DNA of 64,000 nucleotides from Moniliella sp. 'wahieum' (taxonomy: Eukaryota): contig RSEE01000025.1 of assembly GCA_003971905.1 (NCBI GenBank), positions 558,001 to 622,000 of the forward strand, in the 5' to 3' direction. Numbering within the stretch: the stretch's first letter is position 1; every line of letters starts with the position of its first letter. The notes under the pieces are model-generated. The model saw only the letters and a list, made by a program, of their open reading frames with translations, was not told where the DNA came from and did no database searches. The position numbers were made by a program, and so were the translations under genes. This document shows positions 1 through 64,000 of the stretch, piece by piece.

Positions 1-1902
1 ATCCAGCCATTCGGGCCTTGAACGGGGCTCTGACCGCGAGCTTGCGTGGCGCCACCTATGCTCGCTCTCCACCTTCCTCGCCTCGCTCCCCATCCTCCCC
101 ATCCTCCCCCACTTCATCTACTCCCACCCCGTCCCTCCCTCGGCATCCCACCCTTCTTCCGCAACCCCCATCCCATCTGCGTCGCCGGCTATTGGAAACG
201 GGACGGCCCCCGCGGCGTCTGCCCCCTCACCCCCCCTCCCTTTACCTCGTAGGGGCTCTGGCGATTCGGGCGGGAAAGAGAAAAAGACCAAGCGGTCTCC
301 GCTCGGGTTTCTCTTGCTGGGCAAGAAGAACCGATCCAACACGCTTCCTTCGCCGCCTAGCTTGCCACCGCTTCCTTCTGTCCCCACGCTTGCCACCCAG
401 GCTTCTCCCTTCCCCACCTCGAGCGCCGCCAACTCGCCCCATGCGCCTGTTTTGCCTCTGCCCACATCACTCGCCCCCGGCGCCACCAATCAGTCCCCCA
501 CCGCCGAGGGCGGCTTTTGGTCCAGCTTGGACGACCACCCGCGCGGTCGCCCCAGGGGTCGAGTAGCAGCGACGACAGTCCACCTGTCCCTCTATTTCCT
601 CTCCGCCCCAGCCTGGCTCCCGGGCTGCGGGGTCGCAACGCCAAGGAGCGGGGGAAAGCCACTGATACCAGCGATCGTGGACGCCAAACCTTCCAAGCGG
701 AGAAAAAAGCGGTTGAGAAGGAGCGCAAGGCGCGGCTCAAGGCCGAACAGGCGTTGGTCAAGGAACTGGCATCGCTCGATAAGATCGTCAAAGCACACGA
801 TGCCAAGCAGGCAAACAGGGGCCAAGCAAGCCAAGGCCCTGGCCAAGGCCAAAGGCCAACACCCGCACTCCCCCCTTGTCCCACTGACCCCGCAGCAAGG
901 GCGCCGAGCTTTCTTCTTCGCCTGCCTCTCCCACCACCGGTCGCTCCGGCCAAGGCCAAGTCGGGCTTGGCCCGATTCAGCTTGTCAGCAAAAAGTAGCG
1001 CAAAAAGGCCGGGGGGCGACAGAGGGCGGACACATGCCCCCCGCGGCTCCCATCCCGATTCCCTTACCACCCAGCACGCCTTTGGTTCGTCCAGCCCGCC
1101 CCCATCCTTGCCGCCAGTGACAGCGCGCTGCGTACCCGCCGTCGTCTGGTGGCATGCAACGAAGCACTTCGACGCGTCGCGCGCTCGCCGCGCTCGAACA
1201 GCGCAAACCGCGCCGAACGCGGCGGTCATCGTGGTGGGCTGTCGCGCTCCTCCTTATCGGCTGCCGCGTCGGTGCGCGAGTAAGCTCCCGCAAGGCGTTG
1301 ACCGGCGCATCGCAGCGGTCGCCTTCGTCTACGCGAACCAGCAGTCGTGGCTCGAGCCACGAATGGCGCCTGTGTCGGCCACGGCGCCCCTCTCGCTGGG
1401 TGGGGCCGTGCCAGATGGGTTTGCGGTCAGGCGCCGGCGCCGGCGGCGGTGGAGGCGGAATGGATCCCCAAGACTGGGCGAGGGCCGATTGGGTCGAAGA
1501 TGAAGCGAGGCTGCTTCGTCGGACGATGATGTGGACCGGGGCGGTCGTTGGATTTGCAACGCAACCGCGAAAAGGCGGCGGCGCGCAAAGCCCAACGGCC
1601 CGCTGTGCCTGTGCCTGGTCGTGTCTGTGTCTGTGCCTGTTCCTGCACCTGTCCCGTCCCCGTCTGGGCCGGTGCCTGCACCTGCATCTCCCGACCGGAC
1701 GGGCCTACCTGCGTCCGCGACAGCTGCCACCACACGGGCTACCGACCGCGACGCGGCGCCGCGTCCCAAATCTCCCGCCTTGGCGCGCAAACCTGTGCCA
1801 GTAGAGGACCCACAGGCGCCGCTCGCGACTTCTACCTCTCTCGAGCGACTCGGTGCCGGGGCCTATGAACCGGATGCGCAACCCGGCGCAGCAAGAGCTT
1901 GA
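1..1902 (+). CDS. Probable 3' part of a hypothetical Pro/Ser-rich protein (frameshifted, 5' end outside window)
   Basis: Overlapping long + ORFs including a coiled-coil-like segment (EKKAVEKERKARLKAEQALVKELASLDKIVKAH). No family recognised. Confidence 0.35.
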
Positions 1903-2752
1903 CCGCTTTGTCTTTCCCCGGTCGCCTGCGACGGGTGGGCCGGGCTAGAGGGGTGCAAGAGAAAACCAAGAGAAACAAAACGAGAAAGAGGAAGCGGGAT
2001 GGGGATGATGGGGTACGGGCGGGGGGTGAGGAGTGTATCTTGTATCTTAGATCGATGTGCTGCATCCTCGTGGGGCTGCGCGCGCTGTGGGCGGGCAGCG
2101 TGGCGTGTAGACGGGGGGGGGCGTAACCGGTAACTTGGCTATATGCGGCGTCCGATGGCACCGAGTGTACTGATGCATGATGCATGATGCCTGGCCGACG
2201 TAATCGACGTGAGCATCAATGATTAATGAATGGTTCGATGGGAGGGCACCTGCAATTTGAAACAGAGGCAGTGTTGTGTTGGCCGCCACCTACCGCGTGC
2301 GCTCGACGCGGCCCCCCGCGGCCGATCGCCCGCGCCGGTCCGGCACGGGCGCAGTGTCGCGCCGCCTGTGCCCTGTCCGCCCGGGCACGGGGCACAGGCG
2401 CAGTGTGCGCCCGACGGCGCGGAGTGTTGGCGCATCGCTGATCCGGCCGTCCCTGACAGCGGCGGCGTGCCGCTGTGCTGGGTGCTGCGTGGGGAGGCAG
2501 CGGAGGCAGCCCCCGAGCGGCGGGGGCGCAGGGACCAGGTGGGGTGCGTGACGCATGGCGTGCGATGCATGATGCATGCATGATGCAGCGTGCATGCTGC
2601 CCGCAGCAGGCAGCGCAGCGGCGGGCAGCATTTAGCAGCAGCACCGAGCACTGCCACCCAGCACCGTCGGCGGCCGGTCGCTTGTGGCCGTACGCAGGAC
2701 TCGGTGCGCATATTCTGCCCCCCTCCGCCTCCATCGCCCCGCGCCCGCCCCC

Positions 2753-2993
2753 ATGAGCGCTGCGGACGTCATCACGCAGGTCGCGCCCGGCCAGACGGTG
2801 CTGCCGCTGGCTGTGCCCCGTCTGAATCCGCCTGCCGCTGCCGCGCCCGCGCGCTCCCTCCGCCCCCTCGGCGTCCGCCGGCGTCCCGCCGGCGCCGACC
2901 CCGTCACCGCCGCTGCCGACGCCGCCCGCGCACACTTTCTCCAGCAGCAGCGCCACGCCCGCCACGCCTTCGGCCTGCCCCCCACCCCCCCCC

Positions 2994-3046
<53 letters not shown>

Positions 3047-5059
3047 CGCTCAGCCCCTCGACCCCCCCCCCCCCAGGACCCTCCCCATGCCCCGCTGCGC
3101 CCCACCTCCTCCGCCGATCCCCCCCCCCCGCCTCCCCATCTCATCACCCAGGCCCCCAGGCCATCGCCCCTGCCCACGCTTACCTCTGCCCCGGCCGTCG
3201 CAGGCCAGACGAACGTCGACCAGTCCTTGGCCGCCGACAGCGAAAAACCTGCTGCGGCCGCCGTTCCCTCTGCCTTTGCCTCTGCCCGTCACGCCCTCGC
3301 TCCCGCCCCATCGCGCTTCTCGGCCACCGATGCCAGTGTGTGGCACAAGTTGTTCTTGCTCCTTACCTGCTCATCCGTCAGCTCTCCCGACCCTGCCCCG
3401 CCCACATCCAATGAATCGTGCGCCCACGAGAAGCCCCCGCCAGCAGGCGAAGGCAGCAAGCAGCTGACCCCCCCGCAACCTGCTACCCAATCGCCCTCCA
3501 ATGCCCTGCGGCCCCCACGTCCCAGGGCTCCCACTCTGGCACACCTTTTTCGACCGGAGAAACCCTGACTTCGGCACCGTCGGCTTCTCCTGGCAAACGG
3601 GATACAACCACGCCTACGCTGGACGAAGAAAATGGACGAGCGAGCGCAGCAGGTGGCACATCCACCTTGTCCAAGAACATGGCCACCGCCAGTTCCTTGG
3701 CGCCCTCCACCAAGAACGATCCCCTTGTTGACACGGCCGATCCTTCTGCCGCACGAACGTTGAACGATATCCCCGAACCCAGCACGCCTGCCATTCCTGC
3801 CACACCCTCGATGGCCTACAACCTCCAAGCACCCTCGATGCGCCACAAGCGCTCGACCGACTCGCGCTGGACCCATGATTCACGTAGCAGCTCGCTCTTT
3901 GCCGGGAACCAGGCGATCGTCGGAGGCACCGTTTTGCCCAGGGACGAAACGGAGGATGTGCTGTCAGCAGCAGTGATGCCGCCGGCTCGGCCTTGGCCCC
4001 GCCAACGCCCAAGATGGACCACCGATCGGTGCGGACCATTACGCCTTCCTCCTCTTCCGTGGTGGAATTGTTAGAGGCAGCACACGGCGATCCAGCCCCT
4101 GAGGACAATAGCATCGTCCCAGCCGGAGACCCAGGAGTCGGTCAGGGTCTTGGCCTGGATCCTCACACCCTCTCTCCCCCCAGGGGAGATGGCAGACACG
4201 CCCTCGCCGGCCCCCGTTGTCTCGTCGGAGGAGGAGGAGACGACGGCGGCAGCAGTTACCTGGCCGACGAGACGGACGAAGGGGAGGGGTGTCCGAAGAG
4301 CAAGCGGCCTATCTGGATGAGCAATGGCTCCAATGGGAACAACAGCAAGAACAACGGTTGATCATGCAAGGTGGTGCAGGCATCCCTCACGACGAGATGG
4401 GCAACCCGCACCCGTTGCTTACCGACTTGCTTCCGATCGACCAGGACGCAAGTGTCTCGTACTCGACTTGGATGAGACCTTGGTCCACTCCTCGTTCAAA
4501 CTCGTCCCCAATGCCGACTTTATTGTGCCGGTCGAAATTGAGGAGGTGGTGCACAGTGTGTACGTGGTCAAGCGGCCTGGGGTGGACGAGTTTTTTGCGC
4601 CGGATGGGGGAATTATTTGAGATTGTAGTCTTTACCGCTTCGTTGAGCAAGGTATGCATCCCCCTCTTCCCCCGCTTCCCCTCCCCTTCCCCCCCTTGTC
4701 CAATTGTGTGCGTTTGCCGGGAAACTGACTTTGGCCTGGGTGCTGTTGGGAAGTACGCGGACCCTGTACTGGATCTCCTGGACATACACCACGTCGTTCG
4801 CCACCGCTTATTCCGCGAATCATGCTTGCAACACCGTGGGATCCTCGTCAAAGATCTCTCACAACTGGGGCGGCCGGTAGGCGATGTGATCATTCTTGAC
4901 AACTCGCCGGCCTCGTACATTTTCCACGCCACCAACGCCGTTCCCGTCTCGTCGTGGTTCTCCGACCCGCATGATACCGAGTTGTTGGACATGTGCCCGT
5001 TCCTGTAAGACTTGGTTGGCGTGCAAGATGTACGAGCGGTGCTCGACTGTGCCCTCTGA
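2753..5059 (+). CDS. PSR1: NIF/FCP1-family (HAD) CTD small phosphatase, Psr1/Psr2/SCP1-like
   Basis: [16 protein letters not shown] motif, [49 protein letters not shown]. Intron 4652-4753 (gtatgc...actgac...aag). Several frameshifts and an in-frame TAA at 5006-5008. Confidence 0.92.
2995..3047 (+). repeat. (CTCCTG)n hexamer microsatellite inside the phosphatase N-terminus (likely Pro-Ala repeat)
   Basis: About 8 tandem CTCCTG units read directly. Confidence 0.9.
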
Positions 5060-5060
5060 A

Positions 5061-5100
5061 TGGAATGGAATGGAATTGAGTTGGATTGGATTGGATTGAT
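5061..5100 (+). repeat. (TGGAA)/(TGGAT) pentamer microsatellite just after the stop codon
   Basis: tggaatggaatggaattgagttggattggattggattga. Confidence 0.8.
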
Positions 5101-6295
5101 TGCATTGGTTTGGTCGGTGGTCGGTGGTCGCTTGGGGGGTCCTCCGAGCCTTGTATCGCACACCCCACCACCCAACCCGCTCACCCTGCCCCCCTGCACC
5201 ACCACCCCGTGGCTTGCTTTCGGTGAGGCGGTGCCGCGCCCAGTATATATGCCTTCCTTCCTACCTGTCTACCTGCTGTGCCCATTTCCCGCATCTTCCT
5301 GTCCCTACTCTTCCCCCATGCATCCCATCCTCGGCCTTACTACTGTTTGCTGCAATTCTCGACCTCTGTCTGCATGCGTGGGAACGTTGGTACGTCTGGT
5401 TTCATGGATCATCCCCTTGTCGACCTCCCCCCTCCCGCTCCTTTGTCCCACCCTCCTGCTCCCCTCTCCTCTGTCTGTCTCGCCGTTGTGCTGCTCCTCG
5501 TGTTCTATTCTGTTCTGTTCGCCTTCGACCACTGTTGCCCATTGCTCATTGCCAATTGCCCAGTGCCCATTTCCCATTTCCCTTGACCCCCATCCTTTTT
5601 CTCTCTCTCTCCTCACTGTTCTCCTGTTGCTGCTGGTTTGCGCCTTGCCTGTGCCAACCGGGGCCGGGCGCGGAAGAGCACAGCACGCCATCGCTCCCGC
5701 CCCACTCCGCACGGTACGGTACTCACTGTGGCGTAGGACGGCCCAGCCGGATGTTCACTCCCTCCTGCTCTGTTGCAATTCACATTCTGCATCCAGCTGA
5801 CTTTGGCGGGCAAAGGGCTGACGGGGTGCCAGGTGCCAGGTGACCGGTGCCCGATGCACGGTCGGGGGTAGGAGATTTTCCCTGTACCATTGCATATACG
5901 AACTGAGATAGGCAGTGGTATAGCGTACGTTGTGCGAGAAGCGAAGATGGAGGATTGAAGCATAGTTGGCATTGGGGCCGGGGAATTGAGGACTGATGAT
6001 GCGATGCGGAGTGGACGGTGGATGGGTCGCGTGTGGAGCCACATGGGATGTGCAGGTGACGATGCATGATGTATGTATGGTGCCAGCAGGGGCCGATGGC
6101 GCGCCGTCGGGTGAGAGTCACTAGTCACACAAGACAGGTACTGAGTAGGTGGCGATGAGGCAGTGGTGTATGGCAGTACAAGGGAGGCAACTGGGAGACA
6201 AGCGCAGGGCGGTGCCCTTGGACAATTCCATTTCCCTTCCAAAGCTTCAGCTTCATCAGGAAAACCACTAGGCACTATACTCCGAAGTACACTGG

Positions 6296-6533
6296 ACTGG
6301 ATGATGAGACCTGGAGTCCTGATGGTCCTCGAGGGTGATGCAATCGCACTGGTGGTGGTGGTGGTGGTCTAAGCCAACCAGCAACGTCTACAGAGGAACA
6401 ACAAGCAGCGAGTCGCCACCAGGGGCTAACCTGCGGAACAGGGAAAAAAGGAGAGAGAAAACACGGAACTCCCAGGCCTGAGGAGGAACTGAAGGGACAT
6501 TGGCCAAAGCACGAGCCACCCGATGACTCAACA
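6296..6533 (+). repeat. Dispersed repeat family B, copy 1 (~240 bp)
   Basis: Colinear and highly similar to 63609-63847 (atgatgagacctggagtcc...gtggtggtctaagccaaccagcaacg...gaagggacattggccaaagc...ctcaaca). Confidence 0.93.
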
Positions 6534-7652
6534 TGACATACCGACCAAAGCCGGTGTGGGGCTCTCTTGTGCTCGTCTTGGTCGGCCTCGACGGCACTAT
6601 GGCGAGTAGGACGGGGGCGCTCCGGTTATTTCCTGACGCTGAACCCCGCATGTCGTAGACATCTCTCATCCAAACATGCGTTAGTTAGACTAGCGAGAGA
6701 GAACCAGCGGAAACCTTATCTACTGATGCTGCGGATATATCACATGGCCCGCCATGGTCGCATGGGCTCATCGGTACGATGCGTTGTGCCTGTCGCGCCT
6801 AGTCCTGCTGCGCCCGATCGCCCAGTGTCAGCGCCTGTGAGAGCATGGGCTGCGTATTAAGTAGTCTTCCCCTCTCTGGAAAGTTCCCCGGATCTGTTTA
6901 TACCTGTCATGAGGCACTTGAGGGCTGGTTCCTTCTGTATATAAGCAGCCATAGGTCTATAAGGCTTCCGCTGTGGTCCTTATTGACCATCCTGTCCACC
7001 TGTTACACATACCCCTTTTACAACCTTTCCATCTCTCTTCCACTTTCTACCATCCTTACGAATTTACGACTCGCGTCTCGGTTCCACTGCAAGCGGCAGT
7101 TACTCGCTCTTGCTCTTCATTAGGACTCCGTCTGATTCCGCCTACTACAGCGCGTCGAATGTGGCAACGCCCCAGGTAATCCAGGTTACCCCAGAGTTCC
7201 TGGGCCCCTTCAACAGGGCCTTTGCACGCAGGCAGCCACTCTACCTAGAGGGTGTGTCCCTCGCCTCCCCACCAGCTCGGTTGGACCAGGATCCGAGGCC
7301 TAACATACCGTACGTGGCTCCGATTGGCCGTCCAAAGCAGAACCCCTAAAAACTCCAGGGGTGGAGCCCATCTCGCGACTCCTCCATGACCTATACCCTG
7401 CTTTCAGCGCTCACTTGGAGACGGCGTGGGCAGTGGGGTGCGGTACAACCGCCAGAGCAGCGCCTGGATTCACTTGCGTTGGAGGGTTACGTGTTACGGG
7501 GCAGGTTGCTTGGGCCCATTGCTCTCGTCTCAGACTCAGAAGTCAGCAGGTTAGGTCGCCGGCTCGCCGGTGCACATGCGCTGGAGCTTGTCACATGTCA
7601 CAAGAGACAGTCACCGATCATCGATCACTAGGTCACTAGCACTACGGCAAAG

Positions 7653-9802
7653 ATGATGCTGATGATGTCACTGGATCGGAGGCCGCCAGGCGGCACACTG
7701 CCCAGCTGCCCGCTCTCGGGCACGGGGCAGCCGGCCAGCCTGGGCCACGCAGACCCAACCCCCTCTGTCCGCCTCGCTCGCTCTTCCCTCTCCATCTCGC
7801 CGCATGGCCGACCCTCCCCCCCGCTCGCTGGGTGGCTACGTGCTCGCGCCAGCGCCTCCGCCCGTCGCCTGGCGCGCAACCTGCGCCCCGGCAGGCGCAG
7901 CGCGTACAAGATGGCCGTCTTGACGCTGCTCACTAGCCTGGCCCAGAGCGTGCCGCTGGCCAACATGTTTGCCGTGTACAAGCGCATCGTGTGCCGCGTC
8001 CAGGCCAGTGCCTGGGGCCCCGCCCTCGGCGCACCCGACGGTGAGACGAGCTGTGATGATCCCTGGGTCGCTCAGCGCACATCCAACTACGCCGCCGCCA
8101 TGGCCACCACGGGCGCGCTCTTTGCTCTTCTTGTCCTTGCCCGGGTCACAGCGCTGACCGAGCGCTTTGGTAGGAAACCGCTATTGCTCGTCACGCTCCT
8201 CGTTCTGACCGTCGGGTACAATGTCTACGCCGTGGCACCCCTCGTGCCGGACGCGATTGCATCGGCTGCGCTCATCTTTGTTTGCCGTTATCTTTCTCGA
8301 GGCCGCGCAGGGCTTGTGCTACGCACCGCAATGCAAGAGTACGTTGTCGACACCACCCGGCCCGACGACCGGGCCGGGATGCTGTCGCTGATCGAAGGGG
8401 TGGGCCAGCTGGGCGCGTTCCCTGGCTCATCGCTGGGTGGCTACTGCCTACGCTGACGGGCTTGTTTGATGCCCCCTTTTATGCGGCCTCGCTTACGTTT
8501 GCCGTGGGCTTTGGCTATGTTGGTCAGCGTGCCCGAATCCAAGCGCTCCACTGCTCACCATTTTTGGGACGGGTGGCAGTACGAGACCGAGTCGGAGCCG
8601 TCGGCGTCCGGGCGGGCCGACCGACCCAGGAAGCTCGTTTGCCCGCCACACATGGTACGATCGGGATTGTGCGCATGGCCGCCCCGGCTAGGAAGTCGAG
8701 CGAGTACCGTGTCGGCCACGTCGGCCCCGAGCTCGAGGTCGCTGATTCTCGTTGGCCCACCTTTCTCTATCCGCTTGTTCCTCCTTGGCCCTGCGCCGCA
8801 AGATCAAGGCAAGCGGGATGGGCCGGAGCGGAACGGATGCGTTGGATGCGCCGTCACTTGGCAGTGGTGATTGTGCTGGAAGAAGCGTTTCAAGTGTTTA
8901 TCCTGCCCCTGCTGTTGCTCTACAATGCCGATGTGCTGCACGCGGCGTGGAGCAAAATGGGATGTTGATTTCTGTGCTTCAAGGCTCCCGCGCCCTGTTC
9001 CTCGTCATCATCTTCCTTCTCTCCTCACCCACTTGCGCCGCTTCACTGCCCACTTGGCCCAACGCCGTCGCCCTGTCCCCGGCCCGATCCGACTCTGCTC
9101 CCGGGCCCGCTCCCGGCCCGATCCGCTCGGAGGCGGAACCGAGCGAAACCTCGCCCTTGCTCGTTTCCGCCGAGCAGCACAGGCGCCATGCCGACGAGCA
9201 CGTTCACTGGCCCTCCTCTCGCCCCCCCGAAGATACGAAGAAGATGAGGAGGCAGGAGAGGGTGCACCTGGCAGTGACAGTGACGCGGGCGACAACTCCG
9301 TGTCAGCCGGGGCGGGGGCCGATAAGGAGGGGGCGCAGGTAGGTGCGCTGGACGCGGGGATCATGGTGCTGTCGTACCTGTGTAGCTGTGCTGCGTTCCT
9401 GCTGATTGCCGCCAGCGGCAGTCGGCGTGCGCCGGGGTGGATGGGACGGCACCCGTTCTGGGTGCAGAGCACGGCCCTCGTCTTGCTCGAGATGGCGCGG
9501 GCGGAACAAGTTTGCGGACGGCCTTGTTTGTCAACCAGACGCCCAAGGATCTGCAGGCGCAGGCGCTGGCGGCGTCGCAGATGATGTGTGCGCTGGTGTA
9601 CTCGGTGACGCCGCTGCTGCTGAGTGGGATCTATGCGTGGTCGCTGCCGGCGGGCATGCCGGGGACGGTGTGGGTGGTCAAGGCGGGCTTGGCGGCGGCG
9701 GCGGCGGTGGTGTCGGTGCCTCTGTGCGTGACTCTCTGGGGGGATCGGCGGGAAGGCGGGGGTACTGACGCTGTGTGGGCTGGCAGGCTGTGGGAGACGT
9801 GA
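7653..9802 (+). CDS. MFS transporter (SLC46/YJL163C-like)
   Basis: TM helices, TALTERFGRKPLL (MFS motif A variant), YVVDTTRPDDRAGMLS, luminal C...CDDPWV loop. Multiple frameshifts. Confidence 0.8.
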
Positions 9803-10058
9803 GGCGGGTGGTGGTGTTAATGAGTGGATGCATGCTGGGAGATGCGGCGGCTGCGGCCGCAGCAGAAGACGGCGACAGCCAGCGTAGCGCCAGCGCAGGG
9901 CAGACAGGCACGGGGCCAGTGCTCGTAGGCGAGCGCTGCGGTGACGTCACAGAGGGGCGCCGTGCGGGCGGGCCCGTGGGGGGCAGTGCTGGCACTGGCC
10001 GCGGCTACGGCGCGCGCGGCCCGCCAGCGCCGGTGCTCCAAGCGACCACCCCTGCAGG

Positions 10059-13000
10059 ATGCCGCCGGGGCTGCCCAAGCCAAACCACCGCGCGCTGGTC
10101 GATGCATGCTACCCGCCCCCCAAGGCGCTCCTCGCCGCCGCGCCCGAGTACCGCCCCAACTCCAACGAGCTCGGAAAGCTCGAGTACTACGCCGCCAACA
10201 AGCCCCCCAAGCTCCTCAAGGTCGGCCATGTCCTCCCGAGCGCGCCAAGACCTATGCCCGCCATCTCGCCCGCCCCCACGACCACGACAAGGCCGCGCTC
10301 ATGGTCACCCTCGCCATCGCCGAGGCCCTCGTCCACAACACCCCCCTGAGCCTCAACTACTTTGAAAAGCCCGTCCAGGCCATCCTCCTCGCCACCCTCG
10401 GCGCTGCCCGCACCGCCGCGCCCGGCGGAAAGCGCGACATTGAGCTCACCATGCGCGCCGCCAGCCTCTTCTATGCCTTCACCACCCTCATCGACCCCCA
10501 GATCACCATCCTCGACGTGGGATCGCGCTCCTCGCTCAGCGCGCTCCTGGTGGATTTTGCCGCCTGGCCTGTGCCGACCCCTCGGCCAACCTCAAGGGCT
10601 TGGACCAGGACGACACGGCACGTGCGCGTCTTGCCGGGCTCGCCGCCTTGCGCGGGCTGGTGAGCGGGGAACTACTTTATGGCTCGAACTTTGCCCAACT
10701 CACTGCCATCCTCCTCCCCGCGCTGTTGGTCAACGTGACCCGACCTCCGACAAGTCTGCCTCGGCTACCGCGGCTGGCCCCGTGGCTGGCGACACGATCG
10801 ATCTCGCCTATCTCGACGAGCCGCTCGCGAGCTGACGCCGTCCGACTTGGAGGAGGACCTGGCTGCGGCCGCGCACTCGACGCGCGGCCAACTCGCCTCG
10901 CGCACCTCCCCGTCCCACTACGCCACCGAGCGCGCTCGGCGCACACGGAGCAGCCGAGAATGGGGCGGCTCCTGCGCACGATCCGACCTTGTCGGCGCGC
11001 AACGTGGTCCAAGAAGCGATGCACATTCTTCATGCCCTCCTCTCGAGCGCAGATGCCGGCCAGCTGCAGCTGTTGACCGCCCAGACGCTGGACTTTATCG
11101 AAGGCAAGCGTCCCGCTGCCCACTCCTACTGGCGAGCTACGGCGTGGTGCACCTGGCTTGCCAACCTGTACGTGTTGTGGACTGGCGTGCAGTACCGCTG
11201 CACGTTAGTCCATGTACTGGCCGATCGGCTGATGGACGCTGGCACCGATGCGCGTGGCACCCACCGCATCGCAACCCAGCCCAGTGTGCAGCAAGTAACG
11301 CTAGTGATGATGATTCAACGCGTGTTGGAGAGCAATGTGTCCCTCATTGGCCTGGCCACCTCCGAGCTGGTCGACAAACTTCCTCAGCTTGACCATTCAG
11401 CGTGTGCATGCCGACTTGGACGACCCTTTGCTCCCGCCTGGTGCGTACGATTGGGGCGCTGAGCAACCATGTTACTATGCCGAGCAAATGGCCACATTGC
11501 GGAAGAAAAATTTCCGAGGCGGATTGAGGTTCTGCAACGGCCGGAATCGGACATTGTCGCCGTCGCGGCTGGGGAAACCGAATCGCTCTATGGCGGTCAT
11601 GCCCCCGCTCACCAGGCTGATACCAATGAAGAACAGCAAAAGGACGAGAGCATTCGCGTTTTGCTCTATGCATTGATGGCCACCCTGCGCAACTTGAACT
11701 CGGATACGTTGCTGCCCCAGCCTGCGGCCAAGATCGAGGTGGACGCCCAAGGGGACGTGTTTGAAGATGCAGAGCGCGGAAGCCAGGACGGCTCGGACGT
11801 GGCACCGATCGACGGGTCAACACCTTTGGCTGCCCCCCCAGCGGCAGGCGCCAAGGGAGGCTTGAAACGACCGGCTCATGCATTGTCCAACAAGACGGTG
11901 GCTAACATTCCGCTGAGTGTGTTGCACCCCATTTCAGGACTCTTGGCGTGGCCTTCGGCCATTTGCCGCCTCGCCTTTGCCCAGACCCTGGTCCTCTTCC
12001 TTCGCGCCGAGACGACATCGACTGGCTCCGCCGTGAGCGAGCTGCCGGCTACCGAGGAGGCCAAGGCGAGCGTCGCAAGACACCGTGGAACAATGCCTAC
12101 ATTCGGGTCGGTGGAGCAGACGATCGGCACACTCCATGCCGTGTCGGCAGGGTTGTTTGAGCTGTGCGTAGCGCGTGCCCTGTTCGTGCCGGATAATGTG
12201 ACATCGCCTCGCACCCTTGACTTGCTCGTTGGCGTCGAAAGTTACCAACAGCAACGCGCAACGGCCGATTGTGCCCGATTTTATTGCGTCGGCCAATCCC
12301 GTTGATTATGGGGCGATCAAGGCGATCCTGGAGAACGCGGTCAACCACCTGCCCGTCTCGGCCTTACTGGCTCGCTGCCCATGCTGATGTACCTCGAAGA
12401 CCAGCCCCCTCGCGCTTGGCGTCTAAGTTTGAGCGGCGCGAACACTACCTCATCCCCACATTGTGGGGTGGGATCGAGGTGCAGCGGCTGTACGCGATCA
12501 AGGGGGTTATCCTTCACACGTATGCTTTGGCGGCTCAAAAAGTGGGCGCCTACGAACTGCACAACATGTTCCTGGACGTACGTCTTGCTTCGTCGGATAC
12601 CCGTCTCTTACTTGTTTTTGTCCATGGCTAACGCTAACGTTCTCTTTTCTGTTTGTCAGCACCTCGAAACGCTCCCACCGACAGAAATGAACATGCCCTT
12701 GGCGCCCTTGTCGCTTCAGCCGCCGGAAGATGTGTCGCCCTTCCCCCCTGGCGACGCGCCGGCTGGGTTTGAAGAGACGGTGCTCAAGATGCTGCCCGTG
12801 ATTGACCACGAAACGCTCATCTCGTACTTTAGCAAAGCGCCCGCCCTGCAGGCGGCAACGACGTTGAGCCAGGCACAGTTGGCCCAATGGTTCCGCCGCC
12901 CCTGGTCTGTAGAGCAAGCGGTGTCCGACAGCTTCAATGGCACCTCTCCCTTTGCGGCCAAGGCCGACGACACGGGCTTTGGTCCGTCGGATTACTCGGG

Positions 13001-13651
13001 GCTCAACCTGGTTTCCCCCACGGCCTGGTCCGCCGGACATGGGGGCAAGTCACTCGCCTCGGCCTCGTTGCTTCAGCCCCATTTGGTCGGTGGGGGCGGG
13101 GCAACCTGGCGCGGCGGGTTGCCCGGCGACTCGCGCGCCTCGTATCGCCGCAGCATGGGTGCGGGCAGTGTAGGGCCCAAGGAACGCTCGATGCTACCCG
13201 GCGCGGCTGGTCGCAATGGCGAACACGACGGAGGAGGCGGGATCGGGATCGCTGTTCCGCCGTGCTCCCTCAGGGCCGAGACACGAGGGGCGGGCCGACG
13301 ACGGTATCGGACTTACGTTCGGCGTTGGCCGGTGTGCCGCCGCCGTCAGCCCGTCTCGAGTCGGACGAGGACGATTCGAGCGATGCCGACTCGGCGGACC
13401 GGCCGGGCGCCACCGCATCCAAGGGAAGGGAGGAAGTGTTGGTGCCGGTGGCCAAGGGCCGAGGGGGCTCCCATCGTCATGCACCGGGCGGGGCGCGGCG
13501 GGGTCGTACGCCTGCCCTCCCTGCGGGCGAGACAAGCTCGGTGGCGGACTTGCTTGATGCGCTCCACATTGCTCCGCCCTCGACGGTGGCCGAAGAGGCC
13601 GAGGTGGGCTCGGCCGTCCCTCCGCCGCCCGTACCGGGCTATGCGATGTGA
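10059..13651 (+). CDS. EFR3: EFR3 plasma-membrane PI4-kinase scaffold
   Basis: N-terminal KPNHRALVDACYPP...YRPNSNELGKLEYYAANKPPKLLKVG, WTGVQYR, LIGLATSELV, YYAEQ. Intron 12578-12659. Frameshifts. Confidence 0.9.
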
Positions 13652-14828
13652 CATGCGAGGTCCTCGCCAGCCTCACGCCCAACGTTCAGCGTTCCAGCTT
13701 CAAGCTTCAAGCCGGACCCGAACTGCCCGCGACTCGGTATACAACCAACACATTCATTGTGGCAGCGCTTGCCAGTCCTACTCGGGCGGGGATCCCCTGT
13801 CTCCCTTTCGTGTCTGTCCTTGTCTGTGTCCTTCCGCCTGGCTTGTATCTGCCTCAATATCTTTCTTGTCCCAAACAAAATTAATCAAAGCCACCCCTCC
13901 CTTGCCCATTTCGTCCCATCTGGCATCCATCTTTCTGTTGTGTGCCTAACCCAGCTTATATCAGCGTGCCAGCTACCCACCATCAGCACTATCCTAGTCC
14001 TTAGTAGGGGAAGAGAGCGCTGCCTTGATGCTTCGCCCGCGTCGTTCCCTGCCTCGGGCCGTAGCTCGGTTCAAGCACATGCACCATCCTGGCCGCCGTG
14101 CCGACTCGGTTTTCCAGTACGAAAACATAGCAATTACAGCGCATCAACTAGGGTCTAGCTATGCCAGTCAGACCGGGGTAGAGGGGGGGGGGGCAAATGG
14201 AGAGGGGGGACAGAGCCGGGGGGGGGGGGGGGGGGGGGGTGCAGAGAAGAATCCTTTCCGGAAGAATAAAGACCGAGACGAACAAAGTGCAGTGGAGGAG
14301 GATACGAAGAACGGTACGAGTGCGAGTGCAAAAAAAAAGAAAACCATGAAAGCAAACCATGAAACCACAAAAAACCAGAGCCAAAGCCATAGCCAAAGCC
14401 AAAGATGAAAAGCAACAACCAACCACATACACACGTCTCGTGCGTAATGCGCGTAACGCGTAAACCCAGAACCGAGGACCAAGAACCCAAAAACGAAAAC
14501 CCAGAATCCAGAATCCAGAACCGAGGCACCGTGTAAAGTGTGTGGTCGGTCCAATCCCACCGCAGTGGCAGCTGCCACGACAGTGCGGGTGGGTGAAACC
14601 AAGAACAGATATAGAACCGGGGGAGGAGGGAGGCACCAAAAGGGGGGCTCCAAAAGGAAACAAATCAGAACAACAGTTGAACGTTGACCCAAAATGGAAC
14701 CGGAACCGGGACGGAGATGGGGACGGGGCCTTTATACCCAGGGACCAGAACCACGGGACCAGAACCACAACCAACCAAATGCGTTATCGCTAGCCCTCTC
14801 AGCTCAGGGGCCGCCGCGTTCTCCCCCG

Positions 14829-17800
14829 TTACCTCCACGGTACAGATTCAGACGAGAGCAGCGAAGGCCAGCGAGGTGCGTCTTTGTCCGTCGGCGCGTG
14901 GGCTTGCGTAGGCACTGGTCCGGGCGAGGTAGGAAGGGAGCCAGTGGGTTGAGCAAGCCAGCGTTGGAACCAGTCTTGCAACTCAGCCGACAAGGAGCGC
15001 GGCGACACGGGTTTGGTCCGCCACAAGTCCATCCCACACTCGTACAGCCCGCGTTGCTGGTCTTGTTCGGAGGACAAGGCCGTGATGGCGACCACGAGAG
15101 GGGTGAGGCCCAGCTGCGCCGCACTCGCACGGATCTGCAACGCGGCGGCAAACCCGTCTTGGACGGGAAGCGAAATGTCAAGTAAGACGACAACCGGTTG
15201 GAACGCCGTGTACTTGGTCACCGCATCCACGCCATCCACCCGCTTCGGCATAGTGGAAGCCCAGTCGCTTGACGATCGTGGTCAATAGCCGCATGTTGAT
15301 CGGATTGTCCTCCACCACCAGCACTTTAAACTCGTCTGGACGCGCCGGCGTTTCGGCCACGGGCAAGACCGGATGCGGCACCGCCGAGCTGGTCTGGACC
15401 AGTGTCGTGGGCCCCGGGGGCGCAAGCGGGCCAGAAGGCGTGGGCGGCGGAGAGGTGGGTCGAGGCGCTTGCGCATGTTCCAAGGTGAGATGGAGGTGGC
15501 GGTGGACGACGCCACCGAGACGGTATCCCAGTCCCGCAGGAGCACCGCCGGATCGTGCACCACCCTCGCCTGCTCGTCCTGCACAAACGTCATCATGCGC
15601 CGCAGTTCGCGTGGGCCATGCGGCGGGCGCATGACGTGCACGGATGACCAATGAACCGCCCCGTCGAAGGCAACGCCATCCCGGACGAACCCAACAATAC
15701 CACCTTGGCATTCGGCCGCAAATCGACCGAAATCAAGTTGAACACCGACGTGTCCACTGTGTCCAGTACCACCACGTCCGCCTCGGCCATGGAACTGGCC
15801 GGGACCAAGCCGCTCTTGACCATACCGAGACGAGCAAAGGCCATCAAAGCCACTTTGGGCGACGGCTCGATATAGTAGCTGAGCCCGGACGACGAGGACC
15901 TTGGGCCCGCGCCCCCGCCCACCAGATCCTCCTCTCCTCCTCCTCCCCTTCGATCCGTTGCACTCGCTCCACAGGCACACAGAGCGAGATCTGCGTCCCG
16001 GTCCCGCGCTCAGAGTGACGTGCAGCTGAGCATTCATCTCCTGCGCCAGCAGCGCGACCAACGTCATGCCCAGTCCGGCGCCCGGGGTGAAGGAAGATCC
16101 CTTGTAAACGGACGGAAGAGTTGGTTGCGGATAAACTCTTGGGACATGCCAGCGCCCGTGTCCGAGATGGTGAACAGGAGTTTGTCCTCGTTGCCTTGGC
16201 CTTCCACCACGTCCACCCGCAACTCAATCTCGCCCGCGTGGGTGAAGCGGAACGCGTTGCCAACGATACGACAGACTTTGGTCAGGGTGGTGGTGCGGGT
16301 GACCCAGGACCAAGCGCGCACCTCGTCGGAAAGGATGATGATGAAGTCCGGCATCTCTCGGTTCTCCTTGGCGCGCGACAAGGTCAACTGGCCCGACTTG
16401 ACCCGCCGCATCATCTTTTCGTACGCATAGATTTGCCGGCCCAACCCCTCGATCCAATCAGCAATGTCCAGCGTCTCAAACACCCCGTCTCATCCACCTT
16501 GCCCGCGCGCGAAATGGGATCCGAGGTGGACTTGACGCCGGTCACCTGGCCAAAGTCCAGCACGTCGTCCAGCAACGCGTGAGCGACGAGCCGGCCACTC
16601 AATCACCTCGAGCGAACGATCGAGGTACTCATGTTCGGTCAAAGTGTTTTTCGGCTTCGGTCCCGAGGGAGCGGTTGTGCAGCGCGTGACGCAGGTCCTC
16701 CGCTACACCCAAAATGCCATGCAACGGCGTCCGAAGCTCATCTGCACCGTCTGGATAAACGCGAGCTGCGCCTGCTCGGCCGCCGCGGCCTCTTGGCGTG
16801 TGATGGAGGTATGCAAAATGTTGGCGGCCGCATGGAGAAAGAGAAGGTCGGATTGGTCCAGTGCTTGGAGCGCCGTAAACGTAATCACCAGCACTTGGCG
16901 AATCTTGGTCCGCGACGGCCGACAAGACAGGCACCGTGGCGTACATCCGCGTCTGCTTGGTCAATTGCCGACAGCGGACTAAAGTCGACCGAACCATCCG
17001 ACGTGTCCGAGATGCCCGGGTTGGACGCCGAGCCGGTCGTGGACGGTTCATGTTCCGAATCGGTAGGGTAGTTGCTACCGCCATCGGGCAATGCGCCCAA
17101 AAGTGCGCTTGGCCCGGGTTGTGGGATTGCTGGGCGATCGACAAGAGCTCTTTCAACTCCCGCACGGCCTCAATTGAACTCACAATCGGGCATCTCCTCT
17201 TCGTTCGGCCCATCAAACGCATGCAGAACCGCTTGCTCCCCACCCTCCTCCTCCCCGCCGGATTATGGCCCAACTGGAGACGAGAGATCGGGACCGTAGG
17301 TGATGGTGTCGGGAATGTAGGCTGCCGTGACCCGGGGCGACTCGAGGTGGGAGTGGACAGGTTGGTCGAGCCGGGCGAGTAGGCCTCGGAGTTGTCCATT
17401 TTGGGGGACGATAGCTCCGTACCGCGGCCGGCGGGGCAGACGGGACGGGGATGGGCGTAGAAACCGCTGAGGCCGAAGTGGACGGGACCGTGACAGAAGT
17501 ACCGGCGGAGGAAGGGCTTGAAAGTGGTGAAGGGGAATTCGGTTTCGGTGTAGGCAGCGGGGAGATGGAGGATTGGGACCAAGATGCACGGGGGAATGCG
17601 GCGCGGCGCTTTTGGCGATCCCGATGGCTGCGTGGTTTGGGCACATTCAAATTGAGCTCCCGCACGTCAATCGCAAACGCCGTCTCGGCATTCAGAGTGG
17701 ACCGGAGCGATTGACAGACGAGTTGGGTGCGCTGACACGACTCGGTCTCTTCGTCCAACTCGGACGTTTCCGAGGTAGATGAAGTCATGCTCCCGCCCGT

Positions 17801-18939
17801 GGGTATCTTGTTGAACTTGCGCAGCAACTTGGGATTGTCAACCGATAGTGCCAGATACCCCAAGCTCTGCGCCATCCTTGCCGTCTTCTCTCCCAATTGC
17901 TCACGATACGCATTGTCAAACGCTTCGGACACCATAAATGAGATGTCGTTGAGCACATGCAAATCAGCATCGTCGAGCGTGCGAGGCACTGGTCCATAAT
18001 CATCAGCCGGCCCACATCAACGTGCTCATCGGGAAAGCGGGGATCCTGCGCCGGGAGAGACAGTTTGATGGGTACCGCGCGTAAAAGCGAAACGTCTGCC
18101 CGTCCTCGACGGCCTCAAACCCCTCGCCAAGAGCGGAAGGAGATTCTTTGAACCGCCAGTCTTGCAGCATGTCCTCCACGATGAACAAACCATCCTGGAG
18201 CATTGCGTGCGAACACAGGGATTTATACCGTGGGATGCTTGTGATGTTCGCATCGCCCCCCGCTTGGGACACAATGCTAATGTTTTCTTGGTTCTCGGAC
18301 GGCATGGTCACTGCAGCATAGGGCACTTTGAAAGCTGTCTGAAGAAACGTGACGTAGCGTTGGAGAAAAGGGGTTTTTCAATGGATACAGCCCATGGCGG
18401 ATGAGCGCAGCACGACGCGAGCGTTTCTTGCCCAGCACATTGGGGGCATTCATGTACCCATGTTTCTTGAAAAAGTCTGCAGGGACATGAAGATTAGCTG
18501 AGAGGAACCCCACTGGAGATCAAGACCGAGTCTCGTGCGCAGGGCTGGGCACAATCACGGGTGAGAAGGGAGGGAAAACGTATACGCACCGAGTGTGTTC
18601 AGCCGCTCGCCGGCTTCGTCGGTTACAAAATTCTGTTCGCGACGCGCCTGGCGTCGTTGCTGGCGACGGACTTGGACGCAGCGGAGGCGGAAGTGCCATG
18701 AGCGGCGGTGGCGGCGCAGCGCTGGCCAAGGAGGTCTCGAAGGAGACGCCTGCCCGTTTAACGTGGACGCTCGACGCTGCCCGCTTGGGCTTGGGAGGCA
18801 GAGGAGGAATGGTGGGTATGATGCGGGACGAGGCGGAGCGGGGAAGGAGGGGCATGCTGGGATCCTTCCACGTGCCCGCCCGGTAGCGTGCCAGCCACTT
18901 TTCCCACTCGGAAGGGTCGAGGGAGGGGGCGACGGTCAT
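14829..18939 (-). CDS. Hybrid two-component histidine kinase (GAF-HisKA-HATPase-pseudoREC-REC)
   Basis: GAF (SLCSHAML, VEDMLQDWRF, FRFYA), H-box (H)ELRTPLHGILG across a frameshift, GNAFRFTHAG, ISDTGAGMSQEF, receiver VLVVEDNPIN...LLDISLPVQDG...ITALSS...TKPVS. Intron ~18513-18589. Confidence 0.92.
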
Positions 18940-19850
18940 GTCGGGGGGCGGCGGGGGTCCATGATGAGGAAGGAATATGGTGTGGCACTGGCCTCGCCGC
19001 GAGGGGGGGGGGGGGGGCGGTGCAGGGGGGGCTAATTAGGCGGGTGGTGGTGATGAGGGGGTAGTGGTGGTGGTGGGGGTGGCGGTGAGGGGAGGGTGAG
19101 GGTGAGGGTGAGGGTGGCGGTGGCGGTGGCGGGCAGGCGGGGCTGGGACGTGGGAGCGGAAGGGGCGGCGCAGAGCGGATGGAATACGGACGGGGCTTGG
19201 CTGGCCGCGTACGGGCTGCGGGCTGCCTGCACGGGGTGTTGGATGCTGTCTGAGACGCAGTACGCAGGCCCAGAGTGGATGTGATGCGTGACACGTGAGA
19301 TCTGAGATCCGAGATGCTGAGGCCGAGGGTGCGAGCTGCAATGTTCAAAGCATGCTGCGGGCACAGAGCGTGCGCCAGTGCGTCTGCCATGGCTGCCCCT
19401 GCAGTCCGATGGACGCAGCAGCATGCACTGCTCCTGCTCAGCCTGGGCGCTCACGCATGCGTGCATCACCCATCGCATGTCCCCCCGATACACGATAGCG
19501 CTTTATTAGTGCGTAGCAGCACGGGCCGGTGCCAGTCTCGGCCCCCAGGCCCCAGGTGCCACCAAGTGCCACCTCCTCGGCTGCCTCCGATCCACGGTGC
19601 TGCCGTGGCCAACGAGGTACCCGGTACGTATGCATGTGTTTCACCACCGAGCATACGGGGCACTGGCAGTCCTCGACATCGATCATCGATCATCACCCGG
19701 CCCAACCCGTAGAGAGTGGAGACATCAGCCAGCACCTCAATAGCCAGCCCAGCCAGCCCAGCTAGAGCAGCTGTAGCACGCTGTAGCAGCCCACAGCATG
19801 GGTGCCATGCAGCCGGCTGTATAGGGCCAGCCCACTGGATCCTGAGGCCT

Positions 19851-19906
19851 TGAAGCTTGAAGCTTGAAGCTTGAAGCTTGAAGCTTGAAGCTTGAAGCTT
19901 GAGGCC
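19851..19906 (+). repeat. (TGAAGCT)7 heptamer tract followed in register by TGA-GGCC
   Basis: Read directly. Longest homogeneous member of the TNA-palindrome family. Confidence 0.95.
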
Positions 19907-20479
19907 TGGGGCTGAGAGTGGTAAGCGCGAAGCTTCAACCGGTAACATGTAACAGGGAGCATTAGCATTTACCATGTAATACAAAGCGTGACGCGTGACG
20001 TGTGATCCCGATCAAAGCGTTCGCCGTCAGCGCGTCAGAGTTTTATAAGGTTGCCTACGTTACATTGCAACCCGCACGCTGAGGCAAGTTTTGAGCCAGC
20101 AGTGCGCTATCCTGCGCTGGGCGGGTGGCAAGTGACTAGCTTGACTGGCTACGGCCTGCTCCAGCCCGTCGCCTAAGTAGGTGACCACAGGCTGCTGCTG
20201 GGCCCGAAGCTTCCTTCCTACCGCGGGGCCGCACCCCACCAGTGTCCCGGCCCCAGTCCGCCACCAGCCACCTGCAGTGCTACATGTCACAGTGGCTAGT
20301 GATAGTGACATGCATGACATGTGACATGTGACATGTGACATGCCCATATCATGTATCATGCATCGTGTATCATATATCATGCATCATCCTGTCAGGGAGG
20401 GTGGTAGAGTGTCGCAGTGGCCTGCAAGCACATACTCTCGGCCAGATACTCACGCGTCACGCGCCACGCGTCACGATCG

Positions 20480-22520
20480 CCCATCGGCTCCTTTGGACCC
20501 TCTTTTCCGCTTCTCAGAACTCCCGTTTTGCATTTCAGGCCCGCCTTGACAGTGTCTGTGTTATCCTCTCCCCGCTTGCCGTTTCCATCTTTTTTCATAC
20601 CAGGAGACCACCGGCCCTGCGGCCCGGTCTGCTGGGGCTTCGCTCCCAGCCTGCTCGCCGCCTTAGCCACCGTTCCATCCTGTTCGCCCTCGTAGCCCCC
20701 GTTAGTAGAGTTGGGCACCTTCCGGTACGCAGCCAGCGCCTCCTGCGTTCCCGAGTTGAGCAGCGTGTGGTCTACCTCCATTCCTGATCCTCCGAGTGCT
20801 CCAGGCCCCATCACGCGGTAATCAGTGCGCATTACCTTCCTCCCACGCCTCGTCCCATCCTCCTCCTCAACAGTCGGCTCGCTGTGGATGTGGGTCGGGG
20901 ATGGACATGCTGCGCATGGAGCAGCACAACGGGCGGCTGGAGACCAAAACCTCTTAACATGCTTGTCGCTGAGCCGGAGGCACGGGGCTGATGGAATGGA
21001 GGAGCCAAGTGTGGCTGAGCGGGTTGCTGTGCTCGACCACATTGCGACCGCCGGCATCGTCCAGCTTCTGGAGCTGTCCTTGTCGGCTCTCCTTCCTCAT
21101 CTCCCGGCAGCGCTGGCGTTCCTTCGTAAATGCGTTCGCCGTCGCCGTGCGTGCATCCGAACGCGGTCATATCATAAGTGGTAATAAGATAGTCGTTGAC
21201 ATCGTTGGCCGCAGCACGCTATACATGGGGCGCGATACACGAGTACAGCGGGCTGCCGCATCCTCCCATCCGGAGAGGACAGCTCATGACGATGTCGAAG
21301 TGGCCATCCTTCATACCTTGGGGGTCCTCGTCGCTCTGGATCCGTCTGAACTCCGTGCAGATGAAGGCATCTATCTCGGCCAGCACATCGTTCAGCTGCC
21401 CCTCCCTCTCATCATTCTCCCCGCATGTCGCTGTCATGCGCTCGACCATCCGCACGATAGGCTCCACTCTGTTTTGCGATGCTACTCGCAGCTGAGTGAT
21501 GGGAGAAGCCAGCTATCGGGAGCGATCGCTCCAGTGATGCCTTTGGCACACAGGCCGTAGATCAGCTCCCCACAGGCCATGGGGCAGATACCTCCCGTGG
21601 TTGCCTTTTCTCCACGGGGGGGGTAAGGCGGGAGGCAAGCAGGAGCACACGGTCCGGAGCAGTTCCGTGGTAAATACCCTTGGTGAGGGCGGTGAGGAAG
21701 TCAACGGAGCTGTCGCATTCGAAGGCCGCACGTAGGAGGGGTTGGGTCCATCCGGATAGACTTGCCCCAACGTCGGGTCGAAATGTGGCAATCAAAGTGG
21801 CAAAGTCGATTTCGTCCAAATCCCCCTCGGCGTGGTTACTGTCCGTCGCACCGGCGTGGTTACTGTCCGTCGCATCGGCGGGGGTGGTGCCAGGCGGTAC
21901 CACGCGGCCTGTATGGGAAGATAGTGCGGCCGGTGGTGTTGCCCAAGGCTGTGCCCGAACCGAGTTGAATGGGTTCGCATCTCCAACAGGATGGAGCTTT
22001 TCGAGGCTTGTCTGGGTCTCTAGAGTGAGTGGGGCAATGGTGGATAAGCCGGCGAGGGTACTTGCTGCGCGGCTGAGGCAGCCCTCTCCCAGTTAAGTTG
22101 GTTGTGGTCTTGGAGACTGAGTCGGGGGATCCGCGTGTTGAAGGTCTATTCGGTATGCATATCCTTGGCAGCTTGAGGCTGGGACAAAGAAACGCTGAGC
22201 CTAAACCGAGCCGTTCCTCCGGCATGTTGTGTGGTATTATAGTACTACTACCGCCTGTACTTTTGTCCTTTATGGGTCGCAGTGGAGAGCAGGTACTGCG
22301 GACAGGTCGGGACTGGCCTAGTGCTTCTTTCCTGGCTGGCACAGCTGGGTCTACACCGAGTAGATGCGGTTCTACGTGCTCTGATGCGAAGCGATGCTTA
22401 CCAAAACATCCCCCAGCGACTAACTCCGCAGACACGCACGGGGACGGTACTTGTGAGGGTCTGGTGATGTCCCCAGCACCCCACACCTTGCCCCGGCTGG
22501 CCTGCTCCGAAGCTGTCGTC
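20480..22520 (-). mobile_element. Internally deleted CRE-clade (Cnl1/MoTeR-like) non-LTR retrotransposon remnant, copy A
   Basis: Minus-strand motifs in order: GEGCLSRAASTL...LEKLHP, SRLTP, TGGICPMACGELIY, QLRVASQNRVEPIVR, PLRMGGCG, LRLSDKHV, HSEP...RTDYRVMGPGA...EVDHT (restriction-like endonuclease start). No RT palm. Confidence 0.8.
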
Positions 22521-23237
22521 CCCTAGCATCGATCGTACGCACCCTTCCGATGTAAGGAGGGTCAAGCCGGTCACTGCTAGGTCACTACTAGACCACTAGG
22601 CTCACCCTGGTGGTGTGTGGAGCATCAGTACACAGTGGTATTGAATGCCCGACGGATTGGCTATACGTGATGCATATGGGTGTGGGTTTATCAGTTGTCT
22701 TGGGGCAATCACGGAAGCTCGCTATAGCCGCTGAAGCTTTCCGGGGCCAGCTGCTGATTACTCGGCGTTTCTCGTTGTGGGATCAAGTTCATCGACGAAC
22801 CCATCATCGGCACCCCCCCCCCCCGCCTCCGAGTTTACATCCGTAGAAACTGCAACCTCCGTGGACGAATAGCCCGCATACCGACTCTTGGTGTGTGTTC
22901 ATTCACAAACACATCACGTCCAACCCATTCCCACCTGGCGCAGGCATATACCTCTTTCCGTATTCCAAAAACCTGGACTTAACCCCATCATGCATTTTGA
23001 TGTACATCCTTCGGTAGTACCGCCTTGCGTAGAAAAAAGCATACAGAAAGGGATCGCATGCAGGTGATAAATGAGAATGACAATTGCTAGACTGTGTGGT
23101 TCTGCTCCAGCCCCAACTGGAGAGCGAGGCGGATACGCGTCCCGGATCAAGAAATGAAGTCATGGGTTCGATTCTCATTTTCGAGCCATCCTTTCCCTGA
23201 TCATTTCCTCCAGGTAGTGACCTCTCACAACAATGAA

Positions 23238-23773
23238 TCACGCCAACTTGTTGTACTCGGCTTGAGCCTCCGGGGTAATTGATTCGGGCGTCTGTTTTCC
23301 TTTGTTAGTCCATCCGCACAGAAGAAAAACCACCTTCGTTGTCGAAAGCAGGTCCACGTACCAGCCAGACTTGGTACAGCGTGATTTTACGCTCGCCATT
23401 TGCATTGGGTGCGGCCACCTTGAACCGCGAAGTGAAGCTAACATAGCGGAGCGAGCCATCCTTTCGGCCTGACGCAAGGTCCCCGCGGACCAGCACGTCC
23501 CACGGACCAGTTGTCGTCAGCGGCAAACCGGCCGCGGGATAAATTCCATGAACACGGTGATGGCGACGCAAAATGTCCTCCCAAGCTGGTGCGCGCCAGG
23601 CACTGATGGCCGCAAGAGTTGTGGCGGGGGCCATAGCGCCAACCTGAACGTACTTCAGCTCTGGCTCCGGTGCAAAGGCGGCGGCGTACTGGGCAGGACT
23701 GGGGCCGGTGTTCTTGTCGGAGAACATAGAAGTCCTTGACAAAGGACGTGAGCTCAGTGAGGGCGTCAGCCAT
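23238..23773 (-). CDS. Small NTF2/SnoaL-like fold protein
   Basis: LTSFVKDFY..SD, YAAAFAPE, AWEDILRRHHRVHGIY, VLVRGDL, KITLYQVW pattern typical of fungal SnoaL-like proteins. One intron before the last exon. Confidence 0.6.
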
Positions 23774-24215
23774 GGTAAGTGGGGTGTGTGTTGACAGCGG
23801 TGGCGGGAGACGAGGAGGCCGGGATGAACCCACCAAGGAGAGGTCAGTGCACGCCCACCGGCCACCGCTGACCACTGCGTCGCCGCCTCAGCCTCAGCTT
23901 TGGCGGGTTCAGGACTAATTCTTAGCTAAGGACGTAGATGAAATAAGCGCACCTATTCGTGCCAGCTCGCACTTATAACCAGCTGCGCTTGGTTTCAATT
24001 GCAACCGCACGCGCTGTCCTGCGTCTTTCCAGCTTTCAAATGGCAAAATGGCCTACGCGCTACGAGCAAAGGCTCAGATTTTTGAACGTTAGAGTTCATT
24101 GTTCATTGGCCTGCTGCACTTTGATTTTCTCGCCCAAAGCATCCCCACCCTGCACCTTCTCAACCACGCTGGCTGGCTCCCGCGCCCCGTCTTGAAGCTC
24201 GAGCTCAGAGGTCCA

Positions 24216-25988
24216 ATGGAGCAATTGCTGCTGGACTTTGTCGCAGCACACTCGGCTCAGACGGCGCCCAGCTCTTCTGGTGCGCCCCAGGAGCCCCGCC
24301 CCCCGCTTGTGCACATTCACCACACCCCAGACCAGGGCCGCACCCTCGTCCTCGCCGACGCCGTCGTCCCTGGCCAGACCGTACTCAGCGTGCCGTCCAG
24401 TGCCCTGCTCAATCTCAAGACGATTCGCTCCGTCTTTCCTCCATCTCTCATCCCACGCCCCTCCCCTCTTTGGGCCCCACTCCCAGAACCCCCAACCGCT
24501 GTGGATGACCATGACGCGATCCCGACTGGGGTACGCCTCTCATGCCCGCCCTGGTACCGTCGACTCCCACGCAATGCCTGGTCCTCTGAGCCACACTGCA
24601 CTTGTTGCGCTCTATCTTGCAGTTTGTCGTCAGTTCCCTCGCGACAGGCTACCGCCCCCTCTCGCTACTTTCATTCACCCCGATGATTGATAGCATGCCC
24701 GATTCCCTCTTCTCCACCCACCCACTCGGATCTACCTGTATGCCCACCGCATTGCTCGCCCACCGTCGGACTCGTATGAATTTTATTCGACTCTCTGGGC
24801 CTCCTTCACCCCTCGGGTACGCACCCTGGTAGAAGCGGTCTACCATCGTTTCCGTCGCGACTGGGCCGCAACTTGTACTGCCTACGAGCATGTTCCCACC
24901 ACCAACGCGCTTCGCGATCGTCTCTTCCCCGATGTGCCAACTCCCGAGCGCTGGCGCACGCCTCTCCTCTTCTTTCGAAGGAGGATTTGTCTGGGGCTGG
25001 CTATGCGTAAACACGTGTGTTTCCCTCCTGTACTGCTTGTGGGTATTGCAGATCTGACCATTGCTTCCTCACCGACCCAGCCGGTGCATCTTCTACGAGC
25101 TGCAACTTGCTCCACGAGCTGACAACTTTACCTTGATGCCCATTATTGATATGGCAAATCATACGAATGACCTTGCGACCGCGTTTCGCGTGCACCACAC
25201 GCGCGTGGGGGGTTGGACCTGTGCGCTCCACCCAGTACCGACGCGCAGAAGGATGGAGATCATTGGCGCGGGCTGCGCAAAGGCGATCCCATCTGCCTCC
25301 AGTACGGCCCACATTCGAACCCGGTACGTTGACTGTGTTTTTCCTGCCGTGTTAGTAACTATCAGTCCTGACCCAAGCCTGCTTCTGACTTCAGTTCCTC
25401 TTTGCCGAGTATGGCTTTGTCCTGACACGCGATGACAAAACCGGATGGAACCGATACAACGACGTGAACCTAGACGAGGCAGTGAACGCTGTGCTGGAGG
25501 GGCTGGCCTTGATGTTGAAGTTGGAACCGGGCCACCCGCTTCACCCCCGCACCGTCCTGGACGAAGCAGGGTACGCAGACGATTGGACCATCCAAGAGCA
25601 GCCGGTACCTACCCACCCCAGTTGGCGTACCACCATGACCATGTGGTGTCTTTCCTGTTACAAATCCGACCACGAAGCAACGCAGCAAAACCTGGATCGG
25701 TGGCAGAAGGCCGTGTCGGGGCTAGTGCGGTCGGCAGGCAACTCGCTCAACGCGGCCAAGCTCCTTGCCACCACCCTTCGGCGCGCTAGCCCGGCTCCGC
25801 GATATGCCGCTGCGCTCACGCGCGTGCAACAAATGACCTCGCTGCCTCCTGATGGCCAGAGGTTGGTGGACTTTTCAGCGGCGCTTTTGGGGGAGCAGAT
25901 GGCGATGATCCAGGGACTGCTGGGGCGACTCGATGCGCTTATCGCTGCGCCTACTGAGGCCGACTGGGACGCCTTTTGGGACGCCTGA
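24216..25988 (+). CDS. SET-domain protein-lysine methyltransferase (Rkm/Rubisco-LSMT type)
   Basis: GRTLV...PGQTVLSVPSSALLN, TLMPIIDMANH, QYGPHSN, LFAEYGF. Two apparent introns and frameshifts. Confidence 0.85.
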
Positions 25989-26589
25989 ATCGGGTCCAAA
26001 ACGCTCGTCAAAACCATCCAGGCCGGGGAACACTATATCTGCCCGCTTATATGTATGACATCTGAGAAGCATGCCACGGCACATGCATCGATTATGATCA
26101 CTCTCTGCCTTCAAGCCAGCTGTGTTACTCTGATTATCGATTATGCCCACTCAGTACTCATCGATCATCTGGATTGCTTGTAGCCTAATCAGTGTGCTAC
26201 TATGGGTAGCGCAGCTTGAGGCCCGCGGTACTTCTTGAAATGCTGTGGATGTGAAGATGGATGAATGTGAATCGGGCCCGATGATACTAGAGAATGCGGA
26301 TACGATACGGACTCGTAACCTCATGAACACGATGGTTGACACGAATGGTTGGCACGAATGGTTGGAGACGCTGAAGGTTGGGGTTGGTGCTCAGGCTGAG
26401 TTGAGAGCTGAGAAGATGAACTTCAACTGGCATGCATAAAAGCTTTTAATCGTGGTGAAGTGGTGAAAGCCTCATCTCGACCTTAGAAAATAGGATCCAT
26501 GCGTTAGGTAATCAACACGATGATACGTTAATCGTGCTGGAGCTGTCAGCAGCTGATCCCGTACGCCTCTGTCCTTTTCATCCACCATC

Positions 26590-27244
26590 ATGTCCTCCTT
26601 TGCCACTCCGAGACAAAGTTGCGGCGCAAGCTCGTGATTGTCGGTTCGCGCGCGCGTCGGCAAGTCATCCCTGCTCAAACGCTACACCGAGGGAAAGTTC
26701 GACGAAGTACTACCCCACCATCGAGACTGTGCTGCAGAAGGACATCCAGTACCGTGGGCGTACATTCCAGTGCGAGATCTACGACACGGCGGGGCAGGAC
26801 GAGTTCAGCATCCTCAATACACGTCACTCGCTCGGTATCCATGCATACCTCCTCGTCTTTGCCCTATCCAGCCGCGCGTCCTTTGACCTTATCACCACGA
26901 TCCACGCCAAGATCACTGATTACACTGGCACCGAAGTCATCCCCGCCGTGCTCATTGGCCAAAAGTCCGATTTGGACCAGATCCGCCAGGTGCCTGCGGA
27001 AGATGCCCAGGCGCTGGCCAAGGACCTGGGTGTACCCTATATTGAGGTGTCAGCGTTGGACAACACCAACGTCGGTGCGTACCGCTCCTTTTTGCGCAAC
27101 ACTGACGTCGTATGCTGACCCAACGAGGCGTGTTCAGACGAGGCCTTCCAGCTGGCCCTGCAAGAAAGCGAGAAGGGCATGCAGCCCGAACCATCTAGGC
27201 CTCCCTCCCCGTCGGCCAAGCAGGAAGGGTGCTTGCTTATGTGA
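26590..27244 (+). CDS. RHB1: Rheb small GTPase
   Basis: GSRAVGKSSL P-loop, YYPTIE, DTAGQDEFSILN, GIHAYLLV, GQKSDL, C-terminal CAAX CLLM. Intron 27075-27137. Confidence 0.93.
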
Positions 27245-28115
27245 TTATGCCGGTCCCAAGCTTTAATCGCTTAGCGCCGCGCGCTGAAGCCCGTACCAGC
27301 CCGTACAAGCCCTTACAAGCCCGTGCCATCCCATTTTCTCATCACCCTGAGACGACGTCTTGCTTCTCTCCCTCCTGTGTGTGTGAGAGGAGGGGGGGAG
27401 GTTACCAATGCTAGGCATGGTTTTAGCTACTTCAGCTTACCCATGAGGTCTTCCTGATCAGGTTCTACTCAATGTACATTTCTACTCCCTTTGGCCGCCT
27501 GGCAGCCGAGGCGGAGTCCTCGCGCGGCCCGCATTGGTGCATTGTGTGCTCAACTTGAGCGTTCGTGGGCTGTGGTTGTGCGAAAAGGAGGGAGGGGCGA
27601 TGGCGCGGGGAAAGCGGTGAGTGTTAACTTCTTTGGCACTCACTGCGCCAGACAAACTGAGCGGGAGAGGAGACCAGATAGAAAGGAGGCTGCATGTTCT
27701 CGAGTGGCGTGCATTCTTCTTGGGGGCGGCGGCGGGAGGAACGAGGGCAGAGCGAGACGAGGTACGCGGGAAGTGGCAGACGCGCGCGCGGCAGAATTGG
27801 AAATTGGAGTGAGCTTCCGTCTCATCGGCTGTCACGCATGTCATGCATCAGGCTTAGTGCGCGTGATGCATCTTGCAGCAGCCATGTGCGTCTCACAACT
27901 CGCGCACAAGTCGCGCTTATACGGCTCAAGTAAAGCTAGTAAAGGCAGTTGAAAGGGCTCTTGAAGCAAACCCGATGCATCTAATCAATAGCTGCCCCAT
28001 CAGAAGCGCTTCGCTGGAGCTGGCCAAGTCATCGAAGTCATCGCCAACCGACCAAATTGAAATTGAATATGGCCAGCATTTTTTGGTATTCGCATCTCTT
28101 TTACCCCCCACCGCC

Positions 28116-29014
28116 ATGCCGCGTCCACCCGAGTCGCCGACAGTGCAGCTGTCCAAGACGCTGGCCTACCTGCTGCGTCATGGCGCGCAGGCACACAAAC
28201 TTCCCATGCGCCCCGATGGGTTCGTCCCGCTCTCCGCCCTGCTCGCTGTGCCGCGGGTGAGCAAGATCCAGTTGCCCTCTCTCCCCGGCGACGACGGGGC
28301 TGCCCTACCCACGCACCCACCGAAGCCGACATTCACGCCCTCGTTGCCGCTGACAGCAAGAAACGCTACGAGCTTGTACAGGAGCAGGAAGGATGGCTCC
28401 TACGGGCTGTTCAAGGCCACAGTATCAAAGACGTGGACGCCGTTGAGATGACCCGCTTGACCGCTGCCACGCTCCCCAACCACTTGGCTGCTGCCGCGCC
28501 CTCTGCGGCGGTGGCGTCTGGGCCTCGCTACACTCTCATCCATGGCACCACTGAAACAGCGTGGGAAGCGATCCTCACCACCGGCGGGCTTCTGACCATG
28601 GGACGCAATCATATCCACCTGGCCAAGGGACTTCCTTCCGACGGAGGCGTGATCAGCGGGATGCGTTCCTCATCCTCCATTTTGGTTCATGTGGACCCCG
28701 AGAAAGTGCTGGAGCAAGGGATCGACCTTTTGGAGGCATCCAATGGGGCCGTATTGACTCCTGGGAAACCCTACAGCCCCCTACGGAGCCTTCCAAACCA
28801 ACCGCTGAATCCAACGCCGCACCCCCACCTCGAGCAGCCCAAGGCCATCGCAGAGGGACAACCTAAGTTTCCTCCACGCAAAAAGCATCCACAAGGCAAG
28901 AAAGCCAAAGCACAACGTGAACAGGGAATCCTTCCCCTGAGTTGTGTAGCCTATGTCCAACTCGCCAAGACGGGAGAGGTAATTTGGCCTACGGATGCGA
29001 ACAAGTGTGGGTAG
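28116..29014 (+). CDS. TPT1: tRNA 2'-phosphotransferase
   Basis: LSKTLAYLLRHGA, DGFV, KKRY, RAVQGHSI, HGT, MGRNHIHLA, ISGMR, SNGAVLTPG. Confidence 0.95.
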
Positions 29015-29049
29015 TGCATCTGTTCCTGGCCCCCATGGGAGATAGGCGG

Positions 29050-30352
29050 TCATAGCCTTAGCTCATAGTTGCACGATTTGCTGGGTCTGGAGGACCGTCC
29101 GGGGTAGGCGTCCGTAGTAGTATGACGTGACTTCTGAGTTTGCGTCCACGAATGAGGCGAAGAGCTCTCCTTAGCCTCGACGCCAGCCTCCTCCGCCTGC
29201 AGTAAAACGGGAGGGGAAGGGGTCTGTCGCCACAGTAAAGACAACAGATCCCAGTTTGAAGTGCTTGCTACCGACTGCACCCCCGGGCAGGAACAAGGTC
29301 CGTTTCAAAGACCAGAGCGCTCTGTTCCCCTCCATAGGCACGGGATATGCCCGTGTCAATGAGCAGGATTTGGGCCTGGGAGCAGCGCACCACGTGGCCG
29401 TCAAAATGCGGCGTATGACCCATAACGAGGTGGTTTACTGGTCCCTGAGCCAAGGCACCAGTCACATCGTGGGAAGGGTGCGTACTAAGTGCGTCCAATG
29501 CCTGGACGGCATTCCCAGGCTTCTTCTTCTGAGTCCAGAGCATAACCGCGGTACCATAGGGGCCCATCCGACCCATATAACTCTCTCTCGTCACTGGGGG
29601 TCGAGGGGGGTAAATGACCAGTGAGCTTGTCCAGTGGCATGGCAAGGAGGCGGTCAAGGAACGATTGGCCAACTTGGTTGATGTACGGTCCACGAACGGC
29701 ATAAGCAGGCGTGATGCCGCCGATGAACGAAGGATGCCCGAGGAGGGTGGGTAGCTTGGTTGGTCCAAAGTGGATGGAGACCTGGCGCTGGCCACCAGGT
29801 GTTCGGAAGGAGCGATACGACATGGTTTACCGAGTAGTTGGCACTCCATGTCTGCCCGATCCACCCCTGGTCCGACATGGCATTGCGCCGCGGCACCGGC
29901 CCCCCAAACGACTTGATGTCACCTTCTGTCACATAGCGCCAGTCCGCGGCTGCGTTCATAAACTCGTGATTTCCCAGAGAGTTGAGCACACGCCCACCAG
30001 ATAACGGCGCCTGTTCTCGCAACCGGTCAAAAGACGGTAGAGAGCAATCGTATCGTCTCCGCGGTCAACAATGTCGCCGGTGGAAACGAGGATGTCATCT
30101 CCAGCAGCCCAATTAGCATTCGAATCAATTACTCCCACCATGCGCAAGACATGATGGGCATGCTCCAAATCGCCATGCAAGTCAGCCACCGCGACCACGC
30201 GGGTGAATCCTTGACTTGGGTGGGCTTGGGCTGGAGTGGCCCCGAGGCCAGAAGAGCCAGAGGAGACAGACAAATGCACAGAGGCCAATGACAAGCTTCT
30301 GGCGCAGAATGTCCCTTACGCGTGCTCTGGTGAAAAGGCGGTTGACAGGCAT
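29050..30352 (-). CDS. Calcineurin-like metallophosphoesterase (Shewanella-like phosphatase family) with N-terminal membrane anchor
   Basis: ADLHGD, GDIVDRG, GNHE, GGITP, GPLWYRGYA, MGHTP, IDTGIS motifs. Confidence 0.9.
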
Positions 30353-30689
30353 TGTCCGTCAAGGCAGACCGTTAGGGACGTTGGTGGTGGTGACGCTCCA
30401 GGAGGCGTAGCCACGATTGGGATTTGCAGTTGTCGCGGGTTCCACATGAGCGTGAGCTTGAACATTTAAGCAATGGGCGCCCTCCCTGAGGTCCTGAGGG
30501 GCCTGAGTAACTTAGTCACAGTGACTAGTGACAAGTGACTAGTGACTAGTAAGACCTAAGGAGTTCATGGTGCGGCGCAACAGGCATCATCCATCGTCCA
30601 CCATTCACCGGTCACCATGCATCACGCAGGCTTCACGCTATCGCTTCTCTCGTAAGCGCGTAAGCCCAGGGACATTCAGGTGGTTTATA

Positions 30690-31225
30690 GGTTCTTCTCT
30701 GTTGTTAGAAAAGCCAACGGGAGGAATCCGCCCCATCGCCTGTGGGGCGCTGATCTACCGTCTGCGTGCTAAAGACCTCGTTCGGTAGATCAGCTGCCAA
30801 CAGCTGGTCTCTCCCCGGGCCTACTCAGCTGTGGGAGTAGCATCGCGTATAATGTTGGAGTGGAGGAGGTAACGTGCGGATGGTCGAGCGCATGACAGCG
30901 GCAGAGTAAGTTCAGATTGGCCTCCAGCTCCACACCTTGTGCCGTTCCACGTGCAACCAGTGTAACTGATGTGCAAGTGGCTGTCATATGTCTTCGCTTG
31001 AGCACATCATGGCTTGCACCAGCTCCCAGTCCAAGTGTGGTGCATTGCCCGAAGCGGAACGGATATGCCCTTCCTCCAGCGTGTGCGCTCCATCCCCGAC
31101 ACTCACATCCACTACGAGCCAACTGTGGAGGGAAAAGCCTGCCACAATAATACCAATAGATACTATGACTCCCGGCCCGGGTGTCTGCCACGCTTCTTCG
31201 TATCCACGCACACGCTACCTCTTTT
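30690..31225 (+). mobile_element. Heavily deleted CRE-clade retrotransposon remnant, copy B
   Basis: LLEKPTGGIRPIACGALIYRL (RT start), nucleotide match to copy A (gtgcggatggtcgagcgcatgacagcg), QIGLQLHTL..C..C...LEHIMAC zinc knuckle, THIHYEPTVE, 3' end matching copy C. Confidence 0.78.
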
Positions 31226-31273
31226 GGAGAAGGGAATGGCGGGCGCCAGGGGTCCTGACCTGTGGGCTGCTCC

Positions 31274-34200
31274 CTAGTTCGTAAACGGGTTTAGTGCCAA
31301 CAAGCAGTTCACGCCGGATGAACAGGTCACTTTGGGCGGGCGGCATTTCTTTGTCCATATTATGGCAGTGACTGCCTTAAGCTCTGTAAATGATATGTGG
31401 CTACACCGGAGAATTGAATGAGTACCGGCGAGTAGCATATATTTTCTTTGCTTAGTACAGAGAAATGCTTGGAAGCAGATGAGCAGGTGAGGCAGGACAT
31501 GGGAAGATGAAGGAACTGACAAACACCATAAGATGAGATGGGGAAGCGGGAGAGACGGATGAAGATGTATTGTGAAATCTTCGGTGGTGCCACAAACAAA
31601 ATTCATCTTCTCTTTCCTTGACATGGGTGTTCTGAACGTATGGGTGTCCTGAATGTAAAACGGAAGGATGACCGCATTTAAAGCTTCGTGATGATGTCAC
31701 TTACGGCATACCATTCGCATTACTCCAGCTGCCTCAGCTGCAACCATGTTCCCCAAAGAAAAGGAGGGAGCCAGTGAACTCTGGCGCGAAGGAGTGAAGG
31801 GGACATTTCCGTTGTCTCCTTCACTTGTTTCAAAGGAAGTCGGAGGGGTTGAGGAAAACGAGATGCTTCGAAGCGACTGAAGCGAGCCGTGCCCATGGCT
31901 ATCCAATCCTGTCATCTTGATGCTCGTACCGAGTGATGCCGTTGTTTTGCTGTCCGACATATTCTGAGCATTGAGCCCCGCCTTGTTCATTCTGGTATGG
32001 AGGGCAAGAGTGTTTTGCCCCCCCGTGGAACCGTACGGAGAAACTGGAGCATCCATGCCGGTTTCCAGGTTAAATCTACGTTAACCATTCCTTTTCCCTT
32101 CCCCGTCCCCGCTTTTTGAAGATCAAGGGTAATGTTGGTCTCTTGCTCCGGATCCAAGCGTGTCAGAGGAATTGCCGAATCACCAAGCGGTTCAGAGAGC
32201 CGATCGCATCCCAAAGGTACACTCAAAGTGACCTTCTGAGTCGCACGAGAGGCAATTACGATGGGCTCCAAGGTCTCATCGAACTTGGGACTTGACGTAT
32301 TCTTCACCACCTTCGACTTAGCCCTTCTTCTCCCTCGACAACGATGTAAACACATAAGCTAAGAGAATTGCCATCATGGTCAGCTGCCCACAATTCCTTT
32401 CCCGATATAAGGCGGACCGTAAGATAGCCGTGGTTAATAAACTGCTCCGACCAGTCCAAGTCCCACTGGGCAGGGACAAACTTAGACATCAATGTGATGG
32501 TGTTGTTGGCGCTAGAGGATCGTGTAGGTAGGTGATAGAGGTAAAATGGTAGGCTTGTAAAATGATTTGGCTAGCATTTCCTTAGTAGACCCCTCGAATT
32601 GGGCATAAACATCCCCTTCTCCCTCAATCGTCCCCTTCCGGAAACGAATATACATCTGTGAATGCGCCAGCTCCCCCACAGCTCGTTCCACAATTCGTCC
32701 AACTGAATAGACCCTCTGTATCTTGTAGGGGGTTTGGTAGGTAGGCCAGATTAAATCATCAAACCACACCTCAATAGATGTTTGGTCTGCATCGACGACC
32801 GCAGAAAGGATATTCAGCACAAATAGTCCGCTTTGGCTCTTTTTCAAGAGCTCCGAGAGGGTTGTTGGTCCCACTGATTCTCCGTCGGTCGTGTTGGCCA
32901 TAGTTTTCATTATTGTGTGCCATCTTTCCTGCGTTTTTTCCGACTCCACATCGGTCGTCATTGCATCGGCAATAACACTCTTTATTTCATCGTTTTCTTC
33001 CATTAGGGATGCTCCTGACATATCCCTCTTCCCGCTGTGCGCTGCGAGGAAGTTCACCCCTTGAATGTTGGGCGTCGGAATAAAACTGGACGCTGTACTC
33101 GATGACTCCCTTGTATTGGTTCTTGCCCACCAAGATCTGGCGATGATGCTCCTTCCCAAGTGACTTGAAGGGGACCTCACTGAACTCTTTGCTCTTTTCA
33201 GCCAATCCGGCAATAGGAATCATTACGCAGCCAAGCGGGGGGTGATGGGAAGCTTGGCGTTGATAGCAGAGAAGCTCCAACAAGACCGAGTCGTTCAGGC
33301 TGTGGACAGGGCTGTACAATGGTTGGTTCCATACAGGGTTCAAGTTGTCCTCTTGCACAGACGTCCTATCCTAATTACCCCGTGCAGCCGAAGTTGGACG
33401 TATGGATGACTCTTCCCTCCAGCAAACCCGGTATGGGCATTCTTGATGTCCTCCGCACGCTTGGCCCATACTTTGAGTATCCCAATTGGAGGCGAGTACC
33501 CCTCCCCCCCATTTGCTCCGCCCGGAATGGCTACAGGCTTCCAAACCGTCGCCAGCCGCACCTGAGCTCCATCTCCAAGGGGAAACCACTCTTGCTCCAG
33601 AGTTTTGGCTTGAATCAAGTCTGAGAGTGGTTTGGACACTTGTCCCACCACCGACGTGGTGCCAATTCGGATGAGACAACCTGAATGGTCACCATGCAAG
33701 CTTGTTTTTGGTTGATAGAAACTCCTTGGTGTAGGCCCAGTTGGGAGCACTTGTCCGCTTCTGACTAGCTGATGCCCCACCTGGGTACCATTTACCGAGA
33801 TGCAGACCCACGTCGACTGTTCATCTGCGAAAGCAGTCTTTGGAACGTCCTTCGCCTCGTATACACTTAACCGTACAATTCCCGTTTGAGACTGCGAGAA
33901 TCGGTTCCAGTTGCCCATCAGGGCTTTTAGTAGCTGTCAATACGGGGAAGTTTCAGCGAGTAATTGAGTGTTCCGTGGTACTTCCCACCAATGGTCATGC
34001 GAGCGGAAAGGCCGGTATGCTCAGTCTGGTTGACAAACTTGTCAAGAGGGAAGGAGACCGCCCCCAACCGTGTCAGGGCGGAATTCATTGAAGTTCATGA
34101 GTTGTATGGTCAAGAACCCTTGGAGGTTACGCACTAGTACGTGCTGCGTCTCATCCAGGAGGGCGTGTCAGTGGAGGAGAGAGTCTTGGTTCGGGCCTGC

Positions 34201-35925
34201 ACCTCCCCATCGTCCACCGACACGGTCACATATGGATCGGGCTTGCCTCCTAGGACGCTGACCTTTTTAATGTCGATCGCATTGGTCAATGTGACTTGCA
34301 CCACCCCAGTTGCTGCGTCAAAAGGCTGACCTCCCAACATCTCCTCGATGTTAAAGGTGAACGCATTGGGTGCATACATCATCGGGGCAAGCACATTGTC
34401 CACCTGGCTGCGGACCAAATTTGTCAAACCAGGGATGTTGTTCACGTCCCATCCAAACATGCGCCCCCCAACCGGTTTCAAGACGTAGTCATAGTACGGT
34501 GCGTCCAACAGAGTGACATCGGCTGATTGGATGTGGGGGAAATTGGTAACTAGCTTGAGCCGCAGACGAATAGATACTTGAAAGGTAAAATCCTCCAAAT
34601 CGATTGGAAGCGTAACTGTAGCCTTTCCCATGCCCAAGGTGATGGAGATGCGGATGCGTGGATTGACCAACTGGGCAGACTGCCGAACGGTGAGGTCAAT
34701 GTTATCGTTGGGAGTAAAGCTCAGTTTCCAGTCCATGACGACCATCATGGGGCGTATCAGGGAAGGTCTTGACATGCTCAAAACGAGGGGGTTTGCTCCC
34801 TAACGTAAATTCCGACCTGTTGGTTGCTCACAGTCAGAAAAATTATCTTCTCTCGCAGATGTGTTTTCAGAGAGAGTCAAACGAACAAATTCACCGATTG
34901 GACCAATTTGGGAAGAAATTGGGGGATCTGCTGTTCGACCTGAGAAACCACGATGCCGCCCACGATTGGCTCAAATATGGGCCAAAAGCGGGACAGGGAA
35001 AAGTTGAACCACTCCATAGTCTCGTACTGATCAGACATGCGCTTTCCCTTGAGCTCACGTCTAATGTTGTCCCTGAGCCGCTCGTGAGTCCGGTGCATAG
35101 AGGCATTCCAGTAGACGGCGGCCACTGAGCCCACTAGCATGGCTCCACCGAACCCTGCCCAATAAAGTAGTGGGCAATGAACGAGACAGACAGAAGAGTG
35201 GCCAAGGCAATTTGTGTGAATCCACCAAAAGCCCAAAAACTTGTCTGGAATAATGGAGGAAATCAAGTGGTATTCCCACACTAGTTTCTTGTGCTCATCC
35301 AGCTCGGTTTGTTTCCACCGTGCGAGTCTCAATGTCCGATCGCTGGACTCCGATAAACTGGGCAGAGGTGTGAAGCAGATAGCTTATGCGTTCCCATCCA
35401 CCCCTTTTCACATTGAAGGAAGTGCAGACAGAACGGGGTGAGTAGTTCAGCGGGGGGTTGAGGTAACGGGTATTGAAGGCCCGCGCCTTTATCCAACCAA
35501 TGATGGCATCTGACCGAACTCTGGCGCCCGCCTTCTTTTGGGGTTCGCAGAAAAATCGGTTTCTTTCTGTCCCTCTTGCAGGGGTGACGCGTTTGATATC
35601 CTGTAAGTTGGTGTCGGGACGGTAAGACCCGCCGAAATTCGTTCTCGGGTCAAAACGGTGTCGGACGCCAATCCCAGTCCGGAGGCGGGCTTGACGGGCT
35701 TGGAATTCGGAAAGGAGGCTTTCAAAGGGGTTTGCGACTGCATCGGTGGGTCCTAAGGCAGAAGCGGAGAGGACTGGGCAAGGACCTGGTGATGGGGCAG
35801 AGCTGGGTTGGTGATGGTGGCGCAGGGGGAAGGAAGTCAGCAAGGACGAAGTTGTGCGGGGATAAGAACTGCGTTTTAAAGGAACAAGGCGAGGACCGCA
35901 ATAGACACAACTGTGTGAGAAACAT
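31274..35925 (-). CDS. TCB: Tricalbin / extended-synaptotagmin (TM hairpin, SMP, multiple C2), divergent
   Basis: ETMEWFNFSLSRFWPIFEP, MDWKLSFTPND...VNPRI, LKPVGG...DVNNIPGL, PMMYAPN, KPDPYV, PPIGILKVW, LNPVWNQ, NHGYLTV. Introns and frameshifts, ends approximate. Confidence 0.9.
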
Positions 35926-38132
35926 GGTCGTGGCTGTGTATATATGAGAGGGTCAACCGTGTTATGCTTTCTCTCACTATACCAAGAGTGTGGAGAGTAC
36001 TGTGATGCATGATACCACGGGAGGGTACCTGCTGTGCGTAGGGAGACGGGCCACCGGGTGTGGATGTTCTTTTGCGTTGTGTCTTATGTGTGCGGTGTCA
36101 AACATAACGGCATACTGCAGCGGCCATTCATACATGCAGTGATTAGGGAGAGAGTGTGGGCGCGTTAAGTCGATGATCGAGGTGCTTTGCAACGTCCGGG
36201 CTGTACACACACTGGTGACCCACACAATCTCATTACCATAATCTGCACTACTACTAACAACAGAAGAACATATTGTTGGAATCATATAAGAGGCCTTCAT
36301 TTGAAGAATTTGATGGGGGAAACTTGAAAAGCGTAAAGCTACTTCCCCAATGCTTGTGCGCAATGCTTGCGCATGGGAGCGATGAGCTGTGCTCCACTCA
36401 CTTCACACTCACCCTCTCAAGCTCACTACTATAGTCTTCGCTGCGGAAAATAAGTTTCTGCAATATGGGTGTAGTTCTCACCACTGCGTTGTACGTTCAA
36501 TATACTCTTACTGCATACTAGTACTAGTAGTACTGATGCAATGATGACTCCTCGGACTATATTGCTGCGGCCGCGGGAGGTCCTGGCAGATATATCATGC
36601 TTTAAGCTTTACAGACGGAGCATTGTGGGGGTTTGTGACATATTAACGTTTAACCCCTACATATAATAGAACCGTCCCCCACTTGCCCCGGGTTCATGTA
36701 CTAGTATACGTATAACAGTGCGGGGGGCCGTGTGTTCGCCTGTGGGTGGTCTAGATATTGGCGCCGTTTTATTATATGTCACGGGGGGCCACAAGGGGTT
36801 GTTAAAAGGTTATATTTTGTGTGAGAGCCAACAGAGCAAGCGATTGATTCGATTAATGCTGTGTTGAGTACCAAAGATCGGAGGGGATGTGGCAAGCGTA
36901 TAGAGAGAGACCACTGCACACACCTCTTCAGTACTACTAGTATACCTGTGGTGATGACAAAAGATCTCTACGAGGTCGTATTATAGGGGTCACTGTACCG
37001 GTCACACCCCAGCACACGCACGGACCATTTGGGTTATGTGGGTATTATAATCCTGTCTCTGTGGTACAGGTACAGCCACACCGTCTACCACCGCCTGGGT
37101 ATACTACGTACCTCCTGCCACAGTCCCTAGCACTTTAATTCCTGTGCCCTCGCCGCAAGCTTTATACTGAGAGTTGGCAAAAATATGAGCAACGCTTATT
37201 TCTACGCTGCGAAGAGAGAGTGAATACTATTATATGACTTTTTTGGTGGACAGCGCTACCTTTGAATTTGTCGCCTGTTGCTGGTAAGTGTCGTTCCGGT
37301 ATCGATGGTCATCGGAATCAGATGACCCCGACTGATAGAAAAAGCTATATAGGTGGCTAATTCCGAGCACTTCCAGAACAAAGTATATCGAGTTTTGTAT
37401 AGTAGAACAGTTGCGAAGAGAGAAGAGACAAAGGAAGAAATGGGGTGCGGGGGGGCGAGTTCAGAGGGGAGCGCAATGGAAGGTGCATGTATGTGGGAAA
37501 GGCAGGTTTCTATAGTGCCAACGGCTCTGCGGAGGGACTAACCAGGGAAGTCACATCTTCATAACATACGTCACAACACTGCGGTACGGCATGGTATGTA
37601 TGCAGTTCGACACACCAGCGCCTGTCATAATATAAGACTCACAGAAATAAAGGAATCTTTTATTGCTGTTCCCCAGGACAGGAGAAGACTAGCGACGAGC
37701 AAGAAGGCGCGGAGAGAACGGGGCACTCCCCCAATACCACAGTTGATCAACAGCGGGGCTGCGTCTACCGACGAATCTGCCATCGACATCTCTACGCAAA
37801 TGAAATATGAGACCTGAGGCCGGTGAGGGTAGTATATGCACCTACATGATCACGTCGATCGCACGCGCCGTCAAGAACAGTGTTGTTGCCCCGTGTATTA
37901 TGCGGTGTGCATATCACGAAATATAGTCATCTCGAACTCATCATCGACATTAGAGTTATTTTGGAAAAAGAAAGGCAACACCGGTTGTTCTACCCCCATG
38001 ATCGGCATGATCGCGAGAATTGTGGTTTAATAAGGGATCACGATTGTCAATCTCTTGTGGGGGAAGGGAGAATCGTGCTTGAGGTAAAGACAGGAGACTC
38101 GAGCAGACTCATATAATACCAGTGATATATGT

Positions 38133-40277
38133 TTAGATGCCATGCCAGACACGCTTCAGGAACGAAGGCTTGGCTTCAGGGTCGATATCCTTGCGCATAT
38201 CGCCCTTGGGGTCGGCTTGGGGATCCTCAATGACTCGCCCATCGTTGGCCGTTCCGTCAACGGCGTTCTGGGTCTTGCCAGGTAGTAGTTCGGCATGTAC
38301 AAACCACACAGCAACGGAACAAACGACAGACACAAGCCGACAATGAACATTGGCTTCATCGTTTGGGTGTAAGCGGCCATCACCTTGATCCGGTCTGGAG
38401 ACCCCCAAGGAATGGCATGTGCGTTGGTGTACGACTTGAGGGCACTAATCACCGTCGCGGGCGAGAGACCTTGGCGCACCAAGTTCTTCTTGTAGCGTCC
38501 AGTGTAGATCGCACTGCCAATGGCCGATCCCATCGAGCTTCCGAGCTTGGACCAGAGCGCCAGGTTTGCAGTCACCATGGCGAGATCCTGGTGCGGTACA
38601 GAAGCCTGGGAGGCAACGCGCGTACCCACCACCGAGCATGCACCTCCAAGACCAATGAGGATTTGGGTAAAAGTAAGAGCAGTGGTGTTGGCATGCTTGC
38701 CTGTCGTCCAAAAGGTGATTCCCATTCCGATTATCCGCACCGACAGCCCAAACAGCTGGATAGCCTTGTAGCGGTGCGTGTATCGCAAAAACAGGCCTGC
38801 GAGGATACCAAACAGCGTCAAACACACAGTCTCGGTTTGGGTAAAATAAGACCAAGCAGAGGTGGACCATGGCGGATGACCAAGATCCATGGGTCCCAGT
38901 AGGCAGCGCGGACGGACCCCGAACCTGAAAGCACTATGTCAGCATCTCAATCGCATGCATGGGGAGGAAGTGAACGCGAACACGTACACATGTAGAACAC
39001 GTCGATCGTAGCAGAAAGAACGAAAGTCTTGTTTCCCCAAATTCGCTTGTTGACCATAGGTTCTGTTGCACCCCAGACTTCCCAAGCAAAGAAGAGCAGA
39101 AGGATGACAAATCCGCACACATCATTGCAATCATGCTTGGGTTGTCCCAGCCCCCCTTGGCGCCCCCGTTTAAACTGAAGAAGGAAGGAAGATCAAAACA
39201 AAGCCGAATGCCAAGAGGACCAGACCGAACGCGTCAATGATGACGAGAAGAGCGTAGAGTTGCTTCAGCCGAGTCATAAAGCTGACCTTCCCGTTTTCAC
39301 CGTGCGCCAGCCTCTCCGCATCAAACTTACTGGCCCCCAAGCCAAGTTCTCCCGCCTCCTTGGCACGCTTGTCGGCGTAGGTCAGAGAGGATGACTGGTG
39401 TCACAAGCACCGGGGTGATGATGCAGAACATGCCAAAGCCCCAGCGCCAGCAAGTTGGGTTGTAGTTAGGGGTTCCCGAGGCGGGACACAAGCTTCCTAC
39501 CATTGTCGATGCAACATAAGGGAGGAAGAGATAGCAAAAGTCGGTTAGGGCTGTCATGACACCACGCCATTCCAACGGCGTCATGTCCGCGATGATAATT
39601 TGGGTCACCAGGTCGAGACCTGCCTGCCCTGTACCGCAGATGACCCGTCCGACACACAGTGCCGCTCCTGTGCGAGCAGATGCAACCACAATGTACCCAA
39701 TCAGGTAAAAACCGATTGTAACTGCATATGCAATTTGCCGGGAAAATGTGTCGGAAATCTTCGCGAGGAAGGGCTTGGACACCGCAGCTGTACAGATCAC
39801 GCGCCCAAATTGTGGTTAGCGCTCGCACTCGTTCAAACCCGCAGGAAAGAGAAACTTACTGATGACGCTCTGCACCGTACTGATGGTGCCGATATACTCC
39901 GACGCCTTGAAATAACTTGTGGCGAATGTGTCGTACTTGAATGTGGACGATTCATCAAACGTGTACGCCATGGAAGTGAGAGCAAGTGAGATGTAGAGCA
40001 TCCAGGCCACTATTGAGCCACGAGCAATCACCCGGTTGAACGCCTCAACACGGTTGATGCCAGGTTGCTGGACAAGATGAGTTTCCTGAGCGTCCACTTT
40101 GGCAAAGTTTTTCTCGTTCTGATTCAGGTTGTAGGGATCCTCCTCGACCGAATCGTGCCCCCCGCCAAAGTTGTCCGCCTTGTTGAGGCTTTCAGGCGGA
40201 GAAGGCGTCTCGACCTTCTCGTTGCTAGGCATGCCGACTCCAGCAGAGGGTGCGACGTGCACGTGTTCGTTCTCCAT
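38133..40277 (-). CDS. Siderophore-iron MFS transporter (Sit1/ARN/MirB family)
   Basis: QPGINRVEA, YTFDESST..Y...ATSYF, AVSKPFLAKISD, IIIADMTPLEWRG, WRWGFGMF, RVASQASVPHQDLA. Intron 39788-39859 and one near 38925-38990. Confidence 0.92.
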
Positions 40278-40378
40278 CGGTATAGAGCAGATGAGGCCAG
40301 CGCCCGCGGTGCTAGAGCGCAGCTGTAATGGGGGAGAAGATTTGGATCAGCAACGCTCAGCTGAAAAGCAAGGGCAGT

Positions 40379-40385
40379 CTTTATA
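40379..40385 (-). promoter_or_regulatory. Candidate TATA box of the siderophore transporter
   Basis: TATAAAG on the minus strand about 100 bp upstream of the ATG at 40277. Confidence 0.5.
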
Positions 40386-41112
40386 TTTGAATCGCCATGC
40401 CTCCAACGAGCGGCATTTCCTCCTGTCTCTCGCATCGGTGAGGGCGAAGAGCGCCTCGTTTTCGTCAGCATCTCAAGTCTTGCTCTGCCCATGTGCTCAG
40501 CGCTCATGCATCATGGACCCCTTCGTCTCATCCAAGGAGAAGCAAGGCGCGTGTATAGTCCGTACCAGTGAGACCTAGCACACGCAGTGCCGCGGTGGAT
40601 ACTCGTGCCTGACATCTCTGGGACGAAGTGCCGAGGGAAAGAGCTGTTGCCCCGCCATATGACTATCACACTGTAGCGAAACACAGGGGGCTACTGCTTG
40701 ATATGCATGATACGTAGCAGCAAGTGGCTCAGCGGGGACCTACCGGTTAAAAGCCTTTGTACCGCGTATTTCCTACTACTGGCTACGGCAGCCCTACTAG
40801 TAGGGCGAGACGAACCTCCGGCCTTTGTCACTTCCGTGGAGCTTTCGAGCACGTTTTGCGGCCCCCAAACACCTGCGATTGCGCTCGCGCGGCAAGTGTG
40901 TGTGCTGGACTCGACTGTGGCCCGGTGCTCTACGGCATACTGAAAACGCTCGGTCCTCGAGAAGAGAGTGAGCAATGAGACTGGAGGGATACTGAGTACT
41001 GACCGATGACCGATGATCGAAGTGCGACCCTTTGGCCCCTTTCCGGTGCCATCAGCGCCATCAGCCACATCTCCGAACGGCCTGATCGGCCTCATCGCAC
41101 AGGCATTTTTCT

Positions 41113-41121
41113 TTATCTGAT
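41113..41121 (-). promoter_or_regulatory. SreA/Urbs1-type iron-responsive GATA site (ATCWGATAA)
   Basis: Plus-strand ttatctgat is ATCAGATAA on the minus strand, about 840 bp upstream of the transporter ATG. Confidence 0.6.
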
Positions 41122-43824
41122 CATCGATGAAACTCGAAATGAATAATTGATTGACTGCGAGAAATACATCCACCACCCACTCTCTCTACCGGGGTCTCAG
41201 ATCCCAGGCAACAACAACCACAGCCAGGAGCGAGCATGTGGGAGACCTGAGAGGAGCCATGCGTTCCAGCCTGTTCCAGCTGGTTGAATCAGCAGCAACG
41301 CCAAAACCTTCTCGATCATCGATCAGACTCAAGCTTCAAGCTATAGCTTCAAGCTTCAAGATGATGGAACTCATGTAAATGAGGCACTGAGGCCTGTGCC
41401 TGAAGGGCAACTGGTACTTCTATAGTTTAGAATCAAGCGCTTGAAGCACACTTTGGGTTTTGGTGGATATACTGGCCCCGGCCGCCATACGCACACCTCT
41501 GATTTTGAGTTGGCGGCTGCCGCACTCTCAGCCGATATGGCGAACAGAGCCCAAAATCCTTCCCTCTTTTTGACACGGCCTTCGCGGCTGCCTTGTTCGC
41601 AGTGCTCAGCACAGGACTCCATACGCAATACGGTTAAACATTGAACGTTGTACAAGGCTGTTTTCATCTGAAAAGGTCGGGGTGGTTTTCGTGCATTGTG
41701 TACAGTAGCATGTGACACGTGTGACACACCCCGCGTAATAGGTATCTCCGCAGATGTTCGCATGATGCATGATGCATGATGCATGGTGGATGCTCGATGC
41801 CTCAAACGGGGCAAGAGGGTTGGTCATTTAATATTTATCCCTTCCCTCTCGAAGAGCTTGAAGCTTGACTAATTAATGATTCACGATCTGACGGGTGGAG
41901 AAAGAGATCCCATCAGTGCATCAGTACTCAATTAATAATGTACTCAGTTTTCGTGCACTGCCGCAAGCTCTCATGGAACTGTATAGGCCTGTGGGGCCAG
42001 GCATTCGCCTCTCGTCTGCACGCGTGGTCTACGCACACACTCGCTTCCTCGTCGGACGGCACTCACATCAAACTACTGGGCTGCCACTGCAGTCATTTAT
42101 CGACAAAAAGATTCAAGCTCTTCAAGCTCTTCAAGCTCTTCAAGCTCTTCAAGCACCATGCATCATGCATCAAGCTTCAAGGCAACAAGTCTTGCATATC
42201 TGATGTCACCGGTCACCGGTCAGCCGCTCACCTGTCAATGTCACACGTCACGGGAAAATATAATAGGCCGCAATGGGGCTGTACCATATATGTGCAAGCT
42301 GTGTCGAGTATCGATATATCGATCACCCACTCTGGATGCAAAAGGCACAAGGAGCACGGAGCGTACTGCGTAAGGCTTACGGCGTAAGCGTGTAAGGCCT
42401 AAGGCCTAAGGCCTCAGCCTGAGGCCTGATGCCGGCTTGGGGGGCCAGAAAAGGCCAGCCTAAGGCCCGCGTTACGCTAAAGGGGGTCTGAGACGGTGAG
42501 CGTCTCCCTGGGCCTGAGCTTGAGGGCCGGATGCACTGATGCCTGACGAGTACGATGAGTACCTCGTACAGGGATGTGGGTGGTGCTGCACACTGAGGCT
42601 CAGTCCTGAGGTAGTGAGTAATAATGCTTCGTGCTTAGTACTTACACTTATTTACCGGCTGAGGCGCTGATCCATTGACATTGAATATTGATGTATGATG
42701 CATGATGCATGATGTGCCGATGCCCTCACGGAATCATTAATCACATCAGCGTTGGTGAAACATGCCAAGCCCTCGCACCTGGCCACACGCAACGCGCCAC
42801 CCACTCGGGACAACTGTAGGCGGGGAGGCGGTGGCCAAAATTTCTGGTATCTGATTTGCGATATTTATAGGCCACAAGCCGGCGGTCACCGCTCACCCGT
42901 CAAGCTCAACCTTCTTCAAGCTCCAAGCTCCAAGCTTCAAGCTCCAAGCACCAAGCTCATCAAGCTTCAAGCTTCATGCATCATGAAAGGACGCTTCAAA
43001 TCTTATAGATCTTTTAGATCTTAGACCTTACCGGCCGTCTGGTCATTTGACCTTTGACCGGTGACAGGGACTAGGGACTAGTATTACTGCGAGCGTTTGT
43101 TACAGTATGCACCTTGCCTTTTCTGGTCGTTAGGCGCGCCAACAGCGCCTATATCCCTCTTCCTTCTGTTCCTTTTCTTCCCTCTTCACCATACTGCATT
43201 CGTTCTACTTCTCACCCATGTGTGTTGGCCGAACCACCTGCCGCGATGCCGAGAGAACATGCCGTCTCTGCCGGTCAGAATGCACAGGTTCCAACGGTAC
43301 CTTTTTACCCCCCCCACTTCTAGCTGTATGATGCCCTGTGAAGACAACCCCCTCTCCACCTATGGGTCTTGGCGAAAGGATTACGGATAGTCGATGACGC
43401 GCCGCCGACGGAAACTGAGTCCAGAGCTGGCCTGACGCTCTGGGGACCCACCGTTGCTTTGGCGCCGTCACTATATGTTCACACGTTCGGACTGTTGTGC
43501 CTGGGCCTGACCAAAAAAACATATGTCTTCAACGTAGGACAGACTGTCGTGCCTGAAAAAAAACCCTGTCAGATGCCCACTCCTTTCCCTCGACCACACA
43601 TCTTCCTTAGCCGGGCCCGATGAGAACCGGCAGCAACAATAATGGCATGCACCGGTCACCGGTTATGCTGCGTTCCAGAAAACGTGTTGGGGCTGAACGT
43701 GCCGAACCCGAAAACACCAAGTTTCTTCGTGCCTGTGAGGTGGCCCCTCTTCGCCTCCGTTAGGGCATCTTCGGAAGGCGCCCCTAGAAACATAACCCTC
43801 CTTCCTGCTAGATCGCGTCCATTT

Positions 43825-44355
43825 CATTGACAGAGCTTAAGGCTGGGACAGGGGGAACGCTACGTCTAAACCTAACCGTTCATCTTGCGGCTAGATTGTA
43901 TTGGATGGCTGGAACGGTCTCGGTCGGAACATAATACGCGTTTCGTGCTGAATCGCGCCACCGATAACTGGGATAGGGGGAAGCATTCAGAAACACGCGC
44001 TGCGGGGAACCGGTTTGTCTCCTTAAGTTCCCTCAGACTCAGGTTGATTCGACTTGATTCTCTTGGTTCTCGTGTACAACACCACTAAAGTCGTTCTGGT
44101 CCAGCGGGTGTTGTTGCTCAGTCCGACGGGAAAACGTACGCGTGAAGAACGGTTGGGGAATGAGTACTGAGTGGATAGTGTTGAACGGACACAGTCCCGC
44201 AACCTAAACTGCTGCGGGGCGAGGACGGGTGCAAACTCGGGAAAACCTATTACGGTTGAATGGAAGTCCTTACCGATATGATGCCATATCATTGACAGAG
44301 GTTAAGGCGGGGACAAGGAAACGCTCTACGCCTAAACCGACCCGTTCATCTTGCG
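43825..44355. repeat. Repeat family C: ~65-bp unit at 43825-43889 and 44290-44355 (also 22158-22222)
   Basis: cattgacagag.ttaaggc.gggaca...aacgc...ctaaacc...ccgttcatcttgcg is shared between copies. Confidence 0.85.
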
Positions 44356-44439
44356 TGTGTTACTTGGTAGCGCCACCCCTGTTAAGGAACCATCAGGGGA
44401 ATCTCCAGGAGATCAGGATCCTCTGTGGTGCTCGCCATC

Positions 44440-45110
44440 CGTTCCCATACCCGACGTAGCGCATGTGGACACGGATAACGTGGTAGACATCCGAGCGAGG
44501 AACCATTTCCATTGAGACTCAGTAGCCAAATTCTTCCAATGGGCAAACATCTTGCCCGCTGTCTTGGTGCCGCAGTATCCTCGCGTCGTCAAAACCAGGG
44601 GGAAAAACGGCTCTTGGGTGCGTCCCTGGTACTGGGAGTTCTTGTCGCATTCTGCTTGTTCAAGCAGCCGAAGCAACTCCTTCTCCCGGCGTTCCATTCC
44701 AGGGGCCCCGTCGCTGTGCTCTCATGCACCACCCTCCGGTACGCGCTCTGCGCCTCATGCGTTCCCGTGTCGCGCAGCGTGTGGTCGACCTCCATTCCGG
44801 TTCCTCCCAGTGCTCCAGGCCCCATCACGCGGTAGTCGGTGCGCCTAGCCCTCCGTCCGCGCCTCGTCCCAGCCTCTTCCTCCACAGCCAGTGGTTCCTT
44901 GCGGACGTGGGTGTCGGGGATGGAGCGTATACTCTCTTTTATAGTAGTTCCAACCATTTTCTCTACCCTATCGGAGTCAAACTATGTAAGCCCTCCCTTG
45001 AATGTGAGGTGAGGCGAGGCGTGGCAAATTCCGAGTCGACTGTACGGGAGGCATGTATCTAGTGTGGCCAGCATGTGTTGACTGGAGGATGTGTGGCCTA
45101 TTCAGTGCAA
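44440..45110 (-). mobile_element. 3' fragment of CRE-clade retrotransposon (restriction-like endonuclease domain), copy C
   Basis: SIPDTHVRKEP...RRTDYRVMGPGALGGTGMEVDHT...DKNSQYQGRTQEPFFPLVLTTRG...FLARMS. Nucleotide similarity to 20720-20900. Confidence 0.82.
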
Positions 45111-45115
45111 TGGGG

Positions 45116-45162
45116 ACTGAAGGGGCCTTGGCCAAACTCACGAGTCACCCGGTAGCTCAACA
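45116..45162 (+). repeat. Dispersed repeat family B, partial copy 3
   Basis: actgaaggggccttggccaaactcacgagtcacccggtagctcaaca matches 6488-6533 and 63802-63847. Confidence 0.75.
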
Positions 45163-45514
45163 CCGGCTATATACGCTTGTACCGACCTAGCGGCGTCGAA
45201 GACGGTGTGAATAGCAACCGAGACAAGAGAAGTGGGGGGCGGAGGTCGTACTTAAATCAAGTCGACTGTCAGCACATCATGCGTTTTTTTGCGGTGTGAC
45301 AGAGGCGAAGGAGCAGGTGTCCGCACGGGTTTGTCGTTGTTTTCGCCGCGACGCTCGATGTAGGAGATCCTGCTTTGAGCGCACATCCACTGGTTCAGTG
45401 GAGAGCAAGGCTTGGGCAATGGACAAGGAGCGAACCAGGGCGTGTCGGCTGGCTATGCTTATCGCGTGGGGTTGGGGATTGCTCATGCTAAGGTGCATCT
45501 TCATATCCGTCCAT

Positions 45515-46345
45515 TCATTGGAGTATGACGGGCCGCAGGGCTTTGCTGCGCTGGGCGAGCATGTACGTGTACATCACATACAGCCCTCCCCACCACAACG
45601 GAATGAATACGGCGTTGGCCCCATCCACCAGCCCCCACCGCTCGCCCTTTGCCGGTAGCGAGCGCCACATGAGCATCGTCTCTGCCAGGCAACCGAGCGG
45701 ATAGAGTACGAGGAACAAGGTGTACCTGTGTGTACGAATCAGCGTTTCGCTCTGCGCAATATCGTCTCCTGCTGCACCCACCAGTGCGGAATGGAGAGGA
45801 AGGACAGATGCACGTACCGAGCCCAAGTCAGGAGCGAGGAGGATGACCCTAAGATGGCCATGCGTAATTCGGGTAGCGCACCACTTCGCTTACGCTCCAT
45901 GCCACCAGCATGACGGTAAACCATCCCGACCCGCTGCGGTGGGAGAATGTTCGACCACGCCCCACACGCACCAGAGGCGTGCAAAGAGTTGCGTGACGAC
46001 AGCCGAGGTGGGACTTCGCACCCACCCGAAAGCACTGTGCAACACCTCGACCAGCGCCAGTGTCTGTGTGGTGCAGAGCAGGCTTCCTACCGCGTAGTGC
46101 ACGCGCGCGGATGGGTGGCCAAGCCCATAAGGACGCCAGGCAGCCAACGCAGCGCCCAGATCAGGTAAAATGGGCAGCGTAGGGTGGGAACGCGCCTGGA
46201 GCGTCGTGGCGAGCACCACTGTCCAGAGGTAGAGGGCGGCGAGGTTGTACGCGACGAGGTAAGCGCGGACGAGTGCCGGAAGCGCCTGCGCTGGGGTCGG
46301 GGCCGAAGCCAAGGTCGGGTGATGCCGCACACCGCCCGGGAGCAT
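45515..46345 (-). CDS. PHS1: Very-long-chain 3-hydroxyacyl-CoA dehydratase (PTPLA family)
   Basis: YLVAYN, QTLALVEVLHSAFGWVRSP, QLFARL, RYTLFLVLYPLGCLAE, MYTYMLAQRSKAL. Confidence 0.92.
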
Positions 46346-46987
46346 GCTGGGGCGAGCGGATGCGCAGATGCTCTGATGACTGAGGCTCAGTCGTGCGGGT
46401 ACTGATCGTGTCCGGGTCCGGGCGGAGGTTTGGGCCCCCGCGCTGCGGGTCGCGCGACTATCACATCACACACGCCGTGCCGTGGCGGGGCTCCGCGGGT
46501 GGTCCTGTTGGTGGGTGTACTAGTTGGCGGATACCGGCTGGACTGATTAGATCAGCAATGAAATCTTTGTCAGGGGGCGCTGGTCTCCCATCTGCTTGGG
46601 CCAGCTCGCAGCCAAACACCGAATCGCAACCAAGTGGGCGCACATTTGGCGGAACAGAGCGGAACCACCGTTTGAAATTGCTCCCGCAAACTTCGTGGGC
46701 GACGCACACTGCCCCTGGGCCGGCGCCTGGGTGACCGGTGACACGCCGTGACACCACTTGCATCCTAATCTTGGACCCCGTCCGCGCTGAGACTCCGATT
46801 CAGTACCACTCAGCGCCGCCCAGCTTTTCTCCGCCTTTCTCTGCCGCGCTGGCCTCGCGGTTTTAACTGCGTCTTCTAGCACACTGCCTTGGCCATCTCC
46901 ATCACCAGCAGCCTTCTTCCCTTCCCTTCCCCTTCCCATTCTCCCTCCCGCTCCCCTCCCACTCCCACTCCCACTCTCGCCACAACC

Positions 46988-48143
46988 ATGCCCGCACAGA
47001 AGGTCCCCGTGGGCGTTCTTGGTGCCACAGGTACGCGCTCTTTCCTTGCCCCCAACCGCACACACCTGACCTCCCCTCCCCCCTTTCTGCGGCACAGGCA
47101 CCGTCGGACAACGCTTCATCCTTCAGCTGGCGAACCACCCCCAGTTTGAGCTCGTCGCACTGGGCGCCTCGTCGGCTAGTGTAGGCAAGACCTACGCCCA
47201 GGCCGTGGCCGGGCGATGGAAGCAAACGTCGCCGATCCCCGCCAACGTGGCCAGCATGCCTGTCCAAGCATGCACGCCCGACGCCTTTCGGCACTGCACG
47301 GTTGTCTTTTCTGGTCTTGACTCGGGTCCGGCCGGGGAAATTGAGCCTGCGTTGCGCGCGGCGGATGTGCGTGTGTTTTCCAATGCCAAGAATTACCGCA
47401 TGGACCCCGTCTGTCCGCTTGTCGTTCCCCTGGTCAACCCGTCGCACTTTAGCGTCATTTCGCATCAACGCACCACCCTTTCGCCCCCGCCCAAGCAAGG
47501 GTACATCATCACGAATGCCAACTGCTCCACTACGGGCATTGTGGTGCCGCTCAAGGCGCTGCAGGACGCGTTTGGTCCGCTGGACAAGGTCCTGATCAAC
47601 ACGATGCAGGCCTGTCGGGTGCCGGCTACCCGGGTGTGTCTGCGTTTGACATTCACGACAATGTCGTCCCCTTCATCTCGGGGGAGGAGGAGAAGATCGA
47701 GAGCGAAACGCGCAAGATCCTGGGCGAGGTAAATGCCGACGGCACGGGCTACGAGGAGGTCAAGACGGTTGTCTCGGCGCACTGCAACCGCGTGCCCGTG
47801 TTGGATGGGCACACGGAGACAGTGAGTGTAAGCTTTGTGCGTCGCCCGGCGCCTCCCCCGAGCAGGTGGCCCAGGTTCTGCGCGACTACACGTGCGAGGC
47901 ACAGACGCTCGGATGCCATTCCGCTCCGAAACAGGTCATCACGGTGCACGACGAGCCCGACCGGCCTCAACCGCGCTTGGACCGCGACCACCAGAACGGC
48001 GCTGGGGTCAACGTGGGTCGGATTCGCGAGTGCCCCGTATTGGACATCAAGTTTGTCGTCCTTTCCAAAACGTAATGATTGGCGCTGCCACGTCGAGTGT
48101 GATGAACGCTGAGATTGCGCTGGCCAAGGGCTACCTGTCTTAA
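46988..48143 (+). CDS. HOM2: Aspartate-semialdehyde dehydrogenase
   Basis: [56 protein letters not shown]. Intron 47031-47097. Confidence 0.96.
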
Positions 48144-50205
48144 CTATCAAATTTGATCCTCGTGAATACAGTCCATCCAGGTGGGTTGAACACAGTGCTG
48201 GAAGCAGGGCGTGGATGAGGCGTGGATGAGGGGAGATAAGGAGAAGGAGGAGGCACGGAGGTACCATGATATTGGTCTACGATAGCGACGGACTGAGAGG
48301 GTTCAGGGGCATAGGCGTAGGCGGCAGAGACTTGTCCTCCCTCTCTTCTCCGGGAAGGGAGGCACGGGCGAGGCACTCATCTGCCGCCCAAACCGAGGCG
48401 AATAGGCTACCACTCGTGGTGTGCCGCCCAGGTCGGAAGGTGACTCCAAGCCCGAAGACGGTTCCAAGGGAATGTTCAGCGCCAGCCCATGGCCCTGACG
48501 TGGTGTATACGTCGGGAGACGATACGGATCCCGTAGGCTCACGTCGGGCCCCAAGTCCAACTCGTGCTGCTGACTCTGGCCCCTGGCCAATTGGGCCAGC
48601 GCAGCTGCCTCGGCCGCCTTGACGTCCGCAAGGGTAGGAAGATCCGGAAGCGCTGTGGGCGCAGGAGGAGGAGGGGGACGACGGGCACTCGAGCCCAAAC
48701 TGGGAGAAGTGGGAGAAACAGGCGAGACAGAGGTATTGCTATCCTCTGTCCTTGCCAGGGGAGAAGCCAGCATCGCTTCCACATGTCCATTCTCGTCGGG
48801 AACAGGCGCGGGCGGTGCTTCGGTAGATGCCTTCTCTTCCTCTTCAGGCTTTTGGACCAAAAGTGTAGGTGGGAGATATGGGTACTGCGACAGCCGCTTG
48901 GACGATGTGTCCTCCATCTCTTCCTCTTCGGGATGGTAATCGGGCAGTTGGTTCGCTGGCATACCTGGAGCGTACCCGCCCGCTTCCCAGATCCGTGCCG
49001 AGCGATCGGCCATGGCTTCCAGCGTAGGCCAGCCTGCATAATCCCCCTTCAAGGCGAAGCCCGCCAGGCCATCTCCTGCGGCCTCCCCACCTCCCCTGCC
49101 TGATGCACCGGCACCATGGGCAGAGCCTGAAAAGTACCCTCGTAACCAATTAGGTCCTCGTCTGCGTCCGAGTCGAGCATCTCACTCGCATCCAGCGTGT
49201 ACAGAGTTCCTGCCTCCAATTCGTCGGCAAACCAGGAAAGGAAATGAGCCCACCCTTCGGGCCCGTCCCCAGGGCACAATACCACCTTTGTATCAAAATC
49301 ACGACCAAACGCGATCACCTGCCCTGCCGCTGCGCGATTGCCCGGTGGATCCGAAGGGGGAGGTGGAAGGGCGAGGAGAGGCTTGATCATAACGCGTCTC
49401 CAAGTTGGTGTCGTCGCTACCGGGCGGAGTGAGGTCCACGCCAATGTAGTTCCCCACACGGTCTGTGATCAGGGGGATCCAGCCCGAGTCGGAATACTTT
49501 GCGCGTACCCACCCACCGGGACAGGAGGACATGTTGGCCTTGACGGCCGCCGACGCGCCTGTATCCGGATCGTTATCCACGTGTCGCCAGAAGGACCATT
49601 CCCTCAGCGCCTGCTCGGCCGAGAGCATAGCCAGACCAAAAAAGAGCCCGTCGGTGCAGGAGCCGCCCGGTACAGCAGTTGCATACGCCTCGACGTCTTG
49701 GCCATTTACACACAGCAGGTCGCTCGCACGGCCGTCGGAAGAGGACGACCAAGGGCGCGCTCCAGCTCTCCACGTCTTCCAGGGCGGGCGAGTTGAGAGC
49801 GTATCGTTCACTTCGGGTAGTGTTCCTCGGCCCAGGCGCGAATACGTGCCCAGGAGTGTGCAGGCGGAGGAGCAGGCCGGTGGTGGCTGGCGGTCAAGGG
49901 ATCTTCTTCTCCATCTCCACTCCACTCTCCACGGGAGGAGCGAGCACAGCGAGCGAGTTGGCTCGGGAAGCCAAGCCAGGGCGGGGGAGAGCGTAGCCGG
50001 CGGGCACACCGCGCGTGGCGCAGCAGTGGTGGCGAACATGTCGGAGCTCATCGTCGCTGCCGGTCCGCCACCGTAATGGGAGTACGGCGAGGCGAAGGAG
50101 GAGAGGACGGGGGAAGCCGGCGGACGCGCCGGGCGCGTACCGACCGCTGCTGCTGCCGCCAGCACCGTTCCCGCCGCCCAGCCAGGCAGCGAGCGAGGAG
50201 AGCAT
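48140..50205 (-). CDS. SMI1: KNR4/SMI1 cell-wall glucan synthesis regulator
   Basis: YPEVNDTL, NGQDVE, GLFFGL, EWSFWR, GWIPLITDRVGNYIGVDLTP, GQVIAFGRDFDTKVV. 3' end approximate. Confidence 0.9.
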
Positions 50206-51403
50206 CCTGCTTGTCGAGGAGGGTTGGGAGGAGGCGACGTTGGGAGGGGGGTGTGGGGGGGTGTGGGTGGATGGGGGGTGGGGATGGGGGATGGGGGATG
50301 CAGGACGGGTGGTGGGTGGTGGGTGACTGGCGGGTTCCACGCCGGAGCCGACGGGCTGCGATCGGCGGTGGCCCTCCCGCATCACGCGTCGGGTGTCACG
50401 CGTGTCAAGTGTCACGCGACACACGCCACGCCGCAAGCTGGCACAGCAAACAAACGCGGACGGCACACAGGCGCCGTGCGATGCTCTCGGGCGCACCCGC
50501 CGCAGGTGTTGTGGAGCGCGGGGGCACAGCGCCAGTGTGGATGTGCGGGCTGCGAGCCACCGGGGATGCAATATGCAGCAGCGAGGGGTTGAAAGTTGAA
50601 AGTGCAGACGCCTGCCTAGTGGCTGGCCGCCACGTGGGTACTGCTGCGGTGCGGGGCGGGCGATGTGGGATGGCGGTGGCGGCGTGTGCGCTTAAGCCGT
50701 AAGCGCGTAAGCTAGCAGCTTAAGCGGCGCGTCCTGCTCCGCTCCGCAGCCCGCACGGAGGCACAGCGATGCGGGGCGCAGGTTGGCTGTCGGCTGCGTC
50801 GGCTGTTGAATATGAATATGAATGCTCAATTTCAACTTATCATCGCAGCGCCTGGGCGGCGCAGCGCTGGGCGCTCGCTGCAGCTCGCTCTGGGTTCCTG
50901 AGCAGAGGCCCAACCACACCAGGTGCAACCTCACTCCATCGCCGCTTCCCTGTCCTCTTCGGTCTGTCCCACGTGTGCCTGAGCCGAACCATGCAACTTG
51001 TCTAGATCTAGATAATGATAGCCAGTTGCCAGATCAGTGCGCTCGGCGCACGGTGGAAAAGTGGATATGAATACGATGATTGAGATGGATGTGGCCTTGG
51101 CATCTGCACAACACCAAAGCCCACAATTGGACCCGGAAGATACGCACAGTGATCGTACCAGACAGACAGATACTCCTGCTGCACACCTCTGCTTAGGAGC
51201 AAGCCACCCCGCCACAATCAACGAGGCCACAGGATAGCAGCACCCGACATGCGATGTTTACCCCACCTCTCAGCCCGAGAGCGGCGCAGCGGAATGGAGC
51301 GGAACGAGCGCACGGCCCCCCCGCGCGCGCAGCACCTGGCAACTGCCGCTGGCCAGCCTTGGGTCCGCCCGCAGGCAGCCGAGCGACTTGGCGCGCCACC
51401 GCC

Positions 51404-52978
51404 ATGACCTGGCACGCTCCGCCGAGACAAGTGTTGGCGAGCTCTCCGCCGCAGACCTGGCTCCGCTCCTGGCGCACCTCCTCAACGCGCCTGCCGCGCT
51501 GGCCCAGCAGCTCGCCGCCCAGGCTGCCGCCGCCATCGCCGAGCTCGACGCCGACAGCCGCCCCGACTCGTACGAGGGGCTGCTGGACGTGGCGCGGTAC
51601 TGTTGAAGACGATCCCCGCTGGGACGAGCAGGACCGGGTCCGCCTCGCCACATCCCACCCGCGCATTGGCGCTACTGTCCTTTCGGGTCCAAGCGCCAGC
51701 GAGCAACGAAAGGGGGATGCGGCGACCGTAGCGCGCCTGGCCCAGCTCAATGCGCTGTACGAGCAGCGCTTTCCAGCTCTGCTATGGACCACGTTCGTCA
51801 ATGGCCGTGGTCAGGAAGAGCTGGCCAAGGAGTTGGAGGACCTGCTGGGCGAGGCGAGCCAGGCCGATCCGGACGCCTTCCCCACCAGCCTCGTCCTCCC
51901 TCGGGGTTCGGCGGCGTGGGAAGAGGAACTGGAACGCGACATGGAAGCCCTGGGCCATTGCGTACGATCGGGCTGTCAAGCTGGCCCAGAATAAGGGGGA
52001 AGTACCCAACGCCACGCCTACTCCTACAGAGGAGGCCAGGTCAGAGGAGCCGGCACCTGTACCAGACCGGGCTTCTCTCCTGTTCCGGTCAGCCCAGCCC
52101 CGGGGCCAGAGCAAGATGAGAAAGATGAGGTGGTTCAGACCGCGCCAAAGACCGCTACAACCAAAACAACAAAGCCACGATTGCGGAAACTCAGAAAGGA
52201 AGGCCGTTTGTCTCCTTGCAACACTGCGGTTGCTTGCGCTCTCTTCCCCGTGCTCGAATCTTTCTTCGAAACGGACTTGCAGCAGTCTTTCTCGCTTGTG
52301 CCGCCGGAGCGCAGTGAAAGTGGCGGGGCATTTGCCTGGCATGCCGCGCCCATCTCGGGGTCGACGCCACGCGCCTTGCCAGGCGCCGGAGGATCCTCCT
52401 CGCTTCCTCGAGCTACAGTCGCGACGTGACACCTGGCGCACGCGGGCGCGTAGTGGGGTTCCTAGGTGGTCTGCTGGGCGAGGAAGGGAAAGCCAAGATG
52501 GACCAGCTGGCCGACTCGGTGGGCTCCCGACTACAGACCAAGAGCGTGGTAGGCCCCGTGCCTTCGTTTGTACATGAAGATGAGGGAGACCAGCGTGCGG
52601 CCGAGCGGAAAGCTACGTTTGGAGCACGGTTGGTTGGTGCCGTACGTGCTTCAGCATGGGGCGAAAGGCCGCCAGCGCCGCCTCCGAAAGAAGCCGTTCC
52701 GCCCCCGTGGTCTCTGACAAGGGCACAGAAGACGACCTGGTGCATAACCCCCAGCTTGCGGCCGAGCAGCTGCGCCAGGCCGCCGCCCAGGAACGCTCCC
52801 ACTTTGTTATTGATGAGGTGGCGGAGGGGGCAGAGAGTCCTGAGGCCGAGGGTGAGGCTGGGGAGACGGAGGAGGTGCCCGACTTGGACGCGCTCCCTGC
52901 GTTGGATGGGGGGGAGGGAGGCTGGAAGGGCAAGAGGCGCAGTTGGCCAAGGACCTCCGCTCTGCCCCGGCGCAATGA
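51404..52978 (+). CDS. OHCU decarboxylase-like domain fused to a Gyp2/TBC1D9-like C-terminal segment
   Basis: SHPRIG, SASEQ, LAQLNALYEQRFP, TFVNGR, W..ELER..AIAYDR, followed by LSLATLRLLALSSPVLESFFETDLQQSF after frameshift repair. Confidence 0.75.
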
Positions 52979-53057
52979 ACGGGCTGGACAGATCTGGACA
53001 GTGCATGCTACTTATCCGGGCAATGGTTGGGGCAAGTGGATAGGCTGGCAGTTCATT

Positions 53058-55152
53058 CTAAAGGACGTGGCGTGGCGTGGCGTGACAAGCATCGCATGCC
53101 AAGCAAAGGAGAGAGATGATACAGGAATGTGAGCAGAGGGATATTACTGGGGCAAGATCCAGAGGTGTGATCGCCCCAGATGGTGGGACGCAGACCAGTC
53201 TCTTGCATCCCATTGGGCAGGGCGGGGAGGACAAGCAGACCTCCCCTCCTGGTGGAGGAAATACAGGAACGAAGAATTTCCTTGGCTTGAGCAGGACGCT
53301 CGGCAAGCCTGGCGCACCTCTGCACGCACGGTGAAGGAGGAAATGGTCAAGGTGACTTTGGCCCTTCGTTTTCCATGGCGATAAGAGAGGGGTTTGCCAA
53401 CGCTGTTCGCTTCCTTCTACCGCCTCCTCTTCCTCCTTCGTATCAAAGGAGAAGACCAGCAAGGCGACTCGATCAAACCGGCCCAGGGAAAAAATAATTT
53501 CTCTCGCACGCGCCCGTGGGGTATCTTGGGACAGAAGCAGGACAAGATCCAGCGCACGGGTTGGGGCTCTTCGTCGGTGATGGTCAATGGTGCCGGAGCC
53601 GCACGGGCACGCATACGATCGTATACCAAGCGAGCGAACCAGGCGGATGCCTCCTCAGTCGATGAGAAACGGAGGAGACAAGGATCCTGCGGAGCGTTCG
53701 AGAGGGTTACTTCCACCTCGTTCGGGGCAACAAGGCGATACAAAGGCTGGTGGTAGTGGAAGATGCGTCCTTGGATCTGCAGCTGTCCCTGAAGCTCCCA
53801 AAAGAGTAGGAGCGCCTTTTGCATCAGTACCACCAAGAACTGACCCGTTCCCGCATGCGTTTCCACCGCAAGCCACTCGGCCAGCTCGGGGGCGCCATAC
53901 ACCTGCTCCTCGTGGGCGACAATCCTCCTTGGGCTACAAGCCGTCGGAGCATCCCCTTTGCCTCGTGGGCAAGAAGGATGGGAACTTGCGCGCCCTTAAC
54001 AGCCACCCAATCTACCTGCTGCGAGCCAGGGGCGACTAGCCCAGCTTGCTCCGACGGCAGGGGATGGGTAGGGCTCGGGAAATGGGACGAGGTAGCAGGC
54101 GCATTCCCCTCTGCCTTGACGGGCCCATTGAGCCCCAGTTCAGCCAAGAGGGCTGCGTTAGGCAAGGCTGTTTTACACGGCGGAGCTGCGTCGGATGCTG
54201 GCAGACGCACCCCTCGCACTGTCGGCGGTGAAGCGATGGTGGGACTTGGGACGACAGTGGGCGGGGGAGATGCCTTGATGGGGCCGCAGCATTGTGCACA
54301 CTTTCCCCCGTCGGTAAAAAGGCGAAACAGTGGGCGTGCATGACATGTCCACAGGCCGGCACAAAGGGGGCCTTTTCACCCCGGATCCGGTGGGAGAGAC
54401 GCTCGCCACAGAGTGTACACGGTTTCCCTCCCATCAATGGTTTGGACCCCACGTTGGCGTACTTGGGAGAGGTGGGCATCATGGAACCGGCGACGCTACC
54501 CACCGTCGTGGTCGAGGCCGCGGTGGAGGCGAGCGAGGCGCTGCTTAAGCTTCCAATCGACTGTTGCGGCTCATTGTACTTTTTTGGTAAGCCTGCACGG
54601 GCGCGCAGGGCAGCAGCAAAGGAGTGGGTACGGGTGCGGGTGCGGGTGCGGGCGTGGAGTGGGGGTGAGAAAGGGAATGGGAATGGGTGCGCTGGCCTGC
54701 CAGTTGAGTGGTCGGGAAAGCAGGACACGGCGTCTCCTTGCTAGCCCACAGCGAGAGCGGCGTTTTAGGGGACGCGGGTCCAGATAGTGGGGCCAGGGGC
54801 GATGTGGGGGAGGAGGGGGGGGGGGCAAGGTACACAAAGAGGGCGAAGCTGCAACGCCACTTGCGCCACCGGGAGTACTGGGGTTATTATGGGGCGTGCA
54901 ATGGGGGGCCAAGGCCGGATTAGTGGCAGGGGGAGAAACGGGGAGGGAAACAACAGGTGAAAGGGGTGGAAGCGGCGGCGAGGACAGGGCCGGGAACTCC
55001 TGTGGTGAAGGAGCGGCGGTGGACCGGTGACGACGCGGCAGGAACCCAGCGAGGGTGGCGCGTCGGCGGGCGAGCGGCGTGGTGGTGGGTGCGGTGGGCG
55101 AGCCAGGCGGGGTGGAAGGTGGGAGGGAATGCTTGCGAGCAAAGAGGGGCAT
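53058..55152 (-). CDS. RING-H2 + PH domain protein, Far1/Ste5-like (divergent, C-terminally short)
   Basis: CTLC...RGE...PACGHVMHAHCF...CAQC RING, PH-like FLVVLMQKALLLF...LQIQGRIF...LRFSSTEEASAWFARL, and PLDLAPVISL resembling a vWA start. Confidence 0.55.
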
Positions 55153-56584
55153 TATGTGGCATCGAAAGGACAGGGGAGAAGGAGCCGGAGGGTGGAGGGT
55201 GGAGGCACGAAGACGAAAGCAGGCAAGGGGAGCGAAGGAGAGAGAGGAGAGATATGGGCGTCTGTTGCCGTCCAAAGGGTCCTTTTGTCCAACCGGTACC
55301 TACGGTCTGGGGACAGCTGCAGCCGGTGTTTTATCTCACAAACCCATCAGCAAGGCTTTGGTGCCCTGGTGTGCGTCTCTCGGTCGCACGCCGCCAAAGA
55401 GCCTATCAAGCGTGGGGCTCCTGCGCCAATGCGTCAGCGTCGTCAATATGATGCGGCGTGGGGGGGTAGGCAGGTGACGCACCGTTAGGCCCAGGTGGGG
55501 CAGGGGTATTGCCGGATGAAGCAGCGGTAGGCACATGCTCATCATTGACATCAAATTGATCTAGCCGAAAGGTACACCGCTCGGATCCATTTTCAGCCCT
55601 GCAAATAACGCAACCGTAGCGAAACTAGTGCTTTAAGCTTTACGCTTGATTAGGCGGCTGGTACTTAGTACTTAGTAGGCCAGTCTGCCCCAAGTGTATA
55701 CGTACGTCAAGACGATGAGACGCAAGACAGATATATTTCCTACCCCGCAACGCCGAAAACGCCGCCATCTCCGACTACTGCAAATCCCAGGGGGACGTTG
55801 ATCATGATCGGTGAGTTGTCTTCAGCACACCACCGCCGCTGTCATGCCAACATCCTCCATTCTTCCATTCCATCCCGGTATCAAGTCCCCTCACAGTATA
55901 CGACCTTCATTCCTTGGGTTTTCCTTCCGCATGTAGAGGGGAAGCGCGCGCAGGAGGGCCCGAGTACTACTATAAAAAAGTATGCCTCTACTTGCCAGGT
56001 CCCGACGGCCTTGGCCCTTCGTTCTTATCACTCTGGTACGTCCAGAACGTGCTGGCAACCCACGCTCACATCCAGGCTGCACGGATTCTAGCGTGCGCCA
56101 TCTAGGCTTCCGCGTGGTTGAGATAGGATATGGTGGTGGTATGGTCGATGGAAGTGATCAGCAAACAGCACGGTTGTCGCGGGGAACCATGTGCACCTCC
56201 GCGGGAGGTACAAGGGGGTGGTCAACGAGGTTAACCGTTGAGTCCTGGTGTACTTGACGATTGGGTTGGCCGTTGCCGACGGCCGAGTACAAGTGGTGTT
56301 GCCTCTGCCACGTGGGTGTCGAGACACCAGGACCAGGTTGTCCATCTGCAGCAAAGGTGGTGAACGTCGTGTGGTGGGTGAATGTGGTGAACGTAACACA
56401 AGGGGAAACAATTCAAACCTCGTGACATGTGACACGCGGCATGTGACGTCGTGACGCGTGACGTGCGGTGTGTGATCCACGATGCCAATTCCGCTGCTTT
56501 CGGCTTTCTGCGTACCACCCCGACATGCCATTCCGCCGCGTCGCAAGTCCCTTCTAACCACCATCGCAGCTGGACCGGTTGAGA

Positions 56585-57261
56585 ATGAGCGAGACGACGG
56601 CCGTGGCACCCACGCCACAAACAGTGCTCTACTGTCAAGTGTGCACCTTCCCCCCCGAGTACTGTGAGTTTGGAAACAGTGTGAGCAAGTGTCGTGCTTG
56701 GCTCGAGGAGGCCCACCCCGATGCCTACTCTGCCTTGTGGGGGGAACAGGCCACGGCGGCCAAGCTGGCTTCCATGAGCACCAAGGCGGCGGAAGAGCTG
56801 GAGAAGGACAGCGCCAAGAAAGAGCGCAAGGCGGAAGCCAAGGCCGAGCGGGAGCGTGCGCAAAAGGCACAAAACAAGATCATTGTTTCTCGTACTGCGC
56901 GGACCAAGAAAAGGTGATTACCACCATTGAGGGGCTGCACGTCTTCACTCCGCCTCTGCCGGCTCTCAAGGTTATCTCCAAAGGGTATGTATCGTTTGCT
57001 TCGGCGCGCTCTCTGGCTAGTGCCTGATCTGTGGGAGGTGGACTAACCTGTTTCCCTGGACACAGCCTTTCCTCCCGCTTTGCCACGGGGGCCTCGATCT
57101 CCAAGTCTGCCAAGAACCCGGCAGTAGAGGAAATTGTGGTGCAGGGCGATGTGGCGGACCAGGTGCGGGATTTGATTATCGCACGGCAAAAGCCGTTCGA
57201 CCAGCTCCCGCCCGAGAGTGCAGGTGGGCCGGCGGAGAATGCGATCGCCATCAACCGCTAG
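56585..57261 (+). CDS. TMA22: Density-regulated protein DENR / translation machinery-associated 22 (SUI1 domain)
   Basis: VLYCQVCTFPPEYCEFG...CRAWL...HP, RFATGAS, EIVVQGDV. Intron 56985-57065. Confidence 0.95.
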
Positions 57262-58068
57262 GCTAAGCGGCACGGTGTCGATTTCAGCGTCGATTGCTGG
57301 CTGCTGCGCGTTGACGTTCTGGGGGAATGAATCATCTCGTCTGTGGGTATATGAGGTGTGAGGTGGAGGCTCAACTTGGGCCGCATGCTTTAGATGACAG
57401 GGAGAGGGGGGCTGGCTGGGCTGGTTGAGCTACTAGGCAGCGCGGGATGCGCAGCGCAAGGCTGATTGGACATAGAGCGGCCAGAGGGAAGGGAAGGGCA
57501 GCTGGTGCAGAATAGGTTCTCTCAGCGCCTGGCAGCCCCCGAGGTGGGTGTGGCAAGGGTGGCATGTTGCTGCAGCACCTCATTCCGCAGGCTAGCTTGG
57601 GGGGGGGGGGGGGGGGGGCTCGTGGGTGTCCTTCCGCTTCCGGATGCGAACGGCGGCGGCGGAGGCAGTGGAGCGCCAGTGGGAAGGCGCACACAAGGCC
57701 GCGAATAAGCGCGGGGGCGGCCCAGCGCGGCGCGAAGATGAAGATGGCCTGGTGAGCACACACGGCGTAGCACGCACTGGGTACTGACTAAGGGGGGCCG
57801 CCGTCGGCCAGCCCCACCTGCTCGCCATCCCCACAGGCTCGCTTGCCAGCCCAGCCACGAATATGAATCGTCGCAGCGTCCCCCGGCGCACCGCACGTGA
57901 ACATCCCCCCGTCACGCGTCACCCGTCACACTCAGCCACGCCGCCCAAACGTCCGCGTTATCCGCTGGCCGCGGCGGCCCCAGCATCCATCCCGCGCTCC
58001 ACCACCTTCCCCACCCAGACCACCTCGTCCACACGGGGGCCTGCCTTGGCCACACCGGTACAGAGGCC

Positions 58069-60190
58069 ATGCCCCCGGACTCGCCCGCCGCCCCGCCCGG
58101 CGCCTCCCGGCCCTCCAAGGCCCGCCCCCGCCCCACCGCCGAGCAGCAACGCCGCCGCGACGCCGCCCTCGCCCAGGAGCGCGCCGAGTGGGAGCACACC
58201 GCGGCGCCGGCGCCGGTGTCCTGCGTCTGCTCGAGGAGCCCAACTGGCGGCGTGTCCATGCCGCCCGCCGCCGAGGAGTGGGGCCCGCTGATGTGCTCCC
58301 CTCGGTTGCCCGCATCGAGGCTGCTCCTCCTTCCGAGGTGCGCGAGGTGCCGAGCGCGGATCGGCTGCTTGCTACCGGCATTGGGGATTATACCCTGTTG
58401 CCCAAAATCCTGGGCCGCGGCAAGTCAGCACCGTTTTCCTTGCCGCCAAGCAGGGCAGACTCTATGCTCAAGCACACGCCGCTCTTCCCCCATCATCCTT
58501 ATCGCCACACGGTTGCTGCGGGAGCCTACGTTGCTCGCCGAACTGCCGCCTCACCCCAACCTGGTGGCTGTGTACGAAACGATTCGGACCCCGGGCACTT
58601 CTACCTCATCGAAGAGTACCTGGGCGGTTACGTGACACTCGAGAAGCTGCTCATGATGAAAAGCACCGTTCCCCTCCTGGCCTTCCTGCTTGCCTGCCCG
58701 CCGAGTGGGGAGCAAAGTGTTTTCCCAGCTCCTTAGTGCTGTCGACGCCATCCATCGCCCTTGCAAATCTGCCACCGGGACATAAACCTGAGAACATTCT
58801 TGTCCACCCAACTACTCTACAACTCAAGCTCCTCGACTTGGATTGGCCACCCACTACTCCAAATCCCAAGCCAAGCTCAGCACATGCTGCGGCAGCCCCG
58901 CCTTTCATTGCCCTGAGATTGTGCATGCGCTCTCCTCACCCTTGGGAGCAGCGACCTACTGGGGTCCCGAGGTTGATGCCTGGACCGTGGGGGTGACCAT
59001 GCTGCGAGTCTTGACCGGCGTACGCTACCCACTGGGTACATCCCACAGTTCGTTGCGCAACATGGCGATCCGCGCTCAGCGAGCTGTTGCGCTTGTGCCT
59101 GACCCCGAGTTGAGAAGACGGACAGGAATGCTACTGGACATGGATGCGATACAAAGGATGCGCAATTTCGAGCTGTTGGCGGGCGACTCCCCTTCTCCGC
59201 CAGAGAGGGGCGTCAAAGAATTCAAGTCTTCCACCTTTGTGCCTACCCCACCCACCCACCGGATCAATCTTCCGCTTCTGGTGGACAAGACAGGGCAAGC
59301 ACGTGTCTCACGTGCTCACTCCCATTCGAGAGGGGTCACCTCCCCTTCACCTTCCCGCGTTCAGTCTCAGCCATCTCTAGTCTCCGAAGGGTCCGTCCTC
59401 CTCACTCTGCTCAACCCCTCACAAGAACCAGGGGAAAAAGTGATGAGCTTTATCAAGTACGCGCTGCGATGCTTTGGGATCCTATACCATGCGTGGCAAG
59501 TGGATGAGGAGTGGGTACTCGAATGTGTTTGGGAGGTTCCCCCCACCCCAAACGCCGGGACTCTCTCCTTTGTGCAATCACTCATGTCCGCACTAGGGGA
59601 AAGGAAAAACGATCCTCCTCTACCCCTGTTACGGGGGAAGTACCCCGTCCAAGTCCAGGCCCTTCTGGACGAGAAGGTAAGATTCCCTGCTTGAGGTTTT
59701 ACATGGTCGTCCGGCCCTCGCGTACCAGGCGCTCCCCCAGCGCCCGCCCCACTCCTCGGTCCGCACTGTTTCCCGTCCAGGAGGAAGCCAAATATCCGAT
59801 CGAGGCAGCACCCTCACCCGCCCACTACGGAAACGAGTTCAGATTTTCCTTACCGACAGCCGTCCGCTCGAGGCGGTGGCTCATGCCCTGAGCCTCGGGG
59901 GCACGCAGACTGCCGAGGAAGAAGAGGAGGAAGAAAGAGGACGACGTCCCCATCCCCGCCGCCCATCGTTGGCACCGAGCTCTACTGTGTCGGAGGAACG
60001 TGGGGGAGACACCAGCCGCCACACATCGCTCGTTTCGGATTCTGTAAGAGGAGAGAGGGGGCGGACGAGGGAGCGGGAGCCATGGGAGCGGGGGGTGCGG
60101 CACGCGGTGCAGGACCTGAATCATGTTCTTCGTGGGGAAGAACGAGGGAGGGGCGTAGCTCACCTGGCCTCGTCCCTTTCGCTAGGGAGA
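58069..60190 (+). CDS. Ser/Thr protein kinase (CAMK group) with KA1-like C-terminal region
   Basis: ILGRGK, HPNLV, CHRDIKPENIL, KLLD, CCGSPAFHCPE, GPEVDAW, then IKYALRCFGILYH...VLECV. 3' boundary uncertain. Confidence 0.88.
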
Positions 60191-60214
60191 GGCAGGAAGA
60201 GATACCCCCGCCAA

Positions 60215-61517
60215 TGTTGGAGCAGACCTTTACCATTTTGCTGCGCTCACACCCTGCTTGGGCGTAGAATCGCTCGTTCCCGATGGCATGCAAATCTTGA
60301 GCATTTTATCTCGCCGCGCTGCTCCCGAGAAGTCTTTGTCGCATTGCTCGAACGTATGGAAGTCCTCGAACGACTGGATACACCAACCACCAACCTTTCT
60401 CAGGTTCAGTGGGACCCAGTGAAGGAGCTGATCGCCCTTCTCAGCTGTTGGTCCTTAGTACGTACCTCCTCCTCCCACTATTCCCTTCATACTGTGTCCG
60501 CTGACTCTTGGTCCCTGTCCAGTCATACCCCGGCTCGAGTCGAAACAGCCTTACAAATTCACGGATGAACTGCTACGCGTCTTACCCAAAGCAGTGGCTG
60601 CCCAACCCCTCTGTGCTCTATGTCACCTTGTGGCAGAGCTGTGCACTGTCCTCCACTCTTGGGCTGGATACCAGGTGCATTCTAAGGACGCAGGGGGGGT
60701 GGAAGCACTCTGTCTCTCCGTGATGGCTAAGCTCGTTCCGCTTTTCCCGCCCCTCCATTCGCCTAATCCTGCCCAATCTCTCGAATCAGAAAATGATGCA
60801 AGAATCAGCCCGCTATCGCACACTACTTCAATGGACACCATTTCTCACCAAGCGCCGAACGGTTTGGCGAAGAACACTCCTAATGGCACCGCCAATGGTA
60901 TCCATCCCCCTGGTGACCCCCCCTCCCGTCCCCCACCTTCCCCCCCATGGGAGGAGATGGGTGAAATGCTGCGCACCCTCCATATTTCGCTCTGGGCTTC
61001 TATTCAAGTTTCCTCGCCCGACGCGTTTCCCCTACTCGTACACCTCCTTGCCCACGATGTCGAAGTGGATCTGCCCCCGCCGCGTACCTGGTCCTCCCAG
61101 ACCGGCGGGAAGCTGCTGCAGAGCATGGTGGAGAGGCTGCCAGCCTCGTCAGACGAAGGGATACAATGGGTTTCCTGGTGCCTTGCCACGTCTCCCCCGC
61201 CATCGATTGTCCTCCCCGTTGCTCGCGCTCTCTTTCCCGATGTCCTCCCTCTTCTCCGTTACCTCGAAGACGGAGCAGGACCGCTCCTACAAGAGTGGAT
61301 GAGTCAGGATCCTACGGCGACATGGGACTTGGCTGTGCAGCTGGTTCGTTCCCAGCCGAGCGGCGGTGTCGACTTGCTTACTTCCTTGGTACGAGTAGGT
61401 CCACCCGAGGCCGCGACTTGGTTCGAGCAACTGCGACGTACCGAGCCAAGAGCTCACCAGGTGCCTGGCGAGGAAGATACGCAGATTGCCGCCCAACTAG
61501 GCACGTTAGAGATGTGA
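60215..61517 (+). CDS. Helical hypothetical protein or C-terminal extension of the kinase (weak glomulin/Ybp1-like motif)
   Basis: 307-aa open frame, intron 60458-60522, CS(P)REVFVALLE motif. No clear intergenic gap from the kinase. Confidence 0.55.
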
Positions 61518-61767
61518 TTTCTGAAGGATCTATTCCGTCGATGCATGTTTAACGTTTATCAGCCAAGCCGGGCCTGGTCCTGGTACTTGTGGTTCTGAAG
61601 CCAGGTGGAGGGGCAAGGTGAAGAGTGGGGTTTCTAGCAAGTCTGTAGCGCCTGTAGGACGTTCAAGGTTCCCGCTCAAAGGGGTTATTATGGTTACGGG
61701 CCTTGCCCCTTATGGACAAGCCGTGGGCGCGCTGCGCTAGAATGGCAAAAAGGATGCCAAAAAGGTG

Positions 61768-61868
61768 TGCTTCGTGCCAGGCTCGAACTGGCGACCTCAG
61801 GATGACGTGGAAGAACCACTCATACAGGCGTATGAGACCTGCGCGCTAGCCAACTGCGCCAACGAAGC
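61768..61868 (-). tRNA. Elongator tRNA-Met(CAT) with 27-nt intron (61804-61830)
   Basis: Acceptor stem GCTTCGT/ACGAAGC, D arm GCGC-AGTTGGCTA-GCGC, CTCATA then intron at 37/38, GTTCGAG T-loop, T31:T39 typical of fungal Met-e, T5 terminator just downstream. Confidence 0.95.
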
Positions 61869-62004
61869 AGCTTGGCTTTGCGGAGAGTTTTAGTTTCGAG
61901 TCAACACAGTTGGAATTCATGTCCAAACGACACGATACAAAAAGTAGATTAAACCGTAACCGCGGCCACCTCAAGCGTTTGCTGAGTACAAATAATGGCC
62001 AACG

Positions 62005-62939
62005 CTACAGCCAAGGCAAGGTCAAAGTGCGGTGCGACTGGACCGTACACATGCCCGCGTGAGAACGAAGACCGAGAGGTTCAGTTAGCGTCTGTAGTGA
62101 ACACATGCATGATCGTATAGAGGGGGCAGGGACGAACCTTCGATCACTGCATCTGTCTTGATTCCACTGCGCTCCTTGATTAACACAAGGGGCGCCTTCC
62201 CCCCCTGTGGATCTTTGACTTTGATCTGAGCCACGGCAAGTCGCCGGGTGCGAATCTCGCACTGCACCGCCCCCCCATCCAAGTTGGTGGGGATCACGAA
62301 CGCAGAGCGCGATCGCACTGCGGAGCGCTTGAGTACATGGAACAATTCGTCAGGCGGAAACGTATCGGATTCGCTGAGAGCACCCAAATTAGCAAGATGA
62401 ACTTCTTTCTTAAATGTCCCAGGACGGACAGCTACCCAGCCTTGGAACGAGTACATAACGTGATGTAGACTCATCAAGGGGCCCTGGGAGTCTGACAAGA
62501 CAATCTCCTGGTTCCTTCGCATCATGGCCTTGGGATCTCCCAGGATTGGAGTGCCAGTGTAGGAGAAGAGAGGAGGCGAACCGGCGCCCTATCACACAGT
62601 GCAGAGAAAACTCCAGAGTAAGTTTGGGGGGGTAGGAAGAGTAAAAGGGGGGACGGAACGTACGGACCCGCGCACAATAGAAACATCGGTTCGGCTGGAT
62701 AGAATGGAGGACCGCTTGAGGCGAAGGAGAATAGGCTGGTCGTGGGTAGCATACTGAGGGAAGAGACCGTAATGGGCCATGCCCAGGTCAAAGCGGGATA
62801 CGTAGGGTGGCGGTTCTTCTTCCCCCTCCGCCTCGGTGAGCCCCAGAGACCATACCGAGTCATCGTCATCCGAGTAGGCTGGCGAATCGGCGGCGAGGGC
62901 GTCGTCCTTGGTTTTGCTGTTGCTAAAGGGCAGGATCAT
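62005..62939 (-). CDS. Hypothetical intron-containing protein (possible Tubby-C/LURP-one-like)
   Basis: Consecutive minus ORFs with intron signals. QPILLRLK..ILS...DVSI is only suggestive. Confidence 0.4.
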
Positions 62940-63608
62940 TGATGTGAATGTCAGCACGGAGGGCGCGGAAGATGAGGTTTGCCGATCTCAGGCCAGCCGC
63001 GTTGCAGATATAGGGAAGCAGAATGCCATGGATGGTCGAGGGAGAGCGAAGCGGAGGTCGGAGGGTATGTGGGCTGCGAGCTGCGGACAGTGCTGCGACG
63101 CAACACGTGCTCTGCGTCAACGTCTGTTCAATGTTGCATCCAGTCAACCGCTGCGGCAATAAGCCACCACACATGACGTCACCCATTGCGCCCCCCGGAG
63201 TCTGGCAGCCTCTAACCGGCAGCACACGTGCATATCGTAGGCCTGCTGGTCTACCCCGGTATCGGTCTCGCAGACGGTGTGAAGCCTGGGGGAGCAGGTC
63301 GAAATGAAGCGACCAACATGCCAGCAACGGTACTATCGGCCCAATCAACCAACCGCGAGTTTGAACTCCCTCTTTCATTCTCATCTGAGACCAACTAGAG
63401 TGTGTTGAGCCACCGTGTGGGTGGCTCCAGTGTGGGCCAAACGTCCCCTTTCAGCCCCACCTCCCAAGCCTAGGAGTTCCGTGGTTTTCTCGCTCCCGTG
63501 TTTTCCTAGTTCCGCGGCCTACTTAGCCCCTAATGGCAACTGGCTGGCTGATGTTACCCTGTACTAGTAGGCGCAGCATTGACCACCATCACCACCACTA
63601 CTAGCGCC

Positions 63609-63882
63609 ACTGCATGATGAGACCTGGAGTCCGGATGGTCCTCGAGGGTGATGCAATCGCACTGATGGTGGTGGTGGTGGTCTAAGCCAACCAGCAACGC
63701 CTACTGAGGAACATCAAGCACCGAGTCGCCACCAGGGGCTAAGCTGCGGAACAAGGAAAAACAGGAGAGAAAAACAACCGAACTCCTAGGCCTGAGGAGG
63801 AACTGAAGGGACATTGGCCAAAGCGCGAGCCACCCGGTGGCTCAACACTGCATTGCCCTCGAGGACCAGCAGGACTCCAGGT
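63609..63882 (+). repeat. Dispersed repeat family B, copy 2, bracketed by a 34-bp inverted repeat (MITE-like)
   Basis: Matches 6296-6533. Arms 63622-63655 and 63849-63882 are reverse complements at 30/34 positions. Confidence 0.88.
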
Positions 63883-64000
63883 TTTCCGCCGGGGTGGTTA
63901 TCGGGCATATGCACACACACACACAACAGTGTGTATTGAACGCTGCGAGGGTTGGCTTTGCGTCGGGCGGACTTGCGCTCGAGAGACAATTCCACCCGAC

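Follow-up and report, generated by a model that had tools for sequence, protein, structure and literature searches.

Flank-templated palindromes between direct TNA repeats in a 64-kb stretch of Moniliella DNA may be scars of hairpin-type transposon excision

A 64,000-nucleotide stretch of DNA from Moniliella sp. 'wahieum' (hereafter, the window) contained many short tracts in which the same TNA trinucleotide recurred every 7 bp and the 4-bp spacer was a palindrome. The host is a smut-related, Exobasidiomycete-like basidiomycete. What kind of process writes different palindromes between identical flanks? The original prediction, made from the sequence alone, was that a recurrent 7-bp insertion process acts at TNA sites, and our counts, Markov simulations, and comparison of flank classes supported this idea.

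The window held 122 same-N TNA-N4-TNA sites, compared to 26 expected under a Markov model. The N4 spacer was palindromic in 74 of these sites (61%), whereas the naive expectation is 6.25%. When the window was simulated 100 times with a third-order Markov model, palindromic sites numbered 1.7 +/- 1.3, with a maximum of 5. The predicted enrichment of palindromic over non-palindromic spacers was therefore found in the window, and the excess is real and far above chance. Merging the 74 sites yielded 55 tracts, or about one per kb. All 21 positions at which the original prediction placed examples were the starts of such tracts. Fifteen of the 16 possible 4-bp palindromes were used as cores with identical flanks, as had been claimed; the count for AATT was zero, and the AATT reported at 48147 is indeed TCA-AATT-TGA. 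All but two of the tracts were within the span that had been proposed (2167..57930); those at 2124 and 61549 lay outside it. The 55 tracts are listed below with their strand ('.' in all cases) and the sides on which the adjoining 2 nt matched the core.

2124..2133 (.), TAA-CCGG-TAA, 1 unit; neither flank, 1 mismatch each side
2171..2187 (.), TGA-(TGCA/TGCA)-TGA, 2 units; right flank match
2220..2229 (.), TGA-TTAA-TGA; left flank match
6118..6127 (.), TCA-CTAG-TCA; left flank match
7404..7413 (.), TCA-GCGC-TCA; neither flank
7591..7600 (.), TCA-CATG-TCA; both flanks; exact TGTCACA x2
7618..7627 (.), TCA-TCGA-TCA; left flank match
13700..13709 (.), TCA-AGCT-TCA; both flanks; within a 1641-nt open frame
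14454..14463 (.), TAA-CGCG-TAA; left flank match
14678..14687 (.), TGA-ACGT-TGA; left flank match
19296..19305 (.), TGA-GATC-TGA; right flank match
19683..19692 (.), TCA-TCGA-TCA; both flanks match
19851..19902 (.), TGA-(AGCT)x7-TGA, longest array; left flank CT matches, right none
19943..19952 (.), TAA-CATG-TAA; right flank match
19989..19998 (.), TGA-CGCG-TGA; both flanks match
20315..20338 (.), TGA-(CATG)x3-TGA; right flank match
20370..20386 (.), composite TCA-(TATA/TGCA)-TCA; TATA fits outer flank, TGCA does not
20450..20459 (.), TCA-CGCG-TCA; right flank match
26134..26143 (.), TTA-TCGA-TTA; left flank match
26151..26167 (.), composite TCA-(GTAC/TCGA)-TCA; both cores fit own outer flank
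27841..27850 (.), TCA-TGCA-TCA; neither flank
30522..30531 (.), TGA-CTAG-TGA; left flank match
30536..30545 (.), TGA-CTAG-TGA; both flanks match
30605..30614 (.), TCA-CCGG-TCA; right flank match
36003..36012 (.), TGA-TGCA-TGA; neither flank
36602..36611 (.), TTA-AGCT-TTA; left flank match
36643..36652 (.), TTA-ACGT-TTA; right flank match
40497..40513 (.), composite TCA-(GCGC/TGCA)-TCA; both cores fit own outer flank
40993..41002 (.), TGA-GTAC-TGA; left flank match
41316..41325 (.), TCA-TCGA-TCA; left flank match
41329..41338 (.), TCA-AGCT-TCA; right flank match
41349..41358 (.), TCA-AGCT-TCA; both flanks match
41763..41779 (.), TGA-(TGCA)x2-TGA; both flanks match
41828..41837 (.), TTA-ATAT-TTA; left flank match
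41859..41868 (.), TGA-AGCT-TGA; left flank match
41921..41930 (.), TCA-GTAC-TCA; neither flank
42163..42179 (.), composite TCA-(TGCA/AGCT)-TCA; both cores fit own outer flank
42206..42222 (.), TCA-(CCGG)x2-TCA; neither flank
42393..42409 (.), TAA-(GGCC)x2-TAA; right flank match
42420..42429 (.), TGA-GGCC-TGA; left flank match
42635..42644 (.), TTA-GTAC-TTA; neither flank
42682..42691 (.), TGA-ATAT-TGA; left flank match
42696..42712 (.), TGA-(TGCA)x2-TGA; right flank match
42734..42743 (.), TCA-TTAA-TCA; left flank match
42960..42983 (.), composite TCA-(AGCT/AGCT/TGCA)-TCA; TGCA fits outer flank, AGCT side does not
43014..43023 (.), TTA-GATC-TTA; right flank match
43055..43064 (.), TGA-CCGG-TGA; neither flank
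44161..44170 (.), TGA-GTAC-TGA; right flank match
46732..46741 (.), TGA-CCGG-TGA; left flank match
55633..55642 (.), TTA-AGCT-TTA; left flank match
55665..55674 (.), TTA-GTAC-TTA; both flanks match
56423..56432 (.), TGA-CATG-TGA; right flank match
56452..56461 (.), TGA-CGCG-TGA; both flanks match
57912..57921 (.), TCA-CGCG-TCA; left flank match
61549..61558 (.), TTA-ACGT-TTA; left flank match

The effect is limited to 4-nt spacers, as palindromes filled 6 of 17 spacers of 2 nt, 2 of 52 spacers of 6 nt, and 1 of 37 spacers of 8 nt. TNA is also the sole enriched class among the 16 pNq flank classes; the 15 others, including the complementary GNC, CNG, and ANT, were palindromic in 0-9% of cases. 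The flanks had been described as direct rather than inverted, and this was borne out: palindromic cores had same-N flanks at 74 sites and mixed-N flanks at 6, and inverted TNA..TN'A flanks enclosed a palindromic core at only 2 of 21 sites. The four trinucleotides listed in the original prediction reduce to fewer kinds of site, since TGA and TCA are one site read on opposite strands, as are TAA and TTA. With both strands folded, N was G in 38%, C in 38%, A in 12%, and T in 12% of cases; this usage equals the TNA triplet background of the window (894 TGA, 830 TCA, 311 TTA, and 297 TAA), so N is unconstrained. Flank preference was weak. In a control set of 679 kb of unrelated metagenome DNA, 38 of 732 sites (5.2%) were palindromic. 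The dense many-core pattern of the window was found on no contig in a metagenome scan of 121 loci, so none was usable as a relative.

The tracts were unevenly placed, with 28 of the 55 lying within 19.3-20.5 kb and 40.5-43.1 kb. One-mismatch sites numbered 80 compared to 41.8 expected, an excess smaller than that of perfect sites (74 compared to about 1.6), and by this measure the tracts look young. None of the 55 was inside an open reading frame with a Pfam match. The median open-frame length at tracts was 333 nt versus 651 nt over all positions, and frames of at least 600 nt held 11 of the 55 tracts versus 54% of positions. The intergenic location claimed originally thus received indirect support, from open frames and Pfam matches, as the location of most tracts.

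The source of the palindromes became apparent when the cores were compared to the nucleotides next to them. In 47 of the 55 tracts, one half of the core was identical to the 2 nt adjoining the tract on the outside, and the other half was their reverse complement. The left-adjoining 2 nt matched the core's second half in 33 tracts, and the right-adjoining 2 nt its first half in 26; the match was on both sides in 12 tracts, on exactly one side in 35, and on neither side in 8. At a 12% chance rate, the binomial probability of this rule is 4e-35. When the core halves were swapped as a control, 14 of the 55 tracts matched, and 10 of these had cores with identical halves. Shifting the flanks 2 nt outward left only 8 left and 3 right matches, and the length of the flank match peaked at exactly 2 nt (18 left and 16 right). 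Seven of the eight rule-breaking tracts were 1 mismatch away from the rule on at least one side. In three of the five composite tracts (26151, 40497, and 42163), each core fit its own outer flank; in the other two, one core did so, and two inner cores were unexplained. Neighboring cores in the composites differed at symmetric pairs of positions, so single mutations cannot interconvert them.

With ab and cd as the adjoining dinucleotides and primes marking complements, the change is from ab-TNA-cd to ab-TNA-b'a'ab-TNA-cd or ab-TNA-cdd'c'-TNA-cd. Left-type and right-type tracts were equally common, independent of the orientation of N, which fits a symmetric two-ended reaction. The palindrome is therefore templated by the flanking dinucleotide. 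The earlier claim that symmetry and not sequence is conserved held in that 15 cores were used, but the core is not arbitrary.

The flank rule bears on several other explanations. An assembly or base-calling artefact is barely credible, and nothing was found in its favor: the 55 tracts are dispersed, short, and diverse but obey a flank-dependent rule, they avoid all Pfam-matching open reading frames and lie mostly where open frames are short, and we know of no artefact that writes the complement of neighboring bases. The tracts could also be heptanucleotide microsatellites, produced by slippage of hairpin-forming self-complementary 7-mers, or symmetric protein-binding sites selected in promoters. 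Arrays of up to 7 units (19851) and a location mostly between genes are what one might expect from these ideas, and at 41000 (TGACCGA) and 42917 (CAAGCTC), units that had mutated were then copied, so slippage does act. However, slippage copies existing sequence and cannot make the reverse complement of a flank dinucleotide in single-unit tracts that match on one side; in the 35 one-sided tracts, half of the core has no template on that strand. In addition, adjacent units hold unrelated perfect palindromes, and self-complementary units on GNC, CNG, and ANT were not enriched. No single binding protein explains 15 cores with any N at background proportions. Taken together, these ideas are very unlikely to account for the tracts, which agrees with the original view that they are neither one satellite nor one transcription factor site. 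Slippage as the origin of the tracts was contradicted, as the tracts were not copies of a pre-existing unit, and it is likely to be a secondary process that lengthens arrays.

Another alternative is a PIF/Harbinger- or Tc1-style footprint, in which TNA would be a 3-bp duplication and the core would join the final 2 nt of the two inverted terminal repeats. Such footprints have the form TSD-XY..Y'X'-TSD, as in the TA-CATG-TA of Tc1, and TNA is the target of IS5/PIF-Harbinger relatives, so that direct TNA flanks with an inner palindrome fit outwardly. The 3-bp duplications described for canonical Harbinger elements (PMC12730594) fit as well. However, the ends of an element cannot track the local flank, as the core did in 47 of 55 tracts, and about 15 families would be required to supply the 15 different cores. 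Excision sites of mPing are reported to be repaired precisely via the target duplication (PMC4561436), and a TIR element flanked by TNA was not found in the 64-kb window. We regard this alternative as highly improbable; it was contradicted by the flank rule, the inner nucleotides being flank dependent.

The rarer products, listed below, also indicated that the duplication exceeds TNA.

2570..2583 (.), +11 variant TGA-TGCA-TGCA-TGA, both predicted palindromic overhangs retained; flanks CA / TG; class L4R4, 1 site
20027..20037 (.), +8 variant TCA-G-CGCG-TCA; extra G is first base right of site; L1R4
20347..20360 (.), plain tandem TATCATG x2; TCA exactly central, junction non-palindromic
24094..24107 (.), plain tandem GTTCATT x2; TCA central
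27931..27942 (.), +9 variant AG-TAA-AG+CT+AG-TAA-AG; two full copies around 2 complementary nt; L4R2
28029..28040 (.), +9 variant AG-TCA-TC+GA+AG-TCA-TC; alternatively plain 9-bp tandem copy
30653..30663 (.), +8 variant TAA-GCGCG-TAA; flanks CG / GC; classes L1R4 and L4R1
41052..41063 (.), +9 variant CA-TCA-GC+GC+CA-TCA-GC; alternatively 9-bp tandem copy
41913..41923 (.), +8 variant TCA-G-TGCA-TCA; extra G is first base right of site; L1R4
42112..42154 (.), 9-bp array (TTCAAGCTC)x4.8, CT-TCA-AG + CT repeated; +9 unit
43046..43059 (.), plain tandem TTTGACC x2; TGA exactly central
50588..50601 (.), plain tandem GTTGAAA x2; TGA central
50700..50710 (.), +8 variant TAA-GCGCG-TAA, in 8-bp array; flanks CG / GC

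Exact tandem copies of 7 bp numbered 47, versus 3 of 8 bp and 7 of 9 bp. Four loci carried plain, non-palindromic abTNAcd-abTNAcd copies with TNA at the center, two of them in fixed register. Products of +8, which keep one further base of the trimmed copy, occurred at four loci (expectation, 0.04 per class), and products of +9, with 2 complementary nt between full copies, also occurred at four (expectation, 0.01), although three of the latter are alternatively plain 9-bp tandem copies. A +11 product was found at one locus (expectation, <0.001). These variants and the plain tandem copies keep more of the second abTNAcd copy. A cd-X-d'c' junction was found once, at 56444. Canonical sites numbered about 87 versus a handful of variants, in a search to which deletions and precise repair are invisible. 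Because 7-bp tandem copies prevailed and because of the plain abTNAcd copies and the +8, +9, and +11 products, we take 7 bp (nnTNAnn) as the most likely length of the duplicated target, over 3 or 5 bp. The flanks had been likened to a target duplication, and that likeness stands, most likely with a 7-bp nnTNAnn target in place of the 3-bp TNA. Two copies of a fixed-length duplication are thus present at the site, and a TNA located within the duplicated target would be expected to have the same N in both copies.

On balance, we think that the tracts are probably excision footprints of a cut-and-paste DNA transposon with a 7-bp, TNA-centered target that leaves via flank hairpins. The enrichment, TNA specificity, identical N, flank-derived palindrome, rarer products, and clustering are directly in the sequence, and from them we infer an element, hairpins, and repair steps as follows. 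Integration would make a 7-nt staggered cut centered on T-N-A, so that abTNAcd is duplicated on both sides of the element. At excision, the transposase would leave covalently closed hairpins on both flanking ends, exactly at the element boundary. Nicking 2 nt off the hairpin tip would yield two overhangs, each self-complementary: the left end would carry cdd'c' and the right end b'a'ab. A nick 3 nt off the tip would give an identical product because T pairs with A. If end joining then kept one overhang and trimmed the other, the product would be ab-TNA-cdd'c'-TNA-cd or ab-TNA-b'a'ab-TNA-cd, a net gain of 7 bp. Since a scar holds two TNA sites, later visits could add more units, whether or not the core was the same, and arrays could also grow by replication slippage. 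In coding sequence, a scar would cause a frameshift and be eliminated, so scars would accumulate between genes. The clustering of tracts would fit local hopping.

Some observations count against footprints. Fifty-five tracts in 64 kb is a very high density for footprints, and typical end-joining scars are much less uniform at their junctions. Moreover, TNATNA, the product expected if both overhangs were trimmed, was not enriched (48 versus 43 expected), and 8 tracts and 2 inner cores are outside the flank rule.

Among the 266 open frames of at least 110 aa in the 64-kb window, Pfam matches included no transposase domain, and specifically no hAT dimerization or related domain. Nor did the window contain a TIR element with TNA or a 7-bp nnTNAnn duplication on its flanks, and its single dispersed repeat lacked such a duplication. 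For a low-copy element in another part of the genome, this absence has little bearing. The absence would also be expected if no element were involved and the flank-templated +7 product were made by an endogenous enzyme, such as a domesticated transposase or some other nuclease directed to TNA, or by a repair or replication template-switch pathway of an unusual kind, with a break at TNA, duplication of 7 nt, and addition of 2 complementary nt. The high density, uniform junctions, and young look of the tracts suit a dedicated, constantly acting enzyme, as do the free N and weak flank preference. On the other hand, a staggered-target duplication combined with hairpin-type complementary nucleotides is the product of insertion and then excision, and we could construct no one-step nuclease or polymerase path that gives both features. 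Judging from the tracts, a fold-back at T-N-A would be possible only with a one-base loop, and the flanks lack the homology required for going back to the template. We consider an element-free origin unlikely.

The original prediction also stated that no described system has this signature. As a statement about chemistry this was too strong, because hairpin-type transposon excision leaving P nucleotides is a described chemistry that fits both the templated palindrome and the 7-bp duplication. As a statement about elements it held, in that we know of no described element with an nnTNAnn target.

Tc1/mariner footprints (TA, element-end nucleotides, and TA) resemble the tracts in having a direct duplication around a short inner palindrome, but that palindrome comes from the inverted ends of the element and is constant per family, whereas the palindrome in the window is set by the local flank. 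PIF/Harbinger (Tourist) elements and IS5 relatives prefer a T-N-A or TWA target, which is like that of the window. Harbinger duplications are 3 bp (PMC12730594), whereas the window duplication reaches 2 nt beyond TNA on each side, and precise repair is reported for mPing excision sites (PMC4561436), in contrast to the presumed +7 scars found here.

V(D)J coding joints, which form from RAG hairpins opened off the tip, are alike in that the final bases of an end reappear at the junction as their reverse complement; in the window, junction nucleotides of this kind were present in 47 of 55 tracts, compared to 14 of 55 in the swapped control. Artemis opens hairpins 2 nt from the tip, and P nucleotides are typically 2 nt from a 4-nt overhang. 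V(D)J joining differs in organism and enzyme and has no target duplication, and in the window, the overhang would come from only one of the two ends, the other being shortened by exactly 2 nt.

The classic hAT target is 8 bp (nTnnnnAn), unlike the 7-bp, TNA-centered duplication of the window. Hermes-type hAT chemistry nicks one base into the flank, which gives odd palindromes or complement-swapped junctions. The window was instead dominated by even 4-nt palindromes (about 87 canonical sites), with odd ones rare, which would place the hairpin exactly at the boundary. Hairpin formation on the flanking DNA is described for hAT, Transib, RAG1, and the MULE Muta1, as are the footprints that end joining leaves behind (PMC5499845); Ac/Ds footprints support the hairpin model (PMC2921059). 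Footprints of Ac/Ds, hAT, MULE, and Transib elements share with the tracts two copies of the target duplication and junction nucleotides complementary to the flank. Ac/Ds-hAT footprints form a spectrum of products, whereas the window has one dominant product. Its presumed scars are unusual in their density (about one per kb), their uniformity, and their seeding of heptamer arrays. The elements hAT7 and Kyakuja, neither found in the 64-kb window, are described in Pucciniomycotina and Agaricomycotina and not in Ustilaginomycotina, in passages that give no target consensus and no footprints (PMC12730594). Both are cut-and-paste elements carried by Basidiomycota with 7-bp target duplications (PMC12730594), and hAT7 is a member of a hairpin-forming superfamily.

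The original prediction held that a recurrent +7-bp insertion process acted at TNA sites, and our counts bore this out. There were 122 sites in the window in which two TNA triplets with the same N flanked a 4-nt spacer (the core), and the core was palindromic in 74 of them. In 100 simulations of a third-order Markov background, the number of palindromic sites was 1.7 ± 1.3, with a maximum of 5. When 16 pNq flank classes were tested, TNA alone was enriched for palindromic cores; the other 15, including GNC, CNG, and ANT, had values of 0 to 9%. Over-representation of same-N TNA pairs was confined to a 4-nt spacing (122 versus 26) and its double, 11 nt (68 versus 27), apart from lesser excesses over the Markov simulations at 3 and 6 nt; spacers of 2, 6, or 8 nt in the window showed no palindrome enrichment. 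As a control, 679 kb of unrelated metagenome DNA outside the seed arrays had palindromic cores in 38 of 732 sites (5.2%).

The flanks had also been described as direct rather than inverted, which agreed with our finding of palindromic cores in only 2 of the 21 sites flanked by inverted TNA..TN'A, compared to 74 same-N direct sites. Mixed-N flanks with a palindromic core were rare (6 sites). Our recount of cores with identical flanks likewise gave 15 of the 16 possible palindromes; AATT was the missing one, and the TCA-AATT-TGA reported at 48147 was present. The 74 palindromic sites merged into 55 tracts, among which were all 21 of the coordinates originally cited. TGA/TCA and TAA/TTA were mirror images on opposite strands. 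The usage of N within tracts equaled background TNA triplet usage, and therefore N was free. The pattern is a genuine mutational signature, both strong and specific.

To describe the flanks, we denote the target as abTNAcd, where ab and cd are the 2 nt to the left and right of TNA and primes mark complementary bases. The last two core bases were ab in 33 of the 55 tracts, and the first two were cd in 26. A match was found on either side in 47 tracts, on both sides in 12, and on neither side in 8 (binomial p = 4e-35; chance rate, ~6% per side). With the core halves swapped, 14 of 55 tracts matched, 10 of which had cores with identical halves; with the flanks shifted 2 nt outward, the left side matched in 8 and the right side in 3. 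Flank matches were most often exactly 2 nt long, and thus a real boundary lies two bases beyond TNA. The flank on the unmatched side was at chance level, and the left and right types were equally frequent, regardless of whether N was G or C. By our reading of the tracts, 7 of the 8 that matched neither flank were one mismatch off on at least one side, and the nine noncomposite tracts that matched both flanks mostly ran on into a decayed further unit. The pattern of flank matches therefore indicates that in the typical event ab-TNA-cd becomes either ab-TNA-b'a'ab-TNA-cd or ab-TNA-cdd'c'-TNA-cd, with five bases copied directly and two reverse-complemented. This templating of the palindrome by its flank is the key new fact.

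Different cores adjoined one another in five composite tracts (20370, 26151, 40497, 42163, and 42960). The adjoining cores differed at symmetric position pairs or at all four positions, and hence they were unrelated by single mutations. In three of these tracts, each core agreed with the flank on its outer side; in the other two, one core did so. This indicates that composite tracts arose by successive independent events at TNA copies made by an earlier event. The flank rule, the range of cores, and the single-unit tracts that match on one side only contradict four other explanations: a short duplication plus nucleotides from element ends, slippage of self-complementary 7-mers, binding sites kept by selection, and an artefact.

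Three results favor a 7-bp duplicated target (abTNAcd) over one of 3 or 5 bp. Exact tandem copies of 7-mers numbered 47 in the window, alongside 3 of 8-mers, 7 of 9-mers, and 1 of 10-mers, and 32 of the 47 fit the TNA pattern by our reading of the list. Plain, non-palindromic abTNAcd-abTNAcd copies occurred at 20347, 24094, 43046, and 50588; TNA was exactly central in the two copies of fixed register, and the other two were compatible with a central TNA. Finally, the sequence between same-N TNAs was split into a prefix of cdd'c' and a suffix of b'a'ab. The canonical classes contained 40 and 47 sites (expectation, 0.5), and three rarer classes retained more of the second target copy. Products of +8, in which one extra base of the otherwise trimmed copy was retained, were found at four loci (expectation, 0.04 per class). 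Products of +9, in which 2 complementary nt stood between two full copies, were also found at four loci (expectation, 0.01), and a +11 product that retained both palindromes was found at one. Three of the four +9 loci could alternatively be read as plain 9-bp tandem copies, and thus the +9 class is supportive but not decisive. The four +9 loci included the following array:

42112-42154, 9-bp array

Other target models fared poorly. A 3-bp duplication plus element ends was contradicted by the flank rule. A 5-bp duplication plus 2 P-nucleotides required an asymmetric target, did not predict the +8 and +9 products, and predicted complementary nucleotides at the TNA end, where none occurred. An 8-bp duplication of the hAT type, with a hairpin offset by 1 nt, predicted that the two copies would carry complementary N or that the first T would be free; it failed because of the scarcity of palindromic cores between inverted flanks (2/21) and because mismatches at the first T were not in excess. 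Microhomology alone as the cause of T..A was at odds with the lack of enrichment of GNC, CNG, and ANT.

Several other repeats were observed. An exact 9-bp tandem copy (AAGTCATCG x2) at 28026-28043, within an open frame carrying an N-terminal Tpt1 match, was an in-frame +9 event made up of two full copies with 2 complementary nt between them. The 15-mer CG-TAA-GCGCG-TAA-GC was identical at two distant loci (30653-30663 and 50700-50710), and GCGTAA-type units appeared again at a third (14445-14463); the shared 15-mer could mean that the process happened to act on similar targets, or it could be a true motif. Period-7 arrays that lacked TNA were found at 5111-5130 (TGGTCGG, 2.9 units), 5535-5582 (TTGCCCA, 6.9 units), 5825-5851 (GGTGCCA, 3.9 units), and 14463-14522 (AACCCAG, 8.6 units). 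By our reading of the list, 15 exact 7-bp tandem copies lacked TNA, a number that exceeds the 3 found for exact 8-bp copies. These TNA-less copies may reflect the same process acting away from its consensus, or they may be ordinary slippage.

Open reading frames with a Pfam match contained none of the 55 tracts. The median open-frame length was 333 nt at tracts versus 651 nt overall, open frames of at least 600 nt held 11 of the 55 tracts versus 54% of positions, and local G+C was lower at tracts (0.544 versus 0.590). The GC3-based coding map was uninformative for this genome. Based on reading of the tract and Pfam maps, tracts were located both upstream and downstream of genes. They were also clustered, with 8 between 19.3 and 20.5 kb and 20 between 40.5 and 43.1 kb, such that 28 of 55 were within ~6% of the window. 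Perfect sites were ~72 above background, and sites with one departure were ~38 above background (80 versus 41.8 ± 7.2). An old process acting at a constant rate would give both kinds of site the same excess; since the perfect excess was larger, we infer that most scars are young or that the process is still running.

The window is eukaryotic DNA with a G+C content of ~59%. Its genes included those for a NIF-type phosphatase, MFS transporters, a hybrid histidine kinase, a Ras GTPase, Tpt1, tricalbin, PTPLA, aspartate-semialdehyde dehydrogenase, OHCU decarboxylase, DENR, and a protein kinase. For aspartate-semialdehyde dehydrogenase, the best relatives with a name were from Tilletia (77%), Tilletiaria (75%), Jaminaea (75%), and Malassezia (74%), and those of Tpt1 were from Exobasidium, Ceraceosorus, and Sympodiomycopsis (36 to 45%); unnamed proteins were closer (up to 91% and 64%, respectively). 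Because the best named relatives of these two proteins belong to Exobasidiomycetes and other Ustilaginomycotina, the host is a basidiomycete of this group, and the searched collection contains no close named relative of it. Bunt and smut pathogens as well as skin yeasts are members of the group. Also in the window were a putative tRNA gene at 61768-61868 on the minus strand (Rfam match, 51.8 bits; apparently intron bearing; ARAGORN reported none), poly-G runs in non-coding stretches (14218-14239, 22 nt; 19003-19017, 15 nt; and 57599-57618, 20 nt), and a 158-nt direct repeat (20716-20873 and 44730-44887; 84% identical) that is possibly paralogous coding sequence.

As the likeliest cause of the scars, we lean toward a hairpin-forming cut-and-paste element that has a 7-bp nnTNAnn target, visited about one site per kb, and then left, because insertion followed by hairpin-type excision yields both a duplication of the staggered target and end-complementary nucleotides. 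Specifically, integration with a 7-nt stagger and TNA at the center would be followed by excision that left hairpins exactly at the element boundaries. A nick 2 nt off the hairpin tip would generate the self-complementary overhangs cdd'c' and b'a'ab, and a nick 3 nt off the tip would give an indistinguishable product. Off-tip opening of hairpins by 2 nt is part of V(D)J biology. Joining would then retain one overhang, with the other removed, and re-targeting of both TNA copies plus slippage would produce longer arrays. Slippage was visible at 41000 and 42917, where mutated units had been copied in turn. In a variant, both 6-nt overhangs would pair via the terminal A·T and T·A, and the 4-nt mismatch would be resolved in either direction. 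The variant would account for the uniform length and the 33:26 balance, and its products here would be the same as those of joining with one overhang retained. It does not by itself explain the TNA specificity, because GNC, CNG, and ANT were not enriched. According to the portions of PMC5499845 consulted, hAT, Transib, RAG1, and MULE Muta1 leave hairpins on the flanking DNA, host enzymes open these hairpins, and footprints result from end joining.

Some findings count against a transposon. The element itself was unseen in the 64-kb window: Pfam searches of 266 open frames revealed no transposase domain, searches of the window for terminal inverted repeat (TIR) pairs flanked by TNA returned two weak, chance-like matches only, and searches for TIR pairs flanked by a 7-bp nnTNAnn duplication returned only the arrays themselves. 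The density and uniformity of the scars are unusual for end joining, and the fully trimmed product, TNATNA, was not enriched in the window. Hermes-type chemistry, with its one-base offset, is expected to generate odd palindromes, whereas these were rare in the window. Thus, an element-free or domesticated enzyme that makes the +7 insertions is a serious rival, albeit one to which we assign a rather low probability.

A general repeat search of the window identified one dispersed repeat of ~240 bp (6296-6533 and 63609-63847; 89 to 94% identical), the second copy of which was closed by 34-nt inverted arms (63622-63655 and 63849-63882) that were 193 nt apart. This repeat looks MITE-like and holds a (TGG)n run; neither TNA nor a 7-bp target duplication was visible at its ends. 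A metagenome scan with a three-unit array motif yielded 121 loci (705 kb), most of which were lone arrays with a single core, and none of the 121 had a dense, many-core pattern like that in the window. One metagenome locus, L091 (a 1308-bp contig; 36% G+C), contained a 624-bp piece with TCA every 7 bp and several cores; at positions 160-340, these were TCGA, CTAG, TTAA, and non-palindromic ones. An unrelated organism of low G+C content may therefore have a similar TCA pattern with a 7-bp period.

If excision of a transposon is the correct reading, a few short scars record thousands of visits by an element that is nearly or wholly absent locally. The target (nnTNAnn), the chemistry (flank hairpins and 2-nt P-nucleotides), and the repair choice of the host could then be read from sequence alone. 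Excision, not slippage, would seed most 7-bp microsatellites and many intergenic short palindromes in this fungus, with a bearing on promoter evolution, marker design, and mutation-spectrum models. The one-sided flank rule offers a simple, portable test for any genome. A broader proposal, to which we give a rather low probability, is that a TNA-directed break-and-hairpin process in this fungal lineage introduces palindromic +7-bp insertions, templated by the flank, throughout the non-coding DNA about as often, in order of magnitude, as point mutations arise. It would be the chief origin of heptanucleotide repeats in the genome and of palindromic promoter motifs. The agent would be either an unusually restless hit-and-run transposon whose target type is undescribed or an enzyme that is domesticated or acts without an element, and the process, if real, would constitute a new mutational signature.

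Full-text searches of CC-licensed PMC papers and bioRxiv yielded no description of the pattern, and four two-unit array strings retrieved only unrelated papers from the same literature. In the sections of PMC12730594 consulted, hAT7 and Kyakuja elements with 7-bp duplications are reported in basidiomycetes; they are described from subphyla other than that of the host, and those sections do not state a target consensus. In how it works, the window pattern resembles Ac/Ds-type footprints and the addition of P-nucleotides at V(D)J coding joints.

Follow-up and report, generated by a model that had tools for sequence, protein, structure and literature searches.

The closest described relatives of the pattern reported here are scars left by enzymes that close flanking DNA into hairpins. 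Footprints of hAT (Ac/Ds), Transib and MULE elements, which are mobilized by DDE transposases, and V(D)J joints with their P nucleotides combine a direct duplication of the target with short inverted copies of the flank. Such joints are palindromic, and their extra bases come from the flank rather than from the element. hAT elements duplicate 8 bp of the form nTnnnnAn, Transib elements duplicate 5 bp, and the PIF/Harbinger target is 3 bp long. MULE, hAT, Transib and RAG1 make hairpins on flanking DNA (PMC5499845, in excerpt). Fungi show palindromic P-nucleotide footprints, hairpins are cleaved by Pso2, and Ds in Candida albicans left 28 footprint types among 128 events (PMC5873905, in excerpt). 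Basidiomycete DNA transposons of the hAT7 and Kyakuja groups make 7-bp duplications, Kyakuja having CA..TG ends without inverted repeats (PMC12730594, in excerpt).

Other known scars share single features with our locus. Tc1/mariner footprints (TA, element-end bases, TA) are likewise uniform, small, palindromic and bracketed by the duplicated target. PIF/Harbinger and related IS5-type elements target T-N/W-A, sharing a central T-N-A that reads symmetrically on both strands. Quasi-palindrome template switches and Pol-theta-type snap-back insertions also place an inverted copy of adjacent sequence at a broken or stalled end.

We analyzed a single window, a 64,000-nt stretch of Moniliella sp. 'wahieum' (GCA_003971905.1, contig RSEE01000025.1, positions 558,001-622,000, forward strand), from a genome described as fungus-like. 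Again and again, T-N-A sites in gene-free stretches of this DNA have acquired exactly seven bases, some copied forward and some backward from the adjoining sequence. A literature search returned no description of such a flank-templated +7 TNA pattern.

Palindromic cores between T-N-A triplets

Palindromic cores flanked by T-N-A are far more abundant in the window than chance predicts. We defined a tract as TNA-NNNN-TNA with the same N in both triplets and a palindromic NNNN. The 64 kb hold 55 such tracts with 74 cores, about 0.9 tracts per kb, and Markov nulls predict about 2 tracts: 200 simulations each gave a mean of 1.96 and a maximum of 7 at order 1, and a mean of 1.65 and a maximum of 6 at order 3. 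Allowing N to differ between the triplets brings the set to 59. Fifteen different cores occur among the tracts.

The pattern is confined to T-N-A triplets at one spacing. When all 64 triplets were scanned as XYZ-N4-XYZ, the core was palindromic in 9/12 cases for TTA, 28/42 for TCA, 32/58 for TGA and 5/10 for TAA; the background frequency of 4-bp palindromes in the window is 6.0%. ATG, which ranks highest among the remaining 60 triplets, reached 10/43, a register artefact from TGATGCA arrays. Equal-TNA pairs are enriched at spacing 4 only (74/122 palindromic), and TNATNA, counted 48 times, is not clearly enriched, as most other spacings give counts of 31-53. Among 261 A-pal4-T hexamers, 80 have T at -2 plus A at +2, and N is the same on both sides in 74 of those 80. 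Half-forms, with T or A missing around the hexamer, stay at chance level, so both bases are required. T-first hexamers sit in a T..A context in 2/171 cases. The pattern is also specific to this genome: across 698,837 bases of unrelated metagenome contigs, 42 of 769 TNA-4-TNA pairs (5.5%) have palindromic cores. Non-palindromic TNA-4-TNA pairs number 48 in the window. Their TCA share, 14 against about 16 by chance on a rough by-hand estimate, indicates that the tracts are not decayed arrays.

A seven-base insertion templated by its flank

The unit of change is a discrete 7-bp insertion at T-N-A, templated by the two bases that adjoin the site. In the left type, ab-TNA-cd becomes ab-TNA-b'a'ab-TNA-cd; in the right type, it becomes ab-TNA-cdd'c'-TNA-cd. 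T, N and A are all copied directly in each insertion. Tracts with the structure (b'a'ab)^m (cdd'c')^n arise through repeated events and subsequent slippage.

Cores follow their flanks even where no array is present. In the single-core set (n = 43), which leaves out all homogeneous runs, the rule is obeyed on the left in 27 tracts, on the right in 17, on either side in 36 and on both in 8, with 28 obeying it on one side only. Chance for either side is 12%, giving a binomial P of 1.3e-26, and shifted-flank controls matched in 6, 1, 2 and 1 of the 43. The wider set behaves alike (left 35/59, right 25/59; chance 1/16 per side); a by-eye tally of these 59 gave 24 left-only and 14 right-only tracts and showed no dependence of type on N = C versus G. 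Complete collapse to ab-TNA-cd succeeds for 45 of the 55 tracts, compared with a mean of 6.9 and a maximum of 14 when flanks were shuffled among tracts 2000 times; the other ten misfit this reduction. Fully palindromic targets are over-represented among those reconstructed (9/45 versus about 6% expected).

The composition of the insertion is as strict as its length. The product is a discrete 12 nt in which the five bases abTNA recur directly 7 nt apart. An unbiased scan of both strands for Z5 + revcomp(Z[1:2]) + Z5 returned 132 matches, and in 87 of these TNA occupies Z3-5. TNA was not enriched when the inverted filler was 0, 1, 3 or 4 nt long (3/444, 12/178, 0/7 and 0/6), nor in the mirror product, where the filler is reverse-complemented from the suffix (10/132). 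Period-7 identity runs in 42 single-core tracts peak at 5-6 and not at 7 or above: they measure 5 in 11 tracts, 6 in 12, 7 in 8, more than 7 in 5 and less than 5 in 6. Only about 9 of the 42 have a core identical to the four bases on the left of TNA.

These measurements bear out the geometric part of an earlier note on this DNA. It had proposed that the adjacent 2-bp flank templates the core, and had named chance-level agreement outside homogeneous runs as grounds for rejection; with those runs excluded, agreement stands at 36/43, far above chance. Its reduction of each tract to ab-TNA-cd plus a 5-bp direct copy and two inverted bases, in register, is upheld by the 45/55 collapse and by TNA in 87/132 filler-2 matches. 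The identity runs of 5-6 support its contention that slippage alone could not make a new in-register core.

Individual tracts display both templates side by side. In ac-TCA-GTAC-TCA-TCGA-TCA-tc (26149..26169), the first core comes from the left flank and the second from the right, fitting m = 1, n = 1; the single-core ga-TTA-TCGA-TTA-tg (26132..26145) obeys the left rule. Both sides are obeyed in gc-TCA-GCGC-TCA-TGCA-TCA-tg (40495..40515) and in ca-TCA-TGCA-TCA-AGCT-TCA-ag (42161..42181), the latter absent from the earlier list. The tract at-TGA-ATAT-TGA-TGTA-TGA-TGCA-TGA-TGCA-TGA-tg (42680..42714) takes ATAT from its left flank and TGCA from its right, and its TGTA core is one base off TGCA. 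In ta-TCA-TATA-TCA-TGCA-TCA-tc (20368..20388), the left side is obeyed and the right is one base off; in ca-TCA-AGCT-TCA-AGCT-TCA-TGCA-TCA-tg (42958..42985), which a degenerate CAAGCTC array precedes, the right is obeyed and the left is not. Mixed tracts obey both sides in 3/5 cases and one side in 2/5, and their cores always run left-derived, then right-derived. The longest homogeneous array, ct-TGA-(AGCT-TGA)x7 (19849..19902), has a core that matches its left flank. Exceptions include tg-TCA-CCGG-TCA-CCGG-TCA-gc (42206..42222), which matches neither flank, tg-TCA-TGCA-TCA-gg (27841..27850), with the left-flank dinucleotide at the start of the core and not at its end, and tt-TGA-CCGG-TGA-ca (43055..43064). 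The three tracts quoted previously (26149, 40495, 42680) read exactly as given, as do the one-sided cases at 14678, 40993 and 44161 and these three exceptions.

Known footprints and candidate mechanisms

The joints resemble flank-hairpin footprints in form but not in uniformity. They hold two direct target copies (abTNA 7 nt apart, N the same in 74/80) and inverted-flank bases (36/43 single-core tracts; 45/55 collapse). Unlike flank-hairpin footprints, which vary between sites in P length and in deletions, they come in one product length (+7, 2 inverted nt), the 2-nt filler and the spacing of 4 alone being enriched. They imply a duplication of 7 bp (or 5 bp) with TNA at its centre, versus the 8 bp of hAT. 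A hAT footprint, which the earlier note had suggested, is rejected: its 1-nt offset hairpin would centre the joint on the complement of the base next to the element, as at Ac/Ds joints, whereas N is unchanged in 74/80 here, and in place of A-N-T and T....A hexamers the window shows T-N-A and A....T. We also rejected PIF/Harbinger despite the TNA motif, since the gain is 7 bp and TNATNA lies within its background range; these and IS5-type elements make only 3-bp duplications and excise precisely (PMC4561436, in excerpt). Tc1/mariner inserts element-end bases that are identical at every site, whereas here 15 different cores are each predicted by their own flank. A slippage microsatellite fits no better, the tracts being homogeneous in only 7 cases and their unit constrained to TNA plus a palindrome. 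Quasi-palindrome and Pol-theta events differ in where they fall and in how long they are, and most of them complete an existing imperfect palindrome; the present insertions do not vary in site (TNA), length (7) or make-up (5 direct + 2 inverted).

We tentatively favor, at somewhat less than an even chance, a cut-and-paste DNA transposon whose successive excisions left stacked footprints; it would make 7-bp TNA-centred duplications, and its perfect flank hairpins would open 2 nt away from their tips. Such an element would duplicate nnTNAnn with TNA at the centre, and its excision would leave perfect covalent hairpins on both flanks, each to be nicked 2 nt 3' of its tip. Nicking would yield two self-complementary 4-nt 3' overhangs, cdd'c' at one end and b'a'ab at the other, with recessed 5' ends beginning exactly at the T of TNA. 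The two ends would fit flush, top-strand ligation giving the right type and bottom-strand ligation the left type, and replication or repair would resolve the 4-nt mismatch. The scheme would always yield +7 bp, a core that is the palindrome of one flank, an unchanged N and two-fold symmetry, and a palindromic target would give fully cohesive ends. We infer the 2-nt opening and flush ligation from Artemis/RAG biochemistry. hAT7 and Kyakuja, likened here by duplication length, have the 7 bp that the scheme would need, and the hAT7 superfamily is known for flank hairpins.

Several observations weigh against excision footprints. Known hairpin footprints vary (PMC5873905, in excerpt), whereas the tract products are near-uniform, with no enrichment at spacings other than 4; to leave 55 tracts in 64 kb the element would have to be very active, and 10 of the tracts misfit. 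hAT chemistry, presumably including that of hAT7, yields joints centred on the complemented neighbouring base, and N here is unchanged. No transposase domain was found in the 150 of 266 stop-to-stop ORFs of at least 110 aa that were scanned (a by-eye pick, mostly longer ones) or in 30 ATG/GTG/TTG-start ORFs that largely overlap them, and no insertion in the 64-kb window combines terminal inverted repeats with a TNA-centred duplication of 3, 5 or 7 bp. The mechanism proposed earlier is supported in part only: the specific hAT chemistry does not match, and neither a transposase in the ORFs scanned nor a matching element in the window was found.

An origin in host replication or repair, with no mobile element, is rather unlikely but has real attractions. 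A 3' end stopped at ...abTNA would pair by T and A with a same-sense strand, or fold back with TNA as the loop, copy b and a as b'a', return to the template 7 nt back and recopy abTNA. Uniform products, high density and the lack of an element in the window suit an intrinsic process, and T-N-A is the only trinucleotide class that self-pairs at both ends, which would explain the need for T and A. But the fold-back, with its 2-bp stem and 3-nt loop, would be very weak, the model gives no reason for an inverted copy of exactly 2 nt, and the return step mostly lacks microhomology (core equal to the four bases left of TNA in about 9/42). Nor is a general polymerase error at work, since 699 kb of DNA from other organisms lacks the pattern. 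Strict site, strict +7, two-fold symmetry and lineage specificity all suit a site-specific nuclease or recombinase, such as a domesticated transposase or a tyrosine recombinase with a 7-bp crossover, that cuts TNA and reseals it in a fixed aberrant way; uniformity suggests enzyme-determined steps rather than host end joining. We nevertheless consider this unlikely: we devised no reaction path to a direct 5-7 bp duplication without prior insertion or fill-in, and the window ORFs scanned hold no candidate gene. Improbable, too, is the Transib/RAG-like element of the earlier note, worked out here with 5-bp duplications (abTNA or TNAcd), one hairpin opened 2 nt off centre (+2 P nucleotides) and the other at its tip. 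Its 5 + 2 arithmetic gives the observed product exactly, and Transib and RAG1 do form flank hairpins (PMC5499845, in excerpt). Yet TNA at one edge of the 5-mer is an asymmetric target for a two-fold symmetric transpososome, unlike the symmetric footprint scheme we favor; P nucleotides would arise from the non-TNA side only, the mirror abTNA-TN'-abTNA being unenriched (10/132); and the two hairpins would have to open unequally every time.

Two simpler explanations fare worse. Slippage or microhomology-mediated tandem duplication of existing palindromic heptamers probably explains array growth: there are 7 homogeneous runs of up to 7 cores, perfect 7-bp tandem duplications number 47 in the window versus 5 in shuffles, and a 5-bp repeat at 7-bp spacing is the type of substrate proposed for microhomology-mediated duplication (10.64898/2026.02.28.708716, in excerpt). 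As the source of the pattern it is very improbable. It cannot create a new palindromic core, single-core tracts mostly obey the rule on one side only (28/43, versus 8/43 on both), and decay of arrays does not account for the tracts. Identity runs, the filler scan and the single-core flank test rule it out as the origin and leave it standing only as a growth step. Least credible is a Tc1/mariner-like or PIF/Harbinger-like footprint, in which two TNA duplications would enclose bases retained from the ends of the element. TNA + xy + y'x' + TNA is palindromic for any element with inverted ends, and TNA resembles the PIF/Harbinger target, but the 15 different cores follow flanks and not fixed ends, and the flank-derived collapse of 45/55 tracts versus 6.9 after shuffling refutes it. 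The PIF/Harbinger-type mPing also excises precisely (PMC4561436, in excerpt).

Stated more broadly, it is possible, though we would not call it probable, that an enzyme-determined and previously undescribed process inserts seven flank-templated bases, five direct and two inverted, at T-N-A. This could mark a transposase or domesticated nuclease, so far uncharacterised, that both forms flank hairpins and cuts them open at set positions, and could contribute more heptanucleotide repeats to the regulatory DNA of this genome than any other source.

Genomic setting

The insertions put strings of 6-bp palindromes into gene-free stretches. If they are footprints, past visits by a transposon are densely and legibly recorded in the genome, and the duplication length, target and hairpin chemistry of the element can be predicted from footprint geometry alone. 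If no element is responsible, they are a new site-specific signature of templated insertion. Either way, they offer a concrete route to microsatellite birth, as each event makes a 5-bp repeat 7 bp apart that is able to expand.

Tracts avoid coding sequence and cluster in gene-free stretches. ORF segments with Pfam support cover 17.9% of bases and hold 0 of the 55 tracts. The densest cluster (40993..44170) lacks a Pfam-supported ORF, with an MFS-transporter ORF on one side and a PTPLA-domain ORF on the other; the single 4-kb bin 40001-44000 contains the starts of 20 of the 55 tracts. A second cluster (19296..20459) contains the cores GATC, TCGA, AGCT, CATG, CGCG, TATA and TGCA. Some tracts lie just upstream of ORFs with Pfam domains.

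Flank-templated heptamer tracts

Palindromic 4-nt cores enclosed by two TNA triplets with the same N form 55 tracts with 74 cores in the window, where Markov models predict 1.96 (order 1) or 1.65 (order 3) tracts and reach a maximum of 7 (200 runs each). All but one of the 16 possible palindromic cores are seen. Where a triplet recurs 7 bp apart, the core is palindromic in 9/12 cases for TTA, 28/42 for TCA, 32/58 for TGA and 5/10 for TAA, against a background frequency of 6.0% for 4-bp palindromes; the highest figure among the other 60 triplets, 10/43 for ATG, is an artefact of register in TGATGCA arrays. Spacing 4 is the sole enriched spacing: palindromic spacers occur in 74 of the 122 equal-TNA pairs at this distance, and in at most a handful of the 14–68 pairs at each of spacings 0–3 and 5–14, the count of 68 belonging to spacing 11, that is, two units of an array. 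All counts are based on 64 kb of one genome and one outside metagenome control.

The sequence of the core follows its flanks. With ab and cd as the dinucleotides left and right of an ancestral TNA, an earlier note on this DNA proposed that cores end in ab (left rule) or begin with cd (right rule), and the three tracts it quoted read exactly as written. The rule survived the exclusion of homogeneous runs, in which one core is repeated: at least one side holds in 36 of 43 single-core tracts, where chance is 12% (binomial P = 1.3e-26), with the left rule obeyed in 27, the right in 17 and both in 8. As a control, offsetting the flank used for comparison by one or two bases left 6, 1, 2 and 1 matches of 43. 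Among five mixed tracts, which combine differing cores, both sides hold in three (26151, 40497 and 42163) and one side in two (20370 and 42960). The tract from 42680 sets ATAT, a left-flank core, before right-flank TGCA, with one TGTA variant. Seven of the 55 tracts are homogeneous. Overall, 45 of 55 read exactly as (revcomp(ab)+ab)^m (cd+revcomp(cd))^n and collapse to ab-TNA-cd, compared with a mean of 6.9 and a maximum of 14 when flanks were shuffled among tracts (2000 shuffles). The ten that do not fit include all three exceptions listed in the earlier note.

Anatomy of a single event

Both strands were scanned without bias for 5-mers (Z) that recur after a spacer equal to the reverse complement of the first k bases of Z. 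At k = 2 there were 132 matches, with T-N-A at positions 3–5 in 87. The TNA share was 3/444 at k = 0, 12/178 at k = 1, 0/7 at k = 3 and 0/6 at k = 4; enrichment at k = 2 alone thus puts the length of the inverted piece at 2 nt exactly. The mirror product, in which the TNA end would supply the filler, showed no enrichment (10/132 matches). Across 42 single-core tracts the period-7 identity run is 5 in 11, 6 in 12, 7 in 8, longer in 5 and shorter in 6, longer runs being somewhat commoner than chance extension predicts. Because a plain 7-bp tandem duplication would give runs of at least 7, the basic product is five direct plus two inverted bases, and the description of a 5-bp direct copy with two inverted bases in the earlier note is formally right.

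The ancestral site and the fate of N can be read from A-palindrome-T hexamers (n = 261, 4-nt palindromes). In 80 of them a T at −2 is combined with an A at +2, and hexamers with T alone or A alone are at chance level, so the ancestral site needs both. The same N is present on both sides in 74 of the 80 and is therefore copied, not complemented. Non-palindromic TNA-4-TNA arrangements number 48, with four perfect 7-bp tandem copies among them, and the 14 such cases for TCA compare with ~16 expected by chance on a rough by-hand estimate. The tracts are therefore not eroded remnants of long arrays.

Candidate mechanisms

The mechanism we place first, and hold tentatively, reads the tracts as stacked footprints of an element with a symmetric 7-bp target duplication and hairpinned flanks. 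Such an element would duplicate abTNAcd, centred on N, and leave perfect hairpins on both flanks, each of which would by analogy open 2 nt to the 3' side of its tip; a 2-nt hairpin opening is known from Artemis/RAG work. The resulting ends would carry 4-nt 3' overhangs, cdd'c' and b'a'ab (primes marking inverted complements), with recessed 5' ends starting at the T of TNA. Abutting flush, these ends would yield ab-TNA-cdd'c'-TNA-cd by top-strand ligation and ab-TNA-b'a'ab-TNA-cd by bottom-strand ligation. The gain would always equal the duplication length, left and right products would be expected in similar numbers, and the overhangs would be fully cohesive where the target itself is palindromic. 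Left-only and right-only tracts number 24 and 14 (tallied by eye). Fully palindromic reconstructed targets make up 9 of 45, against ~6% expected; with that class removed, partial target palindromy is not enriched (8/36 and 9/36, read by hand).

Parts of this scheme have precedents. Hairpin formation in the flank has been documented for MULE, hAT, Transib and RAG1 (PMC5499845), and 7-bp duplications are made by the fungal transposons hAT7 (rust fungi) and Kyakuja (Laccaria) (PMC12730594), whose likeness to the symmetric scheme is one of duplication length. Known hairpin footprints are heterogeneous: in C. albicans, 128 excisions of Ds left 28 footprint types, the two commonest at 35 and 18 (PMC5873905), whereas one product dominates here. 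This single dominant product speaks against the footprint scheme, as do the negative searches for a transposase domain in the ORFs scanned and for a matching element in the window. The tract density, too, would demand a family of high activity.

The domain scan covered 150 of the 266 stop-to-stop ORFs of at least 110 aa (picked by eye, mostly the longer ones) and 30 largely overlapping ORF calls, and none of these had a transposase domain. A search of the window for an inserted element that has inverted ends and is bounded by a TNA-centred duplication returned only artefacts from the tracts themselves. A foldback, MITE-like repeat at 63402–63882 has an inverted structure of ~447 bp (69% self-complementary) and an additional inverted pair at 63622–63655 and 63849–63882; its right arm has a second copy at 6296–6533 (92% identity), and no clear target duplication was seen around it. 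Three dispersed repeat families (70–200 bp, 75–85% identity) lie in non-coding DNA close to tract clusters, at 44730–44924 and 20716–20905, at 30707–30903 and 21426–21611 (inverted), and at 43819–43889, 44284–44355 and 22158–22227. None of the three contains tracts or has evident duplications or inverted ends.

The main rival to the footprint scheme, a host template switch using self-pairing of T-N-A, is unlikely: it suits the uniformity of the product but gives no reason to stop at exactly 2 nt, makes its return step without microhomology in most tracts, and leaves lineage specificity unexplained, given 5.5% palindromic cores in the outside control. An unconventional nuclease or recombinase is less probable still. 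Slippage or microhomology-mediated duplication is rejected as the origin, since it cannot generate a fresh palindromic core that depends on one flank; it can lengthen existing tracts. That slippage alone cannot make a new in-register core, as the earlier note argued, agrees with the flank dependence of single-core tracts and with identity runs mostly of 5–6. Tc1/mariner-style footprints, made of terminal bases from the element, are excluded, since the flank at each site predicts the core there (45/55 versus 6.9 shuffled).

A T-N-A target is common to PIF/Harbinger and this pattern. Elements of that group duplicate only 3 bp and excise precisely (PMC4561436), against a gain of +7 here, and TNATNA is not clearly enriched in the window; they too are rejected. 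At hAT joints the centre is the complement of the neighbouring base (PMC5873905). On paper, hAT chemistry with 7- or 8-bp duplications predicts A-N-T triplets or a complemented N, contradicted by the unchanged N in T-N-A, and the hAT footprints suggested previously fall with it. The Transib-type model offered beside them has the right 5 + 2 product arithmetic and a lopsided geometry, since TNA lies at the edge of its 5-bp target and the P nucleotides must always come from the other edge. Dropped on paper were 3-nt staggered cuts with fill-in, TNA-loop hairpins, Top1- or Top2-type breaks, filled-in 7-nt 5' overhangs and hairpins with a 1-nt (hAT) offset and 7- or 8-bp duplications, all of them predicting that N is complemented, that the spacing differs from 4 or that the core is not a palindrome. 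Full-text searches of the literature turned up neither TNA-plus-palindrome heptamers nor flank-templated +7 insertions. We file the pattern among transposon-type, hairpin-type footprints, with a real possibility of its being a separate process.

Genomic setting

Tracts avoid recognizable coding sequence. Pfam-supported ORF segments hold 0 of 55 tracts, yet 17.9% of bases and 383 of 2332 TNA sites; the gene-free stretch 40001–44000 holds 20 of 55. The outside control comprised 698,837 bases of metagenome contigs fetched by a three-unit-array scan (121 loci), with counts taken away from the seeds. There, TNA-4-TNA is palindromic in 42/769, the background level, and the pattern therefore belongs to this genome or lineage rather than to DNA replication generally. 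Single-core tracts in the control number 40, a per-kb density ~12 times lower than that of the window, and 15 of the 40 obey a side; the dense multi-core pattern was not found in any of the contigs. Two short contigs carry tracts that obey the flank rule: ct-TGA-(AGCT)3-ATAT-TGA-at at L087:295–335 and four single-core TCA tracts at L098:160–310. Given these few tracts from other organisms, the process may not be unique to this genome.

By sequence, the window resembles nuclear DNA from a fungus-like eukaryote, a label drawn from Pfam families (tricalbin-type C2, MUG190-like SMP) and a putatively intron-bearing tRNA. Protein searches with ORF fragments were negative, and an MFS fragment could be placed only as eukaryotic, fungal phyla being the most frequent. 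Other Pfam domains in broken ORFs are housekeeping ones: NIF phosphatase, MFS transporters, histidine kinase with receiver domain, Ras, Tpt1, PTPLA, aspartate-semialdehyde dehydrogenase, OHCU decarboxylase and protein kinase. The 101-nt tRNA gene at 61768–61868 (minus strand; Rfam, 51.8 bits; no ARAGORN match) presumably contains an intron. GC content per 4-kb step is 51–68%, and unbroken G runs of 22, 15 and 20 bases lie in non-coding DNA at 14218–14239, 19003–19017 and 57599–57618.

Perfect tandem copies of 7 bp occur 47 times (5 in shuffles), with 3 at period 8 and 7 at period 9; 22 perfect 7-bp tandem duplications are not TNA plus palindrome, an excess that may be a separate effect, and the shuffled figure of 5 covers all of period 7. 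A perfect 9-bp array (TTCAAGCTC x4.8) at 42112–42154 sits immediately upstream of heptamer tracts. Its unit, ab-TNA-b'a'ab (CT-TCA-AGCT), amounts to one heptamer unit with the flank dinucleotide added and is not explained by the +7 rule. Non-palindromic heptamer arrays at 41000–41016 (TGACCGA), 42917–42936 (CAAGCTC) and 20347–20360 (TATCATG) are one base off adjacent TNA-plus-palindrome units and are probably mutated units later expanded by slippage.
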